A stretch of 64,000 nucleotides of DNA from Mobula birostris (Eukaryota), in NCBI RefSeq assembly GCF_030028105.1, contig NC_092375.1, positions 141,139,035-141,203,034 of the forward strand, given 5' to 3'. Both the position numbers and the translations under genes were made by a program. How positions within the stretch are numbered: the stretch's first letter is position 1; each line of letters opens with the position of its first letter. Shown here piece by piece: positions 1 to 64,000 of this stretch. Under the pieces are notes generated by a model, which was given only the letters and a program-made list of their open reading frames with translations, had not been told where the DNA came from and searched no databases.

Positions 1-583
1 TAACCCTCAGGTTCGGCCGGCAGTGTGAGTCTAGGGAAGACCGTCCTTGGCTCTGCCAAATGAGTGAAATCTGAGGTGCAAAACCTGCTGTTTGTGAAGA
101 TGCTGCGTGATGTGTTACCCTGTTACAAATCAGTACCACAAAGTAACAGACGGTACACCATATGCAATTGAATGATTTAGCTTCATAATTCTTAATTTGA
201 CTAGAAGGTTGGTAAAGCAAAACAAAAAGAAAAGGACCCATTTTAATGAAATAGTCTCATGTGCACCTTGGAGCTCATGGTTTCCCTTCTGGTGGTCCTC
301 CGTTGATTTCCACTGGGCTTCGTCGACTCCCAGTCCCTCTCCAAGTCCACTCCTTTCAGGCATCTTCTCTCTTCATCTTCCGCCGAACGAAAGACTCCGA
401 TCACCTCGTTCTCAGGCACACAGCGGGAAAAAAAACTCCCTTCATTGGATGGTGCGCATTCCAATGCCCCCGTTATCTCTAGTCATAACCCAAACACTGC
501 TGCTACAGAAAACCCATTGCATTAGCAGTGCTTCTACAGAAAAACCATTACATTAACCATGAAACCTTTGCCAGGGCGTTACA
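1..583. mobile_element. Probable solo LTR, clipped at the window start
   Basis: Ends ...ccagggcgttACA. Homologous along its length to 31195-32026, which ends ...cctgggtgttACA and interrupts a Rex fragment that is uninterrupted in the paralogous unit (~47820). Confidence 0.55.
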
Positions 584-1595
584 TATATGGCAGACAAGGT
601 TGGTCTTGATGATCCATGATGCTTAATGATCCTTTTTTCCAGTCAATGCCCTGCAATCTCTTCTCAGGACTTGTTCTGCTCTGCAACACACAGATCAATG
701 AAGGGATCATTATCCCAGTGCAAAGCCAGAATTCTAGTTACTTCATTTCCTGACTTTCTCACCCTCTGACCTCATATCTTGAATGTAAGTCTGAGGAACA
801 ACATAATATCTTCTCACTCAGTGTTGCATGAAATCAGGTCCATGGATTCAGTGAGTGGGGACAGAAGAGAATCACTGCCGGCAGTAAATTAACCATTTAC
901 AAGACAAGACAGACACTAAGCATTCAGTAAACCCTTCAAGCTAAACTCAGTTATCAATACTTATCTAAACGGAGCACCTGAAGTGGCAGGACAAAACAGA
1001 CACTAAACATAAACGCAATGGCAAATGCTTATCTAAAGAGTGCACCCGGGCCCTCTTTACTGCAGCACACCCCCACCTTTACTGTTACAATGGCACCCTT
1101 GACTACCTGGTCCAGAGTGACCGAGAGAGAGTGTATGTTAGATTTAAACTCTACCAGCGCCATGATGTCATCAACTAAACGTACACACAGTGTCTAATGA
1201 TTACCTAAAGTGTGCGCCTGGGCCCTCTTTACTGCAGCACACCCCCGCTCTTTACCATTTCCTTGATACCTTCGACTATCTGGTTCAAGGTAACCCGGAG
1301 AGTGAAAAAAAGACTGTGTGGTTACTGTGCGCTAGATTTAAACTCCACTGGCGCTGTGACATCACCAGCTAAATAGACGCTAGTGGGTGGGTGCTGCAAT
1401 GTTCCTGACATGGGCCAATCTCCACTTCCCATGGGTGAGTGGCTTTTGATGAGCACATAAGATAGACACTGCAACGTATCACCCCTTGAAAGACACAATG
1501 CCATGACGCTCGGCTCGCAGACTAGTACAACCCCCCATGAATGTCCCGCCAAACTGCATACAAAGCATAACACAATAATACCCAGAGTTATCAGC

Positions 1596-2560
1596 TCACC
1601 AATGTATTACAGTAGTCCACCAGCCTCCCAACACCCCGGAAGACCACCACCTTTCCCCTGGGGTGTAGTAGTTATGGAACCAACCCCCTACTTTCCTGAT
1701 CTTAGTTACTGACTGTTGGGTATGATCAGCCAGGTGAGGAATGTTCCCAGACTCGTTGGGTACGTAGGTGCAGCACTTCTGACCAATCACAGCACAGGTG
1801 CCACCTTTCTCCATTAGCAGGTAGTCTAAGGCCATCCAATTCTACAAGGCAAACCATTCAAATAGCCATCATCTCAGCTGGCACTGTTGGTCTTGATGAC
1901 CAACCGTGATGTACCATACAGGGGAAAGGCTATCATCCAGAACCTTTCTGCCTTGGTGATATGTCCCTTACTGTGCCACCCCACCTTGGGCAGGTTGTGA
2001 AGGTGGTATATCTATGGCACCGCTTACCCCAGATAGCAGCAGCTGTGCCATCCTGCAGGCAGCCATGGGCAGGCCTGGGTAGCGCATATCTAGTACGTAA
2101 CATTTGGCGTTGAGGGAGTGCCCATCTTCACAGTACCAATCAGTGTCGACACAGTCATCCAAAGATACTGCTTCCCCTCACTCTCGTTATGCCCTGCTGA
2201 CTGTTTGGACCTGAGCTCATCGTACCACCTGCGCCATGCATCTTCCCCTTCCCTGTTGGCCAAGGGATCACTCTCTGAGAAATCATATGTCAGGAAGTAC
2301 CAGTCCTGAAAACACTGACTCCACCGGGAACTACTGAGATTCAAGTTCTTTAAGGCCATTCCCATAATATGGGGTGAGGTTGGCTGGAAGGGGCTACCCC
2401 CTCCCAATTTCCCCAAAGCAGAATACCAAAACCTGAGAAGCTAGACGAGTTTCTCCTGCAGTCTTGTTCTTCTTCATTAAAGGGTATCGGTATTAGCAGC
2501 ACCCTCATGCAGACCCAACAGTGTGAAGGAGTGTTGTGGATTGCACACTTGTATGCCATG
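1596..2560 (-). pseudogene. env: Retroviral env pseudogene (gamma-type SU-TM)
   Basis: ORF 1596-1835 has the immunosuppressive-domain tail (MALDYLL) and CX6CC (CAVIGQKCC). ORF 2350-2559 has CWVC (CxxC). Broken by frameshifts and stops. Confidence 0.88.
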
Positions 2561-4695
2561 GTAGAAATTTGTTTTAGGATCTCACACCCACCACCCCGTC
2601 AACATCTACGGCTTTGCCATTCTGTAATGCAAGGAGACAAAAAAACTTACTCCCTCCTGGTTAGTTGCCGGGTACTTAGGCAGACTAACCCCCTTTCCCC
2701 GGGTAATGCTACCTATCTTGTACTCCTTGGTTCCCCTGCCACGATCTCCCCATGCCTTGGGTGTCTCTGCGGATGATGCACCCAAACCTTCTCTGATTCC
2801 TCCTGCAACTCCACCTCTCCTATCTTTGGAGGATTCCACACCGCCAAGAGCCAGGACATCGGGAACTCTCCTGGGCCCACTGGCTGGGAATTCAGGTTAT
2901 CCACCATCTGCTACATCACACTCAGCTGCCCCGGAAAGGTGCGGGGTGGGGGTTAAAAACTTGATCTGCTGTTTCAACAGCCCGGTCATTCACTCGATCA
3001 GACCCCCACCCGCCGCCTATGAGTAGTAGGGGACGTGGAACACCCACAGAATGCCGGACTCCGCAGCCCACTCCTGGACTTCGACCCCTGCAAGATGTGA
3101 GCCATTGTCTGAGCAGGCATGTGGGCTCCCACCAGCCATTCGCCCAACGCCTGCTGCCACTGATGATCCAATGGTGCCTTTTTCAGAGCTTCCAGTACGG
3201 GATATAAAGAACTCTGAATGAAATGCAAGGAATCCTGGGAGGGCAGAAGGAGCCCTCATTGGGGGAGGGCTTGGAGATTGACCCTTCTCCCTTAAAGGTC
3301 TCTTTGCCTCTCTTCTGCTGGTAATGCTCCCTCATCATGGTGTAGAGGGTGGGATTGGGAACCACAGTTACCTGCTCCTTAGAGTCGTTGACACTGAGCA
3401 GCACAAGAAACATTTCCTTGTGGGTTATGCAGGGTCCTCTACCCCCAGGCTGCGGTACCCCTTATCACCAGTACCCATAAGGGCAGCACCACTCCCTTTA
3501 GACCATGAGCTGCTGCTTTAACTAAGTACCCAGCCATGGTCAAGGTTAAGCTATGACCCTCCAGTAGGATCACAGTGTCCGGAGCCCATTGGTAAAGGGC
3601 TCCGGTCTCTTCCTCCACTGTATTCCACTGCAAATACCGCTCGAAGAGTGAGGAATAACTGATCTTCACGGCCACTATCATTCTGCCCCATAGCAATTCC
3701 TCACCCCCTTGGGAAGCAGGTGGCACTCTCAGGACATTGTTAATTACATGGTGAGATGATAGACTACCCCCAAGCCACCTTGCTCCCTGTTGGATAAGCT
3801 CACTCCAGCAAGTCCACATCCCTGATCCTCAGAGGCTCCCCTGGCTGTACATGTCTTCCAACTCTGCCAGTTCCTTAGTGGAGAACTCCTTGCTGGTAGT
3901 TGTCTCAGTGAGGCCAACAGAGTTACCCTCCCCGGGACCCTCTCCCTCATACTGATCCTCTCCCCCAGAATGGCTGTTCTTCCTCACCTTGTTCCATGGA
4001 GGCCAGAGGGGATATGGGCCAGTGGCCTCTTTTCTGGGTCTGGGACCATGTGACCACCAGTCTGGTTTGTACTAGTGCAACTGCACAGGGGCAGCAAAGG
4101 GCACTCACTTAGAGGAGGAGCCCTGATGCTCTCTTTTAACCTTTCACCCCCACCTCACCTTCTAACCAAACGTCTCCATCCCACATCCATGTGTATGGTC
4201 GCCTCCCCACAACATCAGGGCCTAGCCCTTAATGGGGTTCAGTTGCCAGTAGGCCCTGCGAGTAGACTTTAACTGCTGCAACTTTACTAGTCCACAGGGC
4301 CTCTCTGTATTCTTATCCTCTAGCTCTTTAGACCAAGTCTATGCTGACAGAGCAGCCTCCCCAATCCATTGTAACTCATCTCTGGTTTAGCACTTCCAGT
4401 TCCCCTTCTATGAAATTGTCTCGTACTGTGGCTTCCGATATCCAGGAAGCACCTCTCTACCTCTTCTTCCTCTTACGGATCCCTCATTTAGTACAGACAC
4501 GATGTGATATCAGGAGTAAAACTTTTTAACCAATCTACAGGTCATAGTCCAGCAGTAAGTTGGCGGGACCCCCAAGTCCAGCACTGTTGTCAATCTACCC
4601 CAGGGCTCAACATTCCTCACACAGAGGTGGGGTGGAGGGATGGTTCTCTCTCTTATTTTTCCTTTTAAAGATATTCATCTTCCGTTCAATGAACA

Positions 4696-4714
4696 AACCC
4701 TGCTCACTGTGCCA
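4696..4714 (-). promoter_or_regulatory. ERV primer-binding site, tRNA-Ser type
   Basis: Minus strand reads TGGCACAGTGAGCAGGGTT, 2 nt from the LTR. It differs from the complement of a vertebrate tRNA-Ser 3' end (TGGCGCAGCGAGCAGGGTT, from memory) by two CpG-type transitions. Confidence 0.7.
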
Positions 4715-5828
4715 ATTGTGTGAAGTCAAGTTCACCTGTTCGGTAAGTGAGGACAGAAGAGACTCACTACCGGCAAATAGGTTTACAATTTATTTATAAG
4801 ACAAGATAGACATTAAATATTCAGTAAACCTTTCAAGCTAAACTCATCTACAGATACTAAACTGAGCACCTGAAGTGTCAGGGCAAAACAGACACTGAAC
4901 ATACACACAGTGGCAAATATTTATTTAAAGTGTGCACCCGGGCCCTCTTTACTGCAGCACACTCCCACCGCATACTGTTACTATGGCACCTCGACTACCT
5001 GGTCCAGGGTGACCTGGAGAGAGTGTATGCTAGATTTAAACTCTACCAGTGCCATGACATCATCAACTAAACAGAAGCTATGCTCCTTAAATGAGCAAAT
5101 CCCCACCAACCACGGGGGAGACAGTTACTTCCATATTGGGTCTTCCTGACTCAGCACTGCGGCCAACAATTTCAGTACTCAGCATTTCCGGCATGTTTAA
5201 TCCAAATTTCCAGAATCTCTTCCACATTCCTCTTGTACATTCAGACTTAACATACATCAATGCTGGAGGAACACCTATGAACAGCAGGTTAGGCAGCATC
5301 TATGAACAGTCAAGACTGATAACAGGTCTCAGCCTTAAACATTGACTGTTCATTTCTCTCCGTGGATGTTGTCTGACCTGCTGAGTTCCTCTGTCATTTA
5401 GTGTGTGCTCCTCTAGATTTCCAGCATCTTCAGAATTTCTGTGTCTACATTCAATTTTCTTTTATTACTCTGTTTGTTTAACCGGCACCTTCTTTTTCCT
5501 TCAGCTTTCACTCTTTTTATTCTTTAGTTTCTACTGGCTTCCACTCTATCACTATTTCATTTGTTCTGCCCTCCTCTCCCACTTTTGTCTGCACCATATA
5601 AGTTGCTTCATCTATTCACAGCCTGAAACATTAGTGGATTACATCCCACGCAGACTACGGCGTGGTCTCATACACTATTTGCCTTACCCCAACCTATGGC
5701 TGACCTAATCTTCTGAGTCCTAAGATCTCCCAGCCTCAGTCATTGCATGACCAGGAGCCAGACTACACAGATGGTGGTAGGAAAAGCCCTGCTGATGGAT
5801 TGTTCTGTCAAAAGCTCTTTGCAGTAAC

Positions 5829-6135
5829 CTGGGCCGACATGGTTGCCACAAGAGGACACAGGTTTAAGGTGCTGGGGAGTAGGTACAGAGAAGATGTCAG
5901 GGGTAAGTTTTTTTCTCAGAGAGTGGCGAGTGCGTGGAATGGGCTGCCGGCAATGGTGGTGGAGGCAGATACGATAGGGTCTTTAAAGAGACTTTTGGAC
6001 AGGTACATGGAGCTTAGAAAAATAGAGGGCTATGGGTAAGTCTAGCAATTTCTAAGGTAGGGACATGTTCAGCACAACTTTGTGGGTCGAAGGGCCTGTA
6101 TTGTGCTGTAGGTTTTCTATGTTTCTATGTTTCTA
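5829..6135 (+). mobile_element. CR1 LINE 3' fragment
   Basis: TRGHRFKV...FFSQRVASAWNGLP..VVEADTIGSLKRLLDRYM (CR1 ORF2 C-terminus) followed by a (TTTCTATG)n tail. Confidence 0.9.
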
Positions 6136-6139
6136 GATC

Positions 6140-6920
6140 AACTGGGTTAGTGATGTTGCAAAAACAACTCACACTCAATTTCAGCAGACCAAGGAAGGGA
6201 TTGTTAATTTCAGAAAGGGAAAGTCAGGAGAACACACACCAGTCCTGGTAGAGAGGTCAGTGGTGGAAAAGGTGATAGTTTTAAGTCCTGGGCATCAACA
6301 TCTTGGAGGATCTACCGTGGGCCCACGTGTCTTATTCGTGATTACTGAGGTAATCACAGATAAGACACGCCAGGGTCTCTACTGATGGTGAATCTATGGA
6401 ATTTGTTGCCACGGGCGGCAGTGGAGGCCAAGTTATTGGGTGTATTTAAGGCAAAATTGATAGGTATCTGAGTAGCCAGGGCATCAAAGGTTATGGTGAG
6501 AAGGCGGGGGAGTCGGACTAAATGGGAGAATGGATCAGCTCATGATAAAATGGCAGAGCAGACTCGATGGGCCAAATGGCCGACTTCTGCTCCTTTGTCT
6601 TATGGTCTTACTTCTGTAAGAGTTTGAGACGACAAATATTCTTTGTATGTCAACAAAGATTCTTGCAAATTTCTGAGATGTAGAGCAGAGATCATTCCAA
6701 CTGGTTGCAGCATCACCTAGTATAAAGATTCCATTGCACAGGATTGACAGAAGGTTATAGACTCGGTCAGATCCATCACAGGAACATCCCTCCCACCATC
6801 AGAAAGTAGTTCCTCAAGAAGGTCACATCAACTCTTTGAGGATCCTCTCCATTTGGGACATGCCATCTTCTTTATACTATCAATGGGGAGGAGGACAGGA
6901 CCATGGAGACCCATCTTCAA
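6140..6920 (+). mobile_element. Old Rex/Babar-type LINE fragment with a nested CR1 3' end (~6385-6610)
   Basis: Degenerate DNA coding KTKE..VDFRK. Paralogous fragments at ~31000-32370 and ~47620-48170. Confidence 0.6.
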
Positions 6921-7374
6921 CTGTACATTGTTGAATATTCACCTACAGTACAAGGGAGACAATATTGGAGTTGCTGCAATGAAACAGATGATCATTTCAA
7001 TGATATCTCATTCCTAATAATGTCTGAACAATCTCGTGGTTCCCCAAAGACTCATTCCTTCAAAATATCACTATTTCAGATTTTAAGCAAAGTTTAAAGA
7101 AAAAGCTGATGGCAAATTTGAACAACACAAAGGCTTCAGCCTTGCTGTAATTGAAATAAGTAGTCCAGGATGCATGGCAACCTTTCTAGTGTCTGATGTT
7201 AATTTTAAAGCAGCAAATTGCCCAACACGTCCGGAGAATACACCAGACAAAGGAGATATCACTCACAGTAAGGGACAAGCTGACCAGAGTATAATAACTG
7301 GATGAACCCCCGTCGATCAGTGACAACCACAATGACCTCTAGAAGCAGTTCCGTGAATAAACAGTACAGTATAT

Positions 7375-7380
7375 TTTATT
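7375..7380 (-). terminator. Polyadenylation signal of SPP2-like copy 1 (long isoform)
   Basis: AATAAA ~230 nt after the stop codon, in a 3' UTR conserved in all three copies (equivalents at 33197-33202 and 48548-48553). Confidence 0.7.
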
Positions 7381-7606
7381 ACTATAATTTGATCCATAAT
7401 ATATTAAACAATAATATACAGCAAAGGACAGAACATTTACAAACAATCAAATCTCCCATTTTACAACAAAATGTACAGTCAGGAGCTCCAGGCCCCTCAG
7501 ACTTGGACATGAGTGAGTACAGTACAATTGTTAACATCTTGTAGATTCTGAATGAGGTCTTCTTGCGTTCACATTGAGTTCAGACTCTGTGGAGTTTCTT
7601 TCACGG

Positions 7607-10600
7607 TCAGTGCAGGGCTCTCGAGTCCTCATTTTGTTCCTGGAATGGAAAGATGAATAGATTTGTAATTTTCATCTGGACTGAGCTCACTCTAACATCA
7701 ATGTTCTGTCATTAGTTTTAATGATGATCACATCAGACACAAAGCTTTAGTTTATACTTACATTCGAAGGCTCCTCCATTGATAATTCTGTTGATTTGCT
7801 TTTCATCTGTTTTATGAGATAAAATTTTGCAGTATTAGAAATCATTTCTATGTACAAAGTCAAATGAGGTTTAGTTTGAAATTGGGTGTGTGAAATCACT
7901 TTAATTTCGGAACTGTAGGTTAGTGAGAAATCTACAGCAAACACCACTATCAATTTGAATTTCAGCAAAATATAAAGGCAATGGGACTCTAAGATTGAAT
8001 GTTACAAAGGATGGCATTGGATTGGAAAGGGTGCACAAAAGATTTATGGGAATGTTACTAAGTCTGGAGGGCTTTGGTTATAAGGAGAGGCTGGATAGGC
8101 TTGGAGTTGCTTCCGTTGACCATAGGAAGATGGATAAAGATGTAATTTAGATTTATAAAATTATAAGACGGAAAGCCAAAGTATTTTCCAGAGGGTAGGA
8201 GACTCTAAAACTGAAGAGCGCAAGTTTAAAGTCAGCGAGGAGAGATTTAGAAGTGATCTGAAGGGAATATTTTTTCACAGTGATGGTGGATTTATGGAAT
8301 GATCTGCCAGAGGAATTGGCAGAGGCAGGTACAATGATGGCACTTATAATGCATTTAGACAGCTCCATAGATCGGAAAAGTTTCAAGGGATATGGGTCAA
8401 AAGCAGGGAAATTTCAATAAGCTGATTTCGGCAACTTGATCAGCACAGATGAACTGAATCAAATGATCTGTTACTGCATTGTATATCCCTATGACTCTAT
8501 TAATCTAAGAGAGATGATTCTTTCACCAATTGGTCTTGACTGGGCTGACATATCTCAGTCTCTGTGCCAGTAATTATATACAATTAAATGAGGAAATTTA
8601 AGAGATGCTCCTTTCATGAAGCCACAGTTATATCTTTCTACAGACCATGATTGTCCCCTGGAGAGAGTGCCTTTTCTAGCTTTACTTCAATATTAAGTGA
8701 AGATCAAACTCAAATTCAGGCTGAAGTTGGGCATCATCAGGAATTGAATGGAGAATATTCTATAAAATTTGTGCATTTATATGCCCTCTCTGTCTATCTC
8801 TAGATCTGGGGTTCCCTACCTTTTTTATGCCATGGACCAATATTATTATGCAAGGAGTCCATGGGCCTCAGGTTGGGAACCCCTGCTCGAGATAGTCATT
8901 AATTAAGTTTACACAAATTAGGTTTCATCACTATATTATGGTTGAAAATCAATAGATAAAATTTCCAAGATTAGACTTACATCAGAAGGCTCTTCGACTG
9001 ATGTCACTTTTGACTTGCTGTCTACCTGCATGAAAAAAATCAATATTTATATACTTAGCATGTTTATTAATAAAGGTTTGTGGAGTAACCTTTGAACAAA
9101 TCTTTAATGATTGAATTAGAAATGACCTTAGATATATCAGGCTTTGAGATTCAGTACAGCAGTGGATAATTGCTCACCAAAGCAATTACGATCTGCAACA
9201 GCGATCAACATAGCTTGGATGTTGTGAGATTTGGGGTGGGGTGGGGTCAGAAGATAATTCAAGAAACAGTGTCATTCTCACCGACATTTGGTCTGTAATT
9301 GGTGAATGTTACAGACACTGCCCTCATGTCTAACACCCATTCTAGTTGATATCTAGATCATTTTATCCTTGAGAGAACAAACTCATTCTCTGTATTGGAG
9401 CCTCAACAATTTGCCTCTCAGCTCAACTTCCCCATAGGAATCAAATCACCGAATCCCTTTCTCAATGCACTGACCAAAGTAAATGGTTCTCTTTCCCTCT
9501 CTTCTAACATGGTCAAGTCCAAGATGTTAAACATTTTAACTTGCAATCAAGATCAAATAGATCATCAGCATTTTTTTCCATTCATACTCACATCAGCTGA
9601 ATCCTCAAGAGATGTCTCTTTTGATTTGTCTTTTTCCTGTATGGAAATAATATTTACATATATATTTAGTACAGGACAGTGAGAAATTTTGAAAATACAT
9701 AAACTGAAAAATTCCCAGCTTGCACAAGTATTAAATATTGAAATATAATGGAGTCTATGTTCACTCTGGGCTTTTCAGCAGCAAATGCAGCAGGTCATTG
9801 AGAAGGCAAATTGCCTTTATGCAAGAAGGCTTGAGAACAAGAGTAGTACAGTTGTTTCAAGCTCTGGTGAGGATTGTGTAGTTTTGGTCGGCTGATCTGA
9901 AAAAGGATATGCTTGAGAAAGAGGATGAAGCATGGTTCTGCCTGGGTAGAGTCTGGGATGGTGCATTTGGAACATGAGGAATAATCTCTATTATTTACAG
10001 CTTGGAAGAATGAGAGGTAATTGCCTTACAGTGAACAAAATTATGAGAGGTCTTGGCTAGTTAGAAAGGTGGGATATTTTGCCTATCTAAGGAGTTGAGA
10101 GCTTGGGTTGCAGTCTCAGGATAAGGGATTGGCCAATTGGAAATGTGGTGAGATGCAATCTCTTCACCAAGATGGTGAATTTTTGGAATTTGCTACCCCA
10201 CAGAGCTGTGGAGGCTCATTCACTGAGTTAATTCAAAACAGTAACTGGTGGATTGATGGATATTAAGGGAATCAAGAATTACAGTGTTACCATAGGAAAA
10301 TGGTTTGAGGTAGAAGTTAATATTCAATATTTTCTCAGTCTTCTCTCTCTCTCACCCACAGTCTGGAACAGGCCTATTATAAAGTAAGACCCTTGGTATT
10401 CTGACAGTTCAGTCAAGGTTTCACATCTTACTGAGAATCTGAAGGTAACATTTTCCAAATTAAACTTACGTTTAGAGATTCTTCTTCCAGTGAATTTTCT
10501 TCTGACTGGCTTTCGACCTACGTAAAAAAACATAAACATCCTAACATTAACACAGTAGGACAGAAAGCATAAATAGATGACCTCCAATAAATAGAAAACA

Positions 10601-13365
10601 TTAATAGTTTACCTCCAAAAAGTAGACAAGAATACTTAATGCTAAATAAAGGATTGTCAATCCTGACAATGCCGAATGAAGATCCTATGACCGATCATAA
10701 AATTGCAGAAGCCTCAATAAAAGCCCCAGTCTCTATAGTACACCAATGTTCAGAAAAGTGCCTGGCTAAGTGTCTGGTGTAGAGTCAATGGATGTTCCTA
10801 CAATAGGCGGCACAGCTCCGATTATCGTATTTTTTATTGAATCCGTGGTTCCCCTCCGGGAATCAATAGAACATGACTCCCATTGCTGCAAGTTTTACAG
10901 GTACTCCTCTTTCAGTCCTGTTCTACTGGTGGTCAGTTCCTCTTTAGTAGAGAATAAACTCAGCATGCTCTGAAGTCAAAGGTTACTAAAAACTCCATTA
11001 CCAACAACTGAGATCAACAAGAAAAAAAATCTGATGAATTATTAAGTAATACTCACATTTAAGGATATCAGTAAGATTGAAAGAGTGCAGAGGAGATTTA
11101 CTAGGATGTTGCTGGGTCTTCAGGAGTTGAGTTACAGGGAAAGATTGAACAGGTTAGGACTTTATTCCTTGCAGCGTAGAAGAATGAGGGGGGATTTGAT
11201 AGAAGTTTACAAAATCATGAGGCGTATTGACAGAGTAAATGTGAGAAGGCTCTTTCCACTTAGATTAGGAGAGATAAATACGAGAGGACATGGCTTTAGG
11301 GTGGAAGGGGAAAGGTTTAGGGGGAACATTAAGGGGAACTTCACTCAGAGAGTGGTGGGAGTGTGGAACGAGCTGCCATCTGACGTGGTAAATGCGGGCT
11401 CACTCTTAAGTTTTAAGAATAAGTTGGATAGATACATGGATGGGAGAGGTTTGGAGGGTTATGGACTGGGTGCAGGTCAATGGGACTAGTGGAATAAAGT
11501 TTTGGCACAGACTAGAAGGGCCGAATGGCCTGTTTTCTATGCTGTAGCATTCTATGGTTCAATGGTTCTACGTTAGAATCCTCACCCAGCACATCAGACC
11601 AGGATAATATGCCATCTCACCCACTATTTCTAATGAAGAGCTGAACATTTCATTGCTAGCAATTATAATCACTTCATTACTAACAACTGAGATCAACAAG
11701 AAAAAACATCTGCTGAAGTATTAATTAATACTCACATTTGGGGTTTCCTCTAGTGATGTCTCTTTTGATTTGGTTTGGGCCTGTAAGATAAAGATATTTA
11801 TATTTAGATCTTCAGCATACCTCACTAATATAATGTTTAGTGAATGATCTTGTGTTAGAAATCCCATTGACCAGACTGCCGATACTATACCTCAATTCTG
11901 GTTTCACTTGATTCTTTTGAGTCACTCTCACTGTCAACTGTCTTCAGACCGTCACACTCCACATCGACATCAGCTACCTTATCAGCAAAAAATTCCACAT
12001 GGCTTTTGCAAAACCCTTTCTCCTGTTGGAATGAAGCATAGTGCAAGGAAATTATTGATGATTCCAAGCAAGAATGTAAATCAAAGTGATTATGATCTAA
12101 CCCAATTCTTAGTCTTTCCTTCCATATCTATACTCATTTCTATGAAATAGGTTGTAATTAAAGCTCGTGTTTTAATGCTAATACATACGCGGACTTGTGT
12201 GATCTAAGATATTACTCTGGACTCACCGCAATGCTTTTAGAGCAGAAAGAGCAACTGGGATCATCAAATTCCTGCCCAGAATTCTTGGAGCAGACAGTTT
12301 CTTTCACAGAGAACGTTAAATCCATGCTGTAGGATAGTTTACCTGTGCGATATGTCTGAAGAAAGGAAAATAGTTTATTAGTGCATTGTTATGTTTGGAG
12401 CTCTTCCAATGGTCTGACAAAGAGCAGAGCTACACAGGGCTTTATTTCCAGCAGATAGTTACATTGACAGTGTCTGAGTCATCAGCCAAAATAGACAAGA
12501 GACTTAATTTGATTGATAGTAAAATTGCAACTTAAACCATCATGATAGGAATATCAGTTTGCAGGAAATCCTAATTATTGGTGGAAAATAACAAAGAAAA
12601 TTTGAAAACCTTTCAGGGACTTCCAGATCAATGAATGGTAGAACATCCAATCTTAATTCCAAAACATTGATCCAATCAGAGATATACAATTCAAATATTG
12701 ATTGAGAATTTAAGTTCCTAATCTGATATTCAGAGTAAGTTCTGCATGTAATGTAATATTCAGCTCCAATTTAGTACTTGGTTACCACCATATCTTAAAC
12801 ATAACCTTATACTTAAAATTGCACAGTTTGAGGCCACTTAGCCCATAAAGCCTACACTGGCTCTAAGCAAAACAATCCCATCAATTCCATTCCCCCTTTC
12901 CTAAAATACCCATAATACTGTATGCTATTGTTCCAACTATGTCAGCATCTCCCCTTTGATTTTTTTTTGCTGTTAACCTACTCTCAGGCTAATTTTTAGT
13001 AGCCTATTAATCTACACTCTGATGCATCCAAGGGCTGTGAAACACAATTCTCCAAGAACACACTTACATTTGTTACACCTCTTCTGGTGATACCACAGAG
13101 ATTGGTGATGTCGGAGATTTCATTCAGCTTATTAACTGAGGCTCTCAGAGCTTCCTTGGTGCTTGGCACTCCTGCAGAGAGAGAGGGAAATTTGTACAAG
13201 ACATTCTAACCAACTTCAGCAATTTTTTCTTGCACATGGGTGAAATATCACTGACTGAAGCTCAGTACCAATAACTCATTGCTCTCTAGGGTCCCACTCT
13301 CCCCAGTACTTACCTGAGCAGCAGAGAATCTGCACAGCAATGATGGCGAGCACGCAAGTTTTCAT
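7607..13365 (-). CDS. SPP2: Secreted phosphoprotein 2 (Spp24)-like, copy 1, 225 aa, with acidic S-x-E repeat tail
   Basis: All introns GT-AG. Exons: 13365-13314 MKTCVLAIIAVQILCCS/G; 13171-13068 VPSTKEALRASVNKLNEISDITNLCGITRRGVTN; 12355-12227 TYRTGKLSYSMDLTFSVKETVCSKNSGQEFDDPSCSFCSKSIA; 12022-11891 EKGFCKSHVEFFADKVADVDVECDGLKTVDSESDSKESSETRIE; 11780-11736 AQTKSKETSLEETPN; 10517-10470 VESQSEENSLEEESLN; 9636-9592 EKDKSKETSLEDSAD; 9025-8981 VDSKSKVTSVEEPSD; 7806-7762 MKSKSTELSMEEPSN; 7639-7607 EQNEDSRALH*. Matches remembered SPP2 motifs (CSG signal end, AL.ASV.K.N, L.FS..ET.C.K.SG..D...C.F, C-x17-C, Ser/acidic patch). Structure conserved in three copies. Confidence 0.9.
8806..8885. mobile_element. 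80-bp hAT-type MITE in intron 8 of copy 1
   Basis: TIRs CTGGGGTTCCCTACC and GGTTGGGAACCCCTG. 8-bp TSD ctctagat / ctcgagat. Absent from copies 2 and 3. Confidence 0.85.
10895..10969 (-). CDS. Candidate alternative terminal exon of copy 1 (SMLSLFSTKEELTTSRTGLKEEYL*)
   Basis: ttcag acceptor in phase 0 with exon 5. AATAAA at 10833-10838. Same frame open in copies 2 and 3. Confidence 0.62.
   Translation of the reverse strand, partial: SMLSLFSTKEELTTSRTGLKEEYL
11061..11570 (+). mobile_element. CR1 3' fragment in intron 5 of copy 1
   Basis: ORF 11085-11489 (QRRFTRM..SYRERL..RRRMRGDLIEVYKIM..TRGH..FTQRVVGVWNELP) with a tandem tail. Confidence 0.92.
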
Positions 13366-13452
13366 TCTGCCTTGTGTGGAACCAACTGGTTTCTCAGAAT
13401 GAAGGAAATGCTTCTCTCTCTCTTGATCTGCTTTCACTTTGCTGCTTCAGAC

Positions 13453-13458
13453 TTTATA
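13453..13458 (-). promoter_or_regulatory. TATA box of copy 1
   Basis: GGTGCAGGATATAAAG ~90 nt upstream of the ATG. The same context occurs in copy 2 (39050-39055) and copy 3 (57207-57212), with a Fox-type TGTTTGC just upstream in all three. Confidence 0.75.
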
Positions 13459-13959
13459 TCCTGCACCTCCACCACATTCAAGCACTGACTCATGTTTGCT
13501 CAGCTTGCTGACCGTGGGCACCGGAAGCAGATGAAAGGTGGGCTCTAGTTATGGGCAGAGCTTCCTCCTGGTATCGTCATCATGTTTAGATTTGGTGGAA
13601 AGTGGGGTGAGATGAGGTTTCATTCCTCAGAATATGAAATAGTGAAGTTCAGAGGGGAAGAAATATCGTCTCTAATTTGTACAACCTAAATTCCGTGATG
13701 AATTCCTTGCAATGCACCTCCTGTTCAAGGACTGTGTTGGAATTTACAGGACACTGTTGCAAGAAATGTAATAGATAAATCCTAAGTATGTTTCGAGAAA
13801 TCCTGTATTTTTTCATTCTCTATCAACACTTCTGTATAATATTGATGACATTATTAGAGGTAAAGAAAGTTTGTTGTCAGTTGGAAGAGTTCATGATGAC
13901 TTCTCCAGGAATATCTCCAGACAGAGTTAGCATCTTCAAGTCGAGGGTACAATTGATTG

Positions 13960-15190
13960 TGAAATGATTGACTTTGGAAAGCCAATTTTGAAGGCAGAAT
14001 ATGGCAGGATTCTTAGCAGTGTGGAGAAACTGAGGATCTTGGTTTCATGTCTACAGATTCCCTCAAGGTTACTGTGATAGAGTTGTTAAGAAGGTGTACA
14101 GTGTGTTTGCTGTCATTAGTTGGGATATTGAGCTCAAGAGCCATGAGGTATAGTAATGTTACAGCTCTATGAAACCTTGGTTAGACCATACTTTGAATAT
14201 TGTGATCAGTTCTAGATTACAAGGAGATTGATTTGTCACATGTACATTGAAACATACAGTGAAATGCATCATTTCCATGAATAACCAACACACAGAAAGC
14301 TATGCTAGAAGCAGCCTGCAAATGTGGCCATGATACCAGTGCCAACATAGCAGGCCCACAATGCTTAGTAGAACACGGTAGAATACAACAGGGAACAAAG
14401 AACAGCAGCAACATCGAACCACCTTCCTCCCTTCTACCGAAGCACATGCACAGTCCTTTAACCCCAGGTCACACACTAGAACCCGCCGACAACTTACTGA
14501 CCTGGTGGACGGGGTTCTCGTCCACTCTCTGCAGGTCCAACATCTGACATCCGATATCTGATCAAACAGATGTCCCACATCCACATCGCTGGTCTTTGAA
14601 TGTGGATCGGCGACTTAACCTCTGGCCTGACCTGTAATTCCTCCACATCCCTGTTCCTTAACCCACCTTGATCCATAACTGACTCCTCTATACCCAAAAC
14701 CATGCTTACAAACCTAAAAAACAATTAAACAATTAAAAACAACTAAATCGGAGCTGCTACTCAACAGGGGAGGCAGCTCGGCACCATGTTGGAAAACCTT
14801 GGGAGAATGTAGATGCTTTAGTGAGGGTGCAGAGGAGATTTACTGCATGGCCTGGAAAGTATGTCTTGTAAGGATAGGTTCAGTGAGCTAGGGCTTTTCA
14901 CTTTAGAGTGAAGGAGGATCAGAGGTGACTTGACAGAGGTGTACAAGATGATAAGAAGCTTAGATCGAGTCGCATCAAAGGCTCTTTCCCAAGGTGGAAA
15001 TGACTAAAATGAGGGGACATAATTTTAAGGTGATTGGAGGAAAATATAAAGGGCATGTCAGAAGTATGGTTTTTTTATACAGTGAGTGGTGGGTGCATGG
15101 AACGCCCTGCCAGGGAAGGTGATAGAGGAAGATACATTAGGAACATTTAAGTGGCACATAGATGATGGAAATATAGAGGACAAAAAAATA
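13960..15190 (+). mobile_element. Old CR1 fragment with nested insertion(s)
   Basis: Degenerate CR1 ORF2 C-terminal sequence. The equivalent insertion is at ~57720-58590 in unit 3 and is mostly deleted in unit 2. Confidence 0.7.
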
Positions 15191-15206
15191 GAAGTAAGTG
15201 TTAGAT

Positions 15207-18200
15207 CAGCGGTTCCCAAGCTTTTTTGGAGTTATTCCCCCTTGACTCCCAGATCACATCCCCAGCACACTCTTTCTGGTGATTGTGACTCTAAGCCCGT
15301 TCTCACTGCAGCTTAGAAGAATAAAGGAGGAATCTCATGGAAACCTATTGAATATTGAAAGGACTACATAGAGTGGATGTGGAGAGGTTCCTATAGTTGG
15401 TGACTCTAGGACCAGAGGAGCACAGCCTCAGAATTTAGAACGGAGATGAGGAGGAAAAGGAGAGGGTGGTGAATCTGTGGAATCATTGCCACAGATGCCT
15501 ATGGAAGCCAAGTCATTGGATATATTTAAATCAGAGTTTGATTGGTCCTTGATTAGTCTGGGTGTCAAAGGTTATGGAGGAAACACAGCAGAATGGAGTT
15601 GAGAGGGATAATAAATCAGCCATGATATAATGGCAGAGCAGACTAGATGAGCAGAGTGGCCTAATTCTGCTCCTATGTCTGATTGTGCTATTACATAAAA
15701 GCTGTAAGGAATTTTGATTTATGATGCACAATGAAAAGAAATGGGAACTGCAAATTCAAAACAGTGACAAATAATAGCAAGAATTATTCAAATCTATTTA
15801 AACCTACAAATAAAATTATTTCTTTATTTAATTACAATTCGAACAATTTTCATCAGCAAATTTAAAGTGTTTATTAGTAGTCCAACTATTCACTACTTCA
15901 TTGCTTTCTCGCCTTGCAATCAGATGGATGGGCTTGTACAGTAATATCAGCTTCTCAACATCAGGCTGAATGCCATTGAGAAGTCTCAGATCCTCACCTT
16001 CAGTAATTTGCAGTCTGTCTCATTGTTTTGAAACAAGTTGGACGCCTGCACTAAAATAGCACTCCACTAAATATGATGTTGGAAAGGCAACAGAGAATAT
16101 CTTGAACTTCATCCACAGTGCTGGATAGCATTCAGAGATTTCTTTCTGCAAACAATGGTCTTGATTTGATTTTTGAACCTTGGTTTCAGCTCAAAGTCAT
16201 TTTGTCGTGAGATCAGCTCTTCCACTATCTTTCGTGCTAATTTCTCATTACAAGTGTTCAGAAATGAATTTGGTAACCAATCTGGAATTTGGATTGAGAG
16301 TTCCTGCATTCTATCTGACACGTCTTTATGCAGCTCACCCAGGTGGACAAAATATACTTGAAAATCATCATCTGGTAATCTTTCGTTCTCTTCCAACTCA
16401 GAGAGGTTCAGAAACTGGAAAAGGTCGCGACAACCAATGTTGCAATTAAATAGGGTTAGCTTGGACAGAAATGTGGAAAGTACAGATTTGACTTTGATAA
16501 GATGCACATTATTTCCTTTCAATTGAAGATTAACTTCACTAAACTTTTCGAATAATTCTGACAAACAAGCAATGTCATGCCTAATATTATTGAGTTGATT
16601 ACTGGATGAAGCAATCGAGTTTTCAAAGAATTTCATCACAGTTTTTAAAAGCACAAAAAAACTATCTCAGGCTGTTTCTTTTTGAGAGCCACCTGACTTC
16701 CGTATGCACAAGCAAGCGTCCAAACTGTGCATCATTCTCAATACAAAAGCTCTCGAAGTAGTCAAGAACTGAAAGCACAGGATTTGATTTTATTTACCGC
16801 AGTGATAACAGTATTTAATGATTTACGCAGGCGATCACTTAGGTCTTTTTTTACAACAAAGTGTTATTTGTTAATTACAAAATAAATGATAAATGTGTTA
16901 GGTACAGCTTTTTCAAGAAAGTAATAACCCCCTAGTGGCATCCTGTCATTGATGGTGTCCATCTTTTGCACAAGCATGATATTGGTGAGCAGAACATCCT
17001 TGTCTTTGAAAAATTGCACATCAGCCCAAAATATTGACTCCCCCTTTGTATCTGTTTCTAGTTCCCTTGCAAATAAATCTTGAGCCATGCTTTTATCCCT
17101 TATGAAACAAACATAACCAAGGAGCAGAGATTCATTGCCTGACAATGTTGGCTCATCCAACTGCAGAGAAATTTTGTTGTCCTGTGCATGCTGCACAATG
17201 TGTCTTTCACATTCTCAGACATTTAATTTATTCGTCTTTGAATAAAGTTGTGGCTGAGTGGAATCATTTTAATTATTTGGTCTGGTAACTTACCCTGAGT
17301 GGGAAGAGAGAAAGAATACCAAATGATGATCTTCTAGTATACTGCTGGCAGAATCGGTCCTTCTCCAGAGCTTTCCAGATTTAGCAATGAGCAATGAGAT
17401 GTTGATTGAATCATGCAAACCATCACTGTCCTGTTACGAAGTGCTGGCAAACATGTTTTGAAGTGTATCATTGCATGTATTCTTGTTGTTTTTATTTGCA
17501 AAGGAGTGGTTTGAGGGTTTCATGCTTTCGTCACTATTTTTTTGCAAGAGAGGGGGTGTGTTGGGAGGTTGGGCTTTTTGATGTTCCAGCTGCCGTTTTC
17601 TATGTGGGTGATCTGTTAGTTTTTTGTGCGAGGAAGGGGGTGGGGGATTTTGGGGCTTGCGAGTTTTATTTCTTTTTCTTTTTCATGCTGGGACTGGGGG
17701 GGGGGTGGTGGAAGTTGGTGTCTTTTCTTTCAACAACTCCCAAGTTCCTTCTGCATTTCATGACTATCTGGAGAAGACGAATATCAGGGTTGTATTGTAC
17801 ATGCATACTCGGACAAGTAAAGATCCTTTGAAAGTTTTCTCGCAGTGACTGAAAGTAATTGTAAACTCTTAAGATTTTCAAAGTAAGTGTAAACTCTTAA
17901 GATGTACAAGGAGCCTGGACAGTTTCATTGTCTCATTTGAAAAAACCTTTTTCATGCATCAGGCTCATTGGCTGCTGTTGGTTGCATGACGCTTGTATAA
18001 ATCTATATTTCAGATACTTCGTACGATACTGTCTACACTTCTTTTTCACTTGGTCTGCTTCTGACATTTTTGTTATGGATTAATGACCACAGTCAATTCC
18101 CTGTTGTTTAAGACTGACCTCAAACATTGTGATCAATAAAGGGTTAAGTTAAGATCTCATAATAGTGCAGGCCAAACCCGACTTTCTGCCTAAAGGTATT

Positions 18201-18721
18201 TAAACTGGAGCAGCAATATCTGCGTTGGGTTTGGGCTAGAGAAATGCAGTCAGGACCATTTGAAAAAGGAGATTCTGAACCACGCCATTGAATGCCATAA
18301 TCTAATTCACAGGAATTACATTACTGCATGATTAGAGTATAGAATCATATTAGCTAACAGTATACTACAGTAAGTGAATGGCAATAATGTATGGAAAAAC
18401 ACCATTTCTTGTCCAGATTTCTCTTGTCATGCCAAATACAGAAGCATCTCATTGCTTTTTAACAACTATAATGCACTTTGAGCAAAGTCGAAGGGAATGG
18501 TGGGTTAGCAAGAGATGAGGTGATTATGTGATCATTCTAATCGATTATAAAGCTATGAAGGTTAAATGCTTATAATAAGTAATTCATTTCTTAAATTAAG
18601 CCTGAAATCCTTCTGCTGCCCCCTTGTGACTGAGACACATCACAAACCTTTATCTTTATTTCCTCCTTAGAATCTCCCACCACCTCCAGGGGCCTGATAT
18701 CATCCACTTTGGGAACTACTG
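15207..18721 (-). mobile_element. hAT Buster/Charlie DNA transposon fossil with nested retroposon fragments
   Basis: Transposase remnants at 16109-16654 and 16864-17196 (ISLQLDEPT..LLGYVCFI..LETDTKGESIF), plus a BED-finger-like start near 18066 (KKKCRQY). TIRs CAGCGGTTCCCAA / TTGGGAACTACTG. Left flank tgtTAgat fits the Buster NNNTANNN target. Absent from units 2 and 3. Confidence 0.85.
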
Positions 18722-19769
18722 GATCCGATGATATTAGAGTAGGTTAAAAGGTTAGCACAAGATTGTGAACTGTGCTGTAATGTTCTATGTTTTAATTTTG
18801 GAGATGCAAAGTACTTGGTAGAAATCTGGAGTAACACTCAAAAAAGTTGGAAGAACTCTATAGGTCAGGCAGCATTTATAGTGCGAAAAGGACAAGTAAT
18901 GCTTTGGTTTGAGTCCCTTTATTTGGGCTGGAAATAAAGAAGGAAGATTAACAGTAAATAAAGGGGAAGGGAAGGGGTGGAGCACGAATGGACAAGGTAC
19001 AACACTGTTGCCTGGATTTAAACATTATTAGAATTATTTCTTTCCCTGAACCAGTGTGGAAAACTTCACTCGACCAGCACTGAATGATTACGGAACACAA
19101 CCTACAGACTCACTCTCAAGGACTCTGCAACTCATCTTTTCAGTGTTATTTAATTAATTATCTATCTATCTATTTATTTACTTTTTATTTGCAGTTGTCA
19201 TCTTTTACACATTGCTTGCTTGTCAGTTTGCTTGTGAGCAGCTTTTCATTGATTTTCCTGTATTTCTTTCTTCCACTATGAATGCCTGCAAGAAAATGAA
19301 TCTCCAAGCAGTATTTAGTGACATATATATACTTTTATAATGAACTTTGAACTTTTATTGCTCTTATATCTTTTCTTTGAAGTGTACAGGATTTTAAAGT
19401 TGCATGTCAATGAGTGCTGTAATTGCTTCGCATGAAGAAATATCTCCAATCCTCACTTTTCACAAGGAGGGAACAAAAATACCTGCAGGTGCTACAAGTC
19501 TGAAGTAAAAACAGAAAATGTGAGAGAAGTTCAGTGGATCCAGCAGCATCTGCAGAGAGGGGGCTTTCTTCTGTTGTCGCTCCACAAGACATAGGGGCAG
19601 AATTAGGCCATTCGGCCCATCGTGTCTTCTCCACCAGTCTATCACTTTTGACTCATTACCCCTCTCGACTGTGGTCTCCTGCCTTACTAATCAAGAACCC
19701 ATCAAACTCCACTTTAAATATACCTAATACTTGGCCTTCATACCTGTCTGTGACAATGAAATCCATTGT

Positions 19770-19930
19770 AACGCACACAAAATGCTGGAAGAATTCAGCA
19801 GACCAGGCAGCATCTATGGAAAAAAAGTACAGTCGACGTTTCGGGCCAAATGCTGCCCGGCCTGCTGAGTTCCTCCAGCACTTTGTGTGTGTTGCTCAGA
19901 TTTCCAGCATCTGCAGACCTTCTCTTGTTA
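19770..19930. repeat. Palindromic Penelope-like terminal-repeat remnant
   Basis: Inverted arms acacaaaatgctggaagaattcagcag / ctgctgagttcctccagcactttgtgtgt. Related copies at ~5255-5450, ~32410-32800 and ~63320-63520. Confidence 0.55.
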
Positions 19931-21054
19931 ATGAAATCCACAGATACACCACCTTCTGCCAAAAGAAATTCCTCCTCACTTCTGCTCAAAAGGGACCAAA
20001 GGGACCAAACTGAAATGTCTACGGTTTCTCTACAGTAGCTCCATAACACTGGCTGACCCAGAAATTATTTCCAGCATTGTCTGATTTCACTTCACTCTCA
20101 CTCTTGTGGTGACAGGTTTAAATCAATGGCCCTCACAACCTGCTCTTCATTGTTAGGAATTGATCATTTCCATTGACCACAACAAATTTCTGAATTTTTG
20201 TAATAACTTCCTATTAAAATAATTCTTCTCTGCACCAATAAAAATTGTCTTGAAATCTCAAATTTTCTAACTGCAGTTTTTTTATATCATTCCTAGCATG
20301 CCAGTAATTCCATCCTAGCCACTGGCTGTGGGTTCAGTGCCCTTTCTCCTTCTCTGGCAGATCAATTTCTTGGTACCAGCAGAGCCCACCGCAGGACACT
20401 ACAGGAGGCAGTAACACGTGGCTAGTTCAACAGGCTTATTGCTGGTGAGACCATTTGTTGTCATCACGGATGTGGCACTTACCTGGTCATCAACTGGTAG
20501 GCAACATCAAGGGTGATATCTGAGAGAAGGCTACTGACCTGAAGCAAAATCGTTCCACTCCATCACCACCAAAGTCCCTACGTAGGGGCATTTAGTAACA
20601 TTCTGCTCAGATTTGGTTTGGGGCGCTCTGTACATCTCTCAGCCCTGACAAGATTTCAGGAACAGTTCTTTTCTCTCTTCTTCCCCTCCGCCATCCATTT
20701 TCTAAATGGACATTGAACCCATGAAAACTGCCTGACCACTTTTTTATTTCTGTTATTTGGCACCACTTATTTTAATATAACTAGTTAATATACATATATA
20801 TCCTTAAAGTAACTCAGTTTTCCCCCATATTTATTTGTCATAAAATTCATTGTACTGCTGCCAAAAAGTTAACGAATTTCACAATATATGCCAGTGTTGT
20901 TAGCATAGAACATAGAAAACATACAGCACAATACAGGCCCTTCGGCCCACAAAGCTATGCTGAACATGTCCCTACCTTAGAACTACCTAGGCTTTACCCA
21001 TAGTCCTCTATTTTTCGAAGCTCCATGTAGCCATCCAGGAGTCTCTTAAAAGAC

Positions 21055-24000
21055 TGTTACGTACCCCGTAACTGGGTTGCCAAACCAACAGAAATGGATC
21101 ACTCAGTTGGAGTCTGGATTACCAGAACTAAGAAAGTTTTATTAAAGAAACAAGCAACACAGTAATCGAAAGGATAATAAATGCAACAGTTCAGCAATGA
21201 TAAACACACATGTGCACAGAATTAAGATAACAGGATCAATCAAGCTCTATCGTTGTCTAGGGGTAAATGACCAATTTCAAAGTGACACAAAGTTCAGTCC
21301 AATTTAGTAGTTCAGTTCGCAGTAATCGTTGCCATGGCGATGGACAACGTGGGGGGAGAGAGAGAGAGAGAGAGAGACAACGGGAACGACTGATCATTCA
21401 AACACGGCTTCCACTCACAGACCGGCGATATTGCTCACAAGCAGCTTTTGGGCGGGTCCTTTGTGATGTCACCTGAGGTCACCGACTGTGACCCCTCCTC
21501 CAGATGCGGTCGATCCTCTGCAGTGAACCCGGCACCCAAGCGAGGGCGGACACACACCGGGTTCCCGCTGATCGTACCTTTCCATCCTGTGCGTTGTCCG
21601 GTACTTCCCACCGACTCGTGAGAGGCGCACCGCTTCCAGGGTCTCGTTACCTCGGGTGTCGTGTGTATCCTGCCTTAGCGAACCTGTCCCTTTTTATCCC
21701 CCTGCTGGGGTATCGCCTGCCCATCACTTCAAACAGTTCAGGGTTCAAAGGGGGAGCCGCTCCAGACAGCTCTCTCTCTCTCGTCCCTTCATTACACATC
21801 TCCAGATGCTGTTTCATTGTGTTCCTTATCTCTCTCTTGAAGACAGGTGGCAGACCAACTGCTGATCACACAGGACAGCTAACATCTTATCTATGTGTAT
21901 TCTCCTCACACTTCCCTCCTTTAAGGATTTTTACCGGGAGGTAAAAATTACAAACATGAATACATTATTTGATACACGCACAAATATACATCTTTATCAG
22001 CTATTTGGCTAACACAGCGAGTTTGAAGTTGTTAGCACCTTGACAGACAGTCATCACATTTTCTGTTCCTTTTACATGTGTTATTAATAATCCCTTAGAC
22101 CAGGCTCCAACTCAGCAAACTTCATAGTGGCCAAAAACACTGATGAATTTCGATCAATGTAACCTCTCATTTGGTTTTGTCCCGGACCACAATAACAAGA
22201 GTCGTCCCATTCCACTCCTCATCTACGGGTACTGTACTTGATTTCCCTTTTTTCCTTAGCACTTCGTCCTCCACACAATAGCCTACTAGTTCCCTCGTCA
22301 AAGCTGTCTCTGCCGAAACCATCAGCCCCTCGTCTCGCTCCTGCGTCGGCACAAATTCTTTCCTGGCTACTGCTACGTCTGTCCCAGCTCCCTCACTGCC
22401 TCTTGTCTCACTACACTCTTTCTTTCCATTTTCTACCCCCTTCTCGTACAAGGCTGGCAGAAACGTCTCAGCTAAATTTACTACCGCAGCTAAATTCACT
22501 ACCGTAGCCCCATGATGAACCTGTGAGTCCATGGGCGGGGCCTCAATGCTGGCAGGCTGACCTGTCAATCTCACGACTGGGAACACGATTCCCCCGGCGA
22601 CGTCATTACCGAGCAAGACTTCCACGCCTTTCATCGGTAATTCGGACCTCACCCCGATCGTGACTAGTCCAGAGACTAGGTTGCTTTGTAAGTGTATCTG
22701 CTGCTAAGGGACTGACTCTGTCCCTTCCCCAACACCTTTGACCTCTACCTCCCCAGTCTGGGTCTCTGAGCTAAACTCTAATACACTCTTCAGTATTAGT
22801 GACTGACACGCTCCCGTGTCTCTCTAGATCCGCACTGGAACTGGTTTTAACCCTTCCTTCACTGACACCAATCCGGCCGAGATAAACCTTTTGCGCCCTT
22901 CCTGAACTTTTTCAGACCTGTCCTTCCCTAGCGATTCGCTTAACAGCTCGATACAGCCATTCAAAATCGCTGTTTTTCCTTTTCCCGTCTCCTTCTTTGG
23001 GGCAAAGCACCTGGACGCAAAGTGTCCGACTTTCCCGCAATTATAACAGACGATCCCAGGAGACTTCCTACCAGACTGCTCCCGGTCTACCTTATCCTTT
23101 TCACTAGTCCCCGGCTTACTTTCTGACGTTTCCGGCGGACTCTCCCCGCCGTCCTGACTACCCTTCTGGTAGCCTTTACTCGGGGCAAACTTCATTTTAT
23201 GCGTCAACGCATACTCATCCGCTAACTTAGCAGTTGCGGCTAACGTGGCTGCCTCTTTCTCATCGAGGTAGGGTCTCATACCCTCAGGGACACAACCTTT
23301 AAACTGCTCAATCAGGATCAGTTGTAGCAGTCTGTCATAATCCCCCTCTACCCCCTTCGAGGCGCACCAACGCTCACAATATGTCTGCATCTCACGGGCA
23401 AACTCCAAATACGTGCGGTCCCACTGCTTCCTCGCATTCCGGAACCTCTGCCGGTATGCCTCCGGGACCAACTCATAAATCCTGAGGATGGCCTCTTTTA
23501 CCACCTCATACCTCTGGGCATCTCCCGCGGACAAAGCGGAGTAAGCTTCTTGGGCTTTCCCTTTCAGTACACTCTGAAGTAAAACAGCCCACTTATCCCT
23601 CGGCCAGTCCTGACTTATAGCCACTGTTTCGAAGTGGAGAAAGTACCGATCCACGTCGGTATCGTCAAATGGAACCAGCCTGACCTCCTGGGTCGCCCGG
23701 AACCCTCCACCTTGGTTCGGCACGAGCCCCTGCTCTGCCCTTAACCTTAACTTCTCCAATTCGAATTCCCTTTCCCTCTGTTTCTCCTCTCTCTCCAACT
23801 GTCTGTCCCTCTCTTTCTCCTCTCTCTCCAACTGTCTGTCCCTCTCTTTCTCTTCTCACTCCAACTGTCGTACCCGGAACTCGTGCTCGAGTCTCAGTTT
23901 TTCAAGCTGTACCTGTACCGCGTCTCCAGCAGGTTTTTCAATAGACACCACCCCCAGCTCGCCTTGGGGAAACACACCTTTAGATACATAGTGCTCTACA

Positions 24001-25064
24001 ATAGCTCTGTGTATCTCCTCTCTCCTCATTGTCGACTTCACCTTAGCAAGATTCAACCATTTGGCCACAGCTACCAATTCCGATTTCCTGGCATCCTTTA
24101 TAAATTCCTCAGCCTCCATTTCTGCTGTTTGCCTTTTCTTTCTTTCGGGAATTTTAACCCAACCAATTTACTCCGTCCCAAATTTAGCGTTCAAAATCCC
24201 GGACGAGAACCTCACTTATGTTACATACCCCGTAACTGGGTTGCCAAACCAGCAGAAATGGATCACTCAGTTGGAGTCTGGATTACTAGAACTAAGAAAG
24301 TTTTATTAGAGAAACAAGCAACACAGTAATCGAAAGGATAATAAATGCAACAGTTCAGCAATGATAAACCCACATGTGCACAGAATTAAGATAACAGCAT
24401 CAATCAAGCTCTATCGTTGTCTAGGGATAAATGACCAATTTCAAAGTGACACAAAGTTCAGTCCAATTTAGTAGTTCAGTTCGCAGTAATCGTTGCCATG
24501 GCGATGGACAACGTGGGGGGAGAGAGAGAGAGAACGGGAACGACTGATCATTCAGACACGGCTTCCACTCACAGACTGGCGATATGGCTCACAAGCAGCT
24601 TTCGGGTGGGTCCTTGGTGATGTCACCTGAGGTCACCGACTGTGACCCCTCCTCCAGATGCGGTCGATCCTCTGCAGTGAACTCGGCACCCAAGCAAGGG
24701 CGGACACACACCAGGTTCCCGCTGATTGTACCTTTCCACCCTGTGCGTTGTCCGGTACTTCCCACTGACTTGTGAGAGGCGCACCGCTTCCAGGGTCTCG
24801 TTACCTCGGGTGTCGTGTGTGTCCTGCCTTAGCGAACCTGTCGTTTTTTATCCCCCTGCTGGGGTATCGCCTGTCCATCACTTCAAACAGTTCAGGGTTC
24901 AAAGGGGGAGCCGCTCCAGACAGCTCTCTCTCTCCCGTCCCTTCATTACACATCTCCAGATGCTGTTTCATTGTGTTCCTTATCTCTCTCTTGAAGACAG
25001 GTGGCAGACCAACTGCTGATCACACAGGACAGCTAACATCTTATCTATCTGTATTCTCGTCACA
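21055..25064 (-). mobile_element. Non-autonomous Gypsy (Gmr1-like, SCAN-type gag) LTR retrotransposon
   Basis: Near-identical LTRs at 21055-21910 and 24219-25064, both TG...CA. 4-bp TSD AGAC. tRNA-Pro-like PBS at 24196-24214. Polypurine tract AAAGGAGGGAAG next to 21910. Gag and protease present; no RT, RNase H or integrase. Confidence 0.95.
22167..24119 (-). pseudogene. gag: Gypsy gag-protease with in-frame stops
   Basis: Coiled coil with EREEKERDRQL repeats, SCAN-like capsid (YELVPEAYRQRFR..LILIEQFK), CCHC knuckle CYNCGKVGHFASRC, then RI*RDTG protease motif and GVEVLLGND. Stops at 23856 and 22824. Confidence 0.9.
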
Positions 25065-26103
25065 AGACCCTATCATTTCCGCCGCCGCCGGCAGCCCATT
25101 CCACGCACTTACCACTCTCTGCGTTAAAAAGCTAACCCTGACATCTCCTCTGTACCTACTTCCAAGCACCTTAAAACTATGCCCTCTCGTGCTAGCCATT
25201 TCAGCCCTAGGGAAAAGCCTCTGACTATCCACACGATCAATGCCTCTCATTATCTTGTACACCTCTATCAGGTCACCTCTCATCCTCCGTAGCTCCAAGG
25301 AGAAAAGGCCAAGTTCACTCAACCTATTCTCATAAATCGTGCTCCTCAATTCAGAAGCATCCTTGTAAATCTCCTCTGCACCCCTTTCTATGGCTTCCAC
25401 ATCCTTCCTGTAGTGAGGCGACCAGAATTGAGCACAGTACGCCAAGTAGGGTCTGACCGGGGTCCTATAAAGCTGCAACATTACCTCTCGGCTCTTGAAC
25501 TCAGTCCCACGATTGATGAAGGCCAATGCAGAGTCAACCTGTGTAGCAGCTTTGAGTGTCCTATGGACTTGGACCCCAAGATCCCTCTGATCCTCCACAC
25601 TGCTATATTCTGCCATCATATTTGACCTACCAAAATGAACCACCTCACACTTATCTAGGTTGAACTCCATCTGCTACTCCCAGCCCATTTTTGCATCCTA
25701 TCAATGTCCTGTTGTAACCTCTGACAGCCCTCCACACTATCCGCAACACCCCCAACCTTTGTGTCATCAGAAAAGTTACTGACCCATCCCTCCACTTCCT
25801 CATCCAGGTCATTTATAAAAATCACAAAGAGTAGGGGTCCCAGAACAGATCCCTGAGGCACACTTAAATCTGATATATCTGTTTCTGACTCTGATTTTAA
25901 TTTTCCAGGCATCATTCCAGTAACACTAACCTTAACTCTTTCGTTTTCAATGGGTTAAACTTGGAGCAAAAATGTCAGTGTTTGGTTAATCTGATCTGTA
26001 AACAGAATGGTGATTTCACACCGTTGAGTATTTCTGAGTAGCACTGACCATTGAGGTGATCCACTGTGCCGTGTGTGGGTGTACCAATTAACCGATGTAG
26101 GGA

Positions 26104-26316
26104 CAGTGTGCACACGTTGGCCACGTCCAACATGGTTTTGTGGGAAGCTCATGAACTGATGGTCTCTTTATCTACCGGCCAAGTTTGTGTGGGATAAATT
26201 CCCCATTTCACTCTCAAGAATCCAGTTTGTTGATAAATAAATTAACAAACGTGCAGATAAACAGTAATCAAGGATTATGAGTAATCCAGCACCCAGAAAC
26301 TGAAGCATTCACACTG
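26104..26316. promoter_or_regulatory. Conserved non-coding block upstream of each SPP2-like gene (candidate enhancer)
   Basis: 5 mismatches in 213 bp versus 40991-41203; also present at 60206-60386. Multiple GATAA and Fox-type sites, TGTGGGAA and GCCACGTC. Confidence 0.5.
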
Positions 26317-26741
26317 TAGAAGGCAAACAAGATGCTGAAAAGCCCCAGTGCAGTCTCTGAGAAAGCGATATCAGAATGTGTCGTTCTGTTCAACTCAGTT
26401 TGTGTCAACAATAGCAATAATGCAGAAACATTGATGGCCATGTGTTTTCATTTAGCCAGTGTTAATGCTCAGAGATTTGAATCACAGGCCTTTGGGACAG
26501 TTTTGACCGTGGTCATGCATTGATCCACAATGTGCGGAGCATTTGCTCAAACCTCGACAGACATTGAATTCATATTATTGTAGCATTACTGCAGTCATGT
26601 CTGAATAAAAAAGGATCACGCCCATTGTAAGGATTTTTCCGCAATTTGTTCCTGATAACAGAAACTGTTTATCACTTCAAGCATGGGTACTACGCCCAGG
26701 GCTTTGTTTTGGACTGGGGGTTGTTGACAGTGGTCATGAAA

Positions 26742-27656
26742 TCAACATATCTTGAGTGCATGCAGAGTCAACCTTTCCAGTGGCATGTACACTTGGAGAC
26801 ATAACAACGTTCTCAAAGTTGTAACAGAAGCGGTTGAGCGGAGAGTACTGCAGCACAACTTATCTCATGCCCCATGCTGCACAGAACATCGCATATCATT
26901 TGTGAAAGAAGGCTCCAAGTCAAGGGTGTACAGCGCTGGCTCACGATCAAGCATACTTTCTTCAGCCAATGATTGGTGTGTCAAGGCTGACCTGGACAAG
27001 AAAGGCAGTTTCCCGGAGCAAATAGCTTTCACAACATTGCGTCCAGATATAATCGTATGGTCTGACAGCAGTAGAGAAGCGGTTATTGGTGAAGTCACAG
27101 TCCCCTGGGAAGACAACATCGATGAAGCCCATGAGCGCAAGTTAACCAAATATGCAGAGTTAAGATCAGAGTGCAGAGACAGAGGGTGGAAGGTCTCATG
27201 CTATCCATTCGAAGTAGGCTGCCGTGGCTTTATTGCGTTCACTCTCCAGAAGTGGTTGCGTGACCTTGGCTTCACTAGAAGAGAGATCAAGTCAACCAGC
27301 AGGGCTTTAGCTGAGGCAGCAGAGAAAGGATCAGCATGGGTGTGGACCAAGTATGTCCAGAGGGGCAGATATTCAGACAGTGTATACATATCTTGCAAGC
27401 CCTTCAGTAGTTGCATAGACACCTGAAGAGCAGACTGTTTGTCGGATGGAAGTGACCAACAACTCTGATAGAGGCAGATGCCAAGTTTTTAAGCTCACCA
27501 GTGGGAGGTGGTGCTTTAGCACTGCTGGCCCACCACCTTGAGGGAGTCTTGATCGTAAGCGGGCCGAAACTCCTGAAGACAGGTGGCAGATCAGCTGATG
27601 ATCCCATTGGTGATAGCACAGGACAGTTAACATCTTAGTCCATGTGTACTTTGTAA
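26742..27656 (+). mobile_element. 5'-truncated HERO-clade (restriction-like endonuclease) non-LTR retrotransposon
   Basis: ORF 26752-27426: YTWRHNNVL..RPDIIVWS..GEVTVPWEDNIDEAHERKLTKY..GW..PFEVGCRGF. Empty site in units 2 (~42060) and 3 (~61465). Confidence 0.88.
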
Positions 27657-27994
27657 CTCTGTGGTCAGGGTTTCTGGCTCCTGGGCTGTATTGCTGACAT
27701 CAGAGTTCATGTGGGAGGGGACAGGAAGAGTGAAAGAGAAAACAGAAAATTAATTAGTGCAGGTAAACAGTTCAAGAAACGTTAACAAGTCAACACTTGC
27801 TGGGGAAACATGTCAACACTTGCATTAATTATCAATCATTGTTTAACAGAACCAGGCTCATGTCTTTTCAACATAAAGACTTGCAAAATGTTTTAAAAGA
27901 ATCAGAATCAGATTTAATATAACCGGCATACATACTAAATTTGTTAACTGTATGGCAGCAGTACAAGGCAATACATGATAAATAAATATAGAGG

Positions 27995-28123
27995 NNNNNN
28001 NNNNNNNNNNNNNNNNNNNNNNNNNNNNNNNNNNNNNNNNNNNNNNNNNNNNNNNNNNNNNNNNNNNNNNNNNNNNNNNNNNNNNNNNNNNNNNNNNNNN
28101 NNNNNNNNNNNNNNNNNNNNNNN
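27995..28123. other. Assembly gap (129 N)
   Basis: Run of N inside a minus-strand LINE 3' end. Confidence 1.
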
Positions 28124-28509
28124 ATTTAGAAATTGGATGGCAGAGGAGCAGAAGTTATTCCTGAATAGCTGAGTGTATGTGTATGCCTTCAGGCTTCTGT
28201 AAAAGCAGGAAGATTTGAATCCTGTTATCTTGTGAGAAGTCCATTTATCTCCAGTTTTTACCGGGTAGTACACTTAAGTTAACCCTTTACATGACAAAAT
28301 TCATTAGTTGTGGCTGGTGTTCCATTTTCATGTTGCTCATTGAAGCAAAGTTTCTGTCAATAATGCAGCTGTATGAAGTGCTGCAGACTCTGCTTTCAAA
28401 GGAGGATGGAATGCCAAGAAAGGTTTGGTGATTGGCATTTGCAGAGGAAACTAAGTATGAGCAAGTTTACCCTCTATGCATTACAAGGTGGATTGGATCT
28501 GGGGGAACC

Positions 28510-29020
28510 CAGAATGCCATCTATAAATTCACCAATGACACAACTGCTGTTGGCAGAATCTCAGATGGCGACAAAGAGGCATACAACAGTGAGACGGCAG
28601 CTAGTCGGGTGGTGTCACAACAAAAACTATGCACTCAGCGTCAGCAAGACCAAGGAATTTACTGTGGATTTCAGGAAGGGGAAGTTGGGAGAACACATCC
28701 CAGTCCTAATCGAGTAGTGGAAAGGGAGAGCATCACCATCTATATCTCCATCATGGCTAACAGCCTTCCCACAATCAAGGACATACCAAAAGACAATGCT
28801 TCAACAGGATGGCATCTACAGCTTTGTTCTCTCAGCCATCAGATTTCAGAATGGATCATGAACCCATAAACGCTGCCCCACTTTTTGCTCTCTTTTTGAA
28901 CTACGTATTTTTTTTATATTTCCTACTGTAATTTATAGTAATATTTTATGTATTGTTCTGTACTGCTGCCACAAAACAACAAATTTCATGATCTATGTCA
29001 GTGATAATAAATCTGATTCT
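28510..29020 (+). mobile_element. Old Rex/Babar-type LINE fragment shared by all units
   Basis: YKFTNDTTAVGRISDGDKEAY and SKTKEFTVDFRK. Paralogues at ~45065-45840 and ~62005-62170. Confidence 0.75.
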
Positions 29021-29889
29021 GAATGGGCCTTGAATATTCAGTAACACTGTGGCTGATCTGTGCCAACTAGTCACTTGATTTTGACACCTTTATGTAACAA
29101 CATCAGTGAAATCCATCTGCATCCTTCATAAAGCTGTAAGTTGCTCAATCAGATCCTGCCTTCCAGCAAGGCAGTTTCAGGTTCCAGCACGTTTGAGAAA
29201 TTGTCTCTTGACTCCACAATGGCCATACTTTACCTCATGCTTTTATATCTTCATGAAGTGAACTCTTCTCTTTCAATCATATTGGCACATTGTTTTAGTT
29301 AGCAATGAACCCTATTCAAATCACTGTAGACATTTTCTATACCTGAGACAAGACAAAACATCTCTTCTGCATTTAAAAATTTCACAGATTGCATCTCCCG
29401 ATCTGTGCCACTTAATCACTTGATTCTGACACCTTTGAGTACCAACATGACAGAAGGAAACAGATGCTTTCCAGGTAAACATCTGCATAGATGAGTTCCG
29501 CCAGCTATTAATGTGTGTTCCGCAAGATTATTCATCATTTGGATGGATAAGTAAAGTAGTCTGCATTGATTGTGAGAAGCAAATTACCATTGATCAGTGA
29601 TTGAGATTTTTCATCAAAAAATGTGCTGGAGGTGCTTCAATGAACTTTTGATGAGTGCTTGATAAAGCAGTCACAACAAGCTTGTCATCAGAACTAAAGT
29701 AAATGGAATGAAAGTAGCAGAGCCTGAGTAAGGACAGGAGCAGAGTCAGGAGGAGCAGAGCTTTTTTGGGTAGACAGACATTTGCAGTGGTGTTCCCCAA
29801 AGTCTGTACAAATCTACACATACAATGGTCTCTTCTCATACAATGGCCGGCCTCGATTTTCTCTCACCATTATCCAGGACACCACACGA

Positions 29890-30980
29890 GAAAAGGAGGT
29901 GCGTAGCAGGTGTAGGCAGGTAGGAACAAATGGGGTACTAATGGGGTATAAGAAATGGAAGAGAACATTTAAGAAAGAAATCAGAAGGGCTCAAAGAAGG
30001 CATGAAGTTGCCCTAGCTAACAAGGTGAAGGAGAATCCTAAGGGATTCCACAGATATGTTAAGAGCAAAAGGATTTGCAAGGGACGAAATTGGAAAGTCA
30101 GAATGGTAATTCATGAGTGGAGCCACAAGAGATGGGGAGATCCTATATAAATTTTTTGCATCAATATTTAATCAGGAGATGGGCACTGAGTCTATAGAAG
30201 TGAGATTGACAAGTGTGAGGTGTTGCACTTCGGTAGGACCAACCAGGGTAGGTCTTATACAGTGAATGGTAGGGCACTGAGGTGTGCGGTAGAACGATGG
30301 GATCTAGGAATACAGGTCCATAATTCACTGAAAGTATCGTTACAGGTGCATAGGGTCATAAAGAAAGCTTTTGGCACAATGGTTTTCATAAATCAAAGTA
30401 TTGAGTAAAGGAGATGGGATGTTATGTTGAAGTTGTATAAGACATTAGTGAGGCTGTATTTGTAGTAATGTATGCAGTTTTTGTCATCTACCCACAGGAA
30501 AGATGTAAATAAGGTTGAAAGAGTACAGAGGAAAGTTACAAGGATGTTGCTGGTTCTAGAAGACCTGAGCTATAAGGAAAGATTGAATACATTAGGGCTT
30601 TATTCCTTGGCATGTAGAAGATTGAGAGGAGATTTGATGGAGGTGTACAAAATTATGAGGGGTATCAAGAGGGTAAGTGCAAGCAGGCTTTTCCCACTGA
30701 CAACAACCAGAGGTTATGGGTCAAGGGTGAAAGGTGAAATATCTAAGGCAAACACGTGGGAAACTTTTTCACTCAGAGGGTCATGAGAGTGTGGACTGTG
30801 CTTCCAGCACAAATGAAGTATGCAAGTTCAACTTCAACATTCGAGAGAAGTTTGGATAGGTAGGGGTTTGGAGGACTGTGGTCCAGATGCTGGTCGATGG
30901 GAGTAGGCAGTTTAAATGGTTCGATACGGTTTAGATAGGTTGAAGGGCCTGTTTCTGTGCTTTTCTTTTCTATGACTCAA
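29890..30980 (+). mobile_element. CR1 fragment
   Basis: KENPKGFHRYV, LHFGRTN, VERVQRK..RGDLMEVYKIM. Its 3' junction matches the CR1 ending at ~47600. Confidence 0.85.
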
Positions 30981-31194
30981 TAACTCTGTGATAGATCAGA
31001 TCATTAAATGATGCAGCAACAACGTACTCTCATTCAGAGTCATCAAGATCAAGGTACTGATAGTTAACTTCAGAAAGGGAATATACACCAGTCCTCACTG
31101 AGGGGTTAGTGTTGGAAAAGGTGAGCAGTAAGTTCCTGAGTGTCAACAACTCGAAGGATCTATCTTGGTCCCAGCACTTCGATGCAATTACAAT

Positions 31195-32026
31195 TGAAAC
31201 CTTACTGGTTTCCTTGCCTGTGTGAGTCTAGGGAATACACATTCCTCTCCCAACAAACCTACAAGATTGAGACTGCTATCCCATCCCAAACGCTAGTTTG
31301 TGTGGATGCTGTGTAATTTGCTACCCTGTTACAACTCAGTACCAAGAAATAACAGACAGCACACTGCATACAATTAAAGGAATTATATTTATGAATCTTA
31401 ACTTAACTAAAGGGTTAGTTAAGAAAAGAAAGAAAAAAAACAAAAAGGGCCCATTATAATTAAACAGTTAAATGGGCACAAGAATCAGAATCAGGTTTAT
31501 TATCACCAACATGTGACGTGAAATTTGTTAACTTAGCAACAGCAGTTCAATGCAATACATAATCTAGCAGAGAAAAAAATAAATAAAAATAATAATAATA
31601 ATAAATAGACAAGTAAATCAATTACATATATTGAATAGATTTTAAAAACGTGCAAAAACAGAAATACTGCATATTTAAAAATGTGAGGTAGTGTCCAAAG
31701 ATTTAATGTCCATTTAGGAATCGGATGGCAGAGAGGAAGAAGCTGATCCTGAATTACTGAGTGTGTGCCTTCAGTTTAACTCTCCCAAAGGTCATAAATA
31801 TTCACCCACCCGCAGTCGAAATTGGCTCCTTGCTCCATCAAATTATGGACCCCCCACTGGGTTGAATCCTACGACCGGTTCTCTCCAGTGTCTTCTCTCT
31901 GCATCTCCCGATGAACAAAGGACCCAGCTCACATTCCAAAACACCCATTATCTCTACCCATAAGCCAAGAACTGCTTCTAGAGAAAGACCTTGACTTTAG
32001 TAGTGAAACCTTTCCCTGGGTGTTAC
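31195..32026. mobile_element. Probable solo LTR with a nested LINE 3' end (~31481-31790)
   Basis: Homologous to 1-583, ends gttACA, and is absent at the equivalent site in unit 3. Confidence 0.55.
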
Positions 32027-33426
32027 ACAAAGAAGGCACACCAGCAGCTCTAATTCATTAGTAGTTTAAGAAGATTTGGTATGTCATCAAAGATTCTTGT
32101 GAATTTCTACAGATGTGGAATGATGAGCTTTCAAAATGGTTGCATTGGCACCTGGTATGAAGGTTCCAAGGCACAAGATTGAAAGAGGCTGCAGAGAGTT
32201 GTAGACCCAGAAAGCTCCATCACAGAAACACCCCTCACACTGCCAAGGACATCTTCAAAAGGCAGGGCCTCAAGAAGGTAGCATCCTTCAAAAAGACCCT
32301 AAACATCTGACTCATGCAGTCCTTTAGTTACTGAAATTGGGGAAGAGGTACAGGATCCTGAAGATGTATACACATCAGGACAATTTTGGATATTTACCCA
32401 TTGAATAAGAGAGAAAAAAATTTCCCTCCACCTTCACTTTCTTTCAATTGTCAACTTTGGCCTCATACCTCTTCTAACCTGCCTATTACACATTACACCC
32501 TACCCCTAGTCTCCTCTGCCTTCCCGTACACCTATGGTCCATTCTCCTCTACTATCAGATTTGTTCCTTTCCAGTCCTTCCCTTTCCAACCCACCTGCTT
32601 TAACCTATCACCTCCTTCCTCCCTCCCCAGCTGTTATTCTGGCATTTTCCCACTTCCTTTTCAGTCCAGAAAAAGGGTCCCGGCCCGAAACACCAAGAGT
32701 TTATTGCTCTCCATAGATGCTGCCTGGCCTGCTGAGTTCCTCAGCATTTTGTGTGCGTTGCTTCGATTTCCAGCATCTGCAGATTTTCTTGTGTTTATAA
32801 ATATTAGAGCTGCTGCAATAAGGCAGATGTTCACTTTATTGATACCTCAGTCCTAATTATGTCTAAAATGTCTCAATGGCCCCAAGGTCCTTCAAAATGT
32901 AACTTTTGGAGATCTTAAACAAAATTTTAAAAAGACAAAATTAAACAATCCAAAGATTTCAAGCTTGCTGCAATTGGAATAAGCAGTCCAGGATGCACAG
33001 CATCTCATTCAGCGCCTGCTGTCAATATTAAGACAGCAAATTAAGCAAGATAACAGGAGACCCATGTCAGGAGGTCCCACCAGACACTATCAGCAAGAGA
33101 CAGATGAACATGAGCATAATAACTGGATGAACTATCTTAAGTCAGGGACAAACAAAACAACTTCCAGATACAATTCTGTAAATATACAATACAGTATTTA
33201 TTACTTTATTTTGATCCACAATACATTAAACAATAAAATGCAACAAAGGACAGAACATTTACAAACAATCTAGTGTCCCAGTTACAATAAAATCTTCAGT
33301 CAGGAGCTCCAGGCCCCTCAGTCTTGTAATCAGTAAGTACAGTACAATTGTTAACATCTTGTATATTCTGAATGAGGTCTTCTTGTGTTCACAGTGAGTT
33401 CAGACTTTGTGGAGTTTCTTTCATGG

Positions 33427-36400
33427 TTAGTGATGGGATCTCGAGTCCTCATTTTGTTCCTGGAATGGGAAGATGAGCAGATTTGTAATCTTCAGCTGGA
33501 CTGAGCTCACTCTGATGTCAATGTTTTCTCATTAGTTTTAATGATGATCATATCAGACACAAAGCTTCAGTTTATACTTACATTTGAAGGCTCCTCCGAT
33601 GATAATTCTGTTGACTCGCTTTTCATCTGTTTTACAAGATAAAATCAGATTTGCACATCAGTGATAGATCCACATCAAAAACTTTACAATCAATCTGAAT
33701 TTCGGCAAAATATTAATGAAATCAATTGCAAAGAATGTCATTATGTTGAAGAAGATGCAAACAAGAATTGTGAAGATATTACCAAGACTGGAGGGTTTGT
33801 TGTGTAAGAAAAGGCTGGATAGGTGAGGAGTTGATTCCCTGAAGTGCAAGAAAGTAGGTGAAGATGTAATAGTGGTTAATAAAACTTGGAGAGGAATAGA
33901 TAAGGCAAATAGGGCAGAGGAGTCTAAAGTGAGAGAACATAGATTTAAAGTGCAAGGGGAAGATTCAAAAGTGAGGTGAGGAGCAACTTTTTCAAACAGA
34001 GATGGTGGTTTAATGGCATGAATGGCCAGTAGAAATGTGAGATTTAAAATGCATTTGGACAGTCCATAGATAAAAAAAGGTATTTAAGAGATATGGGCCA
34101 AATATAGGAAACTTGTTCAGCACAGATGAATTGGACCAAGGACCAGCACCTGCATTGTATAGCTCGATGATTCTATTAATTTAAGAGGGGTGATTGATTA
34201 CTTCATTTGTTCTCGACTGTGCTGACATTGGGTGCTTAAGGTTGTTATAGGCGGGGGCTGTAGTTGGGATAGGCTCCCACTACCTATTAAATACTCCCAA
34301 TAGCATATATTTCAAATAGCCTCTTGACAACCAAACCCAGCTCCAGGCCTTCACATGTACCTTAGCTACTAAGCCAATGGAACTGTTTCTACTGAAAGGA
34401 GGAGGGGCAAAGATGGTTTACTGGCACTTTAAAACTAGTCGCTTCAGGCACATGGGGCTCATCAGCTGTGGTTAGCAGTTCACCTTGGAGAATGAATACT
34501 CTGATCTCAAACCTCCACTGCTTTGCGTCTACAGCCACCCATGGGAATGGCTTTCAGAATAAACCACAAGGAAAGCTCTGGATCTGCAGTCCCTAAGGCA
34601 GTCCTATGTTGAGTTCAAAACTGACTGGCAACTCCTGCGGCACCACTGATGCCAAACTGTATCAGTCTCTGTCGTCCTTTGGACTCACCAGCTATGTGGA
34701 GAGGGTAAGGCTGCTACATGGACAACAGCTTGCTCTCCATATCATACTGCCCTGGCTTGTGTGCCACTTAGACAGCTGAGACACCACCTCCATGGTTGAC
34801 CGGACCGGTGGAAAGCCTCAGTGCTGGCATCTCCCTGCACCATACACTTCTAGACTCAGGGCCAATAGTTATAGTGATTTAAATGAGGGGATCCTCCTTT
34901 CATGAAACTACCAGAAATATCAATCCACAGGCCATGATTGTCTGCAGGAGAGGGTGTCCTTCCAAATTCTATTTCAAAATTTAGTGAAGAACAAACTCAC
35001 ACTCAGGCTAATGATGGGCATCCTCAGGACATGCACAGAGAATTTGTGCATTAATATGCCATCCTCTCCCTTCTCCAGGTAGTCATTTAATTATGTTTAC
35101 CCAGTTTAGTTTTCATCGGTATATTATGGTTGAAAATCAATAGATGAAAATTCCAAGATTAGACTTACATCAGAAGACTCCTCGACTGATGTCTCATTTG
35201 ACTTGCTCTCTACCTGCATGAAAAGATCAAAATTTATATGCTCAGCATGTTAATTTATGAAAGTTTGTGAAGTAACCTGAGAACAAGCCCTTCAAAGATT
35301 TAATTATTTATAAACCTAGCTATATCCCCTTTATTTATTTATTACCGCAGTGGAGAAATGCTCACCAGAACAACTAAATTTTGCAAAAATAATCATATCA
35401 CATAATGTGAGGTGTGACGGGTCTCTAGATAATTTGGGGAAAATGTCACTCTCACCCAATTAATTGGTATTGTTGTATTGAACCTGTTCTGCACCATCAC
35501 TTGGTCTCTTTAATTGGTGAGTGTTACAGACATTGCCCTCATGTCTAGCACCCAATCTTGTTGCTATCCAGCTCGCTTTATCCTTGAGAGGAAGCAAACT
35601 CACTTTCTGTTTTGGAGCCCCTCAGTCAAACTTCCCCTCAGGAATCAAACATCGAAATACCTATCTCAATAGACTGACCTAAAGAGAGCGGTGCAGACTT
35701 GATGGCCAAATGGTCTTATTCTGCTCCTATATCTTATATTTTATGGTCTAAGTGGCCCTTTCTCCCTCTACTCTGACATAGTTGAATGCAATATGTTTAA
35801 CATATTTACTTAGCGTTGAGATCAAAAAGATCATCAGTTTTTTTTCCATTTATACTCACATCAGCTGAATCCTCAAGAGATGACTCTGTTGATTTGTCTT
35901 TTTCCTGTACGGAAATTATATTAATTTGTTTAGTACAAGACAGTGAGGAATTTTGAAAATATATAAACTGAAAAATTCCCAGTTTGCACAAGTACTAAAT
36001 ATTGAAATATAATTCAGTCTTTGTTCACTCCGGGCATTTCAGCAGAAAATGCAGCAGGCCATTGGGAAGGCAAATTATCTTTATTGCAAGAGGACTTGAA
36101 AAGAAGAATACTACAATTGTATCGAACCCTGGTGAGGATTGTGTGGTTTTGGTTGACTTATCTGAAGAAAGATATGTTTGAGACAGAGGATACAGCAAAG
36201 TTCTACAAGTATACTACCCATGAAGGTACATCTGCCACATGAGGAGAGATTAAGTGCGATAGACTCTACTCATTACAGATTGGAAGAATGAGAGGAAATA
36301 CCATGAGCAAAATTATGAGAGGTCTTCAATACTTATCAGGGAAAGGGTTTTCACCAATCCAAGGAGTTGAGACTTGGCTTACAGTCTCAAAATAAGAGCT

Positions 36401-38959
36401 TGGTCAATGAGGAATGAGGTGAAACTCAGATGGTGAATCTTTGGAATTCTCAACCCTGGAAAGCTGGGGAGCCTCAATCGCAAGTTCATCCAAAACAGGG
36501 TTGATGAATTGTTCGATTTTAAGGGAATCAGGGCTTACAGTGTTACGACAGGAAAATTGCTTTGAGGTAGAAGCTAATATTCAATATCTTCGCTGTCCTC
36601 TTTCACCCATTGTCTAGAACAGGCCTAGAATGAAGTAAGATCCTCAGACTCTATTCTGACAGATCAATCTAGGTTTCATATCTTATTGAGAAACTGGATA
36701 TCAAATCCCAAATTAAACTTACGTTTGAAGATATTTCCAGTGAAGTTTCCTCTGAACTGCTTTTCACCTGTATAAAAACACGTACATGTATATCATTAGT
36801 ACAAGGTATATTTAGTAAATCTGAAACAAATAATAGACCAGAATGTTGAATTATCAATGGAGAGTTATTAATCCTAACATTTCTGAATGATAATTCAATG
36901 AATTAGCGTTAGATTGCAGAAGCTTCAATAAAAATTATCTCTATACTACACTGATGTTCAAAATAAATGTCAGGAGCAGAATGAATGGATATTCCTACAA
37001 CAGTTGCTATAGGCATCATTGCCATCTGTTTTATTGAATCCATGGAAGGATTGGTACTTCGTGAATCTCAGTGATGAGAGTTTGTCAGACACTTCTCCTG
37101 TAGTCCCGTTCTGCTGATGCTCAGTTCATCTTCAGCAGAGAACAAACTCATCATGCACTGAAATCTAATATTAGAATCCCCTCCCTACACATCAGACTGG
37201 GACACATGCTGTCTCATCCACTATTCCTAACGGAGAACTTAACATTTCATTGAAAATAATTATAATCACTTCATCACGAACAATTGAGATCAACAAAAAA
37301 AATCTGATAAATTACTGATTAATACTCACATCTGAGGTTTCCTCAAGTGATTTTTCTTTTGATTTGCTTTGTGCCTGTAAGATAAAGATACTTATTTTCA
37401 GATCTTCAGCATACATAAACAATGAAATGTTCAGTAAACAATCTTGTGTTAGAAATTCCATTGCCCTGAATTGTATGAATGCAGTTACCTCGATACTGTT
37501 TTCATTTGATTCTGTTGAGTCACTCTCGCTGTCAACTGTCGTCAGACCGTCACACTCCACATCAACGTCAGCTACCTTATCAGCAAAAAATTCCACGTGG
37601 CTTTTGCAGAACCCTTTCTCCTGTTAGTATGAAGCAGAATGTAAGGAGATTATAAATAATTCCAAGCAAGACACAAAATCAAAATGATTATGCTCTAACT
37701 TAATTCTTAGCCTTTACTTTGATATAACCACATATGTATGGCCATTTCTATCAAACAGGTTGTAATTAAAGTTTGTATTTTGTTGCTAATACATACACGG
37801 ACTTGCATGATCTAAGATATAACTCTGGACTCACCGCAATGTTTTTATGGCGGAAAGAGCAACTGGGATCATCAAATTCCTGTCCAGAATTCTTGGAGCA
37901 GACAGTTTCTTTCACGGAGAATATTAAATCCACGCTGTAGGACAGTTTACCCGTACGATATGTCTTAAGAAAGGGAAGGATAATTGGTGAATTATTACCT
38001 CTGGTGTTTTTCCACTGGTCTGATAAAACTCAGAGTTACAGAGGCTTTAATTCCAGCAAATGGTTACAGTGGTAGCGTCTGAGCAGTCAACCAAAATGAA
38101 CAGGAGGATGACTTTGCCCAGTGGTAAAACTGTCACTTAAACCATCACAACAGGAATACTCAATTTGCATGAATCCATAATTATTGGAGGAAATTAACTA
38201 ACAAATTTGGAAAACTTCCAGTGACATCAAAATCAAAGATTGGCTGAACTTCCAAACTTAATTCCAAAGCTTTGGTCATATCAAGTTGCACAACTCAAAC
38301 ACTGAAGGAGAGTTAAAAAGCTGACCACTCTGTACACAATATAATATTCAGCTCCCGTTGAAAACTTAGATTCCATCTTATCTTAACGTTTATCTCATAC
38401 TTTGAATTATGCAGCTTGAGGCCACTCAGCCCTTCAGGCATATACTGGCTCCCAGGTGACCAATCCCATCAATTCCACTCTCCCTCTCATCAAATCCCCA
38501 TAATGTTGCAACTTACTCTCTCTATCACAAACATCATCTCTCCTTTCATTGGTTTTTTGCTGTTAAACTACTCTTAGGGTAAGTTTAAGTAGACAGTTAC
38601 CCTGCACTCAGACACATCAATAGTTTGTGAAACACAATTAGCCAAAGGCACACTTACATTTGCCACGCCTCTCCTGGTGATACCACAGAGGTTGGTGATC
38701 TCGGTGATTTCATTCAGCTTTATCACTGAGGCTCTCAGAGCTTCCTTGGTGCTTGGCACTCCTGTAGAGAGAGAGAGGGGAAGTCATACAATATGCATTC
38801 TAACAAACCACTGTGAATTCTTCTCACACCTGGGTGAAATGTCGTTGCTTGAAGCTCAGTACCAACAACTTCCTGCTCTCTGATTTCCCACTCTCCCCAG
38901 TACTTACCTGAGCAGTAGAGGATCTGCACTGCAGCAATGGCAAGCAGGAAAGTTTTCAT
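33427..38959 (-). CDS. SPP2: SPP2-like copy 2, 224 aa
   Basis: Exons: 38959-38908 MKTFLLAIAAVQILYCS/G; 38761-38658; 37963-37835 (..SVKETVCSKNSGQEFDDPSCSFRHKNIA); 37620-37489 (EKGFCKSHVEFFADKVADVDVECDGLTTVDSESDSTESNENSIE); 37374-37330 AQSKSKEKSLEETSD; 36767-36723 VKSSSEETSLEISSN; 35904-35860 EKDKSTESSLEDSAD; 35213-35169 VESKSNETSVEESSD; 33626-33582 MKSESTELSSEEPSN; 33459-33427 EQNEDSRSHH*. Frame intact, all introns GT-AG. Confidence 0.9.
34229..34820. mobile_element. Unclassified ~590-bp retroposon in intron 8 of copy 2
   Basis: Flanked by a 10-bp TSD gtgctg(a/g)cat. Empty site in copy 1 (~8545). Its right end survives in copy 3 (~50270-50310). Confidence 0.6.
37068..37157 (-). CDS. Candidate alternative terminal exon of copy 2 (CMMSLFSAEDELSISRTGLQEKCLTNSHH*)
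   Basis: tttcag acceptor, phase 0, AATAAA at 37030-37035. Same length and stop position as in copy 3. Confidence 0.65.
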   Translation of the reverse strand, partial: CMMSLFSAEDELSISRTGLQEKCLTNSHH

Positions 38960-39757
38960 TCTGGATTGTGTGGAATCAGCTAGTTTCTCACAGTGAAGGA
39001 ACTGCTTCTCTCTGTCTCTCGATCTGCCTTTACCACGCTGCCTTCAGTCTTTATATCCTGCACCTCCACCACATTCAAACACTAGCTCGTGTTTGCATAG
39101 CTTGCTGACCGTGGGTACCGGAACCAGATGAGAGGTGGGTCTAATTATGGGCAAGCTTCCTCCTAGTATCGTCATCATGTTTAGGTCTGGTGGGAAATTG
39201 AGTCAGTTCATGTTGCATTCCTTGGAATATGAAATAATAAATTTACAGAGGTGAAGAAACAATCTTCTCAAACTTGTACAAATTCACTTAACACTTGCAC
39301 TAATTTTCCTGATGATTTACCTACAGTGTACCAGAAATATGCTGGAAATACCAGCACACTGTTACAAGAACCCTTAGTGATAAATCCAAAGTATGTTGAG
39401 AGAAGTCTTGTATGTTTTTCATGTTCTACCAACGTTTACAGTGATATTGATGACATTATTAGAGGTAAATGAGTTTTCTGAGCAGTTGGGAGAGTTTGTG
39501 TGATTGGATGATTGAAATATAGAAGGCAGAAAATAAAGAAATTAAAAGGGTTAACTCAACATTGTGGGCCAGAAGGCCTGTAATGTGCTCTAATGTAATT
39601 TTGGAGACACAGTAGACTGCGGATGGTAGAAACCTAGACTACCATACAAAGGCATTGGAGAAACTCTGCAAGTCAGGCAGGATCTATGGTGGGAAATGGA
39701 CAGGCAAGATTTTGGTTTAAGTCTCTCATCTGGGCTGGAAATAAAGAGGGGAGGTAG

Positions 39758-39987
39758 TGATGCACTATCAATAACTCCAAAAGCTTAGAAGTAGAGTAAG
39801 TACTGAAAGGCTTTTGTTAGCAGTAAAATGTGACCTCCACCGTGCTGAGTATCTGTCCTGGACTGAGAGGAGGAGCAATGGCACAATCGCCTTTATTCAG
39901 GGTCTGTGGGAGGAGCTACAGGAGCAGTCAGCAGAGGGGCGTGTCCAGACAGGTAACCTAGTTACAACATATATATGGTTTACCACA
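39758..39987 (-). mobile_element. 230-bp solo LTR ~0.7 kb upstream of the copy 2 TATA box
   Basis: TG...CA termini, perfect 5-bp TSD GGTAG, minus-strand AATAAA. Empty site gaggtag|ttagtataaa at ~58700. Confidence 0.85.
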
Positions 39988-42461
39988 GGTAGTTAGTATA
40001 AAAGTGAAGAAAGTGATGGAGCAAGATTTGACAGCATAACACACTATAGCCTGGTTTATTCATTATTAGAAATATTTCATTCCTTTATTTTTTTTTGCTT
40101 TTTTTTAAGTGTATAGATCTTTAAAAAGACAGTGCAATGAATGTTCTAATTGCTGCAAATGAAGAAATTTCTCTAAATGTTACATCTGACATTCGGTAAG
40201 CAAAATACCCTCAGTTGCTGGAAATCTGAACTTCACTCTCACTCTCTTGGTGACAGGTTTAAATCAATGGCCCTCACAACCTGCTCTTTGTTCTTAGGAA
40301 TTGATCATTTCCATTGACCACAACAAATTTCTGAATTGTTCTATTAACTTCCTATTAAATTAATCCTTTTCTGTTCCAATGAAGATTGTCTTGAAATCTA
40401 AAATTTCCTAACTGCAGTCTCATATCATCCCTAATATGCCAGAAATTCTATGCTATCCACTTGCTGTGGGTTCAACATCCTTTCTCCCTCTCTGGCAGGT
40501 TGATTCCTTCGTATCAGCAGAGCCCAACACAGGATGTTATTGGAGCCAGTGACAGGTGGCTAGTTCAACAGGTTTATTGCTGTTAAGACCATTTCTTGGC
40601 ATCATCAATCCAGCGCTTATGTGGTCACCAACCAGAAGGCAACATCAAGGGTGAAGTCTGAGAGAAGAACACAGACCCCGAAGAAATATCATTCTGCTCC
40701 ATCATTAAATTCTGACGTAAGGGCATTCTGTAACATTCAACTACAATTGGCTTGTGTTCCACTGTGCATCTCTTAGCCCTGCTGTGATTTTCCAGGCATC
40801 GTTCCAGTAATGAAAACCTTAAATCATTCATTTTCAATGGGTTGAACTTGGAGCAAACATGTCAGTGTTTGGTTAATCTGATCTGTAAACAGAATGATGA
40901 TTGCCTACAGTTGAGTATATCTGAGCAGCACTGACCATTGAGATGACCCACTGTGCCGTGTGTGGGAGTACCAGTTCACTAATGCAGGGGCAGTGTGCAC
41001 ACGTTGGCCACGTCCAACATGGTTTTGTGGGAAGCTCATGAACTGATGGTCTCTTTATCTACCAGCCAAGTTTGTGTGGGATAAATTCCCCATTTCACTC
41101 TCAGGAATCCAGTTTGCTGATAAATAAATTAACAAACATGCTGATAAACAGTAATCAAGGATTATGAGTAATCCAGCACCCAGAAACTGAAGCATTCACA
41201 CTGCAACAGGCAACAAGATGCTGCAAAGCCCCAGTGCAGTCTCTGAGATAGTGATATAAGAATGTGTCGTTCTGTTCCATTCACTTAGTGCCAACAATAG
41301 CAATAGTGCAGTAAACACCTAATGTGTTGCTGGCCCTGTGTTCACATTTACCCCAGTATTAAAGCTCATAGATTTGAATCACAGGTCCTTGGGATAGTTT
41401 TGACCGTGGTCATACATTGATCTTCAATGTGCGGGGCATTTGCTCAAACCACTTTATGGCATTTTTGGGATTAGGACATATGGCAAAATATTAAGTATTA
41501 ACTTCAGCAGCTAACTGCTGCCACCAAGCTCCAGATCTGAATATGGACTGTACATTAAACTTAAAATGCAGCTGTGGCCAATAGGTTTCAAAGAGCTGTG
41601 AACTGCAATTAATTAAAAAACCAGACTATGCTGATTTAACATTCATTTGGGTATCTGTAGTGTGGGTACAAAGAAGGATGTGTGAACGATGTATGCAATT
41701 CAAAGGAAGTACTGTAGATACATCATAAATATAGAATTGTCCTTTGATCTTTAGCATATAAAATATCATGAAATGTTGGGTCGAGTAGATCTCTTCCTCC
41801 GAAAGGGTATCATCATGATGCCCTCTGTGTTTCATTTTGTCGAATAAAGACACTACTTCATATCCACCAGCTGCCTCTACACACATTGAGTTCATATTAT
41901 TGTAGCATTACTACAGATTAGTGTCTGAATAAAGGATCAACCCCATTACAAAGATTTCGCTGCAATATGTTCTGATGACAGAAGCTAATTAGTGACCCGA
42001 ATATGGGTACTTCACCCAGGGCTTTGTTTTTGGACTGTGTGTTGTTGACGGTGGTCATGGAAGCTGTGGTCAGGGTTCCTGGCTCCTGGGCTGCATGCTG
42101 GTGTCAGAGTTCATGTGGGAGGAGAAGGGGAGAGTTAAAGAAAAAGCACTAAATCAATTGGTGGAGGTAAACAGCTCAGGAAAAGGAAACAAGTCAACAT
42201 CTGCCTGGAAAACATGTGCCAATATTTGCATGAAAATATCAATCATATTTTGAACAGAATGAGGCTCTCATCTTTTCATCATAAAGACTTGTGTTTTAAA
42301 AGTAGGAAAATCTGAATCCAGTTATCTTGTGAGAAATCTATTTATCCCCAGTTTTTACAGGGCAGTACATTTAAGTTAACCCCTTTCATGCCAAAATTCA
42401 TTAGTTGTAGCTGGTGTTTCATCTTCATGTTGCTCATTGAAGCAAAGTTTCAGTCAATAAT

Positions 42462-44917
42462 AAGGCCATAAGACCATAAGATATAGGAGCAGAAGTAGGC
42501 CATTTACCCCATTGAGTCTGCTCCACCATTCAATCATGAGCCGATCCAATTCTTGCAGTCATCCCCACTCCCCTGCATTCTGCCCATACCCTTTGATGCC
42601 CCGGCTAATCAAGAACCTATCTATCTCTGCCTTAAATACAAACGTTTGTACATCCAATGACTTGGCCTCCACAGCTGCTTGTGGCAACAAATTCCACAGA
42701 TTTACCACACTCTGACTAAAGTAATTTCTCTGCATCTCAGTTCTAAAAGGATGTCTTTCAATCCTGAAGTTGTGCACTCTTGTCCTAGAATCCCCTGCCA
42801 TGGGAAATAAATTTGGCATATCTAATCTGTTCAGGCCTTTTAACATTCGGAATTTTCTATGAGATCACTCCTCATTCTACTGAACTCCAGAGAATACAGC
42901 TCAAGAGCTGCCAGACTTTCCTCATACGGTAACCCTTTCATTCCTGGAATCATCCTCGTGAATCTTCTCTGAACCCTCTCTAATGTCAGTATATTCTTTC
43001 TAAGATAAGGAGCCCAAAACTGCACACAATACTCCAAGTGTGGTCTCACGATTGCCTTAAAGAGCCTCAACATCACACCCCTGCTGTTATATTCTATACC
43101 TCTAGAAATGAATGCCAACATTGCATTCACCTTCTTCATAACCAACTCAACCTGGAGGTTAACCTTTAGTGTATCTTGCACAAGGACGCCCAAGTCTCCT
43201 TGCATCTCTGCATTTTGAATTCTCTCCCCATCTAAATAATAGTCTCCCCATTTGTTTCTTCTACCAAAGTGCATGACCATACACTTTCCAACATTGTATT
43301 TCATTTGCCACTTCTTTGCCCATTCCCCTATACTATCTAAGTCTCTCTGCAGGCTCTCTGTTTCCTCAACACTATCCGCTCCTCCACCTATTTTTGTATC
43401 ATCGGCAATTTTAGCCACAAATCCATTAATACCTTGGTCCAAATCATTGACATACATTGTGAAAAGCAGCGGTCCCAACAACAACCCCTGTGGAACTCCA
43501 GCTAGCCAGAATAGGATTCCTTTATTCCTACTCCGTGTTTTCTGCCGACCAGCCCACTCTAGTAACTTCCCTGTAATTCCATGGGTTCTTGTCACGCTAA
43601 GCAGCCTCATCTGCAGCACCTTGTCAAAGGCCTTCTGAAAATCCAAGTACACCACGTCTACTGCATCTCCTTTGTCTACCCTGCTTGTAATTTCCTCAAA
43701 AAATTGCAGTAGGTTTGTCAGGCAGGATTTTCCTTTCGGGAAACCATGCTGGCTTTGGCTCTATTTTGTCATCTGCCTCCAGGTTCTCCTTAATCCCATC
43801 CCTAACAGTTGATTCCAACAACTTCCCAACCACTTATTTCAGGCTAACAGGTCTATCGTTTCCTTTCTGCTGCCTGCCACCCTTCTTAAAAAGCAGAGTA
43901 ACATTTGCAATTTTTCAGTCATCCGGTACAATGCCAGAATCTATCGGTTCTTGAAAGATCATTGTTAGTGCTTCAGCAATCTCTCCAGCTACTTCCTTCA
44001 GAACCCGAGGGTGCATTCCATCAGGTCCAGGAGATTTATCCACCCTCAGACCAATAAGCTTCCTGTGCACCTTCTCAGTCGCAATTTTCACTGCATAAAC
44101 TTCACTTCCCTGACACTCTTGTATGTCCGGTATATTGCAGACATCTTCCACTGTGAAGACTGATGCAAAATACACATTCATTTCCTCTGCCATCTCTGCA
44201 TCTCTCATTACACGATCTACAGTGTCATTTTGTATTGGTGCTATATCTACCCTCGACTCTCTTTTGCCCGTTATATACTTAAAAAAGCTTTTTGTATCTT
44301 CTTTGATATTAGTTGCCAGTTTCCTCTCATAATTCATCTTTTCCTTCTGAATGACCTTCTTAGATTCCTTCTGCAAGTTTTTAAAAGCTCCCCATTCCTC
44401 TATCTTCCCACTAGCTCTGGCTTCCTTGTATGTCCCCTCTTCTGCTTATACTTTGGCTCTGACTTCACTTGTCAGCTACGGTAGTGTCCTTCTTCCCTTT
44501 GAAAATTTCTTCTTATTTGGAATATATCTGTCTTGCACTTCCCTCATTTTTCACAGAAACTCCAGCCATTGCTGCTCTGCTGTCCTTCCTGCAAATGTCC
44601 CTTTCCAGTCAACTTTGGTCAGTTCCCCTCTCGTGCCATTGTAATTATTCCACTGAAATACCGACACATTGGATTTTATTTTTTCCCTCTCAAATTGCAA
44701 TGTGAACTCGGTCATATTGTGATCACTGTTCCCTAAGGATTCCTTAACCTTAAACTCTCTTATCACCTCCAGATCATTGCACAACACCCAATCCAGCACA
44801 GCCAATCCCCTAGTGGGCTCAACAACAAGCTGTTCCAAAAAGCCATCCCTTAGACATTCTGCAAATTCTCTCTTTTTAAGTTCAGTACTGACCTGGTTTT
44901 CCCAATCCACTTTCCTG
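42462..44917 (-). mobile_element. Long CR1 ORF2 fragment (endonuclease end to RT and 3' tail)
   Basis: LDWVLCN..SDHNM; KSPGPDGMHPRVLKE; YLDFQKAFDKV; GVPQG..LGPLLF; ADDTK. Frameshifted. Splits a block that is contiguous in units 1 and 3. Confidence 0.95.
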
Positions 44918-45841
44918 TAGCTGTATGTGATGGTGCAGATTCTGCTTTCTAAGGTGGATGGCATGCCAAGAAAGGTTTGGTGACTGGCATTTGCAGAGAA
45001 AACTAAGTATGAGCAAGTTTACCTTCTATGCATTATACCGGGTGGATTGAATCTGGAGGAACACCAGAACGCCTTCTCTCAATTCACCGGTGACACAACT
45101 GTTGTTGGCAGAATCTCAGATGGTGACGAAGAGGCATACAACCGTGAGACGTCAGCTAGTTGAGTGGTGCTACAAGAACAACATTACACTAGATGTCAGT
45201 AAGACCGAAGAATTTATTGTGGATTTCAGGAAGGTCAGTTGGGGGAATACATACCAGTCCTCATCGAGTGGCCAGCAGTGTAAAGAGAAAGCAGCTTCTA
45301 GCTCTGGGTTGTCAGCATCTCTGAAGAGCTATTCTGGGCCTAACATATTGATGCAATTATGAAGAAGGGACAACAAGAGCTATATTTCATACAGTTTGAG
45401 GAGATTTGGCATGACAGCAAATACTCTTACAAATTTCAACAGGTGTACCATCGACTGCATCCTGTCTGTTTGCATCTCCATCATGGGCACCAGCTTTCTC
45501 ACCATCAAGGACATATTGAAAGGCAGTGCTTCAACTGGATGGCATCTACAGATTCATTCTCTCAGCCATCAGACTTCAGAATGAATCATGAACCCATAAA
45601 CACTGCCCCACTTTTTGCTCTCTTTTTACACTACTTGTTTATGTTTTATATTTCCAGTTACAATTTTTGGTATTTTTTATGTGTTGTTCTGTACTACCAC
45701 CACAAAACAACAAATTTCATGACATACAACAGGAATTCTGCAGATGCTGGAAATTCAAGCACACGCATCAAAATTGCTGGTGAACACAGGAGGCCAAATT
45801 TCATGACATATATCAGTGATAATTAAGCTGATTCTGATTCT

Positions 45842-47600
45842 GAGGGACCAGATATATGAGTGTTTGAATAGATATAAACTGGTTAAGGATAGTCAGCCTG
45901 GCTTTGTGTGTGCTAAATCATGTCTAACCAATCTTATAGAGTTTTCCGAGGAAGTTAGCAGCAAAGTTCAAGAAGGCAAGGCACTGGATGTCATATACAT
46001 GAACTAAAGTAAGGCCTTTGATAAGGTCCAATATGGGAGGTGTCAGTCTCTCAGCATTCAAGATGGCATAGTAAATTATATTGGACATTGCTTTGTGCAA
46101 GAAGCCAGAAATGGTAGTAGATGGTTGCCTCTCTGACTGGAAGCCTGTGGCTAATGGAGTGCTGCAGGGATCAGTGCTGGGTCCATTATTGTTTGTCATC
46201 TATATCAACAATCTGGGTGACAATGTGATTGATTGGATCAGCAATTTGTGGATGACACCAGGATGAGTGGAGAGCAAGGATGACTATCAAAGCCTGGATC
46301 TGGACTGGCTGGAAAAATGGCAGATGGGATCTAATGCACACAAGTTTGAGACGTTGCACCTCAGTAGGACCAACCAGAGTAGGTCCTACACAATAAATGA
46401 TTGGACACTGAGAAGTGCGGTAGAACAATGGGATCTGGGAATACAGGTCCATAATTCATAGAAAGTGACGTCACAGGTAGATAAGGTTGTAAAGAAAGCT
46501 TTTGACACATTGGCCCTTTTAAATCAAAGTATTGAATGCAGGAGACGGGATGTTATATTGAAGTTGTACAAAGTATTGGTGAGGCCTTACTTGGAGTATT
46601 GTGTGCAGTTTTGGTTACCTACCTACCGGAAAGATGACAATAAGGTTGAAAGAGTACAGAGAAAATTTACAAGGACATTGCCAGATTTGGAGTACCTGAA
46701 CTATAAGGAAAGATTGAATACGTTAGGATTTTATTCCTTGGTATGTAGAAGATTGAGAGGAGATTTGATAGAGGTGTACAAATTTATGAGAGGTATAGAT
46801 AGCAGCGCGACGCAGCGTGCACAGCTCTCCGGTGAAATGATATCATATCTGTTAAATAGGGGCCGTGGACAATTCTGATTTGATGGAGACAGACGTGAAA
46901 GCACAGAGGAACATCAGGAGAAATTTCTGAAATGCAGGTTCACTGCCATTGTTACCGTGCGATCGAGAATCTTCCAGCGGGAAGGTCCCCAAATCCCCGG
47001 CTTTGCCTGCTGCTGGCGACCGAGGCTGAGGTCGAAGCGCTCGGATAGAGATGGTGCTCGGTACTTGGTGTCGGAGGGCTGATCGGAGGCTCAAAGTTTT
47101 CGGACGGCTCGGAGTCTGACTGTGGTCGGGCATGGCAGGGAGAGTTTTCTTCCTTCTCCCGTCTGCGTGAGATGTGGGACATTTGAGAGACTTTGAACTT
47201 TTTTACTGTGCCATGGCCTGTTCTTCATCAAGTTATGGTATTGTTGCACTGTTGTAAATATATTTTATAATTATGTGGTTTTTGTTAATTCTTCAGTTAT
47301 TTAGTCTGCCCTGTATTTCTGTGATATCACACCGGAGGAATATGCATGCATTACTAAATGACAATAAAAGAGGACTGCGTGTCCTCATAATCTAATCTAA
47401 TCTAATAGGGAATCTTGTCACTCAGAAGGCCATGAGAGTGTGGAACAAGCTGTCAGTACAAATGGGGCATCCAAGCTCAAGAGAAGTTTGGACAGGTAGG
47501 GGTATGGATGACCATGGCTCCAATGCAGTTCGATGGGAGCAGGCAGTTTAAATGGTTTGGACTGGAGGGAACCATTTCTGTGCTGTACTTTTCTATGACT
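45842..47600 (+). mobile_element. CR1 RT fragment with a nested ~600-bp GC-rich retroposon (46801-47404, (TCTAA)n tail)
   Basis: GFVCAKSCLTNLIEF, GVLQGSVLGPLLF, VRPYLEYCVQFW. CR1 similarity stops at 46800 and resumes after the TCTAA repeats. Confidence 0.85.
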
Positions 47601-48308
47601 CTATAACTCTGTGATAGATCAGATCGTTAAATGGTGCCCCAACATTAAACTCTCATTCAGAGTTATCAAGATCAAGGAACTGAGTGTTAACTTCAGGAAG
47701 GGGAAGTCGGTAAAACACACACCAGTCCTCATTTAGGTGTTAGTGGTGGAAAAGGTGAGCAGTTTCAAGTTCCTGAGTGTCAGCATCTCAGAGGATCTAT
47801 CTTGGTGCCAATACATTGGTGCAACTACAAAGAAGGCACATCCCAGCAGCTCTACTTCATTCATACTTTGAGAAGATCTGGTATGTCACCAAAGATTCTT
47901 GTGAATTTCTACAGATGTAGAGTGACGAGCTTTCAAAATGGTTGCATTGGCACCTGGTATGAAGGCACAGGATTGAAAGAGGCTGCAGAGAGTTGTAGAC
48001 CCAGAAAGCTCCATCACAAGAACATCCCTCACACCACCAAGGACACCTTTGAGAGGCAGGTACTAAAGAAGTCAGGATCCCTCACAAAAGACCCTAACCA
48101 TCTGACACATACTGTCAACTGGTTTCTGAAATTTGGGAGGAAGTACAGGAGCCTGAAGATGTATGCATAACAGTACACTTTTGGATAATTAACCACTGAA
48201 TAAGAGAAAAAATGAATTTCCCTCCCCTCCACTTTTATTCTATTCCCCACTCTAGCCTCTTATCTCTTCTCACCTGCTGGTTATCCCACCTTCCCCCCAA
48301 CTCCAGAT

Positions 48309-48437
48309 CCCACATCTGGAGGTTCCACCAGACAAAGCATTTGCACCAGCAGTTGGCCCCACATCAGGAGGTCCCACCAGACAAAGCATTTGCACCAGCA
48401 GTTGGCCCCACATCAGGAGGTCCCACCAGACAAAGGA
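48309..48437. repeat. 49-bp tandem repeat, ~2.6 copies
   Basis: Unit cccacatcaggaggtcccaccagacaaagcatttgcaccagcagttggc. Confidence 0.9.
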
Positions 48438-48778
48438 GATACACTATCATCAAGGGACAGGTGAACATAATAACTGGATGAACTCCTGTAGGTCAGTGAC
48501 AAACAAAACAACTTCCATAAGCAATTCCGTGTATATACAATACTGTATTTATTACTTTATTTTGATCCACAATATATTCAACAATAATATACAACAAAGG
48601 ACAGAACATTTACAAATAATCAAATCTCCCATTTGCAACAAAATGTACAGTCAGGAGCTCCAGGCCCCTCAGTCTTGGACATGAGTGAGTACAGTACAAT
48701 TGTTAACATCTTGTAAATTCTGAATGAGGTCTTCTTGTGTTCACATTGAGTTCAGACTCTGTGGAGTTTCATTCATGG

Positions 48779-51700
48779 TTAGTGCTGGGCTCTCGAGTCC
48801 TCATTTTGTTCCTGGAATGGGAAGATGAATAAATTTGTAATTTTCAGCTCGATGGAGCTCACTCTGATGTCAATATTTTGTCATTAGTTTTAATAATGAT
48901 CACATCAGTCACAAAGCTTCAGTTTATACTTACATTTGAAGGTTCCTCCAGTGATAATTCCGTTGATTTGCTTTTCATCTGTTTTATGAGATAAAATCAG
49001 ATTTGCACATCAGTGATAGATCCACATCAGAAACTTCACAATCAATCTGAATTTCAGCAAAATATTAACGTAATGGGATTCTAAGATTGAGTAATACCAA
49101 GTATGCCATTATCTTGGAGAAGGTGAAAACAAGAATTATGAAGATATTACCAGTACTGGAGGGCTTGTGTTATAAGGAGAGGCTGGATAGGTGAGTTGAT
49201 TCCCTGGAGTGCAAGAAAGTATGGGAAGATAAAATTATGGGGTGAAAAGATATGGCAAATAGCCAAAGTAATTTTTTTTAGAGTAGAGGAATCTAAAATG
49301 AGAAAGCATAGGTTTAAAATGCAAGGGGAGAAATTCAAAAGTGATGTGACGGGCAACTATTTCAAACAGAGATGGTGGGTTTATGGAATGAACAGTCAGT
49401 AGAATCGGTAGAGACAGGTTGAATTGTGACATTTAAAATGCATTTGGACAGTTCCATAGATAAGAAAGATTTTTAAGAGATATGCCCTGGCTTAGTACTG
49501 GCTTGCATAACACACTTGAGGACCTTGAGGACCTGAGGAGAGCTAAGGTACCGGTGACCCCTGTTTCCATCCATGGGATCAGTGTGGACATGGTGGAGGA
49601 TTACAAATACCTGGGGATACAAATTGACAATAAACTGGACTGGTCAAGGAACACTGAGGCTGTCTACAAGAAGGGTCAGAGCCGTTTCTATTTCCTGAGG
49701 AGACTGAGGTCCTTTAACATCTGCCGGACGATGCTGAGGATGAGTCTGTGGTGGCCAGTGCGATCATGTTTGCTGTTGTGTGCTGGGGCAGCAGGCTGAG
49801 GGTAGCAGACAGCAACAGAATCAATAAACTCATTCGTAAGGCCAGTGATGCTGTGGGGATGGAACTGGACTCTCTCATGGTGGTGTCTGGAAAGAGGATG
49901 CTGTCTAAGTTGCATGCCATCTTGGACAATGTCTCCCATCCACTACATAATGTACTGGGTGGGCACAGGAGTACATTCAGCCAGAGACTCATTCCACCGA
50001 GATGCAACACAGAGCGTTACTGGAAGTCATTCCTGCCTGTGACCATCAAACTTTACAACTCCTCCCTTGGAGGGTCAGACACCCTGAGCCATTAGGCTGG
50101 TCCCGGACTTATTTCATAATTTACTGGCATAATTTACATATTACTATTTAACTATTTATGGTTTTATTACTATTTATTATTTATGGTGCAACTGTAACAA
50201 AAACCAATTTCCCCCGGGATCAATACAGTATGACTATGACTATGATTATGACACAGACAGCTGGGACACAACTTTCGTGTTCAACCCGACCAACGAAGGT
50301 CTCAGTGCTGATATCTACACCATACACTTCACCTCATAGTTATAGTCAATTAAATGTGAGAAATGTTGTGGATCCCCCATTCATGAAACTACTAGAAATA
50401 TCAATCCACAGACCATGATTGTCCTCAGGAGAGAGTGTCCTTTCAAATTCTATTTCAAAATTTAGAGAAGAACAAACTCACACTCAGGCTAATGATGGGC
50501 ATCCTCAGGACATGCACAGAGAATTTGTGCATTAATATGCTATTCTCTCCCTGATCTCTGTAGTCATTTAACTATGTTTGCCCAAAATAGGTTTTATCTG
50601 TATATTATGGTTGAAAATCAATAGATGAAATTTCCAAGATTAGACTTACATCAGAAGGCTCCTCGACTGATGTCTCTTTTGACTTGCTCTCTACCTGCAT
50701 GAAAAGATCAATATTTATATGCTCAGCATGTTAATTAATGAAAGTTTGTGAAGTAACCTGAGAACGAAACTAGAAATATCTTGATTATTAATTTATTACT
50801 GCAGTGGAGAAGTCCTCGCCAGAAGAATTACATTCTGTATAATGATCAACATAGCCGGGAAAATGTGAGGTGTGGAGTGTCTGGAGATGAATTGGGGAAA
50901 ATGTCACTCTCACCCAATTAATTGGCATTGCATGTATTGAAGCTGCTCTGCACCATCACTTGGACTCTGTAATTGGTGAGTATTAGAGACTTTGCCTTCA
51001 CGCCTAGCACCCAATCCAGCTCGCTTTATCCTTGAGGGGAAGCAAACTCATTCTCTATATTGGAACCCCTCAGTCAAACTTCCCAACAGGAGTCAAACAA
51101 CATATTCCCTTTCTCAATGCACTGACCTAATGTTAGTGGAGCAGATTCAATGGGCAAAATGGCATAATTCTTCTCCTTTGTCTTGTATCTTATGGTCTAA
51201 ATTGCCCTCTCTCCTATTCTGACAAAGCCGAATTGAATATGTTCAACGTATTTACTTAGCGACGAGGTCAAAAAGATCATCTGAATTTTTTTAGTTATAC
51301 TCACATCAGCTGAGTCTTCAAGAGATGTCTCTTTTGATTTGTCCTTTTCCTGTATGGAAGTAATATTTATATGTTTAGTACAAGACAGTGAAGAATTTTG
51401 ATGATATATAAACTGAAAAATCACAGTTTGCACAATTATTAAATATTGAAATATAATGTAGACTTCGTTCACTCTGGGCATTTCAGCAGCAAATGCAGCA
51501 GGCCATTAGGAAAGCAGATTATTTTTATAGCAAGAGGACTTGAAAAGAAGAGTACTACAATTGTATCGAGCCCGGTGAGGGTTGTGTAATTCTGGTTGCT
51601 TATCTGAAGAAGGATATGCTTGAGACAGAGGATATAACAAAGTTATACTAGTATAGTGCCCATGAATGTGGATCTGTCACATGAGGAAAGATTAAGTATG

Positions 51701-54700
51701 ATAGACTATTCATTACAGATAGGAAGAATGAGATGTGATTGCCTAACCATAAGCAAAATTGTGAGAGGGTTTGATTGGATATCGGGGAAGGGTTTTCACC
51801 TGTCTAAGGAGATGAGAGCTTGACTCATAGTATCAATATAAGAGCTTGGTCAATGAGGAATGAGGTGAAACTCAGATGGTGAATCTTTGGAATTCACTAC
51901 CCCCAGAGAGCTGTGGAGGCTCAATTGCAAGTTCATTCAAAACAGAGATTGGTGGATTGTAGGATATTAAGGGAATCAAGGCTTACAGTTTTATTATAGG
52001 AAAATGGTTTGAAGTGGGCGCTAGCTAATATTCAATATTCTCTCTCAACCCCGCTGTCTGGAACAGGGCAAGAATTAATTAAGATCCCTAGACTCTATTC
52101 TGACAGATCAATCTAGGTTTCACATCTTATTGAGAAACTGAAGATATCAACTCCCAAATTAGACTTACATTTGAAAATAATTCCAGTGAAGTTTCTTCTG
52201 ATTTGCTTTTGCCTATATAAAATATGTACATTTATAGCATTAGTACGAGGTATATTTAGTAAATCTAAAGCACTATCACCGAATAATAGACCAGAATGCT
52301 GAATTATGAATGGAGCTATTAATCCTGACATTTCTGAATGATAATCCCATGAACTAGCGTTAGATTGCAGAAGCTTCAATAAAAATTCTCTCTATACTAC
52401 ACTGATACTCAAAAAAAATGTCAGGAGCAGATTGAATGGATATTCTGACAATAGGTGAAACAGGCATCGTTACCATTTGTTTTATTGAATCCATGGAAGG
52501 ATTGGTACTTAATGACTCTCAGTGGTGAGAGTTTGTCATACACTTCTCTTGTAGTTCTCTTCTGCCGATGCTCAGTTCATCTTCAACAGAGAACAAACTC
52601 CTCATGCACTGAAACCTAATATTATGATCCCCTCCCTACACATCAGACTAGGACAAGACCACAGACCACAACATCATAATACATAGGAGCAGTATTAGGC
52701 CATCTAGCCTATCGAGTTTGCTCCGCCATTCAATCATGGCTGATTTTTTTTTCTATCTCCTTCTCAACCCCAGTTCCCAGCCTTCTCCACGTACCCTTTG
52801 GTGCCACATCCAATCAATAACCTATCAATCTCTGCCTTAAATACACCCAACGACCTGGCCTCCACAACTGCATGTGGCAACAAATTCCACAATTTCACCA
52901 CACTTTGGCTAAAGAAATTTTTCCGCATCTGCTTTGAAAGGGCGCCCCTCTATCTTGAGGCTGTGCACTCTTGTCCTAGACTCTCCCACCATGGGAACCA
53001 TCCTTTCCACATCTTCTCTGTCTAAGCTTTTCAACATTCGAAAGGTTTCAATGTGATCCTCCTTCATCCTTCTGAATTCCAGCGACTGCATGTATAACCC
53101 CTTCATTCCTGGAATCATCCTTGTGAACCTCCTCTGGACCCTCTCCAATGCCAGCACATCTTTTTTAAGATGAGGGGCCCAAAACCTTTCACAATCATCA
53201 AGGTGAGGCCTCACCAGTGCCTAATAAAGCCTCAGCATCAAAACCTTGCTCTTTTATTCTAGACCTCTTGAAATGAATGCTAACATGGCATTTGCCTTCC
53301 TCACCACCAACTCAACCTGCAAATTAATCTTAAGAGTGGACTCCCAAGGACTCCCAAGTCCCTCTGCATCTCAGATTCCTGGATTTTCTCCTCATTTAGA
53401 AAATAACCCACACATTTATTTCTACTACCAAAGTGCATGACCATGCATTTTCCAACATTGTATTTCATTTGCCACTTTCTTGCCCATTCTCCTAATCTGT
53501 CTAAGTCCTTCTGCTTCCTACCTGTTTCCTCAACATTACCTGCCCCTCCACTAATCTTTCTATCATCTGCAAACTTGTCAACAAAGCCATCTATTTCATC
53601 ATCTAAATCATTTATATACAGCATAAAAAGAAATAGTCCCAACACCGACCTCTGCGGAACACCACTAGTCACTGGCAGCCAACCAGAAAAGGACCCTTTT
53701 ATTCCCACTTGCAGCCTCCTTCCAATCAGCCAATGCTCTAACCATGTTAGTAACTTTCCTCTAGTACCATGGACTCTTAATTTGGTAAGCAGCCTCATGT
53801 GTGGCACCTTGTCAACGACCTTCTGAAAGTCCGAATGCACAAAATTCCCTTTATCTATCCTACTTGTAACCTCTTCAAAGAATTCTAACAGGTTCACCAG
53901 GCAGGATTTTCCATGAAGGAAACCATGCTGACTTTGTATTATCTTGTCCTGTGTCACCAAGTACTCCATCACCTCGTCCTTAATAACTAACTCTAACATC
54001 TTCCCAACCACTGAGGTCAATCTAACTGGTCTATAATTTCCTTTCTGCTGCTTTCCTCCTTTCTTAAAGAGTGGAATAACATTTGCAATTTTCCAGTCCT
54101 CTGGCACCATGCCAGAGTCCAATAATTTTTGAAAGATCATTTCTAATGCCACCACAATCTCTAACGCAACCTCTTTCAGAACCCTAGGGTGCAGTTCATC
54201 TGGTCCAGGTGACTTATGTACCTTTAGGTTTTCCAACTTTTTGAGCACCTTCTCTCTTGTAACAGTAACTGCACCCACTTCTCTCCCTTCACACACTACA
54301 ACATCAGGCATACTGCTAGTGTCTTCCACAGTAAAGACTGACGCAAAATACTCATTCAATTCAGCAGCCATCTCCTTGTCCCCCGTTATTATTTCTCTTG
54401 CCTCATTTTCTAGCAATCCTGTATCCATTCTTATTTCTCCTTTATTTTTAACTTGAAAAATCTTTTACTATCCACTTTGATATTACTTGCTAGCTTGCTT
54501 TCATATTTCATCTTTTCCCTTCTAATGATTTTTATAGTTGCTTTCTGTAAGTTTTTAAAAACTTCCCAATCCTCTATCTTCTGACTAATTTTTGCTTTGT
54601 TGTATGCCCTTTCATTTGCTTTTATAATAGCTTTGACTTCCCACGTCAGCTACGGTTGTACTATTTTACTATGTGTGTATTTCTTCATTTTTGGAATATA

Positions 54701-57114
54701 CATGTCCTGCACCTTTCTCATTTTTCCCAGAAACGCACACCATTGTGATTCTACTGACATCTCTGCCAGCGGCTCCTTCCAGTTTACTTTTGCCATCTTC
54801 TCTCTCATACCACTGTAATTTCCCTTACTCCACTGAAATACTGCTACATCACACTTCACTTTCTCATTACCAAATTTCAAGTTGAACACAATCATATTGT
54901 GATCACTGGTTCCTAAGGGTTCTTTTACATTAACCTCCCTACTCGCCTCCAGTTCATTACATAACACCCAATCCAGTATAGCTGATCCCCTAGGAGGCTC
55001 AACAACAAACTGCTCTAAAAAGCTATCTCTTAGGCATTCAACAGACTCACTCCCCTGAGATCCATTACTAACCTGATTTTCCCAATCAACCTGTATGTTA
55101 AAATCTCCCATGACTACCATAACATGCTGTCTCACCCACTATTTCTAATGGAGAACTTAAAATTTCATTGCGAAGAATTTTAATCATTTCATCGTGAACA
55201 ATTGAGTTCAACAAGAAAAAAATCTGATAAATTACTGATTAATACTCACATCTGAGGTTCCTTCAAGTGATGTTTCTTTTGATTTGGGTTGCGCCTGTAA
55301 GATAAAGATATTTATTTTTAGATCTTCAGCATACATAAACAACGAAATGTTCAGTAAAGGATCTTCTGTTAGAAATTCCATTGCCCTGAACTGTATGAAT
55401 GCAGTTACCTCAATACTGTTTTCATTTGTTTCTGTTGAGTCACTCTCGCTGTCAGCTGTCGTCAGACCGTCACACTCCACTTCAACATCAGCTACCTTAT
55501 CAGCAAAAAATTCCACATGGCTTTTGCAAAACCCTTTCTCCTGTTAGAATGAAACATAATGTAAGGAAATTATTCATGATTCCAAGCAAGACAATAAATC
55601 AACATGATTATGATCTAACTCAATTCTTAGCCTTTCCTTTATTATAACTACATATGTATGTATGGTCATTTCTATGAAATGGGTTGTAATTAAAGCCTGT
55701 ATTTTGATGTTAAAACATACAAGGACTTGCATGATCTAATATAACTCTGGACTCACCGCAATGTTTTTATGGCGGAAGGAGCAGCTGGGATCATCAAATT
55801 CCTGTCCAGAATTCTTGGAGCAGACAGTTTCTTTCACGGAAAACGTTAAATCCATGCTGTAGGACAGTTTACCCGTACGATATGTCTTAAGAAAGGAAAA
55901 GAGATCATTGGTGAATTTTTACGTCTGGTATTCTTCCACGGGTCTGAGAAAACGCAGAGTTACAGGGGCTCTACTTCCAGCCGATGGTTTCACTGGTCAT
56001 GTCTGAGTTTTTTTTTGTATGTCATATCCGGAGTTTCTCCGGTTAGCAGACAATTTCCATCCACGTCTCTGACGTAGCGGGGAACCGCGTACGAGGCAAG
56101 TTACAGCAATGGTTTGCCATTGCCTTCTGCCAGGTGAGTTTCCAAAGAGATCACCAGCTCCTAACCCAGCGCGGATAGAAAGCGTACAGGGGAGCCGGCT
56201 GGAGCTGGATTCGAACTCAGAACCTTCCGTCCTGAAGTCCGATGCTGATGCCACTACGCCACCAGCCAGGTCATGCCTGAGTAATCAACCAAAATGGATA
56301 AGAGAATTACTTTGCCCAATGGTAAAACTGTCACTTAAACCATCATGATAGGGATATTCAATTTGCATGAATTCGTAATTATTGAAGGAAATTAACTGAC
56401 AAATTTGAGAAAATTTTCAGTGACTTGCAAATCAAAGACTGGTAGAACATCCAACCTTAATTCTGAAACTCTGGTCCAATCAAATTTCCACAACTCAAAC
56501 ACTGATAAAATGTATCTCACAATTAGTTTTATGCAGTTTGTGGCCAGTCAGCCCTTTAGACTTATACTGGCTCCCAGCTGACCAATCCCATCAATCCCAC
56601 TCTCGCTCTCATCAAATCCCCATAATGTTGCAATTTATTCTCCTTATCACAGAACATTATCTCTCCTTCCAGCATCTGCAGAATTCCTCGTGTTTACTCT
56701 CCTTTGATTTGTTTTTTGATGTTAAACTATTCTTAGGGTAGGTTTAAGTAGACAATTACCCTGCACTCAGACATATCCATAGTTTGTGAAGCACAATTAG
56801 CCAAAGGCACACTTACATTTGTCACGCCTCTCCTGGTGATACCACAGAGGTTGGTGATCTCGGTGATTTCATTCAGCTTTATTACTGAAGCTCTCAGAGC
56901 TTCCTTGGTGCTTGGCACTCCTGCAGAGAGAGAGGGGAAGTCATACAAGGCATCCCAAAAAATCTCTGTGAATTCTTCTCACACCTGGGTGAAATGTTGT
57001 TGATTGAACTTCAGTACAAACAATTATCTGCTCTCTGATTTTCCTTTCTCCCCAATACTTACCTGAGCAGTAGAGGATCTGCACAGCAGTGATGGCAAGC
57101 AAGAAAGTTTTCAT
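48779..57114 (-). CDS. SPP2: SPP2-like copy 3; exon 6 is 44 nt in this assembly (frameshift if included)
   Basis: Exons: 57114-57063 MKTFLLAITAVQILYCS/G; 56920-56817; 55885-55757; 55540-55409; 55294-55250 AQPKSKETSLEGTSD; 52212-52169 (44 nt, xKSKSEETSLELFSN in the ancestral frame); 51349-51305 EKDKSKETSLEDSAD; 50694-50650 VESKSKETSVEEPSD; 48978-48934 MKSKSTELSLEEPSN; 48811-48779 EQNEDSRAQH*. Confidence 0.85.
49525..50250 (+). mobile_element. Rex1/Babar LINE 3' fragment in intron 8 of copy 3
   Basis: YKYLGIQIDNKLDWSRNTEAVYKKGQSRFYFLRRLRSFNIC; VVCWGS..RINKLIRKA; SHPLH; (CTATGA)n tail. Confidence 0.9.
52519..52608 (-). CDS. Candidate alternative terminal exon of copy 3 (CMRSLFSVEDELSIGRRELQEKCMTNSHH*)
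   Basis: tttcag acceptor, phase 0, AATAAA at 52481-52486. Confidence 0.65.
   Translation of the reverse strand, partial: CMRSLFSVEDELSIGRRELQEKCMTNSHH
52657..55122 (-). mobile_element. Long CR1 ORF2 fragment in intron 5 of copy 3
   Basis: VMGDFN..SDHNMI; 375-aa RT ORF at 53301-54428 (KSPGPDELHPRVLKE, NYRPV, QHGF, GVPQ, FADD). Confidence 0.95.
56009..56268 (-). mobile_element. tRNA-derived SINE with RTE-type 3' part
   Basis: A box TGGCGTAGTGG, B box GAGTTCGAATCC, GAAGGCAATGGCAAACCA motif, poly(A), 14-bp TSD ggtcatg(t/c)ctgagt. Confidence 0.88.
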
Positions 57115-58993
57115 TCTGGTTCAGCTAGTTAATTAGCTAGTTTTTCCACAGTGAAGAACAGCTTCTCTCTCTCTCTCAACCTGCCTTCACCAGGCTGTAT
57201 TCAATCTTTATATCCTGCACCCCCACCACATTCAAACACTGACCTGTGTTTGCTCAGCTTGCTGACCGTGGGCACCAGAACCAGATGAAATGTGGGCTCT
57301 AATTATGGGCAGAGCTTCCTCCTAGTACCATCATCATGTTTAGATTTGGTGCAAAATTGAGTGAGATCATGTTTTATTCCTTGGAATATGAAATAATAAA
57401 TTTACAGAGGAGAAGACACAATCATCTCAAACTTGTACAAAATCCCTGTGCATTTAAACTAAATTCCGTGATGATTTACCTCCAGTGGTCCAAAAACGTG
57501 CTGGAATTACCAGCACACTGCTGCAAGAATATCTGGGTGATAAATCCAAAGTATTTTGAGAGAAATCTTGTATTTTTTCATGTTCTATCAAAATTCCTAT
57601 TTACAGTGATATTGATGACGTTACTGGAGGTAAAGGAGTTTTGAGGGCAGTTGGGAGAGTATGTGTCATGACTGCTTCAGGAATATCTCTCATCAGAGTT
57701 AGCACCTTCAACTTGATTGTGAAATATTTGACTTTGAAACGTCAAATTTGAAGGCAAATTTGGTGTTAATGGCAGGAATCTTAACAGTGTTGGAGGAACA
57801 GAGGAAACCTGGTGCCATGTCTATAGATTTCCTCTAAGATGCCATGAAAGTTCATCAGTTTGTTAGGAAGGCAGTTAGTGTCTTGGGGAATTGAGTTCAA
57901 GAGTCAAGAGGTAAATTTGCAGCGATGTAAGTCCCTGATCAGACTACCCTTCAAATATTGATTTCAGTACTGGTTGATTCAATCTGGATTCAAATAGATT
58001 TAAGTTAATTTGGCACATGTACATCGAAATATACAATGAGATACGTCCTACATGAAGAACCAACACACCTGAGGCTCTGCTTGGGGCAGCCCACAAGTGT
58101 CGCCACACACTCCAGCGTCAGCTTAGCAGGCCCTCAGTACTCAGCAGATCAATACAGAACACAACAAGCAAAACCAGCAACAGCAAAAACAAGCCCTGTT
58201 CCTCTTTTCTGTATGGATTGAAGGAGGATCAGACATGAAGTGATAGAGATGTAGAAGATAAGAGGTATTGATCGAGTGGGCAGCCGGAAACATTTTTTCC
58301 CAGGATGGAAATGCCAAAAATGAGTGGACATAAATTTAAGGTGATAAATGTATAAGAATGAAAAAGGTGGATGTCAGAAGTAAGTTTTTTTATAAAGAAA
58401 GTGATGGATCCATGGAAGACCCTGCCAGGGGTTGTGGTAGAGGCTGTTACATCAGGGATATTTAAGCGACACTTATAAAAGCATATTAAAAAATAAAGGA
58501 TAGAAAATAAAGAGAGGGTTAAATTGATCTTACAGTATATTAGATGGTCAACACAGGGCCAAAGGGCCTGTACTGTGCTCTAATGTACTACGTTCTAATT
58601 TTGAGACTGTGGATGATAGAAATCTGGACTACGAGAAATGGATAGACAAGATTTCAGTTTAAGTCTCTTCATCTGGGCTGGAAATAAAGAGAGGAGGTAG
58701 TTAGTATAAAAAAGAGAGGAAGGCAGAGCAAGTGTTGACAGGCTACCACACTGCAGCCTGGTTTCATCATTATTAGAATTATTTATTTTCCTTTATTGCT
58801 TTTATACCTTTACTTTAAAGTGTATAGATCTTTAAACTGGCAATACAATGAATGTTCCATTTGCTCCACATGAAGGAATGTCTCCAACCCCCCAACTTTT
58901 CACAAGATGAAAACAAAAATTCCCATACATGCTGGAAATATGAAATAAAAACAGAAAACATGAAAGGAGGTCAGTGGATTGGGCAGCATCTGC

Positions 58994-59025
<32 letters not shown>

Positions 59026-59075
59026 AGAGAGAGAGGAGACAGACAGAGAGAGAGGGGGAGAAAGAGAGACAGAGA
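58994..59075. repeat. (AG)n-rich microsatellite
   Basis: Visible directly in the sequence. Confidence 0.9.
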
Positions 59076-60644
59076 GTTGCTGTTGCTGTCCTATAAGACC
59101 ATAAGGCATAGGAGCAAAATTAGGCCATTTGGTATCTCAAGTCTGCTCCGTATTCCATCATGGCTGATTCATTATCCTTCTCAAATGCATTCTCCTGCCT
59201 TCACTCAGTAACCTTTGACACACTTTCAAATCAAGAACCAATCAATCTTCACTTTAAATATACCCAATACTTGGCCACCTTAGTTGTCTGTAGCAATGAA
59301 TTCCACAGATTCACCATCTTCTGCCTGAAGAAATCCTCCTCTTTAAGGGACGTCTCTTCTTGGAACTGTTCTTATTAACTGGTTACTGAAATGTCAACTG
59401 TTTCTCTACAGTTGCTCCATAACACTGCCTGGCCTGGTAAGTATTTCCAACATTGTCCGATTTCACTTCACTCTCACTCTCTTTGTGACAGGTTTAAATC
59501 AATGGACCACACAACCTGCTCTTCATTCTTAGGAACTGATAACCTCCTTTGACTGCAACAAATTTCTGAATTGTTCTGTTAACTTCCTATTAAATTAATC
59601 CTTTTCTGCTCCAATGAGAATCTTAAATTTCCTAACTGCATTTTCTTATCATTCCTAACATGCCGGAAATTCCATTCTATCCACTTCTTATAGTTTCAAT
59701 GTCCTTTCTCCCGCTCTGGCAGTTTGATTTCTTGATACCAGCAGAGCTCAACATAAGATGTTGCAGGAGCCAGTGACAGGTGACCAATTCAACAGGTTTA
59801 TTGCTGTTAAGATCATTTCCTGGTATCACCAATCCAGTGCTTACTAGGTCACCAACCGGAAGGCAGCGTCAAGGATGGGGTCTGAGAGAAGAACACAGAC
59901 CTGAAGCAACATCATCTGCAAAGTTCTGACATAAGAACATTCAATAACATTCAACTCTGTTTTGGCTTGTGGTGTGCTGCACATCGCTTAGCCCTGCCGC
60001 AATTTTCTAGGCATCATTCCAGGAATGAGAACCTTAACTCTTTCATTTTCAATGGGTTAAACTTGGAGCAAACATGTCAGTGTTTGGTCAATCTGATCTG
60101 TAAACAGAATGGTGATTTCACACAATTGAGTGTTTCTGAGTAGTACTGACCATTAAGGTGATCCACTGTGATGTATGTGGGAGTACCAGTTCACTAATGC
60201 AGGGGCAGTGTGCACACGTTGGCCACGTCCAACACGGTTTTGTGGGAAGCTCATGAACTGATGGTCTCTTTATCCACCAGCCAAGTTTGTGTGGGATAAA
60301 TTCCCCATTTCACTCCCAAGAATCCAGTTTGCTGATAAATAAATTAACAAATGTGCTGATAAACGGCAATCAAGGGTTATGAGTAAGTGATATCAGAATG
60401 TGTCTTTCTGTTCATGTCACCTTGTGTCAACAATAGCAATAGTGCAGTAAATGCCTAATGTGTTGATGGTCCTGTGTTCACTTTACCTCAGAGTTTGAAT
60501 CACATGTCTGTGGGACAGTTTTGACCGTAGTCATGCATTGATCCACAACGTGTGGAGTAGTTCATCAAACCACTGCTTGGGCATTTTTGGGGTTAGGACA
60601 AATATGGAAAAAACATTAACTATTAACTTCAGCAACTCACTGTG

Positions 60645-60948
60645 TTGGCGCATGGCCAAGTGGTTAAGGTGTTCGCCTAGTGATCTGAAGGTCACTAGTT
60701 CGAGCCTTGGCTGAGGCAGCATGTTGTGTTCTTGAGCAAGACACTTAACTACATATTGCTCTGCAACGACACCGGTGCCAAGCTGTATGGGTCATAATGT
60801 CCTTCCCTTGGACAACATCGGTGGTGTGGAGAGGGGAGACTTGCAGCATGGGCAACTGTCGGTCTTCCATACAACCTTGCCCAGGCCTGCGCACTGGAAA
60901 CCTTCCAAGGCGCAAATTCATGGTCTCACGAGACTAACGGATGCCTAT
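60645..60948 (+). mobile_element. tRNA-derived SINE (second family)
   Basis: A box TGGCCAAGTGG, B box AGTTCGAGCC, CORE-like cttgagcaagacacttaac, short TSD actgt. Empty site in unit 2 (~41515). Confidence 0.8.
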
Positions 60949-63900
60949 AACTGTAGCCACCAAAGTTCAGATCTGTATACGGACTGCAAATTAAACTTAA
61001 AATGCGGTGCTGGTCAAGGTGAACCGCAGTTAAATGGAAAACCAAATATTGCTGAATTAACTTTCAATTAGGTGTCCATAGTGTGGATGAAGAGAAGGAG
61101 GTGTGAAAGATATACGTAATTTGAAGGAAATATTGTAGATACATCATAAATATAGAATTGTCCTTCAGTATTTAACATATAAAATGTCACGTAATGTTGG
61201 GTCGAGCAGGCCTTCTCCTCTGAAAGGCTGTAAGTATAATGCCTGCTGTGTCTCATTTTGTTCATATCTACCAACTGCCTCTACAGACATTGCATTCATA
61301 TTATTGTAGGGTTACTACAGATTAGTGTCTAAATAAAGAATCAACCCCATTACAAAGATTTCTCTGCAATATGTTCCTGATGACAGAAGCTATTTAGTAC
61401 TCTTGAGCATGGGCAGTTCACCTGGGATGTTGTTTTGGACTGGGAGTTGTTGACCGTGATCATGAAGGGTGTGGTCAGGGTTCCTGGCTTCTGGGCTGCA
61501 AGTTGCTGTCAGAGTTCATGTCGAAAAGGAAGGGAAGAGTGAAGGAGAAAACATCAAATCAATTAGGGGAGGTAAACAGTTCAGGAAAAGGTAACATCTG
61601 ACTGGAGAAACATATGCCAAGATTTGTATGAAAATACCATTCATATTTTGAACAGAACTAGGCTGTCATCTTTTCAACATAAAGACTTGCAAAATGTTTT
61701 GAAGGTAGGAGGATTTGAATCTTATTATCTTGTGAGAAGTTCATTTATCCCCAGTTTTCACTGGGCAGTACATTTAAGTTAACCTTTTCATGACAAAATT
61801 CATTAGTTGTGCCTGGTGTTCCATCTTCATGTTGCTCATTGAAGCAAAGTTTTAGTCAATAATGCAGCTGCCGACTCTGCTTTCTAAGGATGATTGGATG
61901 CCAACAACGGTTTGGTGATTGGCATTTGCAGAGGAAACTAAGTATGAGCAAGTTTGCACTTTATGTGTTATACAAAGTGGTTTGGATCTGGAGGAACACT
62001 AGAGTGCCACCTCTCAATTCGCCGATAACACAACTGTTGCTGGCAGAATCTCAGAGGGTGACGAAGAGGCATACAGCAGTGAGACATCAGATAGTTGCAA
62101 CAACAACATTGCACTCAATGTCAGTAAGACCAAGGAATTTATTGTGGATTTCAGGAAGGGGAAGTTGAGAGAAAAGACCTCAATGCATCTAACCACTTGA
62201 TCCTGTTACTTTTAGATAACAACATCACAGAAGTCCATCTGCAGCCTTCAAAGAGCCTTAAGTTTCTCCTTCAGTACCTGTCTTCCAGCAAGGCAGTTCA
62301 AGGTTCCAGCTACACTTGAGACACTGTTTCTTGATTCTTCTGCGCAATAGCCAAACTTTATGTCATGCTTTTGTACCTTTGGAAAGTGATCCTTTTCTCT
62401 TTCCATCATATCAACTGATTGTTTAATTAGGAATGAACCCTATTCAAATCTCTCAAACGTTTTCTAGATTTGAGACAAAACAAAAGATGCCTTCAACATT
62501 TAAGAAATACATGAGCAGCTTTTACTTGTCTGTGCCACTTAATCACTTGTTTCTGACACCTTTAGGTAACAACATCACAGAAAAAAACATTGTTTTCCAG
62601 GCAAACATCTTGCACAGAGTCCGTCACTTCTCATACAATAGCCGGCCTCTATTTCCTGTCACCAATGTCCGAGACCACACTCAGTTTTTCTACCCAGAGC
62701 AACAGTTTATCTGTACTTTTTTGATCATATAGTTAGCCTTCATCACTGCACTACACTGTAAACAATTTAAACCACTTTTTATAATGGTGCTTATGTTGTA
62801 AATACAGGTTGCTATTAATGTATTGTTGCACATTTTATTACATATTGACACTTTAAACTCTATTTATCTTTTATATACTATCGTATTCTTTATAATTGCT
62901 GAATGTTGTTTTTTTGTTGCATGTCATTCCAGCACATCACAGCAAATTCCTAATACGTATACTGTAAACGTAGATGGTGAATATGATCAATCCTTGATAA
63001 TCCTTGATCTTTGATGAACCTTGTTTCTGGACAATACACTGTAGACACTTCTCGGGACTTGTTCTTTGCAGCAACAGGCAGAGCAGTGAAGAGATCATTA
63101 TCCCAGTGCAAAACCAAACTGCTAGTCTTGCCATTTTCAATCTTGGTCACCCCTGACCTCATATTCTTCAATATAAGTCGGGGGAACCGCTTAATATCTT
63201 CTCACCAGGCCTTCCTAACTCAGCAGAGCAACCAACAATTTCAGGTACTCAGCATTTCCTACATATTTCATCCAGATTTCCAGAAATCCCCCCACGTTCC
63301 TTTGGTACATTCAGTTTTAACACACTCAAAGTGTAGCAGGAAGTCAGCAGGCCAGGCAGCATCTCTGAAGGGAAATGAACAGTCGTGATTGATGAAGGGT
63401 CCTGGCCTGAAATGCTGATTGTTCATTTCCCTATGTAGATGCTGTCATAAATCTTGAACTTTGCTCCAGAATTTTGTGTGTGTTACTCCAGATTTCCAGC
63501 ATCTGTAAAGTCTCTGTCTGCATTCAGATTTCTTTGTTACTTTGCTTGCTCAAATGGCCCTTTCTTTCACCTTGGGCTTTCAAGCTTCCTATCATTTAGT
63601 GTCTATTGACTTCCATCTTATCACTGAAGTTTCCTTTGTTCTGCCTGGGTCTGCTCCTTTCCTCTGCATCGTAAAAGTTGTTTCACCTATCCGCGGCCTG
63701 AAACTTTTGTGGATTACAACCCACTCAAGCCACAGCCTGTGGTCTCACCCCTCTCATGCCTTACCCCAAACTATGGTTACATTAATCTTTTGGGTCCTGT
63801 GATCTCCCAGCCTCAGCCATTCCATCAGCAAGTGCCAGGCCACAGAGCAGCTGGTAGGATAAGCACTGCCCATAGGTCTGCTGATGGGTTGTTCTGTCAC

Positions 63901-64000
63901 AAGGTCTCTGCATTAATTCCAAACAGTGGAAAGAGTTAATATAATTTAAAAAGCAGTGCCAAATCAGAGATCAGAAGCCTGAGAAGACATAGATCACTCA

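What the first reader, a model, noticed from the sequence alone, without database searches (positions are those of the whole stretch)
7762..11780. Casein/SCPP-like phospho-tail built from five duplicated phase-0 45-nt exons on a cystatin scaffold
Seen: exons 5-9 of each copy are 45 nt (one is 48, one 44), phase 0-0, consensus xxSKSKETSLEEPS(D/N). Most carry two S-x-E sites plus a primed S-x-pS site, and some junctions create more (PSN|E). With exon 4 this gives more than ten candidate phosphoserines. Knowledge: Fam20C phosphorylates S-x-E/pS, and caseins and other SCPP proteins grew by duplicating small phase-0 S-x-E exons to bind calcium phosphate. Cartilaginous fishes were reported to lack the bony-vertebrate SCPP family. 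Inference: convergent invention of an SCPP/casein-like Ca-phosphate carrier from SPP2. Candidate roles are mineralisation of tesserae, teeth or denticles, plasma mineral chaperoning, or, if this is a viviparous ray, a casein analogue in uterine milk.
Basis: partly seen in the sequence, partly recalled or inferred. Interest (0 to 1): 0.92.

Follow-up and report, generated by a model that had tools for sequence, protein, structure and literature searches.

The report
Manta ray SPP2 genes' phospho-tail exons
Three neighbouring giant-manta copies of the mineral-regulating gene SPP2 carry a real acidic, serine-rich tail built from five tiny duplicated exons, but this gene family, its tail and its link to cartilage mineralisation were already published in 2026.

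Summary
The window holds three tandem minus-strand SPP2 (Spp-24) genes. Their exons match RefSeq proteins of Mobula birostris exactly. Each gene has four core exons (signal peptide and cystatin-like domain), five mini-exons and a short last exon. The mini-exons are 45 nt, except one of 48 nt and one broken exon of 44 nt. All have AG/GT borders and lie in phase 0. A profile of the mini-exons finds exactly 15 copies, all on the gene strand. Each unit carries two invariant S-x-E sites. The tails hold 9-17 S-x-E sites and the folded part holds none. Spliced contigs from one study join exons at or within a few bases of the modelled borders.

Debiais-Thibaud et al. (BMC Biol 2026) already described the tandem spp2 expansion in cartilaginous fishes, including Mobula hypostoma. 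They also described the S-x-E-rich tails, the putative Fam20C sites and expression in mineralising chondrocytes. What I found in none of four searches is the exon-level anatomy. One 15-residue unit equals one phase-0 cassette exon, the array dates back to early batoids, and annotated isoforms skip single units.

The uterine-milk idea has no support, because egg-laying skates have equal or longer tails. The genes are not SCPP members.

The parts
13314..13365 (-). Copy A exon 1: ATG plus hydrophobic signal-peptide-like N-terminus, ends in phase 1
   Evidence: GT donor present. The M. hypostoma orthologue P0058 starts with this exon.
13068..13171 (-). Copy A exon 2 (104 nt), start of the cystatin-like domain
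   Evidence: One search shows AG/GT borders. The translation is 100% identical to P0060 and P0058. In run X1 a contig with 0 mismatches joins 13068 to 12355 (record 7).
12227..12355 (-). Copy A exon 3 (129 nt), core of the Spp-24 domain
   Evidence: Pfam PF07448 scores 28.3 bits (cutoff 26), E 2e-6.
11891..12022 (-). Copy A exon 4 (132 nt): last disulfide loop plus the conserved Ser/Asp/Glu-rich stretch
   Evidence: X1 record 6 covers 11907-12021 with 0 mismatches.
11736..11780 (-). Copy A exon 5, mini-exon, 45 nt, phase 0
   Evidence: It sits in P0060 at residues 201-215.
10470..10517 (-). Copy A exon 6, mini-exon, 48 nt (16 residues)
   Evidence: P0060 residues 216-231. The M. hypostoma orthologue model P0058 lacks it.
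9592..9636 (-). Copy A exon 7, mini-exon, 45 nt
   Evidence: Joints fall at 9636 in run X2.
8981..9025 (-). Copy A exon 8, mini-exon, 45 nt
   Evidence: P0060 residues 247-261. Read depth here is masked by a neighbouring repeat.
7762..7806 (-). Copy A exon 9, mini-exon, 45 nt
   Evidence: The exon 9/exon 10 joint is seen in runs X1 and X2.
7607..7639 (-). Copy A exon 10: last 10 codons plus TGA. AATAAA lies at about 7380.
33427..38959 (-). Copy B, whole gene. Exons: 38959-38908, 38761-38658, 37963-37835, 37620-37489, mini-exons 37374-37330, 36767-36723, 35904-35860, 35213-35169, 33626-33582, and last exon 33459-33427.
   Evidence: One search shows all AG/GT borders and a 675-nt CDS. Exons 4-9 are found as exact strings in P0030 (XP_072115692.1, 224 aa).
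48779..57114 (-). Copy C, whole gene. Exons: 57114-57063, 56920-56817, 55885-55757, 55540-55409, mini-exons 55294-55250, 52212-52169 (44 nt, frame-breaking), 51349-51305, 50694-50650, 48978-48934, and last exon 48811-48779.
   Evidence: The RefSeq model P0053 (XP_072115693.1, 194 aa) uses exons 1-4, 7, 8, 9 and 10 and skips exons 5 and 6.
11035..11066 (-). Relic resembling the 3' end and donor flank of a mini-exon, next to a highly repeated transposon
   Evidence: nhmmer E 0.26. blastn gives 90.6% over 32 nt to the exon 5 flank.

Best explanation
The window holds three tandem paralogues of SPP2 (secreted phosphoprotein 24) of the giant manta ray. They are of the multi-copy acidic-tail type that the 2026 paper calls spp2.3. 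Each encodes an N-terminal signal peptide, a cystatin-like Spp-24 domain with conserved cysteines, and a long acidic tail that is probably disordered. After the Ser/Asp/Glu stretch at the end of exon 4, the tail is encoded by five 45-nt phase-0 exons. These exons arose by exon duplication. Each contributes a 15-residue unit with two fixed S-x-E sites, plus S-x-S sites that could be primed.

Inferred mechanism. The protein enters the secretory pathway and the Golgi kinase Fam20C phosphorylates the S-x-E serines. The resulting polyanionic tail binds calcium phosphate or apatite and so tunes where and how fast cartilage matrix mineralises. The cystatin-like domain keeps the loop that binds BMP-2 in mammals. 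Because every unit is a phase-0 cassette, exon gain, exon loss or exon skipping changes the number of phosphate-bearing units without breaking the frame.

Shown here: gene structure, family membership, motif enrichment, purifying selection, splicing at the modelled borders, and conservation across elasmobranchs. Taken from the literature: expression in mineralising chondrocytes (catshark, thornback ray) and the Fam20C motif. Inferred: phosphorylation, mineral binding, and the direction of the effect (promotion or inhibition).
For: Pfam Spp-24 scores above the curated cutoff for exon 3 alone and for the full proteins. Exon translations are found as exact strings in Mobula birostris RefSeq proteins: P0060 (copy A, exons 2-10), P0030 (copy B, exons 4-9) and P0053 (copy C, exons 1, 3, 4, 7-9). 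There are 15 of 15 mini-exons with AG/GT borders, and introns 2-9 are in phase 0. The profile search finds only these 15. S5, S9 and E11 are invariant in 13 of 13 units, and S-x-E is enriched over shuffles at 1, 0 and 4 of 10000. pN/pS in the mini-exons is 0.17-0.57 against 0.17-0.29 in the core exons. Mini-exon nucleotide divergence is about 10%, against 23-24% (A-B, A-C) and 13% (B-C) in sampled intron stretches. Run X1 has contigs with 0 mismatches that join exon 2 to exon 3 and cover exon 4. Exon 9/exon 10 joints with CT..AC ends occur in X1 and X2. Introns free of repeats have zero depth. All 120 listed of the 132 relatives at E<=1e-5 come from sharks, skates and rays, and 112 of the 120 are named 'secreted phosphoprotein 24(-like)'. 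Tails fit 21+15n+10 residues exactly in 31 of 51 proteins with the canonical end, with n from 1 to 5. Isoforms differ by exact 15- or 30-residue blocks in Amblyraja radiata and Hemitrygon akajei. Units e5, e6 and e9 match 1:1 between manta, stingray, electric ray and skate. PMC13188829 sections 6, 7 and 10 report spp2.2/2.3 in mineralising chondrocytes, SxE motifs as putative Fam20C sites, and no liver expression in catshark.
Against: No phosphorylation, calcium-binding or tissue data exist for manta. The run records are coded and their kind is only guessed ('RNA?'), and the tool calls X2 'probably DNA'. Both spliced-contig runs belong to one study. The X2 contigs carry mismatches (9 in 86 letters) and may come from other paralogues. 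Exon 5 of copy A has zero depth in X1, and exon 8 cannot be judged because of repeat depth. Copy C has a frame-breaking exon 6, and its RefSeq model skips exons 5 and 6, so not every copy carries five working units. The assignment to clade spp2.3 rests on the paper's description, not on its labelled sequences. In my tree the elephant shark protein grouped with a different subgroup, on a long branch. The effect on mineral could be inhibition rather than promotion, and the paper says so too. The best solved-structure match is only cystatin F at E 0.74.
Confidence: 0.72

Rival explanations
1. Matrix-anchored growth-factor trap. The main job lies in the cystatin-like domain, which binds BMP/TGF-beta ligands as mammalian Spp24 does. 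The phosphorylated tail only tethers the protein to apatite in calcified cartilage.
For: The disulfide loop C100-C118 is invariant in 38 of 38 aligned family members. PMC13188829 section 10 states that the C-terminal part of the cystatin-like domain binds Bmp2 and that pro- or anti-osteogenic effects depend on cleavage.
Against: This reading does not explain why selection keeps two S-x-E sites per unit, nor why the unit number varies from 1 to 5 in exact register, and up to six or seven in skates, while the domain stays constant. It is not exclusive of the best explanation.
Confidence: 0.15
2. Circulating mineral chaperone. The protein would be made in liver and carried in plasma as part of calciprotein-like particles, as mammalian SPP2 and fetuin-A are.
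For: This is the mammalian role of Spp2 as summarised in PMC13188829 section 10. The tail chemistry would suit it.
Against: Catshark liver and blood TPM are 0-0.22 for spp2.1, 2.2 and 2.3, against hundreds to thousands in cartilage (Table 2). No manta tissue data were available.
Confidence: 0.06
3. Casein analogue in the uterine milk (histotroph) of live-bearing rays. One or more copies would be secreted by the uterine villi to carry calcium phosphate to the embryo.
For: The only support is the chemical analogy with caseins and the fact, recalled, that mantas are live-bearing with histotrophy. Nothing here excludes extra expression sites.
Against: The same five-unit tail, or a longer one, occurs in Amblyraja, Leucoraja and Rhinoraja and in catsharks, all egg-laying by my recall. 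The three manta copies each have a 1:1 orthologue in M. hypostoma and lie in an ordinary batoid clade. The two papers listed that hold both 'histotroph' and 'trophonemata' with 'ray' do not contain 'secreted phosphoprotein'. The manta genome preprint has none of the words spp2, phosphoprotein, histotroph or calcif.
Confidence: 0.04
4. The mini-exons are annotation noise or decaying pseudo-exons with no function.
For: Copy C exon 6 is broken, being 44 nt with a stop at the exon 7/8 junction if included. Its RefSeq model drops two units. B-C exon and intron divergence are similar.
Against: 14 of 15 exons are intact with conserved splice sites. pN/pS is below 1. Positional orthology reaches across batoid orders. 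Spliced contigs exist.
Confidence: 0.03

Closest known systems
Chondrichthyan spp2 family, spp2.3-type duplicates (Debiais-Thibaud et al., BMC Biol 2026, PMC13188829)
   Same: Tandem duplicates of SPP2. [quoted passage not shown] The sister species Mobula hypostoma is in that paper's data set. Each window copy pairs 1:1 with a M. hypostoma protein.
   Different: The paper's main text never uses the words exon, intron, isoform or alternative splicing. Its supplements could not be opened. New here are the exon-level picture (one 15-residue unit equals one 45-nt phase-0 exon), the cassette-skipping isoforms and the positional orthology of units. M. birostris itself is not in the paper.
Bony-vertebrate SPP2 / Spp24
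   Same: Same Pfam domain, PF07448. Both are secreted, have a Ser-rich phosphorylated region after the domain, and are linked to mineral metabolism and BMP binding (PMC13188829 sections 7 and 10).
   Different: It is a single gene made mainly in liver. Human SPP2 has 7 coding exons for 211 residues (PMC4602186 passages), against 10 coding exons here. The tail is Ser-rich and then Arg-rich and has no SxE unit array (PMC13188829 section 7). I could not inspect bony-fish exon structures.
SCPP genes, including caseins and the elasmobranch scpp
   Same: Secreted acidic proteins with S-x-E Fam20C sites that act on calcium phosphate. The genes are made largely of small phase-0 exons and evolve by tandem duplication (PMC9122587 passages). 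That caseins grew by exon duplication is recalled, not read.
   Different: Descent differs. SCPPs come from the 5' exons of SPARC-L at the sparc-L locus and have no folded domain. The genes here carry a cystatin-like Spp-24 domain, and their first intron is in phase 1.
Cathelicidins
   Same: A four-exon core encodes a signal peptide and a cystatin-like (cathelin) domain followed by a variable C-terminal part. There is weak Pfam similarity.
   Different: PF00666 scores 16-18 bits, below its cutoff of 21. The tail is strongly acidic, with net charge -16 to -23, not a cationic peptide.

Membership tests
SPP2 / Spp-24 | Spp-24 cystatin-like domain (Pfam PF07448) above the curated cutoff | tested here: met
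   Exon 3 alone scores 28.3 bits against a cutoff of 26. P0030, P0060 and P0053 score 39.6, 40.1 and 44.9 bits.
SPP2 / Spp-24 | [quoted passage not shown] | tested here: met
   C74, C87, C100 and C118 (P0030 numbering) are invariant in 38 of 38 aligned family members, and so is C43.
SPP2 / Spp-24 | N-terminal signal peptide (secreted protein) | not testable with these tools
   The hydrophobic 17-residue N-terminus encoded by exon 1 is read directly. No signal-peptide predictor was on hand.
SPP2 / Spp-24 | Serine-rich phosphorylatable region directly after the domain | tested here: met
   The end of exon 4 is a Ser/Asp/Glu-rich stretch conserved across the family. Phosphorylation itself was not tested.
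SPP2 / Spp-24 | Conserved locus (nme9/vps8/sh3bp4/arl4c neighbours) | not tested
   In the window I identified only the three spp2 copies and transposon ORFs. The flanking genes lie outside it.
spp2.3 clade of PMC13188829 | Groups with the paper's spp2.3 sequences; multi-copy, species-specific recent duplicates | tested here: inconclusive
   The copies lie in a starred 29-row batoid acidic-tail clade (98/97), sister to a single-copy basic-tail group. The paper's labelled sequences are in closed supplements. The elephant shark protein fell elsewhere, on a long branch.
SCPP (secretory calcium-binding phosphoproteins, including caseins) | Descent from SPARC-L 5' exons at the sparc-L locus, with the shared SCPP exon structure | tested here: not met
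   The proteins carry an Spp-24 domain, and all 120 listed relatives are chondrichthyan SPP24-family proteins. The definition is from PMC9122587 passages.
SCPP (secretory calcium-binding phosphoproteins, including caseins) | Introns predominantly in phase 0 | tested here: met
   Intron 1 is in phase 1 and introns 2-9 are in phase 0. [quoted passage not shown] The trait is shared here but does not show common descent.
SCPP (secretory calcium-binding phosphoproteins, including caseins) | Acidic secreted protein with S-x-E Fam20C sites | tested here: met
   The tails hold 9-17 S-x-E sites and are enriched over shuffles. This is a functional resemblance only.
Cathelicidin | Cathelin domain (PF00666) above cutoff plus a cationic C-terminal peptide | tested here: not met
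   PF00666 scores 16.1-18.3 bits against a cutoff of 21. Tail net charge is -16 to -23.

The most novel reading that the evidence does not exclude
In live-bearing myliobatiform rays such as the manta, the cassette array is spliced differently by tissue to set how many phosphate-bearing units each molecule carries. At least one of the tandem copies is also deployed outside cartilage, in uterine histotroph, as a casein-like carrier of calcium phosphate for the embryo. That would be a third independent origin of a milk-type Ca-P carrier, built on a cystatin scaffold. The weaker half alone, that unit number is tuned by regulated exon skipping, I put at about 0.45.
Probability: 0.05. Interest if true: 0.8.

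Novelty: already known. Interest (0 to 1): 0.3.

Why it matters
Cartilaginous fishes mineralise cartilage without bone and were long thought to lack the SCPP toolkit. The published spp2 expansion offers them a toolkit of their own. The exon-level view added here shows how that toolkit grows and shrinks. Each 45-nt phase-0 exon adds two fixed S-x-E sites, so duplication, loss or skipping of a unit changes the number of phosphate-bearing sites in steps. SCPP genes and caseins share the small phase-0 exon layout, and by my recall caseins grew in the same way, but here the array sits on an unrelated cystatin scaffold. This gives a clean, testable case of convergent gene architecture. It also gives a handle for asking whether unit number or copy number tracks skeletal mineralisation, by building constructs with 0-8 units. 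For the scan itself, the result shows that a reader working from raw sequence recovered a real and recently published biological story.

Tried and rejected
A solved-structure search with exon 3 alone gave only a chance zinc-finger match at E 3.9. With the family profile it gave only cystatin F at E 0.74. Neither decides the fold.

Pfam on exons 2 and 4 alone gave nothing, because the pieces are too short.

I considered a cathelicidin identity and rejected it. The Pfam score is below cutoff and the tail is acidic.

I considered SCPP or casein membership and rejected it on descent.

I looked for further mini-exon copies or relics on both strands and found only one weak relic.

I looked for further spp2-type exons, including basic-tail and K/G-rich types, with ten family proteins against the window. 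Only the three copies appeared.

As an indirect substitute I used RefSeq isoforms that differ by exact 15- or 30-residue blocks. I also used models that read through a donor site right after a unit border (tails ending in V-S-I-type read-through).

I did not retrieve bony-fish SPP2 proteins, because the listing limit of 120 was filled by chondrichthyan hits. For the bony-fish tail I rely on PMC13188829 section 7.

The second terminal exon noted earlier (10833-10969) is only 74-76% alike between copies, which is intron-like, and has zero depth in all four runs. I left it open.

Literature searches for the exon architecture of chondrichthyan spp2 found no paper describing it. Supplements of PMC13188829 were not opened and may hold gene-structure figures.
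Full report
WHAT IS THERE. The minus strand of the window carries three tandem copies of one gene: A at 13365-7607, B at 38959-33427 and C at 57114-48779. Direct repeats with 15-26 kb spacing first showed the triplication. Exon-by-exon blastn of copy A against the window located the other two copies. Each copy has ten coding exons. Exon 1 is 52 nt, holds the ATG and a hydrophobic N-terminus, and ends in phase 1. Exons 2, 3 and 4 are 104, 129 and 132 nt. Five mini-exons follow, and then a 33-nt last exon with the stop. All internal exons have AG before and GT after, and introns 2-9 are in phase 0. The mini-exons are 45 nt, except exon 6 of copy A (48 nt) and exon 6 of copy C (44 nt).

IS IT MORE THAN CHANCE. 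I built a nucleotide profile from the 15 mini-exons with 25-nt flanks. It finds exactly those 15 in the whole 64 kb on both strands (E 4e-23 to 4e-15, all on the minus strand). It also finds one relic at 11066-11035 (E 0.26). Across the 13 in-frame 15-residue units, Ser5, Ser9 and Glu11 occur in 13 of 13, Glu7 in 12 of 13 and Ser3 in 8 of 13. Each unit therefore carries two fixed S-x-E sites and usually one S-x-S site that could be primed. I then took the natural proteins that match the three copies. Their tails hold 12, 17 and 9 S-x-E sites and their folded parts hold none. Of 10000 shuffles of each tail, 1, 0 and 4 reach the observed count. Net tail charge before any phosphorylation is -19, -23 and -16.

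IDENTITY. Exon 3 alone matches Pfam Spp-24 (PF07448) at 28.3 bits, above the curated cutoff of 26. Cathelicidin scores below its cutoff. I ran an exhaustive phmmer search with exon 3 against 1.84 billion representatives. It gave 17 hits at E<=0.001, and the 11 I fetched are SPP24-like proteins. A follow-up search with one of them (P0002) gave 132 proteins at E<=1e-5. All 120 listed come from sharks, skates and rays, and 112 of them are named 'secreted phosphoprotein 24(-like)'. Exon translations are found as exact strings in three RefSeq proteins of Mobula birostris. Copy A exons 2-10 are in P0060 (XP_072115847.1). Copy B exons 4-9 are in P0030 (XP_072115692.1, 224 aa). Copy C exons 1, 3, 4, 7, 8 and 9 are in P0053 (XP_072115693.1, 194 aa). 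The window is therefore giant manta ray DNA, and the mini-exons are already part of public gene models. P0030 contains all five units. P0053 skips exons 5 and 6. P0060 contains all five but has an odd N-terminus taken from upstream exons instead of the signal-peptide exon. The full proteins score 39.6-44.9 bits on PF07448.

TRANSCRIPTS. One search for sequencing runs found six small runs whose kind is only guessed. I laid four of them on 7500-13400 at 90% likeness. X1 and X2 come from the same coded organism and the same study.

- In X1 a 285-nt contig with no mismatch joins 13068 to 12355, which is exon 2 to exon 3 exactly as modelled.
- Also in X1 a 162-nt contig with no mismatch covers exon 4.
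- Both X1 and X2 show the joint 7638/9 to 7761/2, with CT..AC ends. That is the GT..AG intron between exons 9 and 10.
- X2 also has joints at 9636 (5' end of exon 7) to 11735 (3' end of exon 5, within one base). That joint skips exon 6.
- A further X2 joint runs from 9636 to 10474, which is exon 6 with four replaced letters.
- Another runs from 7639 to 9596, which joins exon 7 to exon 10.
- Another runs from 7806 to an exon-5-like unit with ten replaced letters.
- The X1 bin depths of 1.0, 1.31, 1.31 and 1.4 over exons 10, 9, 7 and 6 equal 5.62 times exon length divided by 197. I infer from this one contig that covers those exons.
- Intron stretches free of repeats have zero depth. Two transposon stretches have depths in the thousands in all four runs.

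Caveats are as follows. The tool labels X2 'probably DNA'. The X2 contigs differ from copy A (9 letters in 86) and may stem from other paralogues. Exon 5 has no depth in X1, and exon 8 is hidden by repeat depth. All of this comes from one study. I read these data as showing that 45-nt units are spliced head to tail at or within a few bases of the modelled borders. They do not show which isoforms copy A makes.

SELECTION AND AGE. Among copies A, B and C, pN/pS in exons 5, 7, 8 and 9 is 0.57, 0.17 and 0.33. In the core exons it is 0.28, 0.29 and 0.17. Sampled intron stretches differ by 24%, 23% and 13%, against about 10% in the mini-exons. The counts are small and the three pairs are not independent. 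I built a careful tree of 60 family proteins on the 139 core columns. It pairs each window copy with a Mobula hypostoma protein: A with P0058 (100/98), C with P0144 (98/87) and B with P0145 (82/0). The triplication is therefore older than the split of the two Mobula species. Unit by unit, manta exons 5, 6 and 9 have their best match at the same position in the skate Amblyraja. The scores are 12, 12 and 12 of 15. In the electric ray Narcine they are 13, 10 and 11. The stingray Hemitrygon gives 13, 10, 12, 12 and 12 on the diagonal, with a higher off-diagonal 11 for exon 6. Shark units show no 1:1 pattern. A five-unit array was thus present early in batoids.

FAMILY-WIDE ARCHITECTURE. I examined 139 family proteins. 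Of these, 121 have the last-cysteine motif and 51 of those end with the canonical last exon. In 31 of the 51 the tail length is exactly 21+15n+10 residues, with n from 1 to 5. Most of the rest are off by one residue or carry read-through inserts. Four pairs of proteins differ only by an exact 15- or 30-residue block. These are three Amblyraja radiata isoforms (P0023, P0022, P0028) and two Hemitrygon akajei isoforms (P0032, P0044). The Hemitrygon block lost is the exon 6 unit, the same skip as the exon 5-to-7 joint in X2. Several models in sharks and rays end by reading through a donor site right after a unit border. That places introns at unit borders in those species too. This is indirect evidence, because I could not fetch their DNA. 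The elephant shark protein P0010 (XP_007905871.1) has a different repeat, rich in Ser-Arg-Glu, followed by one canonical unit.

WHAT IS ALREADY PUBLISHED. I read sections 6, 7 and 10 of Debiais-Thibaud et al., BMC Biol 2026 (PMC13188829) and searched the rest of its text. The paper reports that spp2 is a single gene in bony vertebrates but is tandemly expanded in cartilaginous fishes, into clades spp2.1, 2.2, 2.3 and Like. The duplicates keep the cystatin-like domain and accumulate many SxE motifs, which the authors take as Fam20C sites. Catshark spp2.2 and spp2.3 are expressed in mineralising chondrocytes and not in liver. Thornback-ray jaw cartilage expresses them too. The authors suggest that copy number may track mineralisation. 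Mobula hypostoma is in their phylogeny and synteny sets. The main text contains none of the words exon, intron, casein, isoform or alternative splicing. Leurs et al. 2022 (PMC9122587, abstract and passages) report an elasmobranch scpp gene. Human SPP2 has 8 exons, 7 of them coding, for 211 residues (PMC4602186 passages). The manta genome preprint holds none of the words spp2, phosphoprotein, mineralis-, histotroph or calcif-. Four searches for the exon architecture of chondrichthyan spp2 found no paper describing it.

HOW IT MOST LIKELY WORKS. Several things are shown here:

- These are secreted-type SPP2 paralogues.
- Their tail is a modular array of phase-0 exons with two fixed S-x-E sites per unit.
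- The tail is under purifying selection.
- It is spliced as modelled.
- It is conserved across elasmobranchs.

From the literature come the expression in mineralising cartilage in catshark and ray, and S-x-E as the Fam20C motif. The rest is inferred. Fam20C would phosphorylate the tail in the Golgi. The polyanionic tail would bind calcium phosphate or apatite in the matrix of calcifying cartilage and tune nucleation or growth. The domain would keep its BMP-binding loop. Exon gain, loss and skipping would set the number of phosphate-bearing units. Whether the net effect promotes or inhibits mineral is open. I put the whole reading at 0.72. The identity part is near certain, and the mineral-binding part is about 0.6.

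RIVALS. A growth-factor trap anchored by the tail (0.15) is compatible with much of the above. A liver-derived plasma chaperone (0.06) is contradicted by the catshark data. A uterine-milk carrier (0.04) has no support, and the same tail occurs in egg-laying skates and catsharks. The reproductive modes are recalled, except for the 'viviparous red stingray' in the listing. Non-functional exons (0.03) fits only copy C exon 6. That exon lacks one base of an A-run compared with the intact unit in M. hypostoma P0144, and it would cause a stop at the exon 7/8 junction.

COMPARISON AND VERDICT. The genes are members of the SPP2 family. The Pfam match, the cysteines and the Ser-rich region all fit, and synteny was not tested. 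They are probably of the spp2.3 type, although my tree could not settle this. They are not SCPP genes, caseins or cathelicidins. They work like acidic SCPPs and share the small phase-0 exon layout, which is convergence of architecture on a different scaffold. The central claims of the finding are already published, and the genes are annotated in RefSeq. I therefore rate it already known, with interest 0.3. The residue that I did not find in print is the cassette-exon anatomy, its age and the skipping isoforms.

LIMITS. As a result the exon structures of relatives and the fold and disorder of the protein were not examined. The spliced model was never joined for a search. Exons were searched singly, and full-length comparisons used the natural RefSeq proteins returned by the tools.

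Noticed in passing
After an AG it has a short open frame, a stop and an AATAAA. It is only 74-76% alike between copies, which is intron-like. All four runs show zero depth over it. In other species some SPP24-like models have a short basic tail straight after exon 4. One of these is annotated as an isoform X2 (P0006, Scyliorhinus torazame), so an alternative last exon may be an old feature of the family.
   Followed up: partly
window about 19.9-19.7 kb and 14724-14497 (minus strand), versus exon 1 at 13365-13314: The RefSeq model for copy A (P0060, 'uncharacterized protein', 286 aa) replaces the signal-peptide exon by 79 residues from far-upstream open stretches. The canonical exon 1 is intact, with ATG and GT donor, and the M. 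hypostoma orthologue uses it. The model probably reflects an annotation artefact or a transposon-driven alternative start.
   Followed up: partly
window 52169-52212 (copy C exon 6): This exon is one base short in an A-run compared with the intact 15-residue unit of M. hypostoma P0144. That protein then reads through into the intron. The missing base may be real decay of this exon or a homopolymer assembly slip.
   Followed up: partly
window 10990-11066 and 11678-11740, flanking 11061-11560: About 65-70 nt, covering the last bases of exon 5 and the start of intron 5, occur twice at about 90% identity. The two copies flank a transposon fragment with contig depths in the thousands in all four runs. 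This may be an unusually long target-site duplication or a broken exon duplicate.
   Followed up: no
window 13172-13246: The zero-mismatch X1 contig that joins exon 2 to exon 3 starts 75 nt inside intron 1, and no contig covers exon 1. This may be unspliced RNA, an internal start, or an assembly effect of short contigs.
   Followed up: no
window 21055-24819: Two direct repeats of about 600 nt (21055-21665 and 24219-24819, 95-98% alike) flank an ORF with SCAN and zinc-knuckle domains (22827-23831, minus strand). This looks like an LTR-retroelement remnant with a gag-like gene. I only observed it.
   Followed up: partly
window 53304-55135 and 42843-43655: These are LINE-type reverse-transcriptase and endonuclease ORF fragments. 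One set sits inside intron 5 of copy C and explains its 3-kb length. A related copy lies between copies B and C (repeat families D18-D20).
   Followed up: partly
protein P0010 (Callorhinchus milii XP_007905871.1): The elephant shark SPP24 tail is built from a different repeat rich in Ser-Arg-Glu, apparently also with a 15-residue period, followed by one canonical unit. Whether it too is encoded by 45-nt exons could not be checked.
   Followed up: no
window 27995-28123: A run of 129 N (assembly gap or mask) lies between copies A and B. I left it untouched.
   Followed up: no

What the first reader, a model, noticed from the sequence alone, without database searches (positions are those of the whole stretch)
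7607..57114. Tandemly amplified SPP2 (Spp24) family hidden in micro-exons
Seen: three 10-exon paralogues, each with TATA box, signal peptide, cystatin/cathelin-type domain and poly(A) signal. Domain exons are almost invariant while introns have diverged and gained copy-specific TEs, which points to purifying selection. Knowledge: SPP2 is a single-copy, liver-made, mineral- and BMP-binding phosphoprotein in mammals. Inference: a lineage-specific expansion suited to high-dose secretion of a phosphoprotein. I do not know of a description of it but cannot exclude one.
Basis: partly seen in the sequence, partly recalled or inferred. Interest (0 to 1): 0.85.

Follow-up and report, generated by a model that had tools for sequence, protein, structure and literature searches.

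The report
Tandem SPP2 genes in manta ray
Three neighbouring copies of the secreted phosphoprotein gene SPP2 are really there in what is almost certainly the giant manta ray genome, but they are already annotated and this gene-family expansion in sharks and rays was published in 2026.

Summary
Three minus-strand paralogues (13365-7607, 38959-33427, 57114-48779) each have a TATA box, a signal-peptide exon, three cystatin-like exons, five 45-nt micro-exons, a short last exon and AATAAA. All 27 introns are GT-AG. Two details fail. Exon 6 of copy 3 is 44 nt and frame-broken. Exons are 89-93% identical between copies, not "almost invariant".

The SPP2 reading is right. Exon 3 alone hits Pfam Spp-24 in 3 of 3 copies. 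Full-length database proteins identical to the exons score 39.6-44.9 bits, against 17-18 for cathelicidin. Those proteins are Mobula birostris RefSeq entries: two "secreted phosphoprotein 24-like" and one "uncharacterized protein". Domain dN/dS is 0.18-0.23.

Contigs of a probable RNA run cover exons only and join six of nine predicted junctions. They come from a paralogue outside the window.

The N gap (27995-28123) is intergenic and its flanks are collinear with the other spacers.

It is not new. BMC Biol 2026 (PMC13188829) describes tandem spp2 expansion in cartilaginous fishes, including Mobula hypostoma, with SxE-rich tails and expression in mineralising cartilage, not liver.

This scan holds two other notes on this window and no SPP2 note elsewhere.

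The parts
7607..13365 (-). Copy 1 (c1), ATG to stop, 10 exons. Equals RefSeq XP_072115847.1 from exon 2 onward.
13453..13458 (-). c1 TATAAA, 93 nt before the ATG
   Evidence: conserved in all three copies
13314..13365 (-). c1 exon 1: ATG plus 17-residue hydrophobic leader; ends in phase 1
   Evidence: Not used by the RefSeq model of c1. The M. hypostoma orthologue P0080 starts with a near-identical leader.
13068..13171 (-). c1 exon 2 (104 nt): start of the cystatin-like domain
12227..12355 (-). c1 exon 3 (129 nt): core of the Spp-24 domain
   Evidence: Spp-24 28.3 bits, cathelicidin 16.1
11891..12022 (-). c1 exon 4 (132 nt): end of the domain and start of the Ser/Glu-rich tail
11736..11780 (-). 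c1 exon 5: 45-nt phase-0 micro-exon
10470..10517 (-). c1 exon 6: 48-nt phase-0 micro-exon
9592..9636 (-). c1 exon 7: 45-nt micro-exon
8981..9025 (-). c1 exon 8: 45-nt micro-exon
7762..7806 (-). c1 exon 9: 45-nt micro-exon
7607..7639 (-). c1 exon 10 coding part, stop TGA at 7609-7607
7375..7380 (-). c1 AATAAA, 227 nt after the stop
33427..38959 (-). Copy 2 (c2), 10 exons. Equals RefSeq XP_072115692.1 (224 aa) exon for exon.
39050..39055 (-). c2 TATAAA, 96 nt before the ATG
38908..38959 (-). c2 exon 1 (signal peptide)
38658..38761 (-). c2 exon 2
   Evidence: An X21 contig joins it to exon 3 (record 6).
37835..37963 (-). c2 exon 3
   Evidence: Spp-24 25.0 bits. X21 contigs join it to exons 2 and 4 (records 4 and 6).
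37489..37620 (-). c2 exon 4
37330..37374 (-). c2 exon 5 (45 nt)
36723..36767 (-). c2 exon 6 (45 nt)
35860..35904 (-). c2 exon 7 (45 nt)
35169..35213 (-). c2 exon 8 (45 nt)
33582..33626 (-). c2 exon 9 (45 nt)
33427..33459 (-). c2 exon 10 coding part, stop TAA
33197..33210 (-). c2: two AATAAA, 217 and 225 nt after the stop
   Evidence: An X21 contig covers the 3' UTR 33206-33422 (record 1).
48779..57114 (-). Copy 3 (c3). RefSeq XP_072115693.1 (194 aa) uses E1-E4 and E7-E10.
57207..57212 (-). c3 TATAAA, 98 nt before the ATG
57063..57114 (-). c3 exon 1 (signal peptide)
56817..56920 (-). c3 exon 2
55757..55885 (-). c3 exon 3
   Evidence: Spp-24 29.8 bits; query
55409..55540 (-). c3 exon 4
55250..55294 (-). 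c3 exon 5: intact 45 nt with AG/GT, but absent from the RefSeq protein
52169..52212 (-). c3 exon 6 remnant: 44 nt, frame-broken, absent from the RefSeq protein
51305..51349 (-). c3 exon 7
50650..50694 (-). c3 exon 8
48934..48978 (-). c3 exon 9
48779..48811 (-). c3 exon 10 coding part, stop TAA
48548..48561 (-). c3: two AATAAA, 218 and 226 nt after the stop
52663..55090 (-). Copy-specific LINE fragment in c3 intron 5 (RVT_1 ORF 53301-54428; endonuclease-like ORF 54650-55135). About 72% identical to a second fragment at 42463-44910.
27995..28123 (.). Assembly gap (129 N) in the c1-c2 spacer, outside every exon

Best explanation
The window holds three tandem, head-to-tail members of the chondrichthyan SPP2 (secreted phosphoprotein 24) family. 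It is almost certainly from the giant manta ray, Mobula birostris, and is part of a larger array of at least seven such genes on one chromosome record.

Each gene makes a secreted protein of about 194-225 residues:
- a signal peptide (exon 1);
- one cystatin-like Spp-24 domain with four family-invariant cysteines plus a fifth (exons 2-4);
- a disordered, strongly acidic tail made of 15-residue modules, each encoded by one 45-nt phase-0 exon and carrying up to four S-x-E motifs (two in most).

Shown here: gene structure, family membership, purifying selection, splicing of family transcripts, and orthologues of the copies in a second Mobula species.

Inferred, from the named paper on catshark spp2.2/spp2.3 and from the S-x-E consensus of the Fam20C kinase: the tails are phosphorylated in the secretory pathway and bind calcium phosphate. 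The proteins then act in or on mineralising (tessellated) cartilage rather than as a liver-made plasma protein, and the tandem copies mainly raise or diversify dosage.

Copy 3 is losing modules: exon 6 is broken and exons 5 and 6 are left out of the annotated protein.
For: Structure: 27 of 27 introns are GT-AG and 29 of 30 exons are in frame. TATA and AATAAA are present in 3 of 3 copies.

Family: exon 3 alone gives Spp-24 at 28.3/25.0/29.8 bits (cut-off 26), against cathelicidin at 16.1/17.4/18.6 (cut-off 21). The full-length database proteins give Spp-24 at 39.6/44.9/40.1 bits, against cathelicidin at 17.4-18.3. phmmer of exon 3 against 1.84 billion proteins found 18 hits at E<=0.001. Ten of the first eleven were looked up, and all ten are cartilaginous-fish proteins that NCBI or UniRef name secreted phosphoprotein 24(-like); the eleventh, a 101-aa fragment, was not looked up. 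The two next hits that I fetched have cathelicidin-type repeats by my reading, at E 1e-6 or weaker.

Identity: exon translations are found exactly in M. birostris XP_072115692.1 (10 of 10 exons), XP_072115693.1 (8 of 10) and XP_072115847.1 (9 of 10).

Selection: domain dN/dS is 0.18-0.23 and 0.22-0.32 over all exons but E6. Exons are 89-93% and introns 73-82% identical.

Fold: in the AF2 model, residues 20-120 have 10-residue block-mean pLDDT of 67-91 and the tail is under 50. The best Foldseek PDB matches are chemerin (6.6e-4), cathelin-like domains and cystatins.

Tail: 12, 17 and 9 S-x-E motifs in c1, c2 and c3.

Expression: X21 contigs lie on exon-bearing bins and are absent from 12 intron or flank bins. 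They join E2/E3, E3/E4, E5/E6, E6/E7, E7/E8 and E8/E9 at the predicted borders. No such joints are listed for the two DNA runs.

Age: c1 pairs with M. hypostoma P0080 (SH-aLRT 99) and c2 with P0163 (88). c3 sits in a four-row group with M. hypostoma proteins (95). All three sit in a 23-row clade of stingray and devil-ray sequences only (97).

Function by homology: PMC13188829, sections 6, 7 and 10.
Against: No tissue is known for X21, and the tool itself labels it 'RNA? (probably DNA)'.

Its contigs differ from c2. Of the 13 X21 differences that one search listed (most were not shown), 4 match none of c1-c3. So they prove splicing of a paralogue, not of these three copies.

The second RNA-guess run (X22, another species) shows no exon joints and almost no exon cover.

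E1/E2, E4/E5 and E9/E10 joints were not among those listed (197 joints were not shown).

Phosphorylation, mineral binding and cartilage expression are untested in any ray here.

Assignment to the paper's spp2.3 clade rests on copy-number pattern and tree position, not on the paper's own labels (figures are not held and supplements are closed).

The RefSeq model of c1 has no signal peptide.

Confidence: 0.88

Rival explanations
1. The genes are cathelicidin-type host-defence precursors: a cathelin-like pro-domain followed by a processed effector peptide. They would not be SPP2.
For: Cathelicidin is the second Pfam hit (16-19 bits). Cathelin-like domains of protegrin and LL-37 are among the best structural matches (TM-score by target 0.50-0.59). 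Proteins with cathelicidin-type repeats (my reading of their sequences) appear at E 1e-6 to 6e-6.
Against: Every cathelicidin score is below Pfam's cut-off of 21, and 10-27 bits below Spp-24 on the same stretch. The tail is acidic (25-31 Glu, 13-16 Asp against 6 Arg), not a cationic peptide. There are ten exons, not four (the four-exon cathelicidin structure is recalled). The ten closest database relatives that were looked up are all named SPP24(-like) by NCBI or UniRef.
Confidence: 0.03
2. The triplication is an assembly artefact, such as haplotigs or a mis-joined scaffold at the N gap, and the genome has one copy.
For: An N gap lies between c1 and c2. No raw long reads could be laid; all runs were kept as contigs.
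Against: The copies differ by 18-27% in introns and 7-11% in exons, far beyond allelic divergence. They also carry different TE insertions. c1 and c2 each pair with a M. hypostoma protein from an independent assembly, and c3 groups with M. hypostoma proteins. 43-45% of c2's sampled 31-mers occur in runs of a second organism and 82-86% in runs of organism A. The gap flanks are collinear with the two other spacers.
Confidence: 0.02
3. The genes are real SPP2 members but work as in mammals: made in liver or another soft tissue and circulating as calciprotein-particle components that inhibit ectopic mineralisation, not as cartilage matrix proteins.
For: Mammalian SPP2 is liver-made and part of fetuin-mineral complexes (PMC13188829, section 10, which cites the primary work). 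The paper itself notes that many SxE sites could inhibit mineralisation. No tissue information exists here for Mobula (runs are coded).
Against: In catshark, liver TPM is 0.00-0.22 for all spp2.2 and spp2.3 copies, against 71-2,708 in Meckel's cartilage, chondrocranium and vertebrae. Thornback-ray jaw cartilage also expresses its spp2.3 copies (PMC13188829, Table 2 and section 10).
Confidence: 0.1
4. Copy 3, and perhaps copy 1, is a decaying pseudogene, so fewer than three copies in the window are functional.
For: c3 exon 6 is frame-broken, and the annotated protein also drops the intact exon 5. A 2.4-kb LINE fragment sits in intron 5. The M. hypostoma counterpart P0162 carries c3-type E5 and an intact E6, and then has residues found in no exon model here, which I read as read-through into the intron. 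The RefSeq model of c1 lacks the signal peptide.
Against: Skipping 45-nt phase-0 exons keeps the frame. c3's remaining 8 exons are intact, with dN/dS of 0.18-0.23 in the domain against c1 and c2. c1's signal-peptide exon, TATA box and splice donor are intact and conserved in M. hypostoma.
Confidence: 0.12

Closest known systems
Chondrichthyan spp2 family, especially the tandem spp2.3 duplicates (Debiais-Thibaud et al., BMC Biol 2026, PMC13188829)
   Same: Signal peptide, one cystatin-like domain with conserved cysteines, many SxE motifs in the C-terminal part, no arginine-rich end, and tandem copies at one locus that differ between species. The paper's data set includes the congener Mobula hypostoma. 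c1 and c2 pair directly with M. hypostoma proteins and c3 groups with them.
   Different: M. birostris itself is not in the paper's species list. The paper's main text never uses the word 'exon', so the 45-nt micro-exon build of the tail and the exon decay in copy 3 are not discussed there; the supplements were not seen. Clade label 2.3 for these copies is my inference.
Mammalian and bony-vertebrate SPP2 / Spp24 (Pfam PF07448)
   Same: Pfam domain above the cut-off, size of about 200 residues, secreted, and a serine-rich phosphorylatable region after the cystatin-like domain.
   Different: It is single-copy and liver-expressed in bony vertebrates, with an arginine-rich C-terminus (paper, sections 7 and 10). 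Here there are several tandem copies, an acidic modular SxE tail, and only 6 Arg.
Cathelicidin precursors (cathelin-like domain, PF00666)
   Same: Same cystatin-superfamily fold and a similar cysteine pattern. They are the second-best Pfam and structural matches.
   Different: Scores are below Pfam's cut-off. There is no cationic C-terminal peptide, and the exon number differs.
SCPP genes and caseins of bony vertebrates, and the elasmobranch scpp gene (Mol Biol Evol 2022, PMC9122587; search listing only)
   Same: A secreted acidic phosphoprotein whose disordered part carries S-x-E sites and is built from short phase-0 exons that can be gained, lost or skipped without breaking the frame. The description of SCPP exon structure is recalled.
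   Different: SCPPs have no cystatin-like domain and derive from SPARC-like genes (recalled). Here the tail is attached to an SPP2 domain, so this is a resemblance in how it works, not membership.
Fetuin-A, HRG and kininogen (type-3 cystatins)
   Same: Cystatin-like fold. Fetuin-A is Fam20C-phosphorylated and binds mineral (paper, section 10). HRG N2 and fetuin-B are among the weak structural matches.
   Different: Those proteins have two or more cystatin domains and are much longer. There is one domain here, and no Pfam hit to them at E<=0.1.

Membership tests
SPP2 / Spp-24 (PF07448) | Spp-24 cystatin-like domain above Pfam's gathering score | tested here: met
   Full-length proteins identical to the window's exons score 39.6, 44.9 and 40.1 bits against a cut-off of 26. 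Exon 3 alone scores 28.3, 25.0 and 29.8, so 2 of 3 are above the cut-off on one exon.
SPP2 / Spp-24 (PF07448) | Four conserved cysteines in the domain | tested here: met
   C74, C87, C100 and C118 (P0057 numbering) are invariant in 44 of 44 aligned family members. C43 is invariant too. c1 has one extra Cys.
SPP2 / Spp-24 (PF07448) | N-terminal signal peptide (secreted) | tested here: inconclusive
   Exon 1 encodes Met-Lys, a run of about 13 mostly hydrophobic residues, then small residues. It is modelled as helix 2-15 and is nearly invariant in the family. No signal-peptide predictor was on hand. The RefSeq model of c1 lacks it.
SPP2 / Spp-24 (PF07448) | Serine-rich, phosphorylatable region after the domain | tested here: met
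   27-42 Ser and 9-17 S-x-E motifs, all after the domain. Phosphorylation itself was not tested.
SPP2 / Spp-24 (PF07448) | Cystatin-superfamily fold | tested here: met
   The model has one helix on an antiparallel sheet, with 10-residue block-mean pLDDT of 67-91 for residues 20-120. The top PDB matches are chemerin, cathelin-like domains and cystatins, but only 1 match has E<=0.001.
SPP2 / Spp-24 (PF07448) | Arginine-rich C-terminal region | tested here: not met
   There are 6 Arg in the whole protein and an acidic end. The paper reports the same absence for catshark spp2.2/2.3, so the feature defines bony-vertebrate SPP2 and not the chondrichthyan clades.
SPP2 / Spp-24 (PF07448) | Conserved locus (sh3bp4/arl4c on one side, nme9/vps8/cops8 on the other) | not testable with these tools
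Chondrichthyan spp2.3 clade (PMC13188829) | Falls in the multi-copy, species-specifically duplicated clade, sister to single-copy spp2.2 | tested here: inconclusive
   c1-c3 sit in a many-copies-per-species batoid clade, separate from a one-per-species clade of 6 rows (quick tree, 61 of 163 held proteins, midpoint root). The paper's clade labels could not be mapped: the figure is not held and supplements are closed.
Cathelicidin (PF00666) | Cathelin domain above the gathering score, plus a cationic C-terminal peptide | tested here: not met
   Scores are 16.1-18.6 bits against a cut-off of 21, and the tail is acidic.
SCPP family | No globular domain; descent from SPARC-like genes; short phase-0 exons with SxE | tested here: not met
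   Only the last feature is present. The proteins carry a cystatin-like domain. Descent was not tested.

The most novel reading that the evidence does not exclude
The SxE tail of elasmobranch SPP2 proteins is a cassette of interchangeable 45-nt phase-0 exons, each a 15-residue phospho-module. It grows, shrinks and is alternatively used by whole modules.

Supporting observations:
- 35 of 120 family proteins have lengths on one 15-residue ladder (164/179/194/209/224).
- Copy 3 is caught losing modules. Exon 6 carries a frame-breaking 1-nt loss in M. birostris, while the M. hypostoma counterpart has an intact exon 6 followed by what looks like read-through into the intron.
- An exon-10-like terminal exon with its own AATAAA sits in intron 5.

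On this reading cartilaginous fishes built an SCPP/casein-like, exon-modular mineral-binding tail on an SPP2 scaffold, in parallel with bony vertebrates. The one paper on the family does not mention exons in its main text, and a three-of-four-term search found nothing else.
Probability: 0.4. Interest if true: 0.4.

Novelty: already known. Interest (0 to 1): 0.2.

Why it matters
SPP2 expansion is currently the best candidate for a cartilage-mineralisation gene family specific to sharks and rays, which have few or no SCPP genes. That story is already in print, and these manta genes are already in RefSeq, so this finding adds a checked, exon-level description of three copies in one more species.

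Points that may be useful to annotators and to the authors of the family study:
- The c1 RefSeq model probably has the wrong first exon; the signal-peptide exon at 13365-13314 is intact.
- c3 carries a frame-broken exon 6.
- The tail is built from 45-nt phase-0 exon modules, which explains the 15-residue length ladder in the family.

Tried and rejected
- Plus-strand reading: rejected. All splice signals, the ATGs and the stops are on the minus strand.
- A first guess for the exon 3 acceptor, 15 nt further in, gave a stop in frame. The acceptor at 12356/12355, behind a pyrimidine tract, fits in all three copies and matches the RefSeq proteins.
- Pfam on exons 2 and 4 alone: 0 of 6 hits even at E<=10.
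- PDB sequence search with P0057: 0 matches at E<=10.
- The bacterial promoter/terminator scan found nothing and does not apply to a vertebrate gene. TATA and AATAAA were located by pattern instead.
- tblastn of seven M. birostris family proteins against the window found no further SPP2 exons outside c1-c3. It found only the upstream exon of the c1 RefSeq model and 5'-leader similarity, so the long c1-c2 spacer hides no fourth copy.
- The search of earlier findings by words found no SPP2 note elsewhere in the genome.
- X22, a guessed RNA run of another organism, gave no support for expression.
- Mapping catshark XM numbers from the paper to XP numbers by a constant offset was considered and dropped as unverifiable.
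- The paper's supplements (synteny figure S4, alignments, probe tables) were not seen. They may hold the M. hypostoma copy count, clade labels or exon structures.

The joined step was left out. Searches were run exon by exon and dN/dS counts were summed per exon. The split codon at the E1/E2 border and exon 6 were left out of the dN/dS counts. For full-length work I used database proteins returned by the tools (P0057, P0051, P0090).

Full report
**What is in the window.**
A self-comparison and a three-way alignment show a unit present three times in tandem. Within each unit about ten short blocks are better conserved than their surroundings. These blocks carry reverse-complemented splice signals, so the genes lie on the minus strand. 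Its end, 57114, is the A of copy 3's ATG.

The three genes are:
- c1, 13365-7607;
- c2, 38959-33427;
- c3, 57114-48779.

ATG-to-ATG spacing is 25,594 and 18,155 nt.

**Gene structure.**
All 27 introns begin with GT and end with AG. Exon 1 (52 nt, ending in phase 1) encodes a 17-residue hydrophobic leader. Exons 2-4 (104, 129 and 132 nt) encode the globular part. Exons 5-9 are 45-nt phase-0 micro-exons; exon 6 of c1 is 48 nt. Each encodes a 15-residue Ser/Glu/Lys-rich module. Exon 10 encodes ten residues and the stop. TATAAA lies 93-98 nt before each ATG and AATAAA 217-227 nt after each stop.

One exception: exon 6 of c3 is 44 nt and breaks the frame. So 29 of 30 exons are in frame.

**The assembly gap.**
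The only N run is 27995-28123. It lies in the spacer between c1 and c2, 14,630 nt from c1's ATG and 5,304 nt from c2's stop, and touches no exon. Its left flank (27659-27912) matches 42064-42315 and 61470-61703. Its right flank (28200-28364 and 28207-28693) matches 42297-42461 and 61707-62173. In both other spacers these stretches are contiguous. Order and orientation across the gap are therefore as expected for continuous sequence. The amount missing is unknown, and reading frame is not an issue.

**Family.**
Searched exon by exon, exon 3 alone matches Pfam Spp-24 in 3 of 3 copies, at 28.3, 25.0 and 29.8 bits against a cut-off of 26. Cathelicidin follows at 16.1-18.6 bits, below its cut-off of 21. 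Exons 2 and 4 alone match nothing, 0 of 6.

phmmer with c3's exon 3 against 1.84 billion representative proteins gave 18 hits at E<=0.001. Ten of the first eleven were looked up, and all ten are cartilaginous-fish proteins that NCBI or UniRef name 'secreted phosphoprotein 24(-like)'. They come from Mobula, skates, catsharks, a bamboo shark, a sevengill shark and the elephant shark. The eleventh hit, a 101-aa fragment, was not looked up. The next two hits that I fetched have cathelicidin-type repeats by my reading, at E 1e-6 or weaker.

A word-indexed search with the M. hypostoma hit P0004 returned 130 relatives. The 120 listed include many copies per elasmobranch species, and nearly all carry PF07448.

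**Identity of the genes.**
Per-exon BLAST against these proteins, followed by exact string look-ups, shows that the window's exon translations occur letter for letter in Mobula birostris RefSeq proteins:
- c2 = XP_072115692.1 (224 aa), 10 of 10 exons;
- c3 = XP_072115693.1 (194 aa), 8 of 10 exons, with E5 and E6 absent;
- c1 = XP_072115847.1 (286 aa, 'uncharacterized protein'), 9 of 10 exons.

In the c1 model the signal-peptide exon is replaced by 79 other residues, 72 of which map to 14715-14500. The window is therefore almost certainly M. birostris.

At least four more family members lie on the same 198-Mb record: XP_072115845.1, XP_072115846.1, XP_072115848.1 and XP_072118270.1. None of them is in the window.

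On the full-length proteins Spp-24 scores 39.6-44.9 bits, against 17.4-18.3 for cathelicidin.

**Fold and composition.**
An AlphaFold2 model of P0057, built with a 44-sequence family alignment, has a confident helix-on-sheet domain. Residues 20-120 have 10-residue block-mean pLDDT of 67-91, and the tail is disordered (pLDDT under 50 for 125-217). Foldseek against the PDB gives chemerin first (6.6e-4), then cathelin-like domains of protegrin and LL-37, cystatins, HRG N2 and fetuin-B. All except the first have E above 0.03. A sequence search of the PDB found nothing.

Five cysteines of the mature protein are invariant in 44 of 44 family members. The proteins carry 12 (c1), 17 (c2) and 9 (c3) S-x-E motifs, all after the domain, with 25-31 Glu against 6 Arg.

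**Selection and age.**
Exons are 88.7-92.9% identical between copies and introns 73-82%. By Nei-Gojobori counts summed per exon, domain dN/dS is 0.18-0.23 (Fisher p 6e-5 to 4e-4). It is 0.22-0.32 over all exons but E6. The tail is less uniform at 0.16-0.59, and one pair is not significant. dS is about 0.25 for c1 against the others and 0.13-0.18 for c2 against c3.

The tree was a quick IQ-TREE run on 61 of the 163 proteins held. It included all Mobula, Hypanus, Hemitrygon, Pristis and Narcine rows, some skate rows, three catshark rows, two Heptranchias rows and one elephant-shark row. Most shark rows were left out. In it:
- c1 pairs with M. hypostoma P0080 (SH-aLRT 99);
- c2 pairs with P0163 (88);
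- c3 falls in a four-row group with M. hypostoma P0162 and P0070 and M. birostris P0082 (95);
- all three sit in a 23-row clade made only of devil-ray and stingray sequences (97).

The duplications therefore predate the split of the two Mobula species. The c1 lineage probably predates the split from Hypanus.

**Expression.**
One search for runs, using c2 (33200-39199), found:
- four DNA-type runs of organism A holding 82-86% of the sampled words (possibly the source sample);
- four runs of organism B holding 43-45%;
- smaller shares in six more organisms;
- four small runs guessed to be RNA.

Names are coded. Laid at 88% likeness, the contigs of X21 have depth in bins that hold exons or high-copy repeats and none in 12 intron or flank bins. 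X21 is from the same sample as organism A's DNA, is guessed to be RNA, and is flagged by the tool as 'probably DNA'. Its contigs join the stretch exactly at, or within a few letters of, the predicted borders of E2/E3, E3/E4, E5/E6, E6/E7, E7/E8 and E8/E9. The DNA runs X5 and X9 show none of these joints.

The X21 letters are not c2's. Of the 13 X21 differences that one search listed (most differences were not shown), 8 match both c1 and c3, 1 matches c3 only, and 4 match none. Its exon-6 piece is of the 48-nt c1 type but differs from c1 by two synonymous letters. These contigs therefore show that family members with this exon structure are spliced as predicted. They most likely come from a paralogue outside the window.

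E1/E2, E4/E5 and E9/E10 were not among the joints listed (197 were not shown). X22, a guessed RNA run of organism B, gives no support. Contigs cannot give copy number.

**What is known.**
The full-text search found one directly relevant paper: Debiais-Thibaud et al., BMC Biol 2026;24:121 (PMC13188829). I read its abstract, sections 6, 7 and 10, and passages from the methods. It reports the following.
- spp2 is single-copy in bony vertebrates but tandemly duplicated in cartilaginous fishes at a conserved locus.
- There are four clades: spp2.1, spp2.2, spp2.3 and spp2.Like.
- spp2.3 has been duplicated independently and repeatedly in elasmobranchs, giving seven copies in catshark and fifteen or more in thorny skate.
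- The proteins keep the signal peptide and the cystatin-like domain with four cysteines, and accumulate SxE motifs.
- Catshark spp2.2 and spp2.3 copies are expressed in mineralising chondrocytes and essentially not in liver.
- Dosage is one proposed reason for the copies.

Mobula hypostoma is among its genomes for both phylogeny and synteny. M. birostris is not named. The word 'exon' does not occur in its main text. Two further searches found no other paper on the subject.

**Verdict.**
However, the genes are already annotated and the phenomenon is published, including for the sister species. By the paper's nomenclature these copies most likely belong to the multi-copy spp2.3 clade. That is an inference from tree pattern, since the labels could not be mapped.

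The mechanism I commit to has three steps, all inferred and none shown here: secretion, Fam20C-type phosphorylation of the modular SxE tail, and calcium-phosphate binding in mineralising cartilage. The inference rests on the paper's catshark data and on the known S-x-E consensus of Fam20C.

What may still be new is the exon-level picture. The tail is a cassette of 45-nt phase-0 modules, and 35 of 120 family proteins have lengths on one 15-residue ladder. Exon 6 of copy 3 is broken in M. birostris. In the M. hypostoma counterpart P0162 it is intact but followed by what looks like read-through into the intron.

Noticed in passing
window 14500-14715 (-) and 13314-13365 (-): The RefSeq protein of copy 1 (XP_072115847.1, 'uncharacterized protein') takes residues 8-79 from an upstream exon at 14715-14500 instead of the intact signal-peptide exon 1. 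The flanking sequence at 14801-15160 is repeated at 25090-25408 and 58204-58475. The M. hypostoma orthologue uses the signal-peptide exon. This is probably a mis-annotated or repeat-driven first exon.
   Followed up: partly
window 7400-7761; 33220-33581; 48570-48933: The 3' UTR and intron 9 are 88-96% identical between copies. That is more than most introns (73-86%) and more than several coding micro-exons. The cause could be a conserved 3' UTR function or local gene conversion.
   Followed up: no
window 37068-37097 (-), AATAAA at 37030-37035 (-): Inside intron 5 of copy 2, an AG acceptor is followed by a 30-nt open frame that ends like exon 10 (His-His-stop), with its own AATAAA about 35 nt further on (read). 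No X21 joint listed uses it.
   Followed up: partly
window 21055-25064: Two 856-nt direct repeats (21055-21910 and 24219-25064, 95.6% identical) flank a minus-strand ORF with SCAN and zinc-knuckle (gag-like) domains at 22824-23831. This is an LTR-retrotransposon remnant in the c1-c2 spacer and accounts for much of that spacer's extra length.
   Followed up: partly
window 42463-44910 and 52663-55090: There are two LINE fragments with reverse-transcriptase ORFs, 72% identical to each other. One is in the c2-c3 spacer and one in intron 5 of copy 3.
   Followed up: partly
window 34200-34799 and 35600-35799: Summed contig depth is 25,000-92,000 in the two DNA runs, against tens elsewhere (table 2). 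These are very high-copy repeats in introns 8 and 7 of copy 2. The first lies in a stretch with no counterpart in copy 1.
   Followed up: no
window 33200-36800 (laid contigs of X21): The spliced contigs come from a family member that is none of c1-c3. Of the 13 X21 differences that one search listed (most were not shown), 4 match no window copy. It has a 48-nt c1-type exon 6 with two synonymous changes, and exon 7 and 8 ends that differ from every copy in the window. None of the seven M. birostris proteins I held contains this combination, so the array may hold unannotated copies.
   Followed up: partly
window 1-6900 and 62000-64000: The stretch before copy 1's 3' end (605-817, 5139-5827) matches the last 1 kb of the window (62993-63916). 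This suggests that the array continues beyond the right end of the window.
   Followed up: no
protein P0162 (M. hypostoma) against window 52169-52212: The M. hypostoma counterpart of copy 3 has an intact exon-6 module followed by residues that match no exon model here, which I read as read-through into the intron. In M. birostris the same exon has lost one base. The same module appears impaired in different ways in the two species.
   Followed up: partly
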